A stretch of DNA of 63,832 nucleotides, counting the filler, from Reclinomonas americana ATCC 50394 (taxonomy: Eukaryota), in NCBI GenBank assembly GCA_048213135.1. It is 9 parts of 3 records of this genome, joined end to end, with 100 filler letters (N's around TTAATTAATTAA, not from the genome) between each part and the next. Parts side by side here need not be neighbours in the genome. Positions count along the whole stretch, not along the records: positions 1 to 15,673 come from PS015036.1; positions 15,774 to 25,393 come from PS015036.1; positions 25,494 to 32,287 come from PS015036.1; positions 32,388 to 37,016 come from PS015036.1; positions 37,117 to 49,297 come from PS015037.1; positions 49,398 to 51,705 come from PS015037.1; positions 51,806 to 56,520 come from PS015037.1; positions 56,621 to 59,223 come from PS015038.1; 1 more part is not named here. The stretch is one strand, 5' to 3'. A program made the position numbers and the translations under genes. Shown here piece by piece: positions 1 to 63,832 of this stretch. Below the pieces are notes generated by a model. The model saw nothing but the letters and a program-made list of their open reading frames with translations, was not told the origin of the DNA and ran no database searches. The first letter of the stretch is position 1; the number at the start of each line of letters is the position of its first letter.

Positions 1-1258
1 CGACGGGATCGACTCCTGCTCCAGCGCACTCCACCGATCGTTGCGCAAACACCGCTGCGGAACGAGGCAATCTGCACCGCCACCCGCATGGCCTCGTCGA
101 GCGCCCGTTGCCCAGCCGGCGCCACGCGCGTCACCAGACCGCACTGGCGCGCCGCCTGCGCGTCCAGCTCGCACCCCGTCAGAATCATGTCCATGGCCAC
201 CGACATGCCCACCAGACGCGGCAGCCGCACAGTGCCTCCATCGATCAGCGGAACGCCCACTCGNNNNNNNNNNNNNNNNNNNNNNNNNNNNNNNNNNNNN
301 NNNNNNNNNNNNNNNNNNNNNNNNNNNNNNNNNNNNNNNNNNNNNNNNNNNNNNNNNNNNNNNNNNNNNNNNNNNNNNNNNNNNNNNNNNNNNNNNNNNN
401 NNNNNNNNNNNNNNNNNNNNNNNNNNNNNNNNNNNNNNNNNNNNNNNNNNNNNNNNNNNNNNNNNNNNNNNNNNNNNNNNNNNNNNNNNNNNNNNNNNNN
501 NNNNNNNNNNNNNNNNNNNNNNNNNNNNNNNNNNNNNNNNNNNNNNNNNNNNNNNNNNNNNNNNNNNNNNNNNNNNNNNNNNNNNNNNNNNNNNNNNNNN
601 NNNNNNNNNNNNNNNNNNNNNNNNNNNNNNNNNNNCCGGCAAAACACTCCGAACCGTGCCGTCTCGTCGCACACTCGCAGATCGGCCCACAGTGCCAGCT
701 CCAACCTGCAGCCCCGGAACTCAATGTGTTGCCTCGACATCTTTACGGCTTTCCCTCTCGTGGACTCACCCACCGGCGACAGCATAGCCCGACACGGCGG
801 CAATCACCAGCTTGCTCAGGCGCATCCGTGTCGGTCCCATGGGCCCCACTGGTGAGTTGATCTCCAGCAGGTTTGGTGTGCCCGCGGCCACGCCCTTCAG
901 ATCCGCTCCACTGTGCACGCGTGGGCGAGGAGGCACGCGAACGATAGAGAGATCACAAAAAAAAAGCCGAACACACACCTGCAAAAGGTCCCGTGTCGAC
1001 CATGCAAAATGGCCACAGAGAAGCGCGGATCGCTATCAAACTCGGTAAAGGCCGCAAAGAGCGCCTCGGCTGTCGCGCGATCGACAGCGTTCTTGCGCTG
1101 TAAGTAGTGACAACTTATGCATTAGCATTTTTCGCGCCATTCTTTCTCTCTCTGTGTGTGTCTTGCTGTGTCACCTCGGCTCGATTGATCTCCACGAGGA
1201 ACACAGGCGCCTGATCGCGAGTGACAACGACGCTGGCTTCTTGGTCGCCTGCGTGCAT
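1..1258 (-). CDS. Enoyl-CoA hydratase/isomerase (crotonase superfamily, PRK08259-like); spliced, 3'-partial
   Basis: Spliced translation MHAGDQEASVVVTRDQAPVFLVEINRAE|RKNAVDRATAEALFAAFTEFDSDPRFSVAILHGRHGTFCS|GADLKG...GPMGPTRMRLSKLVIAAVSGYAVAG|GLELALWADLRVCDETARFGVFCR[N gap]RVGVPLIDGGTVRLPRLVGMSVAMDMILTG. Three GT-AG introns. A 1-nt frameshift near 60-62 precedes PQRCLRNDRWSALEQ. Confidence 0.93.
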
Positions 1259-1327
1259 TTTGTTTGTCTGTCGAACCAACAGAGAGGCGCACTTTCGTTT
1301 AGTTTTTTTGCGCGCGTGTTGGGCGCG

Positions 1328-4300
1328 ATGGAGCTTGACAAGCTCGAAGGTTTGTGCATGGCATACACGCACATACACGAGAGCACGTTGACAAGAGAGA
1401 GAGAGTGTGTGTGCGCGTTTGTGTGAAAGTGGTGGCCATTGCGCGCTCACTCTTGTGTGTGTCTCACAGGCGTGGAGGCTGGTGTGCGATGCTTGACGCA
1501 CTGCCCGCCTGCACCATCGCGCGTGCTTGCTGCAGTCTTGTCGCCCTCACAGCAGCAGCAGCAAAGAGGACGACGCGACTCGTTGTCGAATCGACCAGGC
1601 GTGGCCTCGCCCAGTGCGATTGTGACGACGGCCGATGTGTCGGGAGTGGTGTGGGTGGCTGGTCGATCGGGAGGCTTGATTAACATTCTGAGCACGGTGT
1701 GTGTGTGTGTGCAGACTGGTGTGATTGCAATGATGGTGGTGACTCACTCACACACACATGCACGCTTGTGTGTGTGGTGCAGAACGGCGATCCACTGCAC
1801 TCGATTCACACGGGATCGACGCATGTGTTGTGTGCGGCATCGATTGGCAAGTATGTGTGGCTTGGATTGGCGAATGGGCAGGTGCGACATAGCCACTCTC
1901 TATCTCTTTGCCACACACACTCACTTGCCGCCGGCTGTGCGAAGGTGTCGGTGTACGAGGCCATGACGGGGGCGTTCATTCGGTTCCTGATTGGCGTGCG
2001 AGTCAAGGGCGGCATCAATTCGATTCTGCCCGTCGTCTCGTTCAATCATGTGGGCGATCCGTCGGGCGATGTGTGGCTGGCGTGCACCGATTGGAGCACG
2101 CGCATTGTGCACACGGACACGGAGCGCGAGACGCAGGTCATTCGTATGCACTCCAATCTGGTCAGCTGCCTGTGCAAGTCGGCAAAGTATGTTTTTAGTG
2201 GCAGCGCCGATCATGTGATTTTGTCGTACGACATTCGTACGCACGATGTGCTGTGTGCGTTGGAGGGACACGCCGATGCGGTGGTGGCGTTGTGTGTGGA
2301 CGAGCAGTTTCTGTACTCGTCGTCGGCCGATGGACGGCTCATGATTTGGGATGCTGAGGTGTGTGCAAGAACGGCAAAGTGAGCCCATGAGATCCTGTCC
2401 TCCTCACTGCCCCCCCTCCGCCCTCCCGCAGACATTTGAGCCGACGCACGGCGTGTGGATGTTTGAGCAGCCGGTGACCTCGTTGCTGTCGTTCACCGGT
2501 CTTTTGTGGTGTGGCTCGTACCAGCAGATTGCAATCATTGATGCACGGGTGCGTAGGCTGCTCTGCTTCTGCATTGCATGCTTTGACTGACACACACCGC
2601 GCAGAGCAATGTGGTCAGCAAGTCGCGTCAAGTATCAACGTCATGGGTGCTGTGCATTGCGGAAGTGTGTGAGTTGGTGTGGATGGGCGACGGCGAAGGC
2701 AATGTGCACGTGTGGAAGAGTGAGGTGCGTCTGTTTGCGAGCGACTCTTACGCCTTGCTTTCGACGCTGATGTATTGGTGCTTGTCAGCTGGAACTGGAG
2801 AGAACGCCGGCTTCGCCGGCGCCAGTGTGGATGCGGGCTGGCGCACGCTCGATTCCCGAAGACACGAACTTTGCTTTTCGTGCCAACCGCTCGCCTGGTC
2901 AGCACCGAAAGCAGCTGGGTCGAGCGGCCAGCACCTCCAGTATTGTTGCGTGCACTCCACCCGCACGATATTGTGCAGTGCATGTTGTGTGACATGTGGT
3001 TGTCTGTATATAGAGTGCCATGTCGTCGGCACGATCGGCGGCTGCCGAGTTCTCGGCGGAGCAAGTGGCGCTGGCTCGTCTGGCTGGACACGTGCTGTTG
3101 CGCGCCACACCCGACGTGGTGTGGAGTTTGACACGTGCCGGTGCAACAGCCACATTAGTGCGGTCGTCGGTGTGTGCTCCCGCCGCCGCTGTTCCAATCG
3201 TCTCCATTGCTTTGTTCCTCACTCGCTCGTCCACCACAGACTTGCGAACTGATCCAGCAGGTCGACATTCTCACTGGGCACGTCATGTGTGCGTGCACAG
3301 TGGGACCGTACGTGTGGACTGGACTCTTGAGTGGCGAGGTTCGATTTCACGTGTTCTCCACCCAACGAATGCTGGGCTCCGCTCGCTCACTCACGTCGGC
3401 TGGTTCACAGATTCCTGTCTATGACGCACACACGGGTGAATTTGTGCGCAAGCTGCGACACGCGCATGTACCTGGCGGAATATTATGCATGCTTGCCGAT
3501 GTGGAGGAGGGGCGCGATCGCAAACTGTCGGGAGTTTCGTCTCTTTTCCATATCTGCTGCAGTCGACACACACGCGTGTTCGCTGACAGCATTCTCGCAG
3601 AATGTGTGGATCGGTGGCGTCGACTGGGCGGTGCGCATCATTGCGCTGCCGTCGTGTCGCGAAGCACGTTGCATTCAGAAGCACTCCGATCGTGTCACGT
3701 GTCTAGCGGCGAATCGCGATTTCGTGTTCTCCGGCAGCGCCGACTGCTCCGTGTTTGTTCACGACAAGACGGTGCGCGCGCCGGTTGATTGGACTCCGCC
3801 CCCACATGTTGCGACTGACACTCGATTGTTTATTCGTCACAGACGGGTGCCGTGGTGCAGTCGTTTGAGGGCCACTTGTACCCCATCACCGCGCTGTTGT
3901 GTGTCGACGATTTGCTGTTCTCGGCTTCGGGTGACGGATACCTCATGGTGTGGAACTTGAAGGTGTGTTGCTCGTGGTCTTCCTTCACCTCCATCTTTCC
4001 TTACAGCTCAATGTGCATCGTTGACGCACAGACACTGCCGCTGCCGCAACCGCAACCGGGCGCCTGGCTGTTCCCCGACGCTGTCACTGCCATGGCATTT
4101 TTCGAGAACGAACTGTGGTGTGCACATGGCGAGCGCATCACGCTGATCGACATTGAGGTGCGTCTCGTCGCTTTGTCCACTCACTTGTGCCATTGCGTGT
4201 GCTCATGCGTGTTGGTGGACTGCAGTCGGGCACAGTGATTCGCTCGCATCGCTGCTCAACGTCGGCCATCATGTGCATGGAAGTGGTCGACGAGTACGTG

Positions 4301-4566
4301 TGGACGGCCAATCAGGAGTGCGAAGTGCAGACGTGGCGGGAGGTTTGTGCTGTGTGCTTCGTCATTTCAAAATGTATCCAGTCGTATTGATTGTGTTGCA
4401 GAGCTCGATGAGTAACTTCCCCTCATCGCCGCCGCCGGTGTGGACGGCGGCGGAGGACTTGCCGAATCGGTTTGTCGCGCTGACTGGAAAGAGCTTGACG
4501 GCCATGTTGGTGAGTTTTTCTGAGTCTGTGATGTCGTTCTAGCAGTNNNNNNNNNNNNNNNNNNNN

Positions 4567-4612
<46 letters not shown>

Positions 4613-7600
4613 CCTCCCTCTCTCTCTCTTTCTTACTCGCCCACTCTTCGTGATCCTCGCAGCGCCAACGCAAGGCCCGCATCCAGGAGCGTGCTGCCGC
4701 CGAGAGAGCAGCAGCAAGCGCCTCTGCGGGAAGTGCTGCTGCTGCTGCTGCCGCTCCTTCGCCGTTCGCATCGCCGGCCGTCAAGATCACGCCGCCGACG
4801 CCGTCTGCACCCATGACGCAGATGCAGTTTGAGATTGACGAAGAGCTGCCGGAGGCGTCGGCAGTGAGACGGCCACCGCTGCGCACCGCAGTGTCTGAAC
4901 CGAGTCTCGGGCTGGGCGTGCAGCGGTCACTGGAGCGCAGGGCCTCCGACGACGACGAGCTGATGCTCTCCGACAGCGGCTCCGAGGCCACCGAGGTCAC
5001 CGCCCCGGTAACTGTGGCGGCACCGTCGGCCGCCGTCGTGCCCGTGTTCACCACTGGCACCGATTTGTGGCTGATCGACCGCAGTGGCACACATGTGCAA
5101 GTTCATAACACGGTGGTGCGTCACTGCTGCTCACCCTTTTTCTTTGCACCTTCGCGCTGACGTGCCTCTCTCTCTCTCTCGACGCATGCCACCAGGACAA
5201 CTCTGTTCGCGTGGTTCCGATCGATTCACCGCGTGTCTTGTCTGCGGCGCTGGTCAGCGACCACGTGTGGTTGGGTTTGGAGAGTGGCCAAGTGGCCGTG
5301 CACGATGCCACCACGGTCGCCTTCCGTCGCCATCTCAGTCAAGTGTTTAGTGAGAACGGTGTTTTGTGCGTGTTGCCGGTGCCGAGTGCAGGCAGTGGCC
5401 ACGAGTGGAGACCTGCAGTTGCGCAACAACATCCACGGTCACCTCTTCTTCTTGTTCCTGCAGACCTCTGATGCTCTTCGCGTCCTTTGATGACAGACGG
5501 TGTGGCTCGGCGGTGCTGATAGCACGATTCGCGTGGTGGCGCAAAATACCGAGTCCATCATCCGCATTCGGCGCATCCATCGCGGTCCCGTGAACTGCCT
5601 GTGTTTCCATGGCAATTATCTGTGGAGCGGCAGTGCCGATTCGACCATTGTGGTGCACAATTTGACCACGGAGACGGAAGACTGCGTGCTGGTGGCGCAC
5701 GAGGATGCGATTGTCGACCTGCGGGCCGATGAGCGACATCTGTACTCGAGCTCTGCCGACTGCCGGCTGGTTGTGTGGCGGCGTAGCAGTCAGGGAGTTG
5801 CGTAGCTCGATGTGGCGTCTCAAGTCGAATTTCTGCGTACTGACTTTGGGACCACGCAGTCCATCTGCGAACCGATTCGCGAGTGGCGGTCACCGCTGCC
5901 ACTGACGACGCTGTGCCCGCGCGATCACACACTGTGGAGTGGCTCGCATCGCACGGTGCACGCGATCAGCGTCGACAGTTTGCGTGTGGTGGAGTCACAT
6001 GTGGTGTCGTCGGAGTGGGTGCTGCGAATATTACCGTCGAGCAGCGGTGGAATCTGCGTCGTCGATGGTGGTGCAGCGTTGCACTTTTTTGACGAAGAGG
6101 TCTGTCGGTATCGTTCCTCTGTGAGGCGCTTCAACGCAGTGCGTTCTTAACTGATTCGTGTGCAGCACGAGCACTTGGAGGAGACGGCGTCCGCCGCGTC
6201 GCTGCGCGAGATTCCAATGGAGCACGCGTGGTCGACGCAGCATTTCCAGTTGTGCTCGTCGCGTGAGGAGGTGGTGTTGCCGGCGGACCGCGAGCATTTC
6301 TCTGCGTTTGCCACACAGACCATTGGACTCGCGCCGCTGCCGGCCGGCGAGCATCATCACAATGGCGACGTGGAGCAGGCCGAGGCGGTTGACGATGAGA
6401 TCGAAGTACACGTGTCGGCATCCCCCGTGGCAGGGTCGGCAGCCGTAGCCGCCATGCGAGATCGACAATCGGCTGCCGAGGACACGCCAGCCCCGCGCAT
6501 CACGTCACCGCAAGGCCGGCATCAGCGACAATCGTCACCACCCGACCGAATCCGAACAACCATGGGCGGTGACGACGAGAGCGGCGAACACGAGCTGGAG
6601 GTCGACGGTCCGCGCTCCTCCTTTGAGGATCAGCACAATGTCATTATGCAGCTGCGACAGACGTTGCTGGCCGCCGATTCACCCACGGGTCACTCGGCGG
6701 CACAACAGCAGCGCATTGCCGCGCTGCTTGATCGACTGGAGCAGTCGCGCCCGGCTCACCATCACGACGACGAGGACAGAGTCGCCGGCGCTGGCAGAGG
6801 CCAGAGTGCCGGCAGTGTTGCCGAGCGTCCGAGTCTGGACGACTCAACGCTGCAACGGTACCGTGAGCCGGCGGCGCCAGGCAGCACGACAGCAGCAGCA
6901 GCGGCGGCGGCAGCAGCAGCGGCAGCAGTCCAAGAGGAGCTGGAGGTTGCCAAGAGGGAGCTGTCCAGTAGCCTGGCTCGCCTGGAAACGCAGGAGATGG
7001 AGACCAAGTTGCGCGGCAGTGGTGATGTGTGTTTTGTCAACGGCGACAATATCTCACCTTTGTGTGTGTGTACACAGAAACGCGCTGGCCCGACTGCAAG
7101 CGCAGGTGGACGACGCACACCGAAAGGGTGCGGCGCGCGAGGCCGAGTTGCTGAGGCAGCTCGACGAGGCGCGTGGCCAGGTTCGCGAGCGCGATGCGCG
7201 CATCCGAGAACTGAGCACGCTGGTGGAGGCGGAGCGATCGGCGCGCAATCTGCTGGAAGACGAGCTGGCGGCCGAGCGAATCGCCAAGGAGTCTAATGCG
7301 AGTGGGGCGGCGCTCGCGCAGGAGAATGCTGAGCGGAAGCGCGCACAGCTGGTGGATGAACTCGACAAGGTACGAGGAGGTGGTGCTTTCTTCACCGACA
7401 GCGGTGGTGGTGGTCGCTCTTTGTACAAATGAACGAGCGAGTTGCCGCGGAACACGATAGTGGGGATCAGAGGGGGAGCGGGGCGCTGGGAGGGTGGTTG
7501 AGATGATGATGGTCGGCTCATGGTGTGTGTTGTTTTGTTGTTGTTTTCTCCCTTGTGGCGCATGTTGCACGTGCAGATGAGGAAGAACATGGAAGTCCAG

Positions 7601-10600
7601 GCAGCTGCACTTGTCGAGCTGGAGAGAGCACGTGATGAACTCAGCCAAGCACGCGAGCTTCTCGAGAGGACGGTCGGTGCGCAGCGGATCGAGCTGGCCT
7701 TGGTACGCGACGAGAACGAGAAGCACAAGGGCGAAATCGAAAATCAAAAGGTTTGTCGATCATCGTATGCATGCCAGCCACACAGAGCCGCAACGTCGCT
7801 GACAGACAATGGTTGATGTGACACGCAGGTGCTGCTGGCCGAGAGCCTCCGTGAACAGTACGATCTGCAGTTGCAGTTGGATCGGTTGCAGGCCTCGCTG
7901 GAGCAGCAGACACAGGCGTGCCGGCGAGCGCAGACGGACGCCGACGAGCTGCGGATCGCACACCACGAGCTCGGTGTTCTTGAGCAACAGACGGTGGCAC
8001 AGCGGGACGAACTTGCGCATGAGCGAGATGCACTGCTGCGCACGCGTGCCAATTTGGAGAAGGACCTCGAATCGGCGCACGCTCGCGTGGAGTCACTGGA
8101 GCGTGACAAGGTGCGATTGTCGGTGTTGCAGGAAAATCCAGTTTTCTTTGCTGGCACTCACTACGCGCACAGAACACGTGGATTCAGCAAGCCGACGAAG
8201 TGGCTCGTGAACGGGACACTGCCATCAAGGAGAAGGGCGCACTGGCACGCGAGCGACAAACCCTCGCACAGCAGTGTGAGATGCTGGAGGTTGAGCGTGA
8301 CAATGTGCTGGCCCAGAGGAACAAGCTGGAGACGCAGCTGAATGCCGTGTCTGGCTCCGAGCAGGAGGTGCGGCAGCGGGCGACTGCCACGGCGGAGGAA
8401 CTCGACACCCTGAAGCAACAGCACAGTGCCCTCGCCAAGCGTCTGGAGTTGTCGGAGGCGGCGGAGCACGAGGCACGCTCACTGATTGAGGTGCTGCGGC
8501 AGGACGCGGCGCAGCTGCGTGCCGACCTCAAAGTTGGTGTCGAGGAGCGCGAGCGTCTGTCACTCGATGCCACGCGATGGAGGTCGCAATCGGAGGAGTC
8601 GACGCGTGTTGGCGAGGTGAGGCGCGAGTTTATTTTTCCTCTTCCACTCCCTGCTTTGGTCACTCAATTATTGTGCACAGGATCTCCGCACGCAACTCGA
8701 CGCAGCTGGCAAGGAGCGCGACGGCCTGTCGGCCAAGCTGGTACAATTGGAGGCGTCCCTGCATGGCGTCAAGGAGGAACGCGATCAGCTCGATCAGCAG
8801 CTTGCCGCCGCGAACGAGGAGCGCCGCCGGCTGCGCAGCGATCTCGATGCCACCAGCCGCGCACGTGATGAACTGGTGCAACAACTGGCCGACGCTGCGG
8901 CAGCGCACAAGGACGCACTCGCCGCTGCGGCGGTGGAGCGAGATGGCCTGCAGCAGCAACTGCAGGCATTGGGCGACGAGTGCGCGCAGGTGCGCCAATC
9001 GCTGCGGGAGGCGTGTGATGAGCGCGACGCCGTCGCGGAGCAAATGGCAGCCAACGTGGCGGAGCATGAGCAGGAGGTGGATGGATGGCGCGCACAACAC
9101 CAGGCGATGCAGGAGGAGTTGGAGCGCATGCAGCACGGCGTGCAGACGAACAGCGCTGAGATGCAGAAGCAGCTGGCGCAACTCGACAGCGAGCGCACTC
9201 GCTTGCAGTCTGAGCTCGCCAAACAAACACAGGCGACGGTTGATGCTCAGGCTCACGCCAGCGCGCTCCAGCAGCGTGTCGATTCGCTGACCGAGAACTT
9301 GGCGACAAGCGAGGATTCTGTGCGTCGTCTGACGGAGGAGCTCACATCCTCCACGTCGGCGTGCGCCGATTTGCGACAAGCAATTGCCGACGTGGAACGT
9401 GAACGTGACGACCTGCAGTCGCTTGTGAACGAACTGCAGCGGGCGCGTGATTCCCTGCAAGCAGAGGCGGCTGGAGTCACTCGGGAACGTGACGCACTGC
9501 AGCAGCGCCTGGAGCAGAGCGCTGCTGATGCACACGCCGAGTCGGTGCGTCTGACGGAGCAGTTGAGCGCGTGTCACGCACAGCTGGCCGCGGCCGAGGC
9601 CGAGGTGGAGATGTTGCGGGAGGTCAAGGTGCATTTGGAGCAGCGAGTGGAGGCGGCCGCCGACGAGATCGCCTTGTCGGTGGTGGAGGTGGCGCGAACG
9701 AGTGGCGAACGCGACGCTGCTGCTGCTGATCGAGACCGCCTGAGCGCGCTCTGCGCGCACCTCGACTCTCAACTGGCGGCTGTGGATGCCGACAAGAGCA
9801 CGCTAGCCGCGTCGCTGTCGCGCTTGGCCGACGAAGTGCAGCAGCTGTACGAGGAGAAGGCGACCGTGGAGGAGCACTGTGCCGAGTTGCAGCGCAACTT
9901 GACCGCGTCTGTGACCGAGTGCGACCGACTGACGCGCAATGTGACCCGCACGGAGGCGCATGCCGCCACGCTCGAGCAGCGCCTAGAGGAGGAGGAGAAG
10001 AGCGTGCGTGACCTGCGAGAGGACAAGGAGGCCATTGGTCGTGAGCTGGTGCGAGTCAGCGAGGAGCGCGGTGCTGCCGAGGCGCGGGTGGAGGATTTGC
10101 AGGTGCGACTCGACGGCAGCGAACAGCAGGGCGCTGTACTGCAGGTGCGTTTGGACGAGGCGCTGCAGTCGGCCGACGAGTTGCGACGTTTGGTGGAGAC
10201 TCTGCGCGGCAGCAAGGAGTCGGTGGCCGACTCGCTGGCCTCACTTGACCGAGAGCACAAGCGCAGTGTCGACGAGCTGGCGTCGGCGCTCCGTCGTGTC
10301 GATGAACTTGAACGCGATCTGGGCGACACGCAAGCCACGTTGCGTGATGCGCAGGCCAACGGTGCGGCACTGGAGCAGCAGCTGATCGACGACAGGGAGG
10401 CACGCCGCAAGAGTGATGCACAGTGGGCGCAGCGGTCCGAGGCCGACAAGGCGTTGCATGTGGCGACGGTGACGCAGCTGCAGCGCGATTTGGAGTCGCG
10501 GGTGCACGAAGTGGAGACGCTGGCGTCGCGCTTGCAGAAGAGCGCGGAGGAGTTGTCCGCCACGCAGCTGGTGCTGGAGGAGAAGCGGCATGAGCTGGCG

Positions 10601-13600
10601 CAGGTACTGGCCGACTTGAAGCAGAAGACGAACGAGCTGCAACGACTGGACGCCGACTACAGCAGTGCCGTGGATCAGATGCAGCAGACCGACGCAGAGT
10701 GTGAACGGCTGGCGGCTGAGCTGGACGAGTGTCAGCGGCGCATGCGACTGGCTGCGGAGCAGGCGGCTCACGCACACGACGCCCGGGAGCGCGAGGTGCA
10801 GGCTCTCAACGATGAGATCGCCGTCCTCCGCGACGAGATCGACCGCTTGCTGACGGTGACGGCGCAAGAGCGCATGCAGCATGCGGCCGGCGCCGACGCC
10901 TTGCGCAACGAGGTGGAGCGCACAGTGGCGCAACTCGGCGAGGTCAGCCTGATGGAGCAGCGACTGCAAGCGGAGCTGCGAGTGGCCACCGGGCAGCTGG
11001 CATCAGCGCAGTCATTCCGACATCGCCAAGCGCAGCAGCATGAAGCTGCGGCGGCCGAGGCCGACGAGTTGCGGGTGCGCTACGAGGACGCAGTGCGTGT
11101 GTTGCGTGAGCAGGAGGCCGCGAGCAGTGAGACGAACGCCCAGCTGGACATGTCGCTGGAGCAGTCCGAACGACTGGAGCACGAAAAGAGGCAACTGAGG
11201 AGCCGTCTGGAGGCCACCATGTTGGAGCGTGACGCCGAGTCGTTGGCGCATGGCGAGACACGAGGCGCGTTGCAACACTTGCGTCAGCGCATGCAAGATG
11301 TGGAGGCTGAGCGAGCGGATCTGCATGCCCGAGTTCTCTCACTGCAACAACAGCTGGCGTCCTCGGAGGCCGCCTGTCGCGTGGCGGAGCAGCTGACCGA
11401 GAGCACACGCAAGCAGTTGGCCGACGCGGAGGCTCGTCACGCTCACGAGCAGGAGCGGACTCGTGCGGCGCACGAGAGCAGCCTGTCTGCCGAACGCGCT
11501 GCACGGGAGCACACCGAGCAACGGTACAACGAACAGAGTCGGCAGGTCGCCGACCTCGAAGCGGCGCTCCGCAGCAGTCGTGAGGCCGTCGATGCATCGC
11601 AGCGACAACTCGGCGAGCAGCTGGACAAGACGAGACAGGTGGAAGTCAGCCTGGCGGCGAGTACGCAGCGGTGTCGCGCCTTGGAGGGGGAGGCCGACGA
11701 GGTGCGAGAGGAGGCGGATCGACTGCGCGTGCGGCTGAGTGCGGAGGCGCAGAATGCCGAGGTGCAAGCGCAGGAGGTGCGCGACTTGCACATCACTGTG
11801 CAGGCGCTACGCCGGCAGTTGGAGCAGGAGACAGTGCGGCGCGCATCATTGGCTGCCGCCGCGGTCTCTCCTGGGAAGCTGGCCATGGCGAACGCCGAGC
11901 GCGACCAAGTGACCGAACGGTGCCGCGATCTGGAGGAGGCACTCACGGAGGCGGCCGCCGATCGTGGCACGCTGCAGGCAGACCTGACGGCCACGCAGGC
12001 CGACTTGGCGGACGTGCGTCAGCGCCTGGTGGACACGACCGTGGAGCGCGACACGTATCGCCGTCGCGCCGACGCGGCAGAACGCGAGCTGCTGGAGACG
12101 ACGCAGAATGTTGATGCACTGGAGCGCGAGCGCACGTCGGCGGTGGAGCGTGAGCGGTCAGTGTTGCGGCAGCGCGATGCGCTGCAGAGTCAGGTGCTGG
12201 AGCTGGAGCGCTCGCTGAGCGATTCCCTGGAAAAGTTGAGTGTGCTGCGCGACGACAATCGCCGTCTGCAGGCGCAAGTGGATTCGGCAGTGGATGAGCG
12301 CGACTACGCCGTGGCCTCCAGCACGCGTCTCTCCGATCTGTACGCCCTAGAGACATCGCAAGTCGAGGAACAGTTGCGGTCTCTGCGCGAGCGTCTGGAT
12401 CGAACCGAGGCGGAACTGGCTGCGGAGAGTCGGCGAGCGCACGAAGCGGAGAGGCAAGTGCGCGAGTCGGACGAGGCAACGCGCGAGGCGCAGCGTCAGC
12501 ACCGTCACACGCAGACGGAGCGTGAGCGGCTTGAATCCGAGTGTGCGACTTTGCGAGCGGAGCTGGCCGCGCATGCCGCCCGCTGGGACCACACCAAAGT
12601 GCAGTTCGAGGCTCTCTCGAGCAAGCATTCGTCGGCGGTGGAGCGCTACGAGGTGTTGGTGCGGGAGAACGAGCAGCTGACGCGCGACCATCGAGTGCTG
12701 GTGCAGGCGCAGGAGACGGCGGTGGCCGAACTGGCCTCGGCGTTTGTGGCGCGTGACACGGCATTGGCGCAGGCTGACCGGCTGCAAACGCAGCTGACCA
12801 GCAAGGAATCCGAGTTTAACGAGCTGCAGCGCACGGTGCAGGAGGTGACGGCGGAGTGTGCCGCCATGCAGACCGACTTTGTGCAGTTGCAGGTGAGAGC
12901 AAGTCGTCGTAAGATGTGTTCTTCCTCACTCACTCACCATGTGAATGTGGCGTGCACGCAACAGCGGGAACTGAGCGAGTTGCGTGAGCAGCGCGAGCGC
13001 GTGGCACACGAGCAGCGGCAGCTGTCGCACGCACGCGACGATTTGGAGACGCAGCTGCAGCGAAGCAAGGCAGACATGGAGCGGCGGGATGCAGCGTGGC
13101 GAGAGCAAGTGGCCGACTTGCAGAGCCGACTGGAATCGACGGTGGTGCGCTTCCAGAGCGAGAAGCGCGAGTGGTCCACCGAGCGCACCACGATGGAGGT
13201 GCGCCTGGCCTCGTTGGAGGTCGCAGTGCAGGACAAGGGTGTTGCACAGGATGAGATCGACCGGCTGCAACAAAAGCTGGAGGCGCACAAGAGCAAGCAC
13301 GACGAGCTGCGTGCGGAGATCTTGCGGCTCACCACCGAGAATGCCAGTTTGTCGACCGAGCGTGGCCGTCTGCAGGCGGAGCGTGCAACTCTGAAGGATG
13401 AGCGCGAGGTGCTTCACAGCCATCATCATCACCTTCACCACTGCTGCTTTGTCGTTGCTCACTATTTTTTCTTTTGCTTGCACAGCGTCTGGAGGTGGCC
13501 CGTCGGGAGGCGGTGGAAGACGGCGATCGGCGCCTGAATGAGTTGGCGCAGGAGTGTTCGCGACTGCGAGCGCAGCTGCGGTCACTGGCCACCGACCGCG

Positions 13601-15673
13601 ATGCCCTGGCACGTAGCTTCACCACGTGTACGGATGAGATGCAGCACTCGCTGGAAGAGTACACGACCATGGTGTCGCAGGTTCCTATGACACATTGTGT
13701 GTGCGACTGTGGAGGCCGGAATGTGCTTCTCATATCGTCTTGCGACGCACAGAAGGACCGCCTATCCGCGGCCCTGGAGGTGTCGGAGAGTGCGCGGAAT
13801 CGACTGTCGGAGGAGTTGGAGCGGGTGCGAGTGGAGCGTGATCGTTTGCGTGGAGACCTGGAGGCTTCGGTGGCCACACTCGAAAAGCTGGTCGACGCCG
13901 ATGTGTCGCTGGAGGGCACTCCACTGGCCACTCGCGTGCGCAGCCGTGAGCAGTCGGATCTGCTGGGCCGCGGCACCATTCTCTTCCACCACCTGCGTCG
14001 CACGAGCACTGCAACAACAACAACCACAACAGCAGTAGCATCATCGTCGACGACGACGACGACGGCGGCCGAGAAGCGCTACATTAGCCCGATTCGTAGC
14101 AGTGGCAGCGTAGCGTCGGCCCGATCGCCGTCGCCGAGTCTGTCGCCTCACTCGGTGGACTTTTCTCGGTTGCCCGAACTGCGACGTAATGTGTCGCCAC
14201 TGCCGGCGCGTTCCAAATCGCCGAGCAGCGTTGATCGCGCCTCGGTGCGACCACTCAGCGACTTGGTGCGCATGCGCGAGCTTATCGACCAGCAACAAGC
14301 GCGATTGGACGACCGGCAGCGTGAGCACAATCGCAAGTACAATCAACTGTCCACCGTGCAGGACCCCGACGAGCGCCGACATTTGCGGCGCGAGTACGAT
14401 CAGCACCAGCGCGAATTGCAGTTGGTTCAAGAGGTGATTGCGGAGCAACGTGCGTCACTCGAGCGGCACTCCCACGGCACGCCGGTGGTGGATCCGTCGC
14501 CGATTTCACGCACCAGCATCAGCGCCTTTAGTGTCGGTGTGGAGGACGAGTTGGCTCTCGGACTGCGTGGGGTGCGCTCAAGCGAGCGCAGTACCTCCGA
14601 GTTCCGTCGGCGTCCGAGCTTCCACGCAGAGGCCGGCGCTGCTGCAGGTGGTGGTGGTGGTGGCGGCGGCGGCCTTGGTCTGCGCTCTGCCTCGCCTCCG
14701 CCCAGCGTGCTGTCGAATCGCTCCGAATCTTCCAGTCGCCGTCGCCGCGAATCCTCGCAATCGCCGCTGCACAGACCTCGAGCCCGCGAGGCACCGGTGC
14801 CCGCTGCCTTTGCGCCGTTGCGTGCTTTGTCGATGATTTGTTTTTTTTACGCGTGTGCGTTCGCTGACTTGTCGGTGGTGGTGTTGCAGGCCGCGGGGCG
14901 GTGCGACTGCCGCCGAGACGCCGTTGTCTTCTGGGCCTCCTCGTCGATTGCACGACGATCTGTCGTCGTCAATGGACACACTGGAGATGCTGCCGTCACG
15001 TGACGTGTCGACCGGCAATGGAAGTGCGCGCCGCACCACGGTAACCAAGGTGGTGACGGATCCGGCCAGCAGCGGCACCGGCACCGGTACCACGACCACC
15101 ACCACGACCACGACGGTGACGACGGAAACCGAGTTGCCGCCCGACATGCGTGCCGACAGCATCCATGTCGCGGCGCCGCAGGTGCACTTGGCCGGCGCCG
15201 GTGGAGCCGACGAGCGGTCGGTGATGTCTGTCAGCAGTGGCGGTGCCGGTGACATTAGTGAGATGAGCGGCCGACGCGCGCCCTCACCCGTGTCTAGCGT
15301 GGAAGGAGGCAGCGTGCAGATCGCCCGACCGGTATTCAGCGGCACTGGCACCACCATTCGCTCGCAGAACGTCACCAGCAGCAGCAGTAGCAGCAGCAGC
15401 AACACGATCCGACAAGTGGTGCGTGTCGAGACTGTGGAGACCTCCAGCGACGCCGCTGTTGTTCGAGGTGAGAGAGTCTCTCATTCTCCGTTGCCTTTGC
15501 TGGCCTCTAAAAAAAAAAAATGGTGTTGTTGTGAATTCGCAGGGAGCCACGATGCGCCCCCGCCACCGTCGCCACTGTTCTCGGCGCTCAGCGAGCTGCG
15601 TGAATCGCGGCGCACAATCGCCAACATGCGCAGCGAAATCAGTCGTCTACAAGACGATTCAACAAGAGGGGGT
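1328..15673 (+). CDS. Giant (~4000 aa) protein: three tandem WD40 beta-propeller modules, a >2000-aa coiled coil and a Ser/Thr-rich tail; 3'-partial
   Basis: ATG at 1328. About 28 phase-compatible GT-AG introns. WD motifs such as LEGHADAVVALCVDEQFLYSSSADGRLMIWD, FEGHLYPITALLCVDDLLFSASGDGYLMVWN and LVAHEDAIVDLRADERHLYSSSADCRLVVWR. Heptad E/Q/R/L/A-rich region ~6930-14460, including one 4212-nt exon (8681-12892). Confidence 0.88.
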
Positions 15674-15773
15674 NNNNNNNNNNNNNNNNNNNNNNNNNNN
15701 NNNNNNNNNNNNNNNNNTTAATTAATTAANNNNNNNNNNNNNNNNNNNNNNNNNNNNNNNNNNNNNNNNNNNN
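15674..15773. other. Artificial scaffold-joining linker N44-TTAATTAATTAA-N44
   Basis: Identical 100-nt spacer with stops in all six frames; repeated eight times in the window. Confidence 0.97.
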
Positions 15774-15780
15774 CACACAC

Positions 15781-15872
<92 letters not shown>
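15774..15872. repeat. (CA)n microsatellite in a DDX55 intron
   Basis: About 48 CA units, directly visible. Confidence 0.95.
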
Positions 15873-15877
<5 letters not shown>

Positions 15878-16757
15878 CAACGTCATGCACACCATCCTCC
15901 GCATCGGATCCACCAACAGCCAATCCCACAGTAAACTCTGGCACCGCCGCATGCTCCTGCAGCTTCGTGGCCACAGCATGCACCTGATGCGCCAGCTCTC
16001 TATCACAGCACACGCGAGTGAGACTGACGCCCTCTTGCTCCTTCACTGCGCCCAAACACACCTCGTCGGCAACACCACCAGCGCAAACAGCGATCGCGGA
16101 GTGAGATCATTCGACGCCTTCATGCGCAATAGAAGCTCCAGTGCCGGAATGAGAAATGCCAGAGTCTTGCCACTGCCAGTGCATGCCTGTCACAACATGT
16201 GAGCAACCGGCGCAGAACATGCACAAAGCTCTGCGTGTGTGCCCTTCTCCCGCTCACCCTCCCTCCATCTCCCCTTCTCTCTCCCTCCTTCCCTCGCGCG
16301 CGCGCTCTCTCTCTCTCTCTCTATCCTCCCTCTCCCTCTCTTCTCTCCTCTCTCTCTCNNNNNNNNNNNNNNNNNNNNTCCCGCCTCCACCCTCCCTCCA
16401 CTCTCCCCTTCCTCCTCTCCCTCCTTCCCTCGCGCGCGCGCTCTCTCTCTCTCTCTCTATCTCCCCTCTCCCTCTCTCTCCTTCTCCCTCTCTCCTTGTG
16501 CGAGTGAGACAAGTCACCTCGGCGACTGCATCCTTGTTGGTGAGCAGCAGCGGAATGGTGGCCGCTTGCACGGGAGTGGCGGCGGTGAAGCCAAAGCCAT
16601 CGCACAGCGCGTGCAGTGACTGATCGCTGAGAGAGCATGACAGATCGGACCATGCGGTGAAGGCCTGTGAGTGTTTGTGTGTGCGTGTGGATCAGAGAGC
16701 CATGTGCAGATGCACATGCACAGAGCGTTCTCGGACACTGACCTTGCCGAGTGACAT
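15878..16757 (-). CDS. DDX55: DEAD-box RNA helicase DDX55/Spb4, N-terminal part (3'-partial)
   Basis: MSLGK|AFTAWSDLSCSLSDQSLHALCDGFGFTAATPVQAATIPLLLTNKDAVAE|ACTGSGKTLAFLIP...LVVLPTR|ELAHQV. Contains the Q motif, Walker A and motif Ia. The NKDxxAEAxTGSGKT stretch is typical of Spb4/DDX55. Confidence 0.85.
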
Positions 16758-17245
16758 GCTTGCTTGCTGCTAATGTGGATGTGTCCTTCCTGGCGAGCAG
16801 AGAGTAGTGGCAGCGGTCACCGCAGGAAGGAGGAAGAGAAGACTGGTTGAAGAGTGGGACAAGGACGCGAAGTCTTTTGCCCTAAAACATCGACGACTCA
16901 CTTGATGCTCATTGTTGTAGTGAAAGTTTCTATTTTCTGTGATCTTGTAAGCAACGCCCTTCTTCGTTTCACTGCATTACGCACACCGGTTGGACACAGA
17001 CCAAGAGAGAGAATCCGATGGCACACATAGACACACACACACTGCAACTGCACAACCGATGACAAACAGACACGCCACACTTACGCAACATTCAAAGGCA
17101 GGAAAACAAAAGAGAAACACGCAGCACACACACACTACAAAAATCGACAAAACGATGGATGATTTTCTTCTTTCGACACAGACAAGAGAACGACAACAAC
17201 AGAAAAGAAACAAAAGAGGGCACAAGAGCACTCTCTTGTGTCTTT

Positions 17246-20200
17246 TTACGTGTTGCGGCCAAAGGCGGCCCACGAGTAATAGACCTCGGTGAGCACCGCC
17301 GGGCCACTCTCGGCCAAGCACACCTGCAGACCAGTGGCCAGCACGTTGGCGGTGGTCAGGTTGAATGAGACGCCAATGGTGGCAGCCGCCTGCTGAATCG
17401 CCCAGCCGCGAGCAAACACCACGGCCGTTGGGGCAGCGGCGAACACGTCGTTGAGGTCGAACGTGATGGTGACGCAGGCGCCCGGAGCCACAGTGCCCTC
17501 ACCGGCCAGCAGACCGTAGCCCGAGGCAGTGCGCTTCGGGAACGACATGTACTGGTAGGCCAGGCGAGCGACGCGCGTTTGCTTACGCACGTCGACCTGG
17601 TGGCGGAAGTTGCGGACACCGGCAGGGAACTGAATGCTGCCCTCGAACTCGGCCGGCTTGGTGCGGTCAATGTACAAGTGGCGCATGCCAGTCACAATCG
17701 ACGGCGGGCTGGTGTACGGGCCAATGCTGATCGACTGGTCCTGCAGGCGGTGCGTCGGCAGGGTGGTCGAGGCGTTGCTCAGCTGGTTCCACCAGTCACG
17801 GCGGCCCTGCGACGAGTAGCGGATGGTGCCGTCCGAGGTCAAGCCAAGGTCGCGAGCAGTGTACTGCGCCAGCACGTTGATGTTGAGCGACGTGATCGCC
17901 GTGTCCTCGTAGGTGATGCAGCGGGTGGTGAGCGACTCCTCGTCGAACGAGATGGCCGAGCAGTAGACGCGAGCATCCGAGTTGTCAAAGCCAAAGCCAG
18001 ACACACCAATCATCAGGTACGGCTTGCCGGCTGTTCACGAGCAGGTAAGAGCAAAGAAGAGATAATAAATAAGCGTATTGCAAACGACGGCCACGCACCA
18101 AAGCGATCAGCAAAGTTGATGGTCTGCAGCCAGATGCGGGTGCCGGACGGGATGCCAGCACTGGAGCCAGTCGCAAAGTTGGACTGTGTGAACGACAGGT
18201 TGGCAGCCGAGGAGACCGGCAGCGTCTGGAGCTCTGTAATGTGGGTTACACGTGAGTAAAATCACTTCAAGAAGCGGAAACCCACACGAAACGAAGAGAC
18301 GCAACGAGAGCCAATGCTGATAATGCCCTTGCTGTTCTCGTCGAGCTGCCACAGAGCCACCGGGGTCGCGCCAGCGTCGGCGGTCGCCTTGTAGCAGATC
18401 TGGAGAGCGCGAATGGTGGTGGTGGTGGAGCTGACCGACACGCGGGCCGAGAACGAGTCGTAGTAGCCCGACGAGCCGTCAAACTGCTGGTAGCCGAGGC
18501 CGGCACCAATGGCCGACACGGTGACACCAGCCGGAGTGGCGCCAGTGCAAGGCTGGCCCAGCTTCTGCAGCTTCTCGAACGTGTACGAGGCGCAGTCCGA
18601 CAGCTGGCCGTGGATCGAGGCCACAAAGGCAGTGTCGACGGCAGCGTGCACCGGGAAAGTCCAGTTCGGGATGTTCACTTGAGCTGTTTATGTGAGGGAA
18701 AGTTAGTAAACATGGATGCACACAAAGGTTGCTGACTTTAACAAACAACAAAACAAACCAGTGATAAACACATCGGCGAGCTTGACGTACGAGTGGTTGA
18801 CGTTCCAGCGAATGCACAGCGGGTACGAGGCAGTGCGAGCAGCGGCAAACTGAGCCAGGTTGCAGCCAGAGCGAGTGTCAATGGCCAGAGCAATGCTAAT
18901 GTCGGTCGGCGGCGCCAGCGGCGACACGTCGACACCGCTCGGGTCCACATCGGTGTTGGTCAACAGAGTCGGCACACCACGCTCACGCTCCGCCAGAGCG
19001 GCGGCGGTGATGCAGTTGGCGTCGGTGGTGATGACAAACTGCGGAGTCGAGGTGGTGGGGAAGTAGTTGCCGCGGACGGTGATCGGGACGTTGAGCACGC
19101 CCTGCGACACGGTGATCGAGGCCGGGCGCACCGGGGCCACTGCACAAGACGGGAAAAACGGGCGCGAGGTGAGCAACGTGAGAGAGACAACAAATGCAGA
19201 CGAGGGAATTGAAGCGAACCGAGAGCCAGGTTGCCGTTGATGACCTTCTGGATGGCGGAGCCAGTGTTGACGCAGAGGCTGAGGCGGTTGAGGTCGGTGT
19301 TGATGCCCGACGCGTTGAAGGTGAACAGCACGTTGGTGCTGCTGGTGAAGCCAAGGGTGGCGGTGATGCCGCTGACAATGCTCGAGGCCGAGCACGAGTC
19401 GTCCTTGTTGACGGTGAGGGTCATGCCGGCGGCGAAGCCAGACTCGTTCACCACGCCAATCGTGTGGTCGCCATAGTTGGCCATGATGTAGAGCACAGCC
19501 GGAGACTGGTAGCACGGGCCCTTGATCTCCACAGTCGCACCAGTGTAGGTGAAGAAGGTGGGGTAGGTGGTGGTCGACGCGCAAATGTACGCCGGGGTGC
19601 CGTTGGAGACGGTGGTACCACCGGTGCCGACGTTAATCGTGTTGGGTGAGCCGCCATTGGCCAGGGTCGGGATGGCGCCGCCGTTGGTCATGGAAGTGGC
19701 CGGGGTAGCCGGGACGAGGCAGTCAATGCCGGTGAACAAGTTGTACGTGGAACCGGGGAAATCGGAACCAGTGACGTCCACAGTGGTCGTGAGGCTGCCG
19801 CTGCACTGGCCCGACAGCGCAGTGATCGGGCTGCGCAACAACAGAGGTGGAAATGCCAACAAAATGAGAAAAAGGATGCACCCAAAAAATGCGTGATGGG
19901 GAGGCGAGCGAGGGAGACTCACCGAGGAGTGCGGATGCAGGCAGAGCCAGTTTGCACCACCAGACCGTTGAAGCTCCAGTTCTGCGCACCGTTGTTGCCG
20001 CGCTCGCACACGAACCACGAGCCCGGATTGCGCAGCAGTGAGGTGTTGGAGTTCAGGTTGAAACCGGCACCAAATGACATCGTCAGAACAACGTTGGGCT
20101 CCTCAATGTCGCAATCCTGGTTGTTGAAGGCGGCGAGTTGCGGAATGCTAGCCGGAGACAACGACGGGCCACCACCGCCCAACAGGATGATCTGGGGCTG

Positions 20201-21315
20201 GTTGACGCAGCCGGCAGTCTGGATGAAGATCGGTGCCGTGGGGACGATGCCGTTGGTCAAGCAGCTGGTGTCGTGAACGACCGTGGCGCCAGACCAGGCG
20301 AGCTGCGAGACGCCCACAGCAGCGCTCGCCGATGTGCAAATGTAGAACACGGTGGTTCCGGCCGAGGCAGTCTGATCGTAAACCAGCTGGCCAGTGCCGG
20401 CAGTGACACCATTGGTCAGCGTCAGCGACGTCGGGCCGTTGCCGTCGGCAGTGCAAGCAGCAGAGGTGCGCACGCGCACAACAGCCGGGGCCAGGTTGGA
20501 GCCCTGGACGGTGATCGTCTGCGGGGCCGGCGCGATGAACCCACAACCAGTCTGTGCATTCAACTTGATCTGACCCGGGCTCTTGATGCACGCCGCATTG
20601 GCGTCCACGCGCGAGGCGACCGAGATCCAGTTGATGTTGTCCGAGCTCACGCAGAGGAACAGGCCGCTGCAGCACACGTCATCAGACAACTCGCAGGCAG
20701 GCGCGTTCTTTCAATACACACGAACCTGAGTGCCTCCTTCTGGTTCGAGGTCTGGAACACGAGGCTGGCCGCAGTGGCCGACGCAGCACCAGTGTGCGAG
20801 ACCTTAATGCCAGCGACCTCCGAGTTGCACACGGCACCGGCGGCGGTGCCAGTGGCCGCGTAAAACACCTTCCACAGCTGAGTAGAGGTCGGCAGGTTCG
20901 TGGCACCCACCACCGACACTGCCTGGTTGGCCAAGTAGGCGTTGCAGTTGGAGCCATCAGGCACCAAGTTGATGGTGCCAAAGGCCGGAGGGAACGCTGT
21001 GAGTGCACAACGGTCAATTTCGCGCCAAAAAATCACAACGGTCACATGCACGCGCTCTCACACAAAAAAACAAGTGCCTCGCTCACTCACTCAACTCACT
21101 CACACAAACCACACACACACGCGAAACAACAGCAGTAACAAAGAGAGAAACAAGGACGCAAGAGAGCTCCACATTGCCACAGAGGGAATGTGCGGTGGAC
21201 GCGCGCGAAAACACACACACAGATAAAAAAAAACGCAACTTGGCTGGGCCAGTGCTGATGTTGCGACGACGCACAACACGCACAGGCTCACCAACAACCA
21301 TGTGGTGGACCGCAT
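17246..21315 (-). CDS. Large secreted protein (~1100 aa): signal peptide, ~105-aa Cys-patterned beta-rich repeats and three C-terminal H-type-lectin-like domains (paralog A)
   Basis: MRSTTWLLVSLCVLCVVATSALAQ signal peptide. Seven GT-AG introns. Repeats end in Y/F-x-C...(W/F/Y)-(T/S/N)-G. C-terminal motifs FADRFAGKPYLMIGVSGF, GPYTSPPSIVTGMRHL and FAAAPTAVVFARGW...EVYYSWAAFG. No transmembrane segment seen. Confidence 0.8.
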
Positions 21316-21756
21316 GTCTTTGGTTTTTCAAAGAGAGAGACAGAGAGACAGAGAGAATGTGGGAGGAGGGACCTTTGCGCGCTCACACACAGAAAAACAC
21401 AACAAAATGAAAATGCGGTGCAACGGAAAGAAAATGCAACGGTCGAGCACGCGTTGTTCTGTCTGTGTGGTGTGATGCAGACTGTAGGTGAGTGAGTGTG
21501 AGTTTGCAATGTGTCTCTGCGCCGCGAGTGCGTTGAAATTATTGATAATACTTGGGTGCGGTTGTGAAATGCAGCGGTTTTGCAAAATGCAACTTGCAGG
21601 TTTCCTCGCTACTTGCAACTGCAGCTTGCCGTCGAGTGGCAACTGCACGTGCTGTCGTGTGCATAAAAAGAGTACAGAACAAGAAAAAAAGCCAGTTCTG
21701 TCTTTGCATGACAATACATTTTCCTGTTTCTCCGACAATTGTTTTCGTGCTCAGAT

Positions 21757-23964
21757 TCAGTCGCTCGCCACTAATGCAGCAGCCTCGCCACCATTCGCCT
21801 CCGCCGCTGAGCTCCCAGCAGCTGGCAGCTCCTGCTCTGCGGCACTGGCGGCCTCGGCCAACTGCTCCATGGCTGCCGCGGCTGTATCGTCATTGCCGCC
21901 GGTTCGCTCGTCTGTATCCATTGGTTGTGCCTCACCCTCACCCTCACCCTCACCGCCGGCCGCCACAGGTGCTGCTGGAGGTGCTGGTGGATGTAGCGCC
22001 GCCTGCCGATGATTCTGCAGCTGCTGCAACTGCTGCAGCTGGTGCGGCGCAATGTTGTGGGCGTGCGGGTGATCGCGGTGCGTCAGCGGGTCGTTGGCGC
22101 AATCCGGTGCCGGCTGCGTCGTGTCGCTGAGCCACTTCATGAAATCGGGGCAAAACGGAACGCCCCAGTACTCAGAAGGTGACTTGTGCTGCGCTGCGTC
22201 GACCATGTTTCCGCCATTGGCGGCGACGGCGGCGGCGGCAGCAGCAGCAGCGGCGGTAGCAGCGGCAACATTGGTACCATTGACACCGACAATCGTCGGT
22301 GCATTGTTGGCCACTGGCGATGCACCGTAGACTGCGAGGTGTGGCGCGGCACTCGACGACACCGTAATGTAGGTGCTGGGCGGCACCGTCGAGGATCCCG
22401 CCGAAGACGATGAACCGGCGGCGGCGGCCGCAGCGGCTGCCGCGTGCAACGCTGCCACTCCCGTTTCGTTCTCCGATAATGGGCCTCCGCGGACTCCCAA
22501 CGCCGCCGCCGCCGCCGTTGCTGATGGCTGCGATGCTGACGGAAGGGTGTCCGCCTTGGCCGCTCCCCGACCCTTACGGCCAGCCGCCGCACCGCCGGCG
22601 GCTTTCTTGCGCCCCGCTCCCGCCACTTGCGTCGGCACACCATAGTCACCAATGTTGCCTCCGATGACGGCCGCCTGCGCCGCCAGCTGTGACGGGACAT
22701 AGTACGGAGTGCCATTGGCGTGGTACGACACACCAAACGCGCCTGCGGAGTGGGGTGTGAGAGAAAAAAACAATATGTCATTCCATAAACAACTGCACGC
22801 AACTGGAGGGGAACACCACCGATGGACTGGACGATGTGGCCGCAGCAGCGGCAGCAGCAGCGGCGGCGGCGGCTGCTGCAGCCACCGCAGCACTGTTCTG
22901 TGCGTTGCCGTACAGCTCGGTCGCTGGTCGATGAATGTGCGCCGGCGTCGGCATCACCGAGATCTCGGCCACCGGCACCACCAAATCCTCGTCGGCAAAC
23001 CATTCGAACTTCATAAACAACCGCTCGTCCTGCTCCTGCAACTCCTCAAAGAACTGTAGCGGGGCGGGTTGAGTAATGCAGGCGCCGTCAGTTGGCGATG
23101 TGAACAAACTCACGCATACCTCGTCGACAAAAGCACGGACATTGCGCGGCTTCTGATCGTCTTCTTCCTCGTCACTCTCCTGGTCCTCGGCGTGCTCGTT
23201 GAGACCCGACAAGCGATGCACCACCGCCACTCTCTGCACCAGATCCTTGACGAAAAAGGTGAACTTGAACGAGTTGCTCTTCACCACCGACGAGTAGTAG
23301 TCGGAGGTGTCGACAAACGGGCGAGCCGCCAGGCCCAGCACCTCAAAGCGAGCCGAGTCGTACGCCGTCAATGGTGCCACCGACGATGCGAGATCGGAGT
23401 CGGCGATTCCGGCGGCTGCGTTCTTGCGGCCACGCTTTGGCGGCTGTTGACACAAACACACACGCACAGGAGGGTCAGTGACACGGGCCGTCATTTTCTT
23501 GTGGTGTGTTGCCGAGGACGAGCAACGCAACTGCGGCAGGCGACGGCAACAATTGGAAATTCTGCTCGGTGATGGGGTCGCCGAGGCTGCGATGTTGCGA
23601 GGCCACCACCTGGATCTCCGTCACCGGCTCCGGCAGGCACCGTGCGCGAACCCTCTTGTTGAACTCGTAGCAAAAGTCGACGAGCTCTTGGAATTCGACG
23701 GGCGACAGGCGCTTGCCGTCCTTTAGCACCGCGATTCGCACAAACGGAAATCGCTCCAAATCACACGCCTCCAGTCTGCGAGAGAGGCGGTGAGTGTGGC
23801 GGGCAAGCAAAGGTGAGACAACCGTCGACGCAACTCGTGGTACGTCTCGGCCAGACTCTGGCACGACGAACGCAGCGTGACAAAGCCTTCAGGGAACGGC
23901 TCAAACGCCACACCCAGCGCGCCACCGCGCAGCGGAATGAATCCCACGACGCGCAGCACACAAC
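21757..23964 (-). CDS. Hypothetical protein with a globular N-terminal part and an Ala/Gln-rich low-complexity C-terminus; first exon not identified
   Basis: Five exons join in frame via GT-AG introns (donors at 23834, 23531, ~23119 and 22803); stop at 21757-21759; NLS-like PPKRGRK. Confidence 0.7.
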
Positions 23965-24264
23965 CTGCGTTGCGTCACCACCAAGTCAGTATCGCTGAAA
24001 CTGAAGAATAAAAANNNNNNNNNNNNNNNNNNNNNNNNNNNNNNNNNNNNNNNNNNNNNNNNNNNNNNNNNNNNNNNNNNNNNNNNNNNNNNNNNNNNNN
24101 NNNNNNNNNNNNNNNNNNNNNNNNNNNNNNNNNNNNTGTGCGGCTTTTCTGTTCCACTGCCCACACACACGATCTCACGTGTGCGTGTTCGTGTGTGTGC
24201 CTCGGCGTGTGGCTGTGCGCTTGTGCGTCTGTGTGTCTGTGTGTGTGTGCGCAGGGGGGCAAAC

Positions 24265-25360
24265 ATGTCGAGAAAGCGTGCGCGGGAGGGCGGTGATCTC
24301 GGCGCCGCACTGGCCACCAGCACCACCGCCTCCTCTGTGCCCACTGTGCAACCTGCGCCCAGTGCGTTTGCCGACATGCTGGCTCTGTTGGAACGCGCGG
24401 CGCACACTGTCGATCCGACTGTCGCGGCCGAAGTGCAACAGCAACAACAACAACAACAGCAACAGCAGCAGCGTGGTGCTCGCGCTACTGCTGCTGCTGC
24501 TAGTGGTGGCGGCAACAAGCGAGCAGCTGCGGCCAAGAAACCGACTGCAACGGCGGCTGCCGACGAGGCCATGCTGCGACTGGTCGACGAGGAGCAAGAG
24601 TACTCGCTCATGCAGCGCATGATTGAGGACGAGGACAAGCGTGCAGCAGCATTGGCGGCGGCGGCGGCGGCAGCGGCAGCGGTGGCAACGTCGGCGGAAG
24701 TTGGCGTGGAGGACGAGAGACCGCGTCGGCGTCGGAAACCCAGCAGTCGACTGCAGCAGGCGCTGGAGGACGCGGATAACGACGATGGTGAAGGCGATGT
24801 AGGCGGTGAGGATACGAGGAGAAGGCGGCGTCGACGAGTGGCGATGGATGAGGATGATGAGGGGGAGGAGGAGGAGGGCGATGATCACGGTAATAACGAC
24901 GATGATGATGGCGCGGTGGACGAGGAGGATGCGAGTGGCGACGACGACGATGACGATGATGACGATGACGATGATGACGAGGGCTATGGAGAGGAGGCAG
25001 GCGAGGGGCAGCGGCGAAAGGCGGGAGGCAAGAAAGGTGCGGCGGCGGCGGCGGCGGCTGCGCGCGGGAAAGCGAATGCTGCGCGTGCGGCGGCGACGGG
25101 AGGTGCTGGCAAGCGATCGTCGCAGCAGTCGCAAAAGGGACGTGGTGCGAAGCAAAAGGCGGAGAGCGATAGCGAGGAGGACACCAAGCCGCCGCCACTC
25201 AAGCGCCGTCGAACTGGTGAGTGCGGCGGGGAGTCGAGTTCCTCGTTTTCGCTACCTGTTCTCAGGCGTTGTGTTGTTGCAGATCTCGACACGCAGCATC
25301 ACATTCAGGCCTTCAAGACCGTGTGTGGTGGACTGGCGCCGGTGCTGGGCATGTTGCCGG
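24265..25360 (+). CDS. Acidic, low-complexity, probably nuclear protein; 3'-partial
   Basis: MSRKRARE... long ORF with poly-Q, poly-A and poly-D tracts and NLS-like PPLKRRRT, followed by a GT-AG intron and a further exon (DLDTQHHIQAFKTVCGGLAPVLGMLP). Confidence 0.7.
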
Positions 25361-25393
25361 GTGAGTTACCAGCTGGCGCTGTTTTTTCAATCA

Positions 25394-25493
25394 NNNNNNN
25401 NNNNNNNNNNNNNNNNNNNNNNNNNNNNNNNNNNNNNTTAATTAATTAANNNNNNNNNNNNNNNNNNNNNNNNNNNNNNNNNNNNNNNNNNNN
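25394..25493. other. Artificial scaffold-joining linker
   Basis: N44-TTAATTAATTAA-N44. Confidence 0.97.
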
Positions 25494-25755
25494 TGCATGT
25501 TCACCTCTTGAGCGTGTTTTGCGATACGATTTCGCGCGCTTACCGCGAGCACGGCACATAATGTCCTCGACTGTCCTTCGGCATCGCAGACATTATCGAC
25601 GCCGACAACACGCATGCATGCATGCAACAGAGTACCGCTCGCTTGCGTGACGATGAGATTGCATCATCGAACAGCGCAGAGCGGCAATCGCCATCCATGT
25701 TCAGAGAGTGGATCGCCAATGAACGGATATCGCAACGACTTTTTGAGATCATCGC

Positions 25756-26181
25756 ATGTCATCGCGCTCAAGTGGCTCGTTCTCCACAGCGGAGAGCGCG
25801 CGACAAGCGGAAAAGTATCACTTGGCCGCGAAAGTGTACCACGCCATCACCAGTGGCGTGCGAAGACCAATCACCAGTCTCGAGATTCATCACTTTTGCA
25901 AAGGTCGCACCCCCCTCCCTCTCTCTCTATGTGTGTGTGCCTGCTCTCTGCCTCACACGCACGCACGCACGCACAGCCAATGCGTTTGTGGAGTTCCTGT
26001 CCGAGGTCGATGTGCGCGTGGTGTGCACCAACTTGTCTCCGCGCGGACCCGATCAGGTCGAGCTGCAGTGCCTGGCCGACATTCTCAGCGAGCTGACTGC
26101 GCGCGATCGTCTGTGTGAGTCGCTCAAGTGGGACTTTATCCTGCTCGACGAGATCGGCACCGGCCGCATCCCCATGCGCAG
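25756..26181 (+). CDS. EF-hand-like domain protein, N-terminal fragment
   Basis: MSSRSSG...HHFCK|ANAFVEFLSE...LCESLKWDFILLDEIGTGRIPMR. The FxxLDxxGTGxI pattern resembles an EF-hand loop. Runs into an N gap. Confidence 0.55.
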
Positions 26182-26429
26182 NNNNNNNNNNNNNNNNNNN
26201 NNNNNNNNNNNNNNNNNNNNNNNNNNNNNNNNNNNNNNNNNNNNNNNNNNNNNNNNNNNNNNNNNNNNNNNNNNNNNNNNNNNNNNNNNNNNNNNNNNNN
26301 NNNNNNNNNNNNNNNNNNNNNNNNNNNNNNNNNNNNNNNNNNNNNNNNNNNNNNNNNNNNNNNNNNNNNNNNNNNNNNNNNNNNNNNNNNNNNNNNNNNN
26401 NNNNNNNNNNNNNNNNNNNNNNNCCCCCT

Positions 26430-26916
26430 TCAAAACGTCTCATGTAACGAGGGATCATCGAACGAGCGATGCGCCGACCCGGACCCACCCGCCGCCGCCG
26501 TCGCAGCGGCCTTTTGCTGCTGCTGATACAATTGCCACTGCCGCTCCCGCTGCATCTCCTCCTGCATCTCCATCTCCTGTATGGCCTCCAGCTCCTCGGC
26601 CGCCCGCTGATACTTGGCCAGTCCCTCGGGCCCATCAAACACCGCCTGCCGCACCTCCTGCCACGAGGCGCCATCGGGACCGACGTACTTTTCAAACTCT
26701 CGCAGCTCCGCCATTAGCTCCTCCTTGTGCGTGTCGTCGGGGGCCGGCGGCGGCGCCACCGTGTGCACACTCGGCGGCTCGCCGTCCTCCGTGCCCGACC
26801 CCGACCCACTCGCTCCCCCGTGTCCTGCCGCCGCCGCCGCCGCACTGGCCGCCGCCGCCGCCGCCTGTTCCATATTCAGCGACTTGAAGCGGTGCACCAT
26901 AAAGAGCAGCTTGACG
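26430..26916 (-). CDS. C-terminal exon of an unknown protein
   Basis: Open frame VKLLFMVHRFKSLNMEQ...HKEELMAELREFEKYVGPDGASWQEVRQAVF...LHETF-stop, with coding-like codon bias; upstream part lies in an N gap. Confidence 0.6.
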
Positions 26917-27478
26917 NNNNNNNNNNNNNNNNNNNNNNNNNNNNNNNNNNNNNNNNNNNNNNNNNNNNNNNNNNNNNNNNNNNNNNNNNNNNNNNNNNNN
27001 NNNNNNNNNNNNNNNNNNNNNNNNNNNNNNNNNNNNNNNNNNNNNNNNNNNNNNNNNNNNNNNNNNNNNNNNNNNNNNNNNNNNNNNNNNNNNNNNNNNN
27101 NNNNNNNNNNNNNNNNNNNNNNNNNNNNNNNNNNNNNNNNNNNNNNNNNNNNNNNNNNNNNNNNNNNNNNNNNNNNNNNNNNNNNNNNNNNNNNNNNNNN
27201 NNNNNNNNNNNNNNNNNNNNNNNNNNNNNNNNNNNNNNNNNNNNNNNNNNNNNNNNNNNNNNNNNNNNNNNNNNNNNNNNNNNNNNNNNNNNNNNNNNNN
27301 NNNNNNNNNNNNNNNNNNNNNNNNNNNNNNNNNNNNNNNNNNNNNNNNNNNNNNNNNNNNNNNNNNNCAAGGCAGAGAAAGAAATTTGGGGGGTGTGTGT
27401 GCAGTGTTTTGTGTGAATGCAATCGAAAAGAGAAATGTTGTTTCTTGTTGTGGTGGTGTGGGTGCGTGCATATCTGTG

Positions 27479-28681
27479 CTATTCGACAGCAGCGTGTACG
27501 TGTGGGCGCTTTTGGGGTGGCTGCTCGTCCTTGTCTTCGTCGTCGTGCGGTCGCTTGCCACTGGGCATGTGGGTGGACAGAGTGGTGAGCGAGGCCTGCA
27601 GAGATGCGAGGCGTTGTCGCGCATCCGCCGCCTGCAGGGCTGTTAGCGAGCGGGTAGCACGAGGCGGTATGTGTGTGTTGCAGTAGCCACTCAACTCTCC
27701 TCTCGGCGTCGTTGATCTTGTGCTGGTACTCGTGCTCTGTCCGTCTGCACTGCTCCAGCTCCGCTCGCAGAGTGTGCGTCTCCACACGCTGCACCGCCAG
27801 CTGCGCACTCAGCTCGGCATTCACAGCGCCCAGACGATTGCCGCGCACTCGCTGCTCCTGCAGCGCCTGCTGCAGGCGCTCGGTCTGCTCGACCCGAGTC
27901 AGCGACTGGGGTAACCTCACAGAAGGCGTGGACACACACACACACCTCTCGGCTCGACTCCCGACACGCGAGCTCCACTCGTCGCTGCGCCTGCTCGGCC
28001 GCCTGCAGTCGCTGCTGCATGGGCGCCACCACGCCCTCCTTGAACCGCTGCACCTTCTCGCTCAGCCTGCGCACACTGACGTTCAACTGCGCCAACTGGC
28101 CATCCTGCTCCGCCAGCGTCCGCCGCATGGCCGTGGCCAGCAGTTGCTCCTCTGCGTGCTCTCGCGCCGACTGTCACACGCACGGAGTGAGCGCGGCTGT
28201 GTGTCGCAGGTGGATGCTCGAGAGAGAGATCACCTGTCCAACACGCGCCTCCAGCACCGCGCAGCGCTCGCGCAGCTGACGATTGGCCGCCTCCAGCACT
28301 CCGCACCGATGCTCGCTTGCCTCCAACTGCGACTGCGCGTGTGTCATTTCGTGCACAAGGAAACGCACTTTTTTTCCTTGGTTACGTAACCCACCTCCAG
28401 TTGCGGTCGCGAGTCATCGACCGCCTGTGCCACAGTCGCGCTTGCCAGTGGCTCGTCCTCCTCCTCTGCCACTGGCACATCATGATCGTCTTCACCACCA
28501 CAGTCGCGCACCTCCTGCGCCTTGTCTTGCTGCTCTCATTGCAGTGAGCTCGAGTGACTTGTCTCTCTCCCACTCTTTCTTTACTGACCTGCGTCTTGTC
28601 GACGTGCTCCAGCAGCGCCTCCAGTGCCCGCTGCAGCGAATGCAGCGCTCCGAAGCCCGTTGTTCGCTCCTCTTCCATCAT
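27479..28681 (-). CDS. Coiled-coil hypothetical protein (~290 aa, 6 exons)
   Basis: MMEEERTTGFGALHSLQRALEALLEHVDKTQ|...|AADARQRLASLQASL...KRPHVHAAVE-stop; heptad pattern; GT-AG introns. Confidence 0.7.
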
Positions 28682-29091
28682 GAATGACTTTTGACCCAAT
28701 TGAAGTGCGCGGCGCTTTCGATGAACCGATCGACGACGAGGTGGAGGTGGTCGGAAGACACAACACAAGAGCGAGTGAGGTCGAAGTTTACATATATAAA
28801 CGCGCCTCAGTCGATGGTCGCGATTGACGGAGTGCATGACCGAAGCAATGATGTCTGCACCACAGCTATCAATATCACGGGCTGCACGATGGAGGTCGCA
28901 GCAATCGCCTCGTTGTACATGCACTTCGACGTCGAAGTGCCCAATTGAAGTTCATCGTGAAATAAACGCCGGCAAGCTACGCCCACTGTAGCTGTTGCTG
29001 TGCATGCTCAGTGCATAGAACGTGCAGACTTTGACAGGAAGCCCGCAACTACGGCGGTCCTGCACAAGCAGTATTTCATTCATCAGAGGCG

Positions 29092-29559
29092 ATGGAGCCA
29101 AGCGACAGCGCTGCGGCTCCTGCAGCCGTTGACTCTGGGCAACCATCACCATCACCACCTCCTCCACCAATGGCCGCTGATGCACCTGCGCCTCCCTCCG
29201 ACGCGGACATGCCCGACTCTGCGCATTTCCCGCCGGCCGCGTCGACGACCCCCGCGACAGTGGACGCGCCCGTGCGCGATGCCCACGACGAAGAGGACGA
29301 TGGGTTCCCTGCTGTGGAGGCCATGGACGCCGATGACGATGATCTGGCGCCACACACATTGCCGCTGTCGACATCGACTGTTGGTGGTGGCGGCGATGCC
29401 GGCGATGATGATGAGTATACGAATGTGCTCAGTGCAGCAGTGGCCGAGTTCACTGCTGCAGCGGCGGCGGCGCAGCAGGCTGTTACCACGCAGCAGCCGT
29501 ATCGCACGCGGATTGGTCGAGTTGAGTTTGACACGCGCAGAGAGAGAGGGAAAGGGAAG

Positions 29560-29603
<44 letters not shown>

Positions 29604-32251
29604 GAGGAGGAGAGGAGGGAGGGAGGGAGGAGAGAGAGAGAGAGAAGAAGANNNNNNNNNNNNNNNNNNNNNNNNNNNNNNNNNNNNNNNNNNNNNNNNN
29701 NNNNNNNNNNNNNNNNNNNNNNNNNNNNNNNNNNNNNNNNNNNNNNNNNNNNNNNNNNNNNNNNNNNNNNNNNNNNNNNNNNNNNNNNNNNNNNNNNNNN
29801 NNNNNNNNNNNNNNNNNNNNNNNNNNNNNNNNNNNNNNNNNNNNNNNNNNNNNNNNNNNNNNNNNNNNNNNNNNNNNNNNNNNNNNNNNNNNNNNNNNNN
29901 NNNNNNNNNNNNNNNNNNNNNNNNNNNNNNNNNNNNNNNNNNNNNNNNNNNNNNNNNNNNNNNNNNNNNNNNNNNNNNNNNNNNNNNNNNNNNNNNNNNN
30001 NNNNNNNNNNNNNNNNNNNNNNNNNNNNNNNNNNNNNNNNNNNNNNNNNNNNNNNNNNNNNNNNNNNNNNNNNNNNNNNNNNNNNNNNNNNNNNNNNNNN
30101 NNNNNNNNNNNNNNNNNNNNNNNNNNNNNNNNNNNNNNNNNNNNNNNNNNNNNNNNNNNNNNNNNNNNNNNNNNNNNNNNNNNNNNNNNNNNNNNNNNNN
30201 NNNNNNNNNNNNNNNNNNNNNNNNNNNNNNNNNNNNNNNNNNNNNNNNNNNNNNNNNNNNNNNNNNNNNNNNNNNNNNNNNNNNNNNNNNNNNNNNNNNN
30301 NNNNNNNCTCTTTCTTTCTTTCTTTCTTTCTTTCTTTTCTTTCTCACTTTCGCACTTGCAGATACATCAATAGTTTCACTGAGACACACAGAGACTCACC
30401 CTCTCTCCCCCCACCCTCTCACTCCCCCTCTCCCTCCCTCCCTCCCTCCTCCCTCCCTCCTTCTCCCTCCTTCTCCCTCTCACTCTCTCCCTCTCTCATT
30501 GCAGTTCGGCGGCGGCCCTCCACTGTCGGAGAGCGAGCGACAAACAGTGCAGCGACGCGCCAGTGAGCTGCAGGAGCGAACGCAGTTCTGGGCGGCGCTA
30601 CACGATCACCTGTGGCGCTCACGCACGCCTATTGCCAAGTTCCCGCAGTACCGTGGACGCTACGTGGATCTGTACTCGTTGTACAGGCGAGTGTGTGACC
30701 TGGGCGGCTCACTGGCCATTCGCGTCTCCAAGGTGCCTCCTCCTCCTCCTCCTTCTTCTTCCTCTTCCTCCACTCACTTACCCTTGTTTTCCTCCCTTTG
30801 CTGTAGAACGATGGTGCCGCGGCTGGCGCATACTCGTGGAAGGACGTGTACTCGACACCGCCGTTCAATTTCGACGCCCGTGTGGCGACCGACGCCGGGT
30901 TCCGCTTCCGCAGTCTCTTCGAGAAGTACTTGGCGGTGTTTGAGGAGGCCACGGGTGGGCGTGTGCCGAATCTCAACGAGGACGAGATCTCGGCCGTGTA
31001 CGAGCACATGGAGGAGACGAATACGTGGCATTTGCGGTGCGACTTTTGTGGAGATGGCCACGGTCCGGCCGACAAGTGTCCGCGCTGCGACGACAAGAAG
31101 GATCTCGTGCAGTGTGAAGCGTGCGGTTCGTGGGCGCACTCCAAGTGTGTGGCTGAGGATTTTAAGATGGATATGGATGAGACGGAGGCGCTACTGGCGG
31201 ATCAGCTCACTGTTGCGTTTACGGTGGGAGGCGGCTTTCTATCTATCTTATGTGTCTCACTGTCTATATGCTGCGCAGTGGTACTGCCGCATGTGTGGCA
31301 ACTTTGTGCTGCCGCGCGACGAGAATCTGTTGGAGAGTCGCGCGCTGCTGACACTGCGACCGGTAGTGGAGCCGCCACTACGACCAGCACCGCGAAAGAA
31401 GAAGGAGGATGGACCTTCGGGAGGCACCAACAGCGGATCGAACACGCCGGTGCCGAGTTGCGCCTCGCATGCCTCGTCGTTTCTCCATTCGCTTCGCGTT
31501 TGTTCACGTGTTGCGTGCGCACAGCTCGCTCACAAGCGACGACGACAACGACTGCCACCACCGGCGCTCCGATTGCCGTCGCCAAACGCACTGCTCCACC
31601 TCGTGCCGCCGCGCACAAGCGGTTACCAATGGCGAGTGGTGGTGGTGGTGGTGGTGGTGGAGCGACAGCAACACAAGCGGTCGGTGCCTCGGGCGCTGGT
31701 GCTGTCACCAGCGGTCGAGCTGGTGGTGCGGCGAGTGCTGGCGGTGGTGGTGGTGGTGTGACAGCTGGCAGTCGAGCCGATGGCGCCGCGCAGCCGCGTC
31801 GCAAGGGTGTTGCGAGACCGTCGGCGCGTGCCGGTACCTCCTACGGATGGCGACCGCGACAGCATGCAGACGAGCAAGTGCGTTTCTCTCTCTCTCTCTC
31901 TCTTTTCTCTCATTCTTCCTGCATCTGTTCGCTCATTGTGCCGTCGCGCAGGAGGGTGGAGCAGAGTCCGACGAGGACTCGGAGGAAGAGGAGGAGGAGG
32001 CGGAGTTGTCGGCCGAACACCTGTCCAGTCTCATGCCCGTCACACCGAAGGAGCTGGAGATTCTCCAGCAGCAGCAGGCGGGTCACTCGCTGTTGCGGCT
32101 GCGCAAGTTCACGCCTCTCCAACTGTGGGCCCACGAGGGTGGCAGTCTATTCTGGAAGCACCTGAATACGCTGGCCAGCGAGGTCGCCGTCTTGAGACGG
32201 GAGCGCGAACAAGATCGCAGGGACTTGGCCGAGCTGCGCAGCGAGCTGGCG
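29092..32251 (+). CDS. ARID/BRIGHT domain plus PHD finger chromatin protein; 3'-partial
   Basis: ARID: FWAALHDHL...PQYRGRYVDLYSLYRRVCDLGG...WKDV...FRSLFEKYLAVFE. PHD: CPRC...LVQCEACGSWAHSKC...|WYCRMC. Confidence 0.88.
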
Positions 32252-32287
32252 GTGAGTGCGACACCGAGTCGATCCACTTTCGTGTGG

Positions 32288-32387
32288 NNNNNNNNNNNNN
32301 NNNNNNNNNNNNNNNNNNNNNNNNNNNNNNNTTAATTAATTAANNNNNNNNNNNNNNNNNNNNNNNNNNNNNNNNNNNNNNNNNNNN
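32288..32387. other. Artificial scaffold-joining linker
   Basis: N44-TTAATTAATTAA-N44. Confidence 0.97.
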
Positions 32388-35300
32388 CCGCAACACAGTC
32401 GCGCGGTGCTTCATGGTCTCCTTGGAGGAGGAGCTGAGGATCTCGCCGCTAAAGGCGTCATCGGCCGTCGCCGAAGTGTACACGTGGCGCACACCGTGCA
32501 CAATGTCGGGCACAATGGGGTTGCGGCCGACCGACGTGCTGGTGTCGAGCGTGCGGCGGCTCGGCACAGTCGCCGGCAGTGACCACCAGTCCTTGCGGCT
32601 CTGCGACGAGTAGTTGAGGGTGCCGCTCTCCGTGAGCGAGTAGTCGCGCGGGATGTTGTGGGCCAGCACGGCAAGACGGAAGTCCTCAATCTTGACGAGC
32701 TCGTACGTCAGGCAGCGCAGCGAGATGCTGGAGACGTCGTACGAGAGGGCGCTGCAGTAGATGCGGCTGTCCGAGTTGGCCGACACGGTGAGACCCGTGA
32801 GCGCGACCATCACCTTGGGCTTCGAGGCTGCAACGGGAAGACGAGAAAGGCAAAGTGAGTGGGAAGGGAGAACAGAGAAGACAGAGGGGAATTCATGAAA
32901 AAAACTCACCAAACTGGCTTGCGAACTGGTACGTGTAGTTCCACGTGCGAGTGCCACTGCCCGAGGAGAACTGCGAGTCGGTCCACGCAGAACCCGTCGT
33001 CGAGGCCTGAATGACAGTCATCTCCAAGTCTGGAGAGAAGAAAGGCGCTCGGGTAAGTTACTGCATTTGATTGGAGAGGGAGGGAACACACAAAAGCACT
33101 CACGATTGCCGACACTGATGGTGCCGCCAGAGCCGTTGTTGCTACCGGACGGCAGCAGCTGTGACACCGGGGTCAACACAGCATCGTCGTTCTCCTTGAA
33201 GCACACTTGCAGAGCGATCGGACGGTCGACAGTCAGCTTGGCGACGTAGCTGTGACAGCAGGCGTTTGTGAGACCAAGGTCGTGCGAGAAAAGCGCATCG
33301 AAATCAACCAACAGTACCTCGCGTACAAGCCAGTGCGCTCATCGCGGCGCAGGAAACCAGTTGCATCGTCCACGTCAGAGTCGGCCACAATGCTCACCAC
33401 TGACGGGTCGTTGGTGCCAGTGCAGCCGTTCGATGACAGCAGCTCGTAGGTGAAGGTGGAGCAGCGAGTGAACGGTCCGTAGAGCGTGTACGCAGTCTCC
33501 ACATTGTCGCGCATGACGTTCGGGAACGTCCAGGTCGGCGTCGCCATGAATTGCTCAATAGTGAACTTGCTGACCGGCACGTACGACATGCCGTTGGACC
33601 AGTGGGCGCAGACAACGTAGGTGCCGGGCGCGGCCAGGGCGGCGCTGGTGCACGCGGCGGTGCGGGTGCTGCCCAGCAGTGTGATCTTGTTCTGCTGGTA
33701 GACTTGCACGCTGAGCGAAGCGTTGCTGATGGCGTTGGGGGCGTTGGGCGACAGAGGATCGGCGAAGCCGTTGCTGATGCCATCGCTGTTGCACGTCAAA
33801 TCGTCCGACAGAATGAACACCGGGGCAGACAGGCCGGCCGGATTCGGCAAGCCAGGGTTCACCACCGTAATGGGAGCCGACAGCACACCGACAGCCAACG
33901 ACATGGGCGTCAGACGTGGATCAACTGCAGACAGGGGAGGGGAGGGGAGAGACAAGAGTGAATAAAACGTGAAGGTGTGTTAAACACATCGTGTACGTCA
34001 CATACCAACATGAATCAAGGCATTGGCGACCAGGAGCGGCGGGGACGAGTTGGCCACGCACAGGTACAAGTTGTTCATCGGCGAGGTCTGGAGGTGCGTG
34101 TCGAACGCAAAGTTGAGCGTGCCCGCATCGGTAAACGTCGGCACCGACACCGTGACGCTGTTGATCAACGACGAGACGCCGCAGTCGGGACTCGAGTACA
34201 ACGACAGCTGGTCGTTGATAGTGAAGCCGGCTGCACCGCTGACGCCGCCCGTCTGGCTGGCGACGTAGATCTGACGCGGCACCTCGGCAGCCACGTAAAT
34301 CGGGCTGTTGGAGAAGCACGGACCGGTGATCTTCAGCGTCAAATTGATGCCGGTGAAGAAGGCGCCGTCGTTGCCGCTCTCGTGGAAGCACAGCGAGTAG
34401 CCGTCGAGCTGGCGCTGCGGGTGCGCGCTCGTGTCAATAGTGAACACAGCAGAGGTGGAGGTGAGGCCCGTCACGGAAATCGCCAGGGTAGAAATGGAGC
34501 TGGTGCCGACGGCGCCGACACCGGTCGGGCACGATCCGAGCGGGAAGGCACGGTACGACAGCGCCGTGGCGGCGCCCACCGTAAAGTTGACTCCGCTCAC
34601 AGTGACCGTGGAGATGCCGGTGGCACGGCTGCAGAGGCCGGCGGCGACAGTGACCTCGCTCACCGCCGAGCACGGGCGCGAGATGCTGATCGAGTGGCCA
34701 ATGTACGAAAAGTTGCTGTCCGACGTCTTCATGCAAATCGTCTGGAACGAGCCGAGTGTGGTGCCAGCGGCGTAGCGGGTGTCGAAGCCGACTTGCATCG
34801 AGAGGCGGTCGGCGGCCACCGAGACGACATTGGCGGAGATGCCGGCAAAGGCCGTCGAGCACGTCGTGTCGCTAAAGACGCGCAGCTGGAAGCCAGAAGT
34901 GGCCGGCAGCGGGAAAGGCGTGTCGGCGCCAGTGGTGATGGTGATCACCTGCGGCTGCGGCACGTTGGCGCAAGAGCCGGGCGAGAGGGCCGACACGTCC
35001 GTGTTGGTGACGCAGGGCGAGTCAATGTCGATCTTGGCACCTGTCCAGCCCCACTTGTCGGTGGGACTGCCCGACGGATCGCCGACAATGGCGCACAGGA
35101 ACTGGCCGGAAATGGCCGACGCCAGGCGGTTGATGGTGTACGACAGAGTGCGCGGCGAGAAGGAATCCGAGTAGAGGGCGGCCGAGTTCGGCAGCAGCGG
35201 CTCCGCAGTGAAGTCAATCGTGGGCGTGCCAGTGCACTCCTTGGTGGCGAAGCCCGAAAAGTAGGTGATCGGTCCGCTATTCGGGTCAATGTTGAGGTTG

Positions 35301-36757
35301 GTGCCGGTCAGCGTCACCGTCTGCACCGAATCGACCGGAACCGAGCTGCCGGGGCACGACTTGTGCTCAAACTTGACCGTGCGCGGCGTCGAGATGCACG
35401 GCGCGTTGAGGCTGAACTTGCCGGGCGGCGACGACTCGACGACGTACGTGGCGCCCGAGTTGGTGGTGGAGCAGAGCGACAGGCCAAAGGCGTCGGCCGA
35501 GTCCTGCACGTTCGACGTGTCAAACGTGAAGATACCCGTGTTGATAAAGACGCCCGTCGGCTGCCCCATGCCGTCCAGCTGCTGGACCGAGGAGACGAAG
35601 CGGTAGGTGATGGGCACATCGGTGCGGATGACTGTGCAGGCGACACTGCCGACGGCCCAGGCGGCGGTTGGCGACGGGGTGGCCGTCACGTTGATGCCGT
35701 CACCGCTCAGAGTGAGCACCTGTTGCTTGGTGTTGATGCCAGAGCAGGTGCCGCTGACCAGCGCAATCGACGCGTAGTTGGTGATGACTGTGTGTGGGGA
35801 GGGAGAGGTGAGGGAAAATGATCAGAGGCAAGAAACCGACAAATTTCTTGAAGGCGCGTGCCGACGTGCGTGTTTGTGACACAGAGAGTGTGCGTGTGAT
35901 AGAGAGACAGAGTNNNNNNNNNNNNNNNNNNNNNNNNNNNNNNNNNNNNNNNNNNNNNNNNNNNNNNNNNNNNNNNNNNNNNNNNNNNNNNNNNNNNNNN
36001 NNNNNNNNNNNNNNNNNNNNNNNNNNNNNNNNNNNNNNNNNNNNNNNNNNNNNNNNNNNNNNNNNNNNNNNNNNNNNNNNNNNNNNNNNNNNNNNNNNNN
36101 NNNNNNNNNNNNNNNNNNNNNNNNNNNNNNNNNNNNNNNNNNNNNNNNNNNNNNNNNNNNNNNNNNNNNNNNNNNNNNNNNNNNNNNNNNNNNNNNNNNN
36201 NNNNNNNNNNNNNNNNNNNNNNNNNNNNNNNNNNNNNNNNNNNNNNNNNNNNNNNNNNNNNNNNNNNNNNNNNNNNNNNNNNNNNNNNNNNNNNNNNNNN
36301 NNNNNNNNNNNNNNNNNNNNNNNNNNNNNNNNNNNNNNNNNNNNNNNNNNNNNNNNNNNNNNNNNNNNNNNNNNNNNNNNNNNNNNNNNNNNNNNNNNNN
36401 NNNNNNNNNNNNNNNNNNNNNNNNNNNNNNNNNNNNNNNNNNNNNNNNNNNNNNNNNNNNNNNNNNNNNNNNNNNNNNNNNNNNNNNNNNNNNNNNNNNN
36501 NNNNNNNNNNNNNNNNNNNNNNNNNNNNNNNNNNNNNNNNNNNNNNNNNNNNNNNNNNNNNNNNNNNNNNNNNNNNNNNNNNNNNNNNNNNNNNNNNNNN
36601 NNNNNNNNNNNNNNNNNNNNNNNNNNGTGTGTGTGTGTGTGTGTGTGTATGTGGAGCGATACACACCTGCGTGACTCGAGTGTGCGAGTGCGAGGAGCAC
36701 AGTGGCGAAAATGAGCAGCACAAAACCCGTCCTGGGTGCCATGTTGCCTTTTTTCAT
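32388..36757 (-). CDS. Large secreted Cys-repeat protein with C-terminal H-type-lectin-like domains (paralog B); 3'-partial
   Basis: (MKKGN)MAPRTGFVLLIFATVLLALAHSSHA signal peptide. Same repeat pattern as 17246-21315. C-terminus KPKVMVALTGLTVSANSDSRIYCSALSYD...GTLNYSSQSRKDWW aligns with paralog A KPYLMIGVSGFGFDNSDARVYCSAISFD...GTIRYSSQGRRDWW. Confidence 0.8.
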
Positions 36758-37016
36758 CGTCACGAGTTGTGTGTGCGTGCAATGAAACCCTCAATAGGCA
36801 GAGAGATGGAGATGGAGATAGAGGCGATAGAGAAGAGAGAGAGAGAGATCTTGTGTGAACCTGGGACACACAAAGAAAGCGCGCGGGAATCGACCTACGC
36901 TCTCTCAATCGCACAACAGAAAAAAACCAAACGGTGCACTGAAATTTCGCGCACTTGTCTGGGGTTCGTAATCGCACGGAGCGATTTTTCCGATGGTGAT
37001 GGCCCAAGTGACACGA

Positions 37017-37116
37017 NNNNNNNNNNNNNNNNNNNNNNNNNNNNNNNNNNNNNNNNNNNNTTAATTAATTAANNNNNNNNNNNNNNNNNNNNNNNNNNNN
37101 NNNNNNNNNNNNNNNN
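37017..37116. other. Artificial scaffold-joining linker
   Basis: N44-TTAATTAATTAA-N44. Confidence 0.97.
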
Positions 37117-37369
37117 GACATTTCAGTAGGAGGGGGGGGGAGGGGGCTATTTGTGGAGGTGAAGGGGGAAATATTAGTGAGATATCGAATTATTGGCAAA
37201 GAGGACTGCAACAACAATTCCAACAGATAATCAACAGTGATGACCAGGTTCACACGTATCCAAGCATCAACACTAACCCGAGTCTTGAGGCAGTTGTTGG
37301 GGAAACGTCTCTGTGCGCGCGTGCGTTCGAATTCGGTTTTCGAATCCGTGCAGAGGAACAACAAATTAT

Positions 37370-37490
37370 CCACCAACAAACAAGCGACAGCTGTCTTAGC
37401 AGCTATCTTGATGACCAAGTCCAACCATGCAAAACATCAACACAAACACGCCAATCGTGAGGAAGCAGCAGGTTTCTTGTGTGTTTGTTC
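37370..37490 (+). repeat. Dispersed ~110-bp intergenic element, copy 1
   Basis: CACCAACAAACAAGCG-ACAGCTGTCTT...CAAAACATCAACACAA...GCAGCAGGTTT matches 43369-43470. Confidence 0.7.
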
Positions 37491-38166
37491 TCGGAGCACC
37501 GAACAAGTCGAGAATTGCGCATGCGATCTTCACCGCATGAGCGTGGAGTTGACTCGCTTGAATAGACGCCCTGCATACTGTAAGTCTGAGGTCTGGCGTG
37601 CATCAAGGCCACAGACGGGTCCGGATCCGGAAAGCGAGCAAAGCAGTGCGCGCAAAAGAATTCGAACGGATCCGGACGGCGACCATTCACGCAATTCGAA
37701 GTCCAAGACCAGGGTGACAACCAGCGGAGCACACGTATGGGGGAAAGGTCTCTGCGTTTGGGTTTCGTAGGAGGACTGCCTTCGCGCAGCGAGCAACAAT
37801 ACTGGGCGCAGCGTTAGCAAAATCGGTTGTTGTTGTTGGATCAATCTGCAAAGTGGCCGATCGGCTGCGTATCCTGCCACTACACCTCAATCCCATCTAG
37901 CGTTAATGAACGGGCAAGCGACGTCGAGAGATCAAAGACGCGAAACGCAGTACTAGTGCGAGTTGCATTTCCGAATCGAACTCTGCGTTTCCCCTATTCT
38001 GCCACTACATCTCCCTTCTCCTCAACAAATACGTCCGAATTCCGCCCACGGCCAACCAATTACGCCAACTTCGACCAAAGCTCCCACATGTACAATCCAC
38101 AAATATCGAACGCGCATAATCAATCGACCGACCGACTGCTCGAATTCACAATCACACTCTCTACTC

Positions 38167-38605
38167 ATGGGCAGCACTTCGTCGGCACTCGTCGGGCGCA
38201 GCCGCAACGAGGGCAACAGTGGACAGAGGCGAGGGCAAGCGGGTGCCGCGAGCGCGCCCACCACCACACAGTCCATTGAGGAAATTCGCAACACGTTGGA
38301 CATGTTGGAGAAGCGCGAATCGGTGCTTGAGAAGCGCATCACAGCCGCCACCGAGCAGGCAAAGGCCAAGCTTGCAAAGAAGGACAAGAAGGGTGAGTGT
38401 GGGGGGGGGGGGATAAAAGTGTGTGTGTGTGCGTGAGATGGCGGTTTGTGTGTGTGACGCCAGCGCGACGCACTGTGTGAGCATCGAGCAATGAGAGGGA
38501 GAATAGAGGGCAAGAAGGGAAGGGGAAGAGAGAGAGAGAGCAGTGGGAGGAGCGCAAGTGAGAGCAAAAGAGAGAGAGAGAGAGTGCAAAGTGAGGAAAG
38601 AGTGT

Positions 38606-38637
<32 letters not shown>

Positions 38638-39810
38638 TGTGTGTGCAAGAGAGGAAAGAGAGTGCAGAGAGAGGGCCAGGAGATGAAGAGAAGAACTAGA
38701 GGAGAGCAACAGGAGAACGAGAAGAGAACAGGACGGGAAGAGTTATCAATAAGTCTCTCTCATACACTCTCACTCTCACTCTCTGCGTGTTCCGGTTTGC
38801 GTGTCTGTGTGTGAGAGAGAGAGAGAGCGTAAAAAGAGCAAGCAGGGAGAGCAAATGAGAGTGCAAGGAGAGAGTAAACAGAGACAGAATAACAAAGTTG
38901 ACGCACTCACTCGCACACACTCTCTCACACACACTCGCACACACACACACATGCACACACATTCTCTCTGAGTGGAAAGAGACGGCAAAGAGAGCAAAAG
39001 AGAGAGAGAAAAGTGAAAGCGAACAACAACTGCATCACTCTCTTGTCCTCTCTCTCACGCTCTCTGTCTCTCTTTGTGCAGGAGCACTTGCGATTCTGAA
39101 GCAGAAGAAGGCGCTGGAGGATCAAGTGCAGAGCCTGCTTGCGCGCAAGGCGACTCTGCAGCAGGTGGCGGACACAATGGAGGATGCGGCGGTGAATGCG
39201 CAGGTGGCGTCGGTGCTGAGGGGTGCCACGGATAACCTCAGGCACAACACTGTGTTGCGTAGTAGTGGGAGGGTGATGGAGGGAAAGGGAGATGAGGGAG
39301 AAGTGATGCAGTCGACTCGATTCTCGTCCGCTTGCGTCAGAATTCCTCATTCTGTCACTTCCACTCATTTCCACTCGCCTATTCTGCTTCATTCGCTGAT
39401 TCTGCTGCTCTCTCATTCTACTCCTCTTGCTCATTCCTCTCCACTCGCTTCTCCTGGTTAATTCGTTCATTGTGTTCCACTTGCTCATTCTTCGCCACTC
39501 TCATCCTTCGCCGCTCGCTCATTCTTCGCCACTCGCTCTCAATTCCTCATTCTGTCACTGCCACTCATTTCCACTCGCCTATTCTGCTTCATTCGCCCAT
39601 TCTGCCCCACTCGCTCATTCTGCTCCACTCGCTCATTCTGCTCTCCACTCGCTCATTCTGTTCATTCTTCTCCATTCACTCCTGCTGCTCGTTCTGCTCC
39701 ACTCGCTCCTGCTGCTCCTCGCTCAGTCTTCTCCACTCCCTCATTCTGCAACACTTGTTCCTTCTGCTTTCGCTCATTTTCCTCCACTCGCTCATTCTGC
39801 CCCACTCGTC

Positions 39811-39859
<49 letters not shown>

Positions 39860-40589
39860 CTCCTCCCTCCCTCCCTCCCTCCCTCCCTCCCTCCCTCCNN
39901 NNNNNNNNNNNNNNNNNNNNNNNNNNNNNNNNNNNNNNNNNNNNNNNNNNNNNNNNNNNNNNNNNNNNNNNNNNNNNNNNNNNNNNNNNNNNNNNNNNNN
40001 NNNNNNNNNNNNNNNNNNNNNNNNNNNNNNNNNNNNNNNNNNNNNNNNNNNNNNNNNNNNNNNNNNNNNNNNNNNNNNNNNNNNNNNNNNNNNNNNNNNN
40101 NNNNNNNNNNNNNNNNNNNNNNNNNNNNNNNNNNNNNNNNNNNNNNNNNNNNNNNNNNNNNNNNNNNNNNNNNNNNNNNNNNNNNNNNNNNNNNNNNNNN
40201 NNNNNNNNNNNNNNNNNNNNNNNNNNNNNNNNNNNNNNNNNNNNNNNNNNNNNNNNNNNNNNNNNNNNNNNNNNNNNNNNNNNNNNNNNNNNNNNNNNNN
40301 NNNNNNNNNNNNNNNNNNNNNNNNNNNNNNNNNNNNNNNNNNNNNNNNNNNNNNNNNNNNNNNNNNNNNNNNNNNNNNNNNNNNNNNNNNNNNNNNNNNN
40401 NNNNNNNNNNNNNNNNNNNNNNNNNNNNNNNNNNNNNNNNNNNNNNNNNNNNNNNNNNNNNNNNNNNNNNNNNNNNNNNNNNNNNNNNNNNNNNNNNNNN
40501 NNNNNNNNNNNNNNNNNNNNNNNNNNNNNNNNNNNNNNNNNNNNNNNNNNNNNNNNNNNNNNNNNNNNNNNNNNNNNNNNNNNNNNNNN

Positions 40590-40641
<52 letters not shown>

Positions 40642-41191
40642 CCCTTCCCCCTCCCCCCCCCCTCTCCCCCTTCCCCTTCCCCTTCCCTTTCCTCACCTCC
40701 CCCTTTCCCACCACACCACAGGGACGTGCAACAAGTGGAGGACACTGTGGAGGCCATGCAAGAGGCACTGGAGGACCAAAAGGAGATTTCCGAGGCACTC
40801 GGCAACCCGATTGCTGGCGCCGACATTGACGAGGACGAGCTGCTGGCCGAGTTCGAGGCCGAGGTCGAAGAGGAGCAGCTGGCCGACCAGCTGGCCGACA
40901 TGTCCGCCACCGACAGGAGACCTGCGGCGGCGACAGGAGCCTCGGGCAGTGCTGTGTCGCGCGATGAGGCTGCGCGGCGTCGCGAGGCGGAAGAGGAGGC
41001 TGCATTGGCGGCCTTGTCCATTGGCAGTGGACCTATTGGTATGTGTGTGTGTGGGTGTCTTGCTTCATAGAAGAGATAATGTCGCTCCCACGCTCACTCC
41101 TCCATCTCACTCAGCGGCACCTGCTCAACCTGCCGCACTATCACGCGAGGAGGAGGAGCTGAGGCGTCTCGAAGCAGAACTCGCTCCTTAA
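38167..41191 (+). CDS. SNF7: ESCRT-III subunit of the Snf7/Vps32/CHMP4 family (4 exons)
   Basis: SIEEIRNTLDMLEKRESVLEKRI...KKDKK|GALAILKQKK...LRHNTV|DVQQVEDTVEAMQEALEDQKEISEALGNPIAGADIDEDELLAEFE...EEEELRRLEAELAP-stop. Confidence 0.92.
39340..39805 (+). repeat. Degenerate ~18-nt tandem repeat (CCACTCGCTCATTCTGCT) within Snf7 intron 2
   Basis: Many copies of CCACTCGCTCATTCT visible; includes a ~55-nt internal duplication (39341 vs 39541). Confidence 0.85.
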
Positions 41192-41430
41192 CCGGGCCGT
41201 CGAGTCGGTTGTCTCTTTTCTCTCCCCGCACCAACCTTTCTTGATCGTGAACGAAATGCGTCAACCAAACAACGACCGTGGACACCACCGTTGTGGAGGG
41301 CGGGTGCGGAGTGGATAGAGATGGCGAGACGGAGGTGGTTTTGTGTGTCTTCTGAGGAGAGAGGGGGGAGAAAAAAGGCAGAGTCATGTATAGGATAACA
41401 ACTGAGGTAATGGATGGATGATCCGACTTT

Positions 41431-42674
41431 TCATTTTCCTGCATCGTCCGAAGGGGTACTGGCAGCACCAGCGGCGTCGGCGGAACCAGACGGGGCGCTG
41501 GCGCTGTTTTGCGGTTTCTGGAGAGCCGGGTTGACCCACACGAGTGCCGACGGGGCGGTTGGCTTGTGTGCTGTTGAAACAATGGCGATCAGCAAACAGC
41601 AACAACAAGCCAAGTTTATCTCTTCGATGCAATCTCACCTGCGGGTGGCGACGACAGTGGCTTGTCGAGCAGCTTCTCCGCGCGCGCTTTTCTCACTTCT
41701 GGCGCCACCCACGACATGTTGGCGGCTGGCGGAACAGGCATCGCACCGCGCCCGCGTCCTCCACGGCCGCGCACGCCACCACGACCACGGAACGCATCGG
41801 GTGGTGGGTAGCTGCCGACTGGTGCGCCACGCCTGCGCACGGTCATTGGTGTTGAGAATGTCAATCAAGAAAGCAAGCAAGCACAATCTTTGGCAAAAAA
41901 AAAAACAAACCCTCGATATCCTCCACGGAAGCCGCCACGGAATCCACCACGTGTGGGGAACTTGCGTGGTGGTGCCAGCTCGTCTCCCATACCCGCGCCA
42001 TCGTCGTAATGCTCTTCGTCCTCCATGCCCTCGGCGGCATCAAAGCGGCGTTTCCGACTGAGCGCCCTCGCTGGATCCTCCATGGGCGCCACCATTGGCA
42101 CGTACGCCATCGGCTGCATACCGTATTGCGTCGGAACGTACACCACCGACGAAGCGCCCATCACAGCCGCCTCCTGCTCCAGCACCTGAGAGGCGAACTG
42201 CGCCGCCGCCGACATGTGCTCCTCGGGGTTGTTGCGCAACACCACTCGCACAGGCGGTCGGCTGGCCATGGCCGCTGCTCTGGCCTTGGACACCAGCGCC
42301 TCCTCCACCGCCCTGCTATCTTCTACTACTCGTCGCCCGTTCGCCTGCTCCTCCTCCTGTTGCTCCTCCTCTTCATACTCCTCCGCCGGTGGCGACACAT
42401 TCCTTGGTCGCACCACCACCGACGATGGTCGACCGGCCTCTCGTCTCCGTCCCGCCGGCTCCGCCCCCTCACCATCCGCGGCCTCACGCTGTCTCCGCGT
42501 CACCACCACCACCGGCTTTCGTCGTGTTCCGTTGCCAGCCGCCGCCACCGGCCTGGCCTCCTCCTCCTCGTTCTCGTCCTCCTCCTGCTGTTGCTCCTCG
42601 CGGTGCTGCTGTTGCTTCTTGGCCTCGTGTGATCNNNNNNNNNNNNNNNNNNNNTCTGTTATTCTCTTCTGCTC

Positions 42675-42719
<45 letters not shown>

Positions 42720-42729
42720 GTCTCGTCTC

Positions 42730-42788
<59 letters not shown>

Positions 42789-43189
42789 GTTCGGCGTGCC
42801 TGCAGGTTCCTTGACTCACATTCACTTTCTCTCTGTGTGAGTCTGCACGCTCCCTTCTCTCATTCTCTCTCTCTCACACACACACACACGCACACATTGC
42901 ACGTGCGTCAACATGAGTCTGCAAGTTCCATGACTCAACATCTCTCTGCGTTCATGCAATTGCAGGTTCCATTCTAACTTTGCTCCTCTTCCCTCCCTCC
43001 CCTCTGCCCTCCCTGCCTCCTTCACGCAACAACAATATACTCGGGCAGAATGTCTTCCCCGTCGACTTGCACGCCCCCACCATTCGCACTCTGCAACGCC
43101 GCCAACTGCCCCCGAATCGTCGCCTGCAACTGCCGCGCCTGCGCAGAGTCCGGATCGACAGGAAGCGTCAACACCTCGTCAGAAGACAT
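41431..43189 (-). CDS. PWI-like N-terminus and RGG-rich putative RNA-binding protein (Nab2/ZC3H14-like); internal exons missing or unresolved
   Basis: First exon ...QARQLQATIRGQLAAL...DGEDILPEYIV resembles the Nab2/ZC3H14 PWI start (DxxLPEYI). RGGFRGGFRGGYRG and RGRGG repeats. C-terminal NMSWVAP and LVWVNP motifs. Confidence 0.6.
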
Positions 43190-43368
43190 TGGCGTGCGAA
43201 ATGTGACAAACGCGGACAGACAAGCTCGCGGCATTACAGTCCCTTACATAAATTGCCGTTTTGCGACTGTGTTGCAACAGAGAAAGCGGACAGACGCTGA
43301 CACGTACGTGATCCGGATCTAGAATTCGAATTCGGCTACGATGACATCAATTCATTCGATCGCAAACT

Positions 43369-43470
43369 CACCAACAAACAAGCGTACAGCTGTCTTGAGG
43401 TCCATCCTGCTCCAAAACATCAACACAATAACCAGTCTTGGGGGCAGCAGCAGGTTTTCTTTCGTGTGTT
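43369..43470 (+). repeat. Dispersed ~110-bp intergenic element, copy 2
   Basis: Aligns by eye with 37370-37490. Confidence 0.7.
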
Positions 43471-43854
43471 GCGAGGGACCACCTGCTGCTGCGGCGTGTT
43501 GTGAGGATTGTTGCTAGAATCATTTTATTGTGATCATGATATAGGTCGACAACTGCCTATTGCGGACGCGAGAAGACGAGGATGTAGGGAGCAATTGATT
43601 CCTTATTTTTTCTATAGAAAAGTTGTAGAAAGGAATAGAGTCTTGCGCCCTGGACAATCCATGGAGTTTCCCTGGACAATCCATGATCATTGGGAGGATA
43701 ATTCTCCAGACAACCATGATCGCAAGCATGGTTCCTCCCTCTATAACGCCATCGGAGCCACCACGGCTAGTCTGCGCTGTGAATCAGGCCATCGCCTTCT
43801 ACGTGCATGCAACAAGAACCACTCCAAACAATCTCCGGTCGCTCAAAGGCCAGA

Positions 43855-44925
43855 CTACGTACTGTGATGGTACCGGAACACCAACTCGGCCTCCTCCACG
43901 ATGAAACACCGCAGAACCATCTCCGGCAAGCAGCGCGAATCTTCACACGCTACCTCATCCATTTCACGGACGGTGCGCATCGTCATGCGCGCCTGATCGA
44001 GTTCGAAAAGAGCTAGACCAAGCGGCGCCGACCACACTCGCACAGTTGCGTCATAACTGCCACTCACAACATGCTGGCCGTCGGCGGTGACGGCGACAGA
44101 ATTCACAGCGCAGGTGTGCCCCTCTAGCCGTCGTACCTCTTCGCCGCTCGCCAACGACCACACTCGGACCGTGTTATCACGGCTGCCACTCACAACATGC
44201 TGGCCATCAGAGGCGATGGCGACAGAAGACACATCGTTGGTGTGCCCCACCATTCGTTGCACCTCCTTGCCGCTCGCCAAGGACCACACTCGCACTGTGT
44301 TGTCCCCACCTCCGCCCACAACGTGCCGACCATTGGGAGTGACGGCGATAGAATGCAAACGGCAACCATTGGCCCACAACCGTCGCACTTCCTCGCCAGT
44401 TGCCAGAGACCACACTTTCATGTACCCGTCGCCGCCCCCACTCACAATGTGCTCGCCATCGGGAGTGACAGCGACACAGAGCACGCCGAGAGCGTGTCCC
44501 GGCAATCGTTGCACTTCGTCGCCAGTCGCAAGTGACCACACGCGCAGCGTCATGTCACAACTGCCGCTCACAATGTGTTGGCCATCAGGAGTGACAGCAA
44601 CAGACACCACAGGAGCAGCGTGTCCCTTCAACTGCCGCACTTGCTCGCCACTCGCCAGTGACCAAACACGCAAGATGTTATCATGGCAGCCACTAACAAT
44701 GTGCTGGCCATCAGGAGTGACAGCGATACGCAAAAACACTCGCCAATTGCGTCCCTCCAGTCGGCGCACTACTTTCCCACTCGCCAGCGACCACACATGC
44801 ACAGTCTTGTCATCACCACCGCTCACAACGTGCTGACCATCGGCGGTGACGGCGACTGCGAACACAGGATGGCGGTGCCCGCGGAAGCATTTGCACGACA
44901 GAGACGGAGACGAAGCGACAGACAT
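43855..44925 (-). CDS. Intronless 7-bladed WD40 protein with highly similar repeats and a short helical C-terminal tail
   Basis: 356-aa uninterrupted ORF with seven repeats of GH...VAVTPDGQH(I/V)VSGxxDxTVRVWSLASG. Confidence 0.92.
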   Translation of the reverse strand: MSVASSPSLSCKCFRGHRHPVFAVAVTADGQHVVSGGDDKTVHVWSLASGKVVRRLEGRNWRVFLRIAVTPDGQHIVSGCHDNILRVWSLASGEQVRQLKGHAAPVVSVAVTPDGQHIVSGSCDMTLRVWSLATGDEVQRLPGHALGVLCVAVTPDGEHIVSGGGDGYMKVWSLATGEEVRRLWANGCRLHSIAVTPNGRHVVGGGGDNTVRVWSLASGKEVQRMVGHTNDVSSVAIASDGQHVVSGSRDNTVRVWSLASGEEVRRLEGHTCAVNSVAVTADGQHVVSGSYDATVRVWSAPLGLALFELDQARMTMRTVREMDEVACEDSRCLPEMVLRCFIVEEAELVFRYHHST

Positions 44926-45112
44926 GATGCGTGTTTAGCTACTGGTGGGGGACAGCAAACGGGATCAATGCAAGGACGTCGAAATATGATGCTGCACTTG
45001 TCGGGTACACTTCACGAAGCACACTGAAGTGCCTGCGGGTGAGAGAGCCACCACGACTGGCCTGCACTATGAATCAGCCATTGCCTTCCAAGTGTAAGCG
45101 ATCCTCGGTCGC

Positions 45113-46135
45113 TCACAGGTCAAGGTTGCAATGGTACACGACCGCCGCCTCCTCCGCGATGAAACACCGCAACACCATCTCCGGCAAGCAGCGCGAATCC
45201 GCGAACGCCGCCTCATTCATTTCACTGACAGCGCGCATCGCCATGCGCGCCTGGTCGAGTTCGAAAAGAGCTAGACCACGCAGAGTGGACCACACTCGCA
45301 CAGTTGCGTCATCACTGCCACTCACAACATGCTGGCCGTCGGCGGTGACAGCGACAGAAGACACAGCGCAGGTGTGCCCCACCTCGTCGCCGCTCGCCAA
45401 CGACCACACTCGGACTGTGTTATCACGGCTGCCACTCACAACATGCTGGCCATCAGAGGTGATGGCGACAGAAGTCACAGGCTCGTGTGACCCTCTAGAC
45501 ATTGTACCTGTTCGCCAGTCGCCAATGACCACATTCGTACCATGGTATCCCCACGTGCACCTCCACCCACAACGTGCAGACTAACGGGAGTGAGAGTGAA
45601 ATGGCAACATGCGCCCCGCAACCGTCGCACCTCCTCGCCAGTTGCTAGTAACCACACTCTCACAATCCCTCTGAGAACCCCACTCACAATGTGCTCGCCA
45701 TCGGGAGTGACAGCGACACAGCACACGTCGAGAGTGTGTTCCCGCAATCGTCGCACCTCTTCGCCAGTCGCCACGGACCACACACGCAGTGTCATGTCAT
45801 GACTGCCGCTCACAATGTGTTGGCCATCAGACAGGAGCAGCGTGTCCCTTCAACTGCCGCACTTGCTCGCCACTCGCCAGTGACCACACACGCACGGTTT
45901 TGTCATGGCCACCACTAACAATGTGCTGGCCATCAGGAGTGACGGCGACACAAGTCACTCGCCACGTGTGTCCCTCCAGTCGGTGCACTTCTTTCCCAGT
46001 CGCCAGTGACCACACGCGCACAGTCTTGTCCTCACCCCCACTCACAACGTGCTGACCATCGGGGGTGACGGCAACTGCGTACACAGCAGAGGTGTGCCCG
46101 CGGAACAGCATTCCGGATCGACATTGGACAGACAT
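45113..46135 (-). pseudogene. Disrupted tandem paralog of the 43855-44925 WD40 gene
   Basis: High nucleotide similarity to the neighbouring copy. A 20-nt deletion near 45830 causes a frameshift and stop; there is also a 1-nt deletion near 45483 and a 12-nt in-frame deletion near 45380. Same C-terminal ALFELDQARM...RCLPEMVLRCFI. Confidence 0.85.
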
Positions 46136-46298
46136 GCATTGGACAGACGCGCTCGCTACGTGAACTGTCCGTGTAACGTTCGACCACACACAAAAACCGA
46201 GTCGTGACTTGTGTGGTTGCTCTCTTGTCTGTGTGTGTCTCTGTGTCTGTGTGAGAGAGCGTGTGTGTCTGTGTGTGCGTTTTTCTTCGTAGTTTGTC

Positions 46299-47426
46299 AT
46301 GAACCCGGAGGTGGAGGTGGATGTGCTCTCGCTCATCCTCAAGTACCTCACCGACAAGGGCTTTGATCAGAGCACAGAAGTGATTCTGCGCGAGGTCAAA
46401 GGTCACTCTCACACTGCCTCTTTCCCTCCCTCTCTCTCTGACTGTGTGCGTCACACTCATTGCTCATTGATACAGCCATGTCCACCATGTCCACCACGCG
46501 GTCCTCGGCCTCCACTGATGGAGCACTTGGCAGTTGTGTAACACACACACTCTTCCTCTCTCTCTCTCTCCCTGCCTCTCTGTTTCCCCACGCGCACACA
46601 CACACACACTGCGCGCGCGCGTGTGTGTGTCTGTCAAAGTGTGTGTGATGGCGCTCTCAACTCGCGCTCTTTTTTTTTCGTGCTTACACTTATACGCGCG
46701 CGTGTGTGTGTGTGTGTCTTTATACACACAGATGCACTGCGTGAGGTGTTGAGCGCGCGATTGGCGGCTGCTGTCAAGAGCAGTCAAGGTCAGTTGTCTC
46801 GCGTGTCAAGCTCCTCCTCTCACTCTTACACACACAAGAGTGCTCACTCTCTGTGTCTGTCTGTGTGTGTGTCATGCAGATGCAGAGTTGCGTGGGGGGA
46901 ATCGACGTGGTGCCATGGCAGCCTGTATCACACTCTTTGCACAAGAGACAGAGAAAGAGAGAGAATGCTCACTGTGTGTGCACACAGTCGGACATCGCCG
47001 AAGCTTGAGGTCATTGAGGAGCGACCAGGTTGGTCACACTCGCACACATTGATCACTCAGTGTGTGACTGATTGTGCGATCTCTCTGTCTCAGCATCCAA
47101 TGGAACGCATGCGACATCGGGGTTGCCTGCTCGTGAGGTGCTTCCCTCACGCTCTCTCTTGTTCCCCATCTCTCTCTTGTGTGGAGAAGCTGATTTGCAA
47201 GAGGGAATCGCAGAATGTGTTCGGTAGCCACTCGCCACTGGACGAGGTCGAGGAGGAGGAATATCTCAAGTCGCATGTCAGTGGGGTGCAGAGTGGGGCG
47301 GCGAGTGCGGCGGCGCCTGCTGCGGCGCATGATGCGGTGAGTCGTGCTCGGGAGGACAGGGTGGAGGCAATGGGAAGGGGTGGGCGAGGGGAAGGGATGG
47401 GCAGAGTTGTGTTCGCGTGTTTTGAA

Positions 47427-47461
<35 letters not shown>

Positions 47462-49230
47462 GAGAGATAGAACGTGAGTGAGCGAGAGTGAGAAAAGAGA
47501 AGTGTGTGTTTGTGTGTGTGAGAGAGAGAGAGTGCCAGAGAGAGAGAGAGAGCGCGAAAGAGAGTGAAAGAGAGAGGATGAGTCTGTGTTAGTTTGTATG
47601 TATGTGTTTGCGTGCGTCGTGGTGTGTGTGAGAGTGAGAGAGTGTGAGAGAGAGAGAGAGCGAAAGAGAGTGAAAGAGAGAGGGGGTGAGTCTGTGTTAG
47701 TTTGTATGTATGTATGTATGTGTTTGCGTGCATCGTGGTGTGTGTATGAGAGAGAAAGAGAGAATGTGAGTGCGTGAGAGTGAGAAAAGAGAAGTGTGTG
47801 TTTGTGTGTGCGAGAGAGAGAGAGAGAGAGAGAGAGTGCGAGAGAGAGAGCGCGAAAGGGAGTGAAAGAGAGAGGATGAGTCTGTGTTAGTTTGTATGTA
47901 TGTGTTTGCGTGCGTCGTGGTGTGTGTGTGTGAGAGAGAGACTGTGAGTGCGTGAGAGTGAGAAAAGAGGAGTGTGTGTTTGTGTGAGAGAGAGAGAGTG
48001 AGAGAGAGAGAGCGAAAGAGAGTGAAAGAGAGGAGGGGGCGAGTCTGTGCTAGTTTGTATGTATGTATGTGTTTGCGTGCGTCGTGGTGTGTGTGAGAGA
48101 GTGAAGGAATGAGTGTTTTGAGAGAGGGAGGGAGAGAGGGTGAGTGAGTGAATGCGTGATTGTTATTGCTTGAGCACGATTTTCGGAGAGAACTAGCGTT
48201 TGCATGTGTCGGTGAGGGAGTGAGCGGGTGTGAAAGAGAGAGAGAAGGAATGAGTGTTGCGTATGCGTGTGTGGAGTGAGTTGGTGATGCACTGTGAATG
48301 CGAGCGAGTGAAGGGAGCTGTTTTCTGCGATTCCCTCTCCCCCTCCCCCTCACCCTCCCTCCCCCTCCCCCCTTCCCCCCCTTTGCCCCCCCTTCCCCCT
48401 CCACAGGTGGACGACGTCCCGCTGGTCGTGGAGGCCGTGGGCGACGACGAAGACGAGGGCGCGCCAACTGGCGGTGCCGCTGCCGCCACCACCACCACTG
48501 CCGGCCTGCACAGCAAGGTGAACGACAGCCTGGAGACCGACTCCACCGACGAGGACGACGAGGATGCCGACGACGACGACGAGGTGATGGCGGCTCGGCG
48601 AGCCACCACCGCTGCGTACGCGGCCGACTCGGCCAAGTCGGTGCACGACGATCCCGTCAAGTATCTGTCGGAGATGGCGGCGCCCATTACGCACACACTG
48701 GAGAAGCAGTCGCAGGAGCTGTCACGCATGCTGCAGCAGTTGGAGAGCATTGGTGCGTTGCGCGCAGCAAAGCTGGTGCACAAAACTGCTGCACTCGTCT
48801 CATTCATCCCTTCTTCCTTCCGCAGGAGTGTTTGAGAATTCGTCCGAGTCCGACTACTCCAACGACAATCGAGCGGAGCGCGAGTACGACGAGGAAGACG
48901 ACGAGGTAGATGACGACGAGGAGGAGGAGGGTGATGTGGGTGCGGCGCCAGCGAGACCTCCGCCGAGGTCGTCTCGCGACGTTGTCGCGGCGGTGCGTGG
49001 CGGTGGCATTGGCCATGTGCGCGGCGACAGCGACGACGACGATGATGACGATGAGGACGACGAGGAGGCGGACGACGGAGATGACGAGGACGTGGACGGC
49101 GTCGATCCGGACGACGAGGAAGAGGAGGACATTGATGCGTTGGAGGACGATGTGGTTGACGACGACAGCGATCAGTATACTGACGAGTCGGATTTCGGCT
49201 ACCGCAAGGTGCTGGCGCCGTTCGAGCCCG
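46299..49230 (+). CDS. LisH-motif acidic protein, probably the N-terminal half of a DYRKP-type kinase; 3'-partial (kinase domain not in window)
   Basis: MNPEVEVDVLSLILKYLTDKGFDQSTEVILRE is a LisH motif. DSDQYTDESDFGYRK resembles the DEYxDDxDxGY motif I recall from plant/protist DYRKP kinases. Multiple GT-AG introns. Confidence 0.6.
47470..48100 (+). repeat. Intronic compound satellite: recurring blocks (3-4 copies) interleaved with GA/GT microsatellites
   Basis: GAGTCTGTGTTAGTTTGTATGTATGTGTTTGCGTGCGTCGTGGTGTGTGT recurs at ~47580, 47688, 47878 and 48041; GAGTGAGAAAAGAGAAGTGTGTG recurs three times. Confidence 0.85.
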
Positions 49231-49297
49231 GTGCGTTGCTTTGTCTCCCCAGCGTCCAGTTGTTTCTTTGTGTCTTTCTCATACTGACACACACTTG

Positions 49298-49397
49298 NNN
49301 NNNNNNNNNNNNNNNNNNNNNNNNNNNNNNNNNNNNNNNNNTTAATTAATTAANNNNNNNNNNNNNNNNNNNNNNNNNNNNNNNNNNNNNNNNNNNN
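49298..49397. other. Artificial scaffold-joining linker
   Basis: N44-TTAATTAATTAA-N44. Confidence 0.97.
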
Positions 49398-49968
49398 GAA
49401 GCTGTACGGTGAGGATTAGGGCGAGAGGAGAGACAGCGAGAGAGAGAGAGAAAGAGGGAACTAGAGAGAGAGGGACAGCAAGAGTGAGTGAGTAAGTGAG
49501 TGAGTGAGTGAGGGAGTGAGAGGGTGAGTGAGAGAGAGAGAGAGAGTGAGTGTGTGTTTGTGTGTGCATGTGTGTGTGAGAGTGTAGTGTGTGTGAGCGA
49601 GAGTCAGCACGAGAGAGAGAGAGTGAAGTATGCCGCCTCACCGTCTCTCTCTTCACACACACACACTCTCTTTTTCGTGCACATCTTGGGATTTTGACGC
49701 TACATGCTTGCGTGGCGTTCCTGAATTCAAGGTGAAGGCCTCTCCCTCTTGTGCCTCTCCGTCCCCTCTCTTCATTCTCTCCCTCTCTCTCTGTGTGCAC
49801 ATCTTGGTAGTTGACATTCCTTGCTGGCATGATGTTTCCTGAATGCTTCTCTGTCACTTTTGTGCCCTTCCGTCCCCCTCTCTTCATTTTCTCTCTCTTT
49901 CCCATCGCGTGCCGATGTATAGGGGAAGAACTCTCTGACACTGTTGTGCCTCTTCATCTCCCTCTCTG

Positions 49969-50005
<37 letters not shown>

Positions 50006-50425
50006 NNNNNNNNNNNNNNNNNNNNNNNNNNNNNNNNNNNNNNNNNNNNNNNNNNNNNNNNNNNNNNNNNNNNNNNNNNNNNNNNNNNNNNNNNNNNNNN
50101 NNNNNNNNNNNNNNNNNNNNNNNNNNNNNNNNNNNNNNNNNNNNNNNNNNNNNNNNNNNNNNNNNNNNNNNNNNNNNNNNNNNNNNNNNNNNNNNNNNNN
50201 NNNNNNNNNNNNNNNNNNNNNNNNNNNNNNNNNNNNNNNNNNNNNNNNNNNNNNNNNNNNNNNNNNNNNNNNNNNNNNNNNNNNNNNNNNNNNNNNNNNN
50301 NNNNNNNNNNNNNNNNNNNNNNNNNNNNNNNNNNNNNNNGTTAGTCACGCATTATCATTCATTTGTGGCACGTTTTCCGGCACTGGAAACCCGCGCTCTT
50401 CCATTCTCCTAAAAAAACAACCTGC

Positions 50426-51206
50426 TCATGTTGGTGGTGCGGCGGGAGGAGGAGGAGGAGGTGGTGGTTGCGGCTGCGGCTGCCTTGGTGGCATGCCTTG
50501 CGGTGGTGAACGAACAGGTCGACTGGCTCCCAACAATACAGACCCCGCCCCAAACGGCAGTCGGCCTAGTGGCGGCAGTGGTGGTGTTGGCGGAGGTGGT
50601 TCGTCGAGTTGCTGCGCGGAACAAACAGGGTGAGAAGGGAATGAGTACGACGGGGAGTGGTGCGGGAGCCCTTACCGGTGAATTCGCCAGTTCCGGGTGC
50701 ATCTTCACGACCTCATCCCACAGCGCCGCGCGCACGTCGGCAATGGTGCTGACATTGTCGTCAAAGGTGAAATCGATGGGATCCGAGACGTCCTTGAGGG
50801 CGCGCTCCGCTTGCCGCTCCACCTCCACGATTGTGTCAAAGTACGGGTGCTCGAGTGCCATCTCGACAGAGATGCGATTTTTCGGGTTGATGACCAGCAT
50901 CTTTTTGAGGAGGTCCAGAGCTGCGACACACGTGGGGAAGGGTGAGGAGGAGGCCAAGGAGAAGGGGGTTGGAGACGAGAAGGGACACCTTCTGGGTCGG
51001 CGTCGGCGAATAGCAGTTGGAAGGAGACGGGTGGTACAGGGGTGCCGAGTTGTTGCACGAATAAATCTACCTGGTTGAGGGAATGAGGGGAAGGAAGGGG
51101 AAGGGAAGGGGGGTGGGTGCACTCACGTCTTGAATCTCCATGTCGACCAGATCGTCGCGGGTCGGTGTGCCGAGGATGCGGACCATGCCGCGGAAGAGTT
51201 CGCCCT
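50426..51206 (-). CDS. MAP kinase, C-terminal fragment (subdomains X-XI, CD region, Pro-rich tail)
   Basis: MVRILGTP...|...LFADADPE|ALDLLKKMLVINPKNRISVEMALEHPYF...DPIDFTFD...VRAALWDEVVKMHP. Confidence 0.85.
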
Positions 51207-51517
51207 CTATTATAAAGGGAAAAATGAGGGGAGATAGGGGAAGGAGATGGGGAAGGGGGAGGGGGAAGGAGGAGAAGGGGGAGGAACACGAGGGGAAGGG
51301 GAAAGGGGAGAGGAACAGTGGAAGGGTGAGTGTGGCGAGTGAGCGAGTGAGCAAGAGAGTGAGAGCTGGTCACTGTGGGTTGAGAAAGGGGAAGAAACGG
51401 GAGAAGGCATGGATGGAAGGTGAAAAGGCCGGAGGGACGTGGAAAGATACAGCGGAAGAAGAGTGGGCTTGCTGCATCTCTGGATACTTGAACGGATACA
51501 AACTGGTCAACTTGATG

Positions 51518-51567
<50 letters not shown>

Positions 51568-51705
51568 AGTAAGTACGGTAGGTAGGGTAAGGTAGTACGG
51601 TAGGGTACGGGACGGGGGTACCGTTGTCGTGTCGTCTCGTTCGTTAGTACGTTAGAACGTGACGACAGACAAGCGAGTAGAAGTGGTCGGTCGTGTCGAC
51701 ACGAG

Positions 51706-51805
51706 NNNNNNNNNNNNNNNNNNNNNNNNNNNNNNNNNNNNNNNNNNNNTTAATTAATTAANNNNNNNNNNNNNNNNNNNNNNNNNNNNNNNNNNNNNNN
51801 NNNNN
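51706..51805. other. Artificial scaffold-joining linker
   Basis: N44-TTAATTAATTAA-N44. Confidence 0.97.
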
Positions 51806-51818
51806 AGCGATCCAGCGT

Positions 51819-51863
<45 letters not shown>

Positions 51864-52207
51864 GAGTGTGTGCATGTGTGCGTGGAATGGTAAAGTCGAC
51901 GCACCCGAGTAATCCTCTGTGTCGCAGGCATAATAGTAGTGCGTGGAAGAGCGATACGACGAGACCGAGAGCGCGGTGTTTGTCGCGCGAGTGCCACATG
52001 CAAATTAATTCGTTGATGTTGACGGACACTCCGACCGTCGCAGCAGTTGGTGAGAAGTGGTGGAGACGCAAGCACGGTGCGCAGTGGTGTGGGTGCCACA
52101 GAGAAGGGTCACTAGATAGAGCGCGTTTCTTCTTCCGAGGCATCGATATTTCAATACCGAAACTCTTGACAAACGCTTCTGGGGTTCCTTCTCCTTCCCA
52201 CCACCCT

Positions 52208-52453
52208 TCACTTCAGCCTGCTCAGCAGCGTCTCATTAGCTCCAATCCACGCTTCTATTCTGTCCACAGTGTAATCGTCCGCGTCGGTGGAGCTCAGGTA
52301 CTCGTCGATGGCACGCAGCAGGGCGTCGTCTTGGGCGCGCACATCGAGGTTGCAAAGGGTGTTCCAGGCGGCGGCCACATCGTTTCGCGAGATGCGGCCG
52401 GTGCTCTTGTCGGCGGTCACGCGCAGAGCAATGCGCAGTGTGTCGAGGAGGGA
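52208..52453 (-). CDS. Terminal exon of an unknown, possibly degenerate EF-hand protein
   Basis: Exon after a long polypyrimidine tract and CAG: SLLDTLRIALRVTADKSTGRISRNDV...IEAWIGANETLLSRLK-stop. Confidence 0.55.
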   Translation of the reverse strand, partial: SLLDTLRIALRVTADKSTGRISRNDVAAAWNTLCNLDVRAQDDALLRAIDEYLSSTDADDYTVDRIEAWIGANETLLSRLK

Positions 52454-53241
52454 CTGCGCATGCGGGAGAAGGAGTGGGCGAAAGGGGAAGGGAAGGGGAA
52501 GGGAAGGGGAAAGGAAAGGGAAAGGGTACGGAAAGGGAAAGGGTAAGGAAAGGGGAGCGGAAGGAAAGGGAAGGGGAAACGGAAGGGGAAACGGAAGGAA
52601 AGGGGAAGGGGAAAGGGAAGTGGGAGGGAAGGAGACAAGGAGTGAGTGAAACGGCAAGGGAAAGGAAAGGAGAATGGGAAGCGGAAAGGGAAGGGGGAAG
52701 GAAAGGGGAGCGGAAGGAAAGGGGGAAGAGGAAAGAGGAATGGGAAAGGGANNNNNNNNNNNNNNNNNNNNNNNNNNNNNNNNNNNNNNNNNNNNNNNNN
52801 NNNNNNNNNNNNNNNNNNNNNNNNNNNNNNNNNNNNNNNNNNNNNNNNNNNNNNNNNNNNNNNNNNNNNNNNNNNNNNNNNNNNNNNNNNNNNNNNNNNN
52901 NNNNNNNNNNNNNNNNNNNNNNNNNNNNNNNNNNNNNNNNNNNNNNNNNNNNNNNNNNNNNNNNNNNNNNNNNNNNNNNNNNNNNNNNNNNNNNNNNNNN
53001 NNNNNNNNNNNNNNNNNNNNNNNNNNNNNNNNNNNNNNNNNNNNNNNNNNNNNNNNNNNNNNNNNNNNNNNNNNNNNNNNNNNNNNNNNNNNNNNNNNNN
53101 NNNNNNNNNNNNNNNNNNNNNNNNNNNNNNNNNNNNNNNNNNNNNNNNNNNNNNNNNNNNNNNNNNNNNNNNNNNNNNNNNNNNNNNNNNNNNNNNNNNN
53201 NNNNNNNNNNNNNNTCTCGTCACACACTCTCTCTACTACTA

Positions 53242-53286
<45 letters not shown>

Positions 53287-53708
53287 CGTTCGCGCGCGCG
53301 CGCTCTCTCTCTCTCTCTCTCACACTCGCTCTGTCTCAGGCTGGAGTTGTGACCGTCGCACAATTGAATCGCTGCCGTGTCAGGTGCGAGAAGGGGATGA
53401 TGGGCGATGCACGGTGCCGAGCATTGCATGCATGATTGACAGATGATCGAATGATCTGCGACCATCATGCATCGATATCATCGGTGACGAGTCGGAGTCG
53501 GAGAAGCTCAAGCCGGGCCAGCGTGCGCTGATCAAGACCATTACGAGTGACGGTGTGCGATCTCTGGGAAACAGGAGAGCATATGCACGAAGTCGAGGAC
53601 TCTTTGTTTGTGTCCTCTCTGTTTGCGTGGCTGTTGGCCTCTGTTAACTTCCTCTCTTCGGAGACCAAGCCACGCGGTCTTTCCACAACGGTGTTCTTCT
53701 GTGGTGCA

Positions 53709-55370
53709 GTATCCCTGTGCGAGGAGTTCGTTGCGCAGCATGGGAGCGTTGTGTTCATCACCTCGCCGTCCACTGGGAGAGACCGCTGTCACCGTGAAGA
53801 GCTTTGAAGAGCTCAAGACGGCACTTGACAGCCGCCATGTTGCGAGGATCAAGCTCTCTGAGCTTGAGAGCGAACACGTGTGTGGGTGGTGGCCATGACC
53901 ACGCACCTTACACAACACACTCATCTCTCTCCTCTCTCTCTTCTCTCCTTCAGTTCGACGAGTCGTTGTACCTCTTTCGTGGAGGATTTGAACTGTGCGC
54001 ACGTGTGCGGTTCGCGCCGCTTGGCGTCGTCACTGACGTGCGAATGAATGGCGAGATGGAGTATTCCCGCAGCCACAACGTGTACAGAGGCCTCGGGGAC
54101 TTCGAAGTGGGAGCGCCATCTGCCTGTGTGGTGACTGGCTCTGGATGCGTCACTGTTGGGATGCACGAGATTATCATTCGTCTTTATGACGGACCCGCAG
54201 CCATCCGACACTCGGTGCTATTCAGTGATCTGCAGATGTTGCGCGCCGAGTGTTTTCCCACCCACCTTGTGCTGGTTTGCCTGACCCTTGATGGATGAAC
54301 AGGTTTCATGACAACGGAAGCGTCCCCCTCAGGCAGCGTAGGCGCGACCTTGTTGCCGGTGGCGCGTCCGTGGCCGTCGCTTCTGGGTGTGTTGCTCTCA
54401 CTGTGTTTCGCTTGCGTAGCGCTGAGCTCATTGCCGCCGTCGTTGTCTTTCAGTGCGTCTCTTGGGCCCCCGGGGGTCGTGTATGATCCGTTTGCAAGCA
54501 TGGTATTGTACATGAGCGTCTTGCGGCCTTGGAGGGTGACAGAGACTCATTGTGTTACATGCAGCGATTCCCAGAAACGTGGGACGAGTGGCCTGGAGTT
54601 GGCGAGGAGATGGGGAAGCAATGTTACCGTGGATACGGGCACTCCCCAACTGCTGCCTCCTGCTCACTGAAGATGCCCCTTGTTTCAACTGCAGTGCAAG
54701 CTATCGGCATGATGTACTGCAGGCCACCTCCTGCGACGCCAGAAGAGGTGATGCCATTGAGATTCAGCAGTTGCGTACACGTGTTGACAGTGCATTGCGG
54801 CCGTGCGCTCATCGCACTCCCATCAGGCATCTTTGACGGAGATGGTCCAGATGAGTCTGACGGCGGAGAAGACTCAAGAGAGAAATCCGAAGACGGTGTG
54901 CGCGAGAACAACATCGATCGAATTGTGGCATTTCTCCGACGCGAGAAAGTCACGCACTGGAGCATGCTGGCCAGTCAGCTTCTGTCGTGGAAGATGAAGA
55001 CTCAGGCGTCGGCGTTTCTTCATCCGTGGTGACACTCAACAGCTGTTGTCTTGTGATTATACAGTGAAGCCCACAGGGGTTTCTTCGTGCATGTGTCAAA
55101 GCCTGTCAAGGGGACAAACCACTAAGTGGCATGCTCCCAGGTCGCTGGCAACAAGTAAGGAGAGGGCGGAAAAAGGAGAAAAATGTCGCGAGGAGAGAGC
55201 GAGATCAGGAAGAGTGAGGAGAGCGCTGCAGAGCAGGGTCAACGGTTGAAGCGCTGCAACAGCACTGCCAACAAACCTAGCAAGACAACAGTACTGCACT
55301 GCTGCTGGAGAAGTTTCAGCAAGGCAATGCTTGACACGCAACGAGAAGACACGAGAACTTCGCATGAATG
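53709..55370 (+). CDS. Possible multi-exon hypothetical gene, perhaps degenerate
   Basis: Exon-like blocks (TVKSFEELKTALDSRHVARIKLSELESEH|FDESLYLFRGGFEL...; DGDGPDESDGGEDSREK...) with some splice signals. A clean full model could not be built. Confidence 0.3.
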
Positions 55371-56284
55371 AAAGTGGTTGCGGCCAGCAACCCGCTGCTG
55401 AGCGACCTCCAAGATAAAAAACTGTGTGCCAGCGCAACAATATCATGCTGCATTGCTGCTGCTGAGCAAGCGGCAGCTCGAGCTTTCGGAGAAGTGCCCA
55501 CTCGAGACCAACAACTCGCTGTCAAACAAGCACACGATGGAAACGCTGCTGAAGGAGTGTCGCCAAGGCACCGCTTGACAGGCAAAGCAATCACCACGTC
55601 TCTGTCTCCCCCTCTCGAACCAACACCACCGCCTCTCTGTACATTACAAATCCCCAAACCCCAATGCACCAAAAGGATCCTCCAAGTCACCGCCTAATGC
55701 CGGCACCTGCTGCTGCTGCTGTTGCTGCTGCTGCAGCGGGTAATATGCGGCAAGTGGTGCGCCTGCTGCCTCATGCTCTGCTTGATACGCGTCATCGTTG
55801 TCACCAGCGGTGGGCATTTGTCGCCACCCGCCAGTCAAGAGATCCCACAGGTTGGTCATTGGGTGAGACAAAGGCGAAGGATGTAGGGAGTGTGTGTATG
55901 AGACAAAGGAGACTTGCGAGAGAGAAGACCAGTGCGAGTGCGTTCTCGCACAATTCGAACAAATGCAATGCGACATCGACGGACAGGAAGCCGCCACAGG
56001 ACGACGCCTCTAGACTCTCTCTCCGTCGCACACACACACACAGACACTGACACTGAGAAAGACAGGTGCTGCCCTCTGTCTCACCGCCAGACGCTTGATC
56101 CTCCCGAGGTTTGTCCTGCGACTCATTTCCGACGTCGCCCTTCGTTCGAGAGCGCAGTTAAGTCCGTCTCTCTGTCTTCTCTCTCTCTCTCCCTCTCTCT
56201 GCCTCTCACTCCCTCTACCTCTCTTCCTGTCTCTCTCTCTCTCTCTTTCTCTTTGCTCTCTCCCTGTCTCTCTCTCCCTTTTCC

Positions 56285-56397
56285 CTCTCTCTCCCTGTTC
56301 TCTCTCTCCCTGTTCTCTCTCTCCCTGTTCTCTCTCTCCCTGTTCTCTCTCTCCCTGTTCTCTCTCTCCCTGTTCTCTCTCTCCCTGTTCTCTCTCT

Positions 56398-56440
<43 letters not shown>
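56285..56440 (+). repeat. Tandem 15-mer (CTCTCTCTCCCTGTT) about x8, followed by (CT)n
   Basis: Directly visible. Confidence 0.9.
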
Positions 56441-56445
<5 letters not shown>

Positions 56446-56520
56446 GTCGTACGTCCGTCCGTACCGTCGTACGTACGTACGTACGTACGTACGTACGTAC
56501 GTACGTACGTACGTACGTAC

Positions 56521-56620
56521 NNNNNNNNNNNNNNNNNNNNNNNNNNNNNNNNNNNNNNNNNNNNTTAATTAATTAANNNNNNNNNNNNNNNNNNNNNNNN
56601 NNNNNNNNNNNNNNNNNNNN
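56521..56620. other. Artificial scaffold-joining linker
   Basis: N-run-TTAATTAATTAA-N-run, 100 nt. Confidence 0.97.
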
Positions 56621-56747
56621 TCTCTCCCACCTCATCCTTCCTCCCTCTCTCTCACCCTCTTATCGCCCTCCACCCTTCCCTTCACCTCCTCTCTCTCTTC
56701 CCCCTCTCTCCCCCCCCCTCTTCTCCCTCTCATCCCCTTCCGCGCAC

Positions 56748-57610
56748 CTTGACCAATACCACTGCCAATGTTATCGAGCGTGTGGCCCGGGAAGCCACCC
56801 CACGACAACGAGCCGAGTCCAAAGATCACACCGGCGAACGCGTTGTACGCAATACCACCGTATCTGAGATCGCGATTCGCCGCGTCAAAGACGTCCTTGT
56901 GGGCGCTGTGCGTGCGCGGATCGACAATGATGACGCAGGCCAGCGTGCCGTCCACCTTGGTGTTCACAAAATCGACGGCGGCAGGCATGAACTGCGCCGC
57001 GTCACCGTGTCCCACGAGAGTGGTGATGGCCAGCACCGGGCAGAAGGCCTCGCGGCAGAGCGCGTGCTCGCCCTCCTCCGTCGGCACGTCGTCGATCCTG
57101 TGGTGTGACGACGGGTGTCAGGCAAAAAATGACGAGCCACGAAATGGTGGAGGTGGGAGCAGACGCAACAGCAGCCACGGCAGGTGATTCTCCGGGTTGG
57201 TGCCAGGGAGAGGCTCTGCGCGCAAACTCTGCGTGAGACAAAGAAAAAATGACTCGCATGACACACATGCAATTAACCCGTGTCGATGGCGGTCGAGCCC
57301 GGATACTTGCCGCGGAATGCCTCCCATCGCTGCTTGGCTCCCGGGTAGTAGCTATCAATCAAAGTTAGCTATCATGCGTGCGTGCATTCAGGTGTGGAAA
57401 GGCAGGTACGCAACGCTGGGCGAGTGCGCGTGGCGGCAAACACCTTGCGCACTTCGTCAACGAATTGCTCGCGCTGCGGCCAGTCGCGGTCCAGCACCAG
57501 CACCTTGCCGGCAATGCAGCTGCGCGTTGCAAGAGACGTGAGGAATTGAAGGCAATCAAAGAGGTGAGCATTGAGGACGCAACTTGAACGACAGGTTGTT
57601 CGTCACCATA
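56748..57610 (-). CDS. NAD-dependent aldehyde dehydrogenase (bacterial-type subfamily), internal fragment of 5 exons
   Basis: MVTNNLSFN|CIAGKVLVLDRDWPQREQF...RPA|YYPGAKQRWEAF...|...HLPWLL|IDDV...EAFCPVL...GTLACVIIVDP...LRYGGIAYNAF...WGGFPGHTLDNIGSGIG; includes the catalytic Cys (FNC). Confidence 0.88.
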
Positions 57611-57724
57611 CTGCACACCAGCGAAAATGAAATGCAAATGAGTGACGATCCGACAGTGGCTTAATGATCACCTCCATTCTCTCTCGCGTGAAGGAGGAGG
57701 AAGAGGAAGAGACGAAGAGTGAGG

Positions 57725-58201
57725 GTGGTTGATTGCTCAAACCCTTTTCTCTGCGCAGCTAACAGTTGAGGAGGAGGCACGCACAATGAAGAGAAAGTGA
57801 AAGAGAGGCAGTGGCTGATTGCTCAATCCTTCCATCTCTCACTCTGCGTAGGCAACGCTTCACTCGTGTGTGGAGGCGGGGGAAGAGAAAAAGAAGACGG
57901 GCATACGGTGAATGCGAGTGCTGGTTGCTTTCCTCATTCTCTCCTTCTAACACTGTCTGCTGCGTGCAAGAGAAGGAGGGAGGAAGAAACACACACACCA
58001 GAGAAGCGGCTGATTGCTCAATCTGTCAGTGCAGCAAACACATGTCTGTTGCGTGAAAGAGCAGAAAGAGAAAGAGGAAGAGACGTGCACACGGTGAATG
58101 CGAGTGCTGCTTTCTCCCATCCTTCCCCTTATACCCTTCCCGACACTGTCTCCTGCGTATTGACACAGAAAAGTGGCTGATTGCTCAATCTCCTCCATCT
58201 C

Positions 58202-58234
<33 letters not shown>

Positions 58235-58960
58235 ACTACCGTACCGTACCTACCGTACCGTACCGTACCGGTACCGGTACGGTACGTAACGGTAACGGTA
58301 ACGGTAACGGAACGGACGAACGAACGANNNNNNNNNNNNNNNNNNNNNNNNNNNNNNNNNNNNNNNNNNNNNNNNNNNNNNNNNNNNNNNNNNNNNNNNN
58401 NNNNNNNNNNNNNNNNNNNNNNNNNNNNNNNNNNNNNNNNNNNNNNNNNNNNNNNNNNNNNNNNNNNNNNNNNNNNNNNNNNNNNNNNNNNNNNNNNNNN
58501 NNNNNNNNNNNNNNNNNNNNNNNNNNNNNNNNNNNNNNNNNNNNNNNNNNNNNNNNNNNNNAAAAGTAGGCTGATTGCTCAATACTCCTCCATCTCTCTC
58601 TCTCTCCCTCTCTCTCTCTCTCTGCGCAAGAAATACCCCTCCCTCGCGTGGAGGAGGGGTAGACAATGAAGAAACGAGCGCACAGAGAAGTGACTGATGA
58701 ATGCTCCCCTCATTCTCTCTTTCGAACACTGTCTGCAGCGTGCAGGAGACGGAGGGAGGAAAAGACACGCACACCAGAGAAGCGGCTGATTGCTCAAACA
58801 TGTCTGTTGCGAGGATGAGCAGAAAGAGAAAGAGGAAGAGACGTGCACACGGTGAATGCGAGTGCTTCTTTCTCCCATCCTTCCCCTTATTCCCTTCCCA
58901 GCACTGCCTCCTGCGTGTTGACACAGAGAAGCGGCTGATTGCTCAACCCCCTTTCTCTGT
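57725..58960 (+). repeat. Complex dispersed/tandem repeat with core GCTGATTGCTCAA
   Basis: Core recurs about 7 times; a ~250-bp block (57940-58195) is duplicated at ~58715-58950. Confidence 0.85.
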
Positions 58961-59223
58961 GCAGCAAACACTTCTATGCTGCGTTAAGATAAAGGATGAT
59001 TATGAAAGATGCACACACCACGAGGAGACTGCATGCGAAGGTGGCTGAATGTTCACCCCCAATAATACTAGAAACTTCACTGATCCATACACAACAATGA
59101 GCATCTACCAGTGATCGCCAACAAGTCTCGTGTGCTTTCCTTTCTCTCTCGCGCGCTTGCTCTCCCTCTCCCTCTCCCTTCTCCTTTTCCTCTCCCCCTC
59201 CCCCCTCCCCCTTCCCCCTCCCC

Positions 59224-59323
59224 NNNNNNNNNNNNNNNNNNNNNNNNNNNNNNNNNNNNNNNNNNNNTTAATTAATTAANNNNNNNNNNNNNNNNNNNNN
59301 NNNNNNNNNNNNNNNNNNNNNNN
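59224..59323. other. Artificial scaffold-joining linker
   Basis: N44-TTAATTAATTAA-N44. Confidence 0.97.
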
Positions 59324-59387
59324 TGTGTGTGTGCATATGTGCGCGAGAGAGACGCGACTCACGTCCACTTGCGACTGGGACACACAG

Positions 59388-60861
59388 TTGTTGCCGACCT
59401 TTGTGGAGACCAAGGCCTCGCAGAGCATCACCACACGCTTTGCGCATCCCTCGAAGAACAAGGAGCGATGCGCCAACAATGTGATTGTGTGGACTCCAGA
59501 GGGGCGTCGTTTGATTGCCGGCAACGCCAAGGGCGAGTTCACCCTGTGGAATGGCTCTGCGTTCAACTTTGAGACCATTCAGCATGCACACAACATGCCC
59601 GTGAAGGCCATGGAGTGGAGCCACAACGAGGTGTGGATGATCTCGGGTGACAACGCCGGCGAAATCAAGTACTGGCAGACCAGCATGAACAATGTCAAGG
59701 AGCTGCCGGAGGCGCACACGCAGCCGGTGCAGTCGTTGAGGTTCGTGTATATGCATGACTGGTGTGCGTACGAATGTTGCTGAGAGCGAGGGTGTGGGGC
59801 CACCAGCTTCTCGCCCACCGACATCAAGTTCGCGTCGGGGTCGTCGGATAGCGTGGTGAAGATTTGGGACTTTGAAACGTGCACTGCCGAGTGTGAACTG
59901 CGTGAGCATCGTGCCGATGTGCGGTGTGTGGCCTGGCACCATCGCAACTCGATCATTGCCAGTGGCGGCAAGGACCACGTGGTGAAGCTGTGGGATGCGC
60001 GAGCGGCGCAGTCCATCAACGACCTGTTGCGTCAGTGCTTCTCGCTTGTTGCGAATCACGTGGCTGATGATGCGTTGTGGTCGCAGTACTGTGCACAAAG
60101 ATTCGGTGTTTGATGTCAAGTGGAATCTCAATGGGGTGTGGCTGGCCACGGCGTCGCGCGACGGCACCGTCAAGATCGTCGACATGCGCAATCTGAAGGT
60201 GCTGAGCATCCACCGTCGCTCCAACAATCCCGGAAACGATCCGCACGTCAATTGTTGCGTGCTCTGTGGAAGGGATTTGCGTGTATCGTGTGCTTTCAGA
60301 GTCCATTAACAGTGCGTGAGTGCAGCCGTCTCGTGGCATCCCTTCCACGAGGATCTGTTTGCCAGTGGGGCGCATGACGGATCCGTCATGTTCTGGTTCG
60401 CCGGCTTGGAGGAACCGCAAGCGGCCATCTACAGGGCGCACGAAGACGCTGTGTGGGATGTGGCGTGGCATCCAATGGGACACATCTTGGGCTCCGGCAG
60501 CAAGGACAACTGGATCAAGTTCTGGGTGCGCAACCGGCCCGGCGACGACATGATGGACCGGTACAGCCGACTGGAGGTGCCCAAGAGCATTTTTGCGCCC
60601 GAGNNNNNNNNNNNNNNNNNNNNNNNNNNNNNNNNNNNNNNNNNNNNNNNNNNNNNNNNNNNNNNNNNNNNNNNNNNNNNNNNNNNNNNNNNNNNNNNNN
60701 NNNNNNNNNNNNNNNNNNNNNNNNNNNNNNNNNNNNNNNNNNNNNNNNNNNNNNNNNNNNNNNNNNNNNNNNNNNNNNNNNNNNNNNNNNNNNNNNNNNN
60801 NNNNNNNNNNNNNNNNNNNNNNNNNNNNNNNNNNNNNNNNNNNNNNNNNNNNNNNNNNNTA

Positions 60862-60894
<33 letters not shown>

Positions 60895-60902
60895 TGTTGT
60901 TG

Positions 60903-60957
<55 letters not shown>

Positions 60958-61799
60958 TGCACTTTTCGTTTCTCACCTTGCATCCTAGTCTCCAACTCGG
61001 CCGTGGCCCACATGCCGGCGATCCCTGGTCTCGGTTGGGGCGGCCGTGCCAACGACTTTTACGACTCGTCGTCGTCATCGTCGTTTGGCGCTGGCGCCGG
61101 CGTCAGCGGTGGCGCGCCTCCGCCCCCCGCGCCGTCCAACGGCTACCCACCACGCTCCTACCAGGGACCGGGAGGTGGTCGTGGAGGACCGCCGGCACCA
61201 CCAAATCACTACGGAGCCTCACGCGGGGCGCACATCAAGGAGGAGGGTGGTCACATGCCGCCAGGAGGTCCGCCAGGTGTGCCCTACGGTCGGCCGCCCA
61301 TGCCACCGCACGGTGACGGACGAGGTGCGATTTTTGTGCGAGTGTTAGTTTTTTCTTGTTCTCACTCCCTGCTATTCAGGCGGTCATCCGCCACCACCGC
61401 CGCCGCCACCACCTCCGCCGCACTACAACATGGGTCAGTACATGCAACAACAGCCGCCTCCTCGACAGGGACCGCCACCACCGAATTACATGCACGGAGC
61501 GCCTCCACCACCGCCACCACCACCACCGCCGCAACATGGTGGCGGGTGGGGTGGTCCGCCAAACAGCATGATGCAAGGACCACCGCCACTGCCTCCACCA
61601 CCACCACCATATGGCCATGGTCTTCCGCCACCGCCGCAGCCACCACCATATGGGTGAGTCGGGTGTCTGTTTCAGATGTTCATCTCCCGACTATCTCACT
61701 CTCCTTCTCGTCGACAGTGGCCATCGACCGCCGATGCCCATGCCGCCACCGCCGCCGTCACAACATCACATGAGCTCGGATCATCCACCTGGTGTTTAG
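59388..61799 (+). CDS. WDR33: Pre-mRNA 3'-end processing factor WDR33/Pfs2/FY; 5'-partial
   Basis: WTPEGRRLI...[20 protein letters not shown]...WSHN...[11 protein letters not shown]...SFSPTD...[14 protein letters not shown]...[10 protein letters not shown], followed by a Pro/Gly-rich C-terminus. Confidence 0.96.
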
Positions 61800-61912
61800 C
61801 GCTGAGCAGAAAGAATGAAAAAGAAAAAAACAATGTCGAATCGTTTATCATTCATCGTCGACAGTGCGCGACTCCCTGAGCAGCGTGGCCAGCAAACCGA
61901 GTGCCATCATCG

Positions 61913-63139
61913 CTACACTGCTCCGGTGATGCGACTGCGATCCATCTGCGCCCGGTAGCCCTTGACCGACTTGGCCACCGAGCGACCGGCGCCGCACGAA
62001 CGGCAGTCCACTCGATGCAACCGAGTCGCTGCGTCCTTGCCGATCACCGTCAGCAGGGACTGACACGTGCTGCATCGCACGTACTCCTCGATGTATCGGC
62101 GAAGAAGCTCCGCCATGTCCTTCGCCTGTGCGCGGGGGACGCGGAGAATGAGTGACACCAGTTCGATATTCACATGCAGTTCTGCCAAACAATACCTTGT
62201 AGTGACCGCGCAGGAGCAGACCGCCGCGCATGTCCACACTGCCCGTCGTCGCCAGCTCGAAGAGAATAAACTGCAGCAGGTGCTGCTGCCGATCCAGCGG
62301 CGTGGACGTCGACGTGACGGTCGTTGTCGTCGTACCGGTCGTCGTCCGAGCCTCCAACCTGTTCGATATATGTGCATCAGCATCAGCAATCATGACTTCT
62401 CTCTCTCTTTCTCTCGACCGAGCAGCACGCAACGCCTCGCAGAACAGGTGAAAGTTGACAAAGCAGCAACGCCGACCGCCCACTCGCTCCATCACTGGAG
62501 CCGTGCGACTCGGCGTCGTTGTCGTCGATCGCGACGAAATCGAGCAGTTGTCTGCATCGTCGAGAGACGCAGCCGCCACGGGCAGCGCCCTGCGCGGCAC
62601 GTGATGTGCCGCAGACGTCCTCGCCGCCATGGCCACCATGAGACGGCTCACCAGAGCGCTGTACGAGTACAGGCCCGACATCACGTCCTCTTCGGCATCC
62701 TCGTCGTCCACAGCAGTCGTCGCATCGTCTCCTCCTGTCGCATTCATCGCCTTCTTGCCTTCTCCACCACCACCGCCTGCGCCCTGCTTCTTGTCTTCGA
62801 CCTCCTCTGCGCCCTTGTCGGCCTTCTTGCTCGTTGCGGTGCTGCGCTTCTTCTTCTTCTTCTTCCCGTCGAGAGCCAAAACTGGCACCTCGACATCGAC
62901 TGCCTCCGGCGACTGCTTTGCCGGCTGAAGAATGCCCGGTCCACGCTTCTCACCACCGCCCTCACCACCGCTCTCCGAGTCACCGACGGATGACATGTTG
63001 TCTCCGCAAGCAGCATCCTGTCGGAAAAAGAGTGGGAGGTGTGGGAGGTTGTCAGTGAGCAAGATTTCGGAAATTAGAAGAGAAAGACAACAACAATGCT
63101 CACCGCTGCGGCACATGCTGCAGCTGATCTGCAGTTCAT
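61913..63139 (-). CDS. EIF2S2: Translation initiation factor eIF2 beta-like protein (divergent); the start could instead be the ATG at 62996
   Basis: Poly-K box (GKKKKKKR), YSYSALVSR, PVMERVGGRRCCFVNF, HLLQFILFELATTGSVD, LRRYIEEYVRCSTCQS...CRSCGAGRSV...GYRA zinc ribbon. Confidence 0.85.
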
Positions 63140-63274
63140 AGTGTTGTGTGCTTGTCTGTTCATGGTTGTTGTCGTTGTTGTTGTTGTGCTCGTTAAGTTG
63201 CTCTCTTCTCTCTCTCTCAATGATGCAAAAATGACAAAATACACTTGGCGATCGGACAGACAGGATCTAATCGA

Positions 63275-63832
63275 TCAGAATGGCAAAACAACAGGGCGCG
63301 GGTAGCGTGCACGCAGGGGGACCTTGGAGGCGTTAAGTGGCGACAGGGTGAGTGGAAGATTGCGCGCATTCAGCGACGGTGACGAGAGCGGGGAGAGCGG
63401 AAGCGATCGCGAGCTGTCGGGATCGTAGTTGGATGGCGATCGTGCCGACGACAATGCAAGCGAGTGTGGCGAGGCCAGCGATGAGGAGCCTGACGGAGAC
63501 AGCGCGGATGGGACAGTGGTGGTCGTTGACGCCGACAAGGGAGTCAGCGGCGAGATGGACGAGATGAAGGAGAGACGTCGGGGCGACGAGTCCACCGTGC
63601 CGTCCATGCCGCCGTCGTCGGCGTTGATCTCCAGTGGATCGCTGCGTGCCGACGACGAGAAAAAACTGCGTGCATCGTCGTCGTCGTCATCGTCGTCCTT
63701 GCTCCAGTCGTGCACGTCAAAGTCGAGCAGCACACGGTCGAGCACCGAGTCGGGGGCGTGCTGGGGTCCGCTGGGCGACGGCACTGTCAACGCACTCTCC
63801 GGGAAGCGGATCTGCACGCCACGCCACCGACT
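63275..63832 (-). CDS. Ser-rich C-terminal part of a hypothetical protein; 5'-partial
   Basis: Open frame of about 185 codons to the window edge, with coding-like codon usage. Confidence 0.5.
   Translation of the reverse strand, partial: SRWRGVQIRFPESALTVPSPSGPQHAPDSVLDRVLLDFDVHDWSKDDDDDDDDARSFFSSSARSDPLEINADDGGMDGTVDSSPRRLSFISSISPLTPLSASTTTTVPSALSPSGSSSLASPHSLALSSARSPSNYDPDSSRSLPLSPLSSPSLNARNLPLTLSPLNASKVPLRARYPRPVVLPF

Follow-up and report, generated by a model that had tools for sequence, protein, structure and literature searches.

How a 5′ splice site is recognized when the exon does not end in G is the question raised by a stretch of DNA from Reclinomonas americana ATCC 50394, analysed here in full as the window (63,832 nucleotides, filler included). 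Ordinary donors in the window read GTGCGT, GTGAGT or GTGCGC, and many of them have C at +4. A sequence-only reading had listed about 25 donors of a second form, typified by GTTGCGT, which differs by one base from the ordinary heptamer G/GTGCGT (a slash marks the exon-intron boundary) and which was claimed to follow only A, C or T. The analysis confirmed N/GTTGCGT as a real donor class. The introns that it opens are true spliceosomal GT-AG introns of the usual U2 type, and N/GUUGCGU is a second, high-information 5′ splice-site class here; a normally rare 'shifted' recognition of intron starts looks like a routine class in this intron-rich genome.

The shifted donor class

All 25 listed sites start with GTT..G(T/C) and are preceded by A, C or T (18 GTTGCGT, 3 GTTGCGC, 2 GTTGAGT, 1 GTTGTGT and 1 GTTTCGT), as had been described. 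Conservation is high at each position, with T at +3 in 25 of 25, G at +4 in 24, C at +5 in 22, G at +6 in 25 and T at +7 in 22, although this near-invariance is partly an ascertainment effect of picking the sites by pattern. The eight donors given earlier as ordinary examples also read as claimed, with 33103 and 51126 on the minus strand. The word GTTGCGT is commoner than chance, occurring 32 times on both strands of the window compared with 13.2 expected under a third-order Markov model, a 2.4-fold excess. The ∼14 copies not among the listed sites equal the background level, and the excess therefore consists of the donors. The base before the 32 copies is T in 13, A in 12, C in 7 and G in none. 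In a gene-finder parse that is blind to exon bases, shifted-type introns make up 12 of 63 high-confidence introns, approximately one intron in five. Limited text searches of the literature found no description of a GTTGCGT donor class, in agreement with the earlier statement that it is not known as a major class; a lineage-specific paper could be missed by such searches.

The 25 sites differ in support: 4 are placed at the residue level, 3 at the domain level and 6 by the high-confidence parse only, 62433 is in the high-confidence set, and 11 are compatible in frame only. Shifted introns are short (about 60–90 nt), end in CAG and carry loose YTRAY branch motifs. Their median length is 67 nt compared with 68 nt for ordinary introns, acceptors are mostly CAG in both, and no sequence in common beyond the heptamer was found among the 14 shifted and 9 ordinary introns compared.

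Junctions placed by homologous proteins

Protein conservation had been said to fix junctions in WDR33, aldehyde dehydrogenase, Snf7 and PHD genes. Four junctions (60026, 57583, 57414 and 57169) are fixed to the residue by homologous proteins, while those of Snf7, the PHD finger and the second WDR33 intron hold at the domain level only.

In the WDR33/Pfs2 gene on the plus strand, the intron at 60026–60086 (CT/GTTGCGT...CAG/T, 61 nt, phase 2) lies at a point where tblastn with homologues pairs ...AITTL/HGHKNT and ...SINDL/TVHKDS with no gap, and the family HMM passes over the junction from 193–266 to 268–307. The exons around the intron at 60254–60325 (T/GTTGCGT...GCAG/CC, 72 nt, phase 1) match the WDR33 HMM at 268–307 and 317–402; this junction lies within a variable loop and is placed at the domain level, not to the residue. 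For comparison, the ordinary intron at 59741–59806 (+) follows an exonic G (GAG/GTTCGT, 66 nt), its spliced product, QSLSFSPTD, lines up colinearly with that of homologues, and the HMM runs from 77–195 to 193–266.

The acyl-CoA-reductase-like aldehyde dehydrogenase gene on the minus strand contains three shifted introns. At 57520–57583 (AA/GTTGCGT...GCAG/C, 64 nt), the spliced MVTNNLSF[N]CIAGKVLVL agrees with homologues (MVENNGSFNCNAAKVLVL) at every residue. At 57352–57414 (GC/GTTGCGT...ATAG/C, 63 nt), homologues read RPAYYPGA, the tblastn gap of 21 residues equals 63 nt, the removed stretch contains in-frame stops, and the HMM coordinates on either side adjoin (315–353 and 353–376). At 57098–57169 (CT/GTTGCGT...ACAG/G, 72 nt), the spliced PWL[L]IDDVP is colinear with the homologues' PWTLFPDVP and PWTLVPGVP. 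The same gene has a weak-looking donor after an exonic G at 57216–57277 (−; CGG/GTTAATTG, 62 nt), with an in-frame TAA directly after it and no alternative GT between the conserved YP and the stop.

Support at the domain level comes from two further genes on the plus strand. The exons around the donor GT/GTTGCGT of a Snf7/CHMP4-like gene (39254–40721, an intron spanning an assembly gap) match Pfam Snf7 at profile positions 43–95 and 102–155, as well as the Shrub and CHMP4B chains in PDB; at this junction the homologues have two residues more than the window, hence the lower grade. The intron at 31212–31278 (ACT/GTTGCGT...GCAG/TGG, 67 nt, phase 0) lies inside a PHD finger, in which the upstream exon covers profile positions 4–35 and ends after H-x2-C, and the final C-x2-C (CRMC) opens the downstream exon.

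Sites supported by the parse or by frame

The eIF2-beta gene on the minus strand harbors a shifted-type candidate intron at 62359–62433 (GC/GTTGCGT...AACAG/G, 75 nt) that has intron-like signals and is used by the exon-blind parse. It is in frame and free of stops, and the protein therefore cannot prove its splicing. A weak-looking donor after exonic AAG in the same gene (62126–62195, −; AAG/GTATTG, 70 nt) gives GHYK/AKDMAELLRRYIEEYV, which carries on the eIF-5_eIF-2B domain and which we take to be colinear with typical eIF2-beta sequences.

Six shifted introns belong to the high-confidence set of the parse. On the plus strand, these are 2945–3013 in a WD40 gene (69 nt) and 7008–7077 with the donor GTTGCGC (70 nt); on the minus strand, 18234–18305 in a gene with an H-type lectin domain (72 nt), and 22743–22803 (61 nt), 23444–23531 (88 nt) and 23776–23834 (59 nt) in one predicted gene, for which a search with its exon 23532–23774 found no homologues.

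The remaining junctions had been put down to frame compatibility, which is the case for 11 of the 25 sites; 8 of these gave weak coding scores, and three of the 25 (3534, 5797 and 46533) were left unused by the parse. A plausible one is the plus-strand GTTGCGC at 5418–5424, within the palindrome GTTGCGCAAC, where the spliced ATSGDL[H]TIRVV extends the motif of a WD40 blade and the exon downstream matches WD40. Candidates that the parse uses include GTTGCGT at 14817–14823 (+), as a 73-nt intron with flanks below high confidence; GTTGAGT at 29521–29527 (+), as an intron of 984 nt including N that would span an assembly gap and whose downstream exon holds the start of an ARID domain; and GTTGAGT at 27689–27695 (−), as an intron of 786 nt including N that would span assembly gaps, with no homology found. 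Compatibility in frame is what supports GTTTCGT at 3534–3540 (+, a 67-nt option), GTTGCGC at 31457–31463 (+), GTTGCGT at 21233–21239 (−) and GTTGCGT at 43024–43030 (−, with short downstream frames). GTTGCGT at 5797–5803 (+) has weak coding support. Doubtful candidates are GTTGTGT at 46533–46539 (+) and GTTGCGT at 46887–46893 (+), both with negative coding scores and the latter with a low-complexity flank translation.

The exon base before the donor

The 63 high-confidence short introns of the exon-blind parse served as the test set for the base at −1. G precedes 0 of 12 shifted donors compared with 27 of 38 ordinary donors (Fisher p = 1.1e-5), which bears out the proposed link between a non-G exon end and the shifted form; the ordinary reference set comes from a noisy gene finder and contains known false calls (62239, which conflicts with the homology-placed donor 62195, and 11834 and 12522, both of which fall within an open frame of 1,638 codons). 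Homologues or domain hits place ten introns across WDR33, the dehydrogenase-like gene, eIF2-beta and Snf7, and 7 of them are shifted-type; all 7 follow a non-G base and all 3 others follow G.

As an absolute rule, 'only after non-G' fares less well. G is absent at all 25 sites; across the window, 92 of 658 GTTG copies are preceded by G, a background rate of 14.7% (92/626) when the 32 motif copies are set aside. Against this rate, the total lack of G is, taken alone, only modestly significant (two-sided binomial p = 0.011 for 0/32 and p = 0.042 for 0/25).

Donors after G may have a very weak intron side, as in AAG/GTATTG and G/GTTAATTG, whereas donors after non-G are tightly constrained. Phase 0 is rarer among shifted than among ordinary donors (7/22 compared with 30/51, p = 0.04), as would suit a form used where the coding sequence does not allow G at −1.

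Proposed recognition in a shifted U1 register

Among the readings compared, the best fit to the data, with a probability of roughly 0.55, is that N/GUUGCGU donors are explained by a shifted U1 register with cleavage at GU in a later step. It builds on the shifted heptamer being the ordinary U1-binding heptamer with one base changed. U1 snRNA would pair one position out of register, in which G+1 of the intron would fill the slot usually taken by G−1 of the exon, U+2 would be the single mismatch relative to the organism's G/GUGCGU heptamer, and U+3, G+4, C+5, G+6 and U+7 would occupy the slots of +2 to +6. Such pairing would make the exon G−1 dispensable, and the exon would end NA/ rather than NAG/. 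Cleavage would still be set at the only GU by later U6, U5 and Prp8 steps, presumably after a hand-over to U6. Experiments in human cells have established both shifted and bulged registers (PMC4856993).

The exon ends bear on this proposal directly. At the 25 sites, −1 is A in 14, T in 7, C in 4 and G in none, and −2 is G in 10, C in 8, T in 4 and A in 3. Their log-likelihood is −63.6 when ordinary positions −2/−3 are moved by one, −72.9 under exon background and −90.6 in the same register; the best fit is thus an ordinary end displaced by one base, NA/G versus NAG/, and a shifted register is therefore favored over a bulged one. The earlier suggestion that the intron's first G substitutes for the G lacking at −1 gains from this fit, but leaves other features of the class unexplained. 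A shift predicts ∼18% G at −1 compared with 0 of 25 observed (binomial ∼0.007). C stands at +5 in 22 of 25 shifted donors, compared with 15 of 38 for the equivalent +4 position of ordinary donors, a comparison partly biased by the choice of the shifted sites by pattern. The near-invariant +5 C suggests that the reader of that position prefers C, and it is beyond what standard U1 pairing explains, as standard U1 would favor A there; a candidate reader would be a U1 with G opposite, as reported for Mastigamoeba balamuthi (bioRxiv 10.1101/2022.06.08.495308). A shifted helix formed by standard U1 contains two internal mismatches and is not stronger than that of an ordinary donor without G−1, and pairing energy alone therefore does not explain the preference for GUUGCGU.

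An altered or dedicated snRNA, improbable as it is, comes next. A U1 variant or second U1 gene matching GUUGCGU, or GGUGCGU with G opposite C, would give full Watson-Crick pairing and a separate class, in keeping with the nearly invariant heptamer and with C where A would be expected for standard U1. Examples of U1 5′ ends that have co-evolved with donors are described in bioRxiv 10.1101/2022.06.08.495308, namely ACAAAC with GUUUGU in Entamoeba and ACGUAC with GUGCGC donors in Mastigamoeba. However, Thecamonas and Mamiellales prefer +4 C with a standard U1 (same source), so the C preference needs no changed U1, and the invariance of the heptamer is in part a product of the pattern-based list. 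No match to U1, U5 or U6 snRNA genes was found within the window.

A bulged register, in which U1 pairs normally with G+1 and U+2, one U (+2 or +3) is looped out and G+4 to U+7 take the partners of +3 to +6, is slightly less probable. Validated human registers include a bulge of one base at +3 (or +2) (PMC4856993), and this register suits GU-U-GCGU equally well on the intron side, but it leaves the −1 slot free, such that G should stay favored there (64–71% in ordinary donors) where none is seen, and the same-register model is the worst fit to the exon ends.

About as unlikely as the bulge is selection at later steps, whereby the extra U would aid U6 ACAGAGA pairing or the fit of Prp8/U5 at sites that get no help from the exon end, and the class would mirror sites dependent on the exon side (U5) or the intron side (U6). 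Two human 5′ splice-site classes that differ in their potential to pair with U5 loop 1 or with U6 ACAGA (PMC11732430) lend it weight, as do the weak intron sides after G, the strong constraint after non-G and the phase 0 deficit. An exon end resembling an ordinary end moved by one is left unexplained, and the pairing potential between 5′ splice site and U6 is limited (PMC4856993, from its Discussion).

That there is no splice-site class, with the word arising by chance or from repeats or the junctions mis-inferred, is very improbable. The four junctions that homologues fix to the residue, one of which removes in-frame stops, already refute most of it, and the 2.4-fold excess, the lack of common sequence beyond the heptamer and the −1 contrast (p = 1e-5) also count against it. 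In its favor, 11 of 25 sites are compatible in frame only, the ∼14 unlisted copies are plain background, and an unsupervised search for motifs among candidates that bridge open frames recovered no donor signal.

Comparison with known splice-site classes

U12-type introns, whose 5′ consensus is /RTATCCTT, likewise form a second, highly conserved 5′ motif beside a main class. Unlike them, the motif here is not /RTATCCTT, and the branch regions, like those of ordinary introns, have only loose YTRAY and lack a second conserved motif.

The ordinary donors, with +4 C common, resemble those of the GUGCGY-donor lineages Mastigamoeba balamuthi, Thecamonas trahens and Mamiellales, some with a co-evolved U1; the available portion of the preprint (bioRxiv 10.1101/2022.06.08.495308) describes no GUUGCGU class for them. 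The human AG//GU (U5-leaning) and //GURAG (U6-leaning) classes show the same trade-off between exon side and intron side, without, in the part of PMC11732430 seen, the one-base shift of the intron motif that is present here.

The mammalian shifted-register sites (Roca and Krainer 2009, as cited in PMC4856993) likewise have an extra U after GU and a consensus match one position late; in them the exon −1 G is dispensable and cleavage occurs at GU; exon ends here are also moved by one. Unlike those sites, the motif here, for which we infer the U1 register, shows almost no variation and is never preceded by G. Bulge +2/+3 sites (Roca et al. 2012, cited in the same paper) likewise separate GU from the conserved G by one additional nucleotide, but the G preference at −1 that they predict is not retained here. 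Validated non-canonical registers in human together account for ∼1.5% of 201,541 sites (PMC4856993), compared with 12 of 63 high-confidence and 7 of 10 homology- or domain-placed introns in the window.

Donor motif and its frequency

The observation of a shifted donor class, for which 25 sites had been named by a sequence-only reading, is confirmed. In these donors one extra T places the conserved G at +6 of the intron, and all 25 carry the heptamer ascribed to them together with A, C, or T as the last exon base (−1). The heptamer is GTTGCGT in 18 donors, GTTGCGC in 3, GTTGAGT in 2, and GTTGTGT and GTTTCGT in 1 each. T at +3 and G at +6 are present in 25/25, G at +4 in 24/25, and C at +5 and T at +7 in 22/25 each, with positions +8 and +9 near-uniform. 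The equivalent of +5 in ordinary donors, the GTGCGT-like form with the conserved G at +5, is C in 15/38 (p = 1.8e-4), a contrast that is inflated by the pattern-based origin of the list.

GTTGCGT occurs in 32 copies on both strands, where a third-order Markov model predicts 13.2. Since the ∼14 unlisted copies match the Markov background, the proposed donors account for the excess. The base preceding the 32 copies is T in 13, A in 12, C in 7, and G in none. G is generally rare before GTTG (92/658, and 14.7% after removal of the 32 motif copies), so that its absence at −1 is, taken alone, just modestly significant (binomial p = 0.011 for n = 32 and 0.042 for n = 25). The donor candidate at 5418-5427, GTTGCGCAAC, is a perfect palindrome and therefore receives a donor score on either strand.

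Junctions placed by homologues and domains

Colinearity with homologues and a canonical YAG acceptor at 60026, 57583, 57414, and 57169 place the probable site of cleavage at GU, not one base downstream, as deduced from DNA and protein. These four junctions are settled to the residue by homologues. At 60026, in the WDR33 gene, the window encodes ...SINDL|TVHKDS where homologues have ...ITTL|HGHKNT, gap-free across CT|GTTGCGT...CAG|T, and the family HMM is matched at coordinates 193-266 and then 268-307. The other three are consecutive junctions of a dehydrogenase-like gene, all colinear with homologues: the spliced MVTNNLSF[N]CIAGKVLVL at 57583 matches the homologue MVENNGSFNCNAAKVLVL, RP[A]YYPGA at 57414 is identical to the homologue RPAYYPGA, and PWL[L]IDDVP at 57169 matches the homologue PWTLFPDVP. 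At 57414 tblastn opens a gap whose 21 residues correspond exactly to the 63-nt intron, which contains in-frame stops. The same gene contains a GTATCC word at approximately 57297-57302 (−), which we take to be reminiscent of the U12-type donor motif; it lies inside conserved Tyr-Pro codons and is coding sequence, not a donor.

Three further junctions have support at the level of domains. The Snf7 profile is matched at 43-95 and then 102-155 across 39254, where the protein is two residues short compared with Shrub and CHMP4B; a PHD finger is completed by its last Cys pair in the exon following 31212; and the HMM is matched at 268-307 and then 317-402 across 60254. Eleven listed sites are placed by frame compatibility alone, and 46533 and 46887 among them look doubtful. 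The eIF2-beta candidate intron at 62359-62433 (−) is 75 nt long, in frame, and stop-free, so that the protein cannot show its removal, and intron retention would leave a translatable form. The exon after it contains a Thr-rich stretch, with ∼19 residues added inside the eIF2-beta domain region.

Prevalence and the last exon base

Homology or domain matches place ten introns, seven of which are shifted, all after non-G, with the unprovable 62433 counted in. The remaining three follow G and have the donors GAG|GTTCGT, CGG|GTTAATTG at 57216-57277 (−), and AAG|GTATTG at 62126-62195 (−). The latter two, both homology-placed, have very weak intron sides, and a G-ending exon seems able to carry the donor almost alone in this organism.

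A larger sample is provided by a gene finder that relies on dynamic programming over codon usage, the intron side of the donor, and the −3 base of the acceptor, with the donor-adjacent exon bases ignored. Both donor classes were supplied to it by hand with equal weights; hence the existence of the shifted class cannot be demonstrated from the parse, which serves only as an unbiased readout of the −1 base. Because it over-predicts heavily (484 introns on both strands), the counts are restricted to a high-confidence set of 63 introns of 45-130 nt in which both flanking exons beat any opposite-strand exon. This set consists of 38 ordinary donors (G at −1 in 27), 12 shifted donors (G in 0), and 13 others (G in 7). 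The proposed link between the shifted form and a non-G exon end is borne out by the contrast with ordinary donors (0/12 compared with 27/38 with G; Fisher p = 1.1e-5). The stricter rule, that shifted donors occur only after non-G, is consistent with the 0/25 listed and 0/12 high-confidence donors that have G, but as an absolute it is tentative, the absence of G being only modestly significant against background.

The 29 donors that follow non-G in the high-confidence set comprise 12 shifted, 11 ordinary, and 6 other forms. Several of the ordinary and other donors are evident false calls, namely 62239, which contradicts the homology-placed 62195, and 11834 and 12522, which lie inside a 1,638-codon open frame. 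Phase 0 is rarer for shifted donors (7/22 compared with 30/51, p = 0.04), a hint of their use at places where the coding sequence leaves no G available. No donor motif was recovered by the parse run without supplied signals or by unsupervised EM on frame-bridging GT..AG pairs.

U1 register

The best available explanation of the donor class is, we infer, a shifted U1 register, in which U1 pairs one position out and the intron G at +1 would occupy the slot of the exon G at −1. GTTGCGT differs from the ordinary heptamer G|GTGCGT by a single base and is cut one base further upstream. In all 25 listed donors +3 is T and +6 is G, and positions +3 to +7 match the +2 to +6 consensus of ordinary donors in this species. 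The exon ends of these donors have A at −1 in 14/25 and G or C at −2 in 18/25, giving NA|G where ordinary donors have NAG|. Their log-likelihood is −63.6 under the ordinary exon end moved by one, −72.9 under the exon background, and −90.6 under the same register; in this comparison the shifted −1 resembles the ordinary −2 and the shifted −2 resembles the ordinary −3. The shifted register suggested by the sequence-only reading is thus favored by the likelihoods, but the full lack of G at −1 exceeds its prediction, as the model expects ∼18% G and none is seen. The exon ends match the shifted U1 register described for human sites (PMC4856993).

Were the U1 pairing region standard (ACUUAC), shifted pairing would leave two mismatches, and A rather than C should be favored at +5. 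A second U1-like snRNA or a remodeled U1 5′ end could read GUUGCGU by full complementarity, in which case two classes of the major spliceosome would be chosen by the last exon base. We regard this reading as improbable; if true, 5′ splice-site recognition would be naturally split across the genome, and we know of no such split elsewhere. In Mastigamoeba balamuthi the U1 is reported to contain ACGUAC and the donors are GUGCGC, while Thecamonas and Mamiellales favor C at +4 although their U1 is standard (bioRxiv 10.1101/2022.06.08.495308), so that a C preference could reflect a changed U1 but need not. On a U1 5′ end altered to complement the prevailing donor, as in Entamoeba and Mastigamoeba, the window bears only indirectly, through the preference for C at +5 of shifted and +4 of ordinary donors. 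Rfam searches of the window gave no match at gathering scores. At E up to 0.5, U1, U2, U4, U5, and U6 were again absent, and the matches were limited to low-complexity sequences resembling microRNAs, a single weak match to a scaRNA (SCARNA2), and another to a bacterial sRNA, likewise weak.

A bulged (+2/+3) register, in which one U bulges, would keep canonical pairing at −1 to +2, with the exon G at −1 still contributing. The preference for G at −1 would then be retained (PMC4856993), but G is found at 0/25 listed and 0/12 high-confidence shifted donors compared with 27/38 ordinary ones. The exon ends thus argue against bulging and for the shifted register.

Intron anatomy and other intron classes

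Shifted and ordinary introns have median lengths of 67 and 68 nt, and CAG dominates the acceptors of both. Loose YTRAY branch motifs are present in 8/14 shifted and 2/9 ordinary introns. A blastn-short comparison of these sample sizes (14 shifted and 9 ordinary introns, first 7 bases removed) returned matches of 8-12 nt with a best E of 0.013, as frequent between the classes as within them, among 20 of the 61 matches. As, among these 20 matches, nothing more is shared past the first seven bases, the shifted introns are not a mobile, introner-like family, in which similarity would extend along the intron past the splice signals.

U12-type introns are defined by a /RTATCCTT 5′ motif and a conserved TCCTTAAC-like branch site near the 3′ end; a U12-type identity is rejected, the heptamer being GTTGCGT and the branch regions containing loose YTRAY motifs only. 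Intron sliding from an ordinary donor through a +1 G-to-T change is rejected, since no compensating change at the acceptor would preserve AG, and a GC-AG reading (GTT|GCGT) is far from any GC-donor consensus.

Comparison with known donors

Known cases of non-canonical U1 registers comprise a small minority of human splice sites, as well as disease mutations. For all validated registers of this kind combined, the estimate is 1.5% of 201,541 human sites (PMC4856993). In contrast, a single fixed shifted motif is present in about one-fifth of the introns here, and in more of the small homology-defined set, which is a marked quantitative and qualitative departure from the human registers. The donors surveyed in diplonemids, (G)/GTATG, are unlike those of the window. 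No description of a GUUGCGU donor class was found in open-access text, where the motif string was met only in primers and small RNAs; the class may have been reported for a particular lineage.

A fixed shifted motif in one-fifth or more of introns would provide a natural system for studying the choice of cleavage site independent of U1 register. A class so common would also probe the trade-off between exon-side and intron-side information and the co-evolution of snRNAs with splice signals. Gene finders with a single donor matrix would mis-call shifted introns.

Genes and repeats of the window

The DNA is that of an intron-rich eukaryote with short introns. Its 63,832 bases include 5,298 N, and the non-N part is ∼59% G+C, with abundant (TC)n and (GT)n repeats. 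Eight identical joints (44 N, TTAATTAATTAA, 44 N) at 15674-15773, 25394-25493, 32288-32387, 37017-37116, 49298-49397, 51706-51805, 56521-56620, and 59224-59323 form an all-frame stop linker between nine contigs of ∼2.4 to 15.7 kb each; other N runs are scaffold gaps. As the nine contigs are separate, gene order across the joints carries no meaning.

The genes present include a WD40 gene (1.4-5.8 kb), a gene with an H-type lectin domain, an ARID/PHD gene, a Snf7/CHMP4-like gene, a tandem WD40 array, an acyl-CoA-reductase-like aldehyde dehydrogenase gene, a WDR33/Pfs2 gene, and an eIF2-beta gene. In a collection of 5.8 billion proteins the closest matches reach only ∼60% identity, and the genome appears to be without annotated proteins in this collection. 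A metagenome scan with the WDR33 exon returned two loci only, at 29% identity, and hence no relatives there for comparison of intron positions. The dehydrogenase-like exons have no Pfam match at E up to 0.01; their family is taken from a representative search, and the cluster of the best homologues is labeled 'acyl-CoA reductase-like NAD-dependent aldehyde dehydrogenase'. The homologue search was blank for a gene at 21-24 kb with three high-confidence shifted donors.

The 1,638-codon open frame, at 8621-13534 (+), encodes a coiled-coil protein, and an exon downstream of it at 13753-13944 (+) matches the kinetoplastid FAZ1 C-terminal domain in Pfam, weakly and below threshold. Tandem, near-identical WD40 repeat exons (VTPDGQHVVSGS.D.TVRVWSLASG) occupy 43858-46366 (−), and the array duplicates one antisense GTTGCGT word, at 44045 and 45303. 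Microsatellites are very dense across the whole window (TCTCTCT in 458 copies and GTGTGTG in 238), and the CGTACGTA word is over-represented throughout, with GTACGTA present in 26 copies compared with 1.7 expected.
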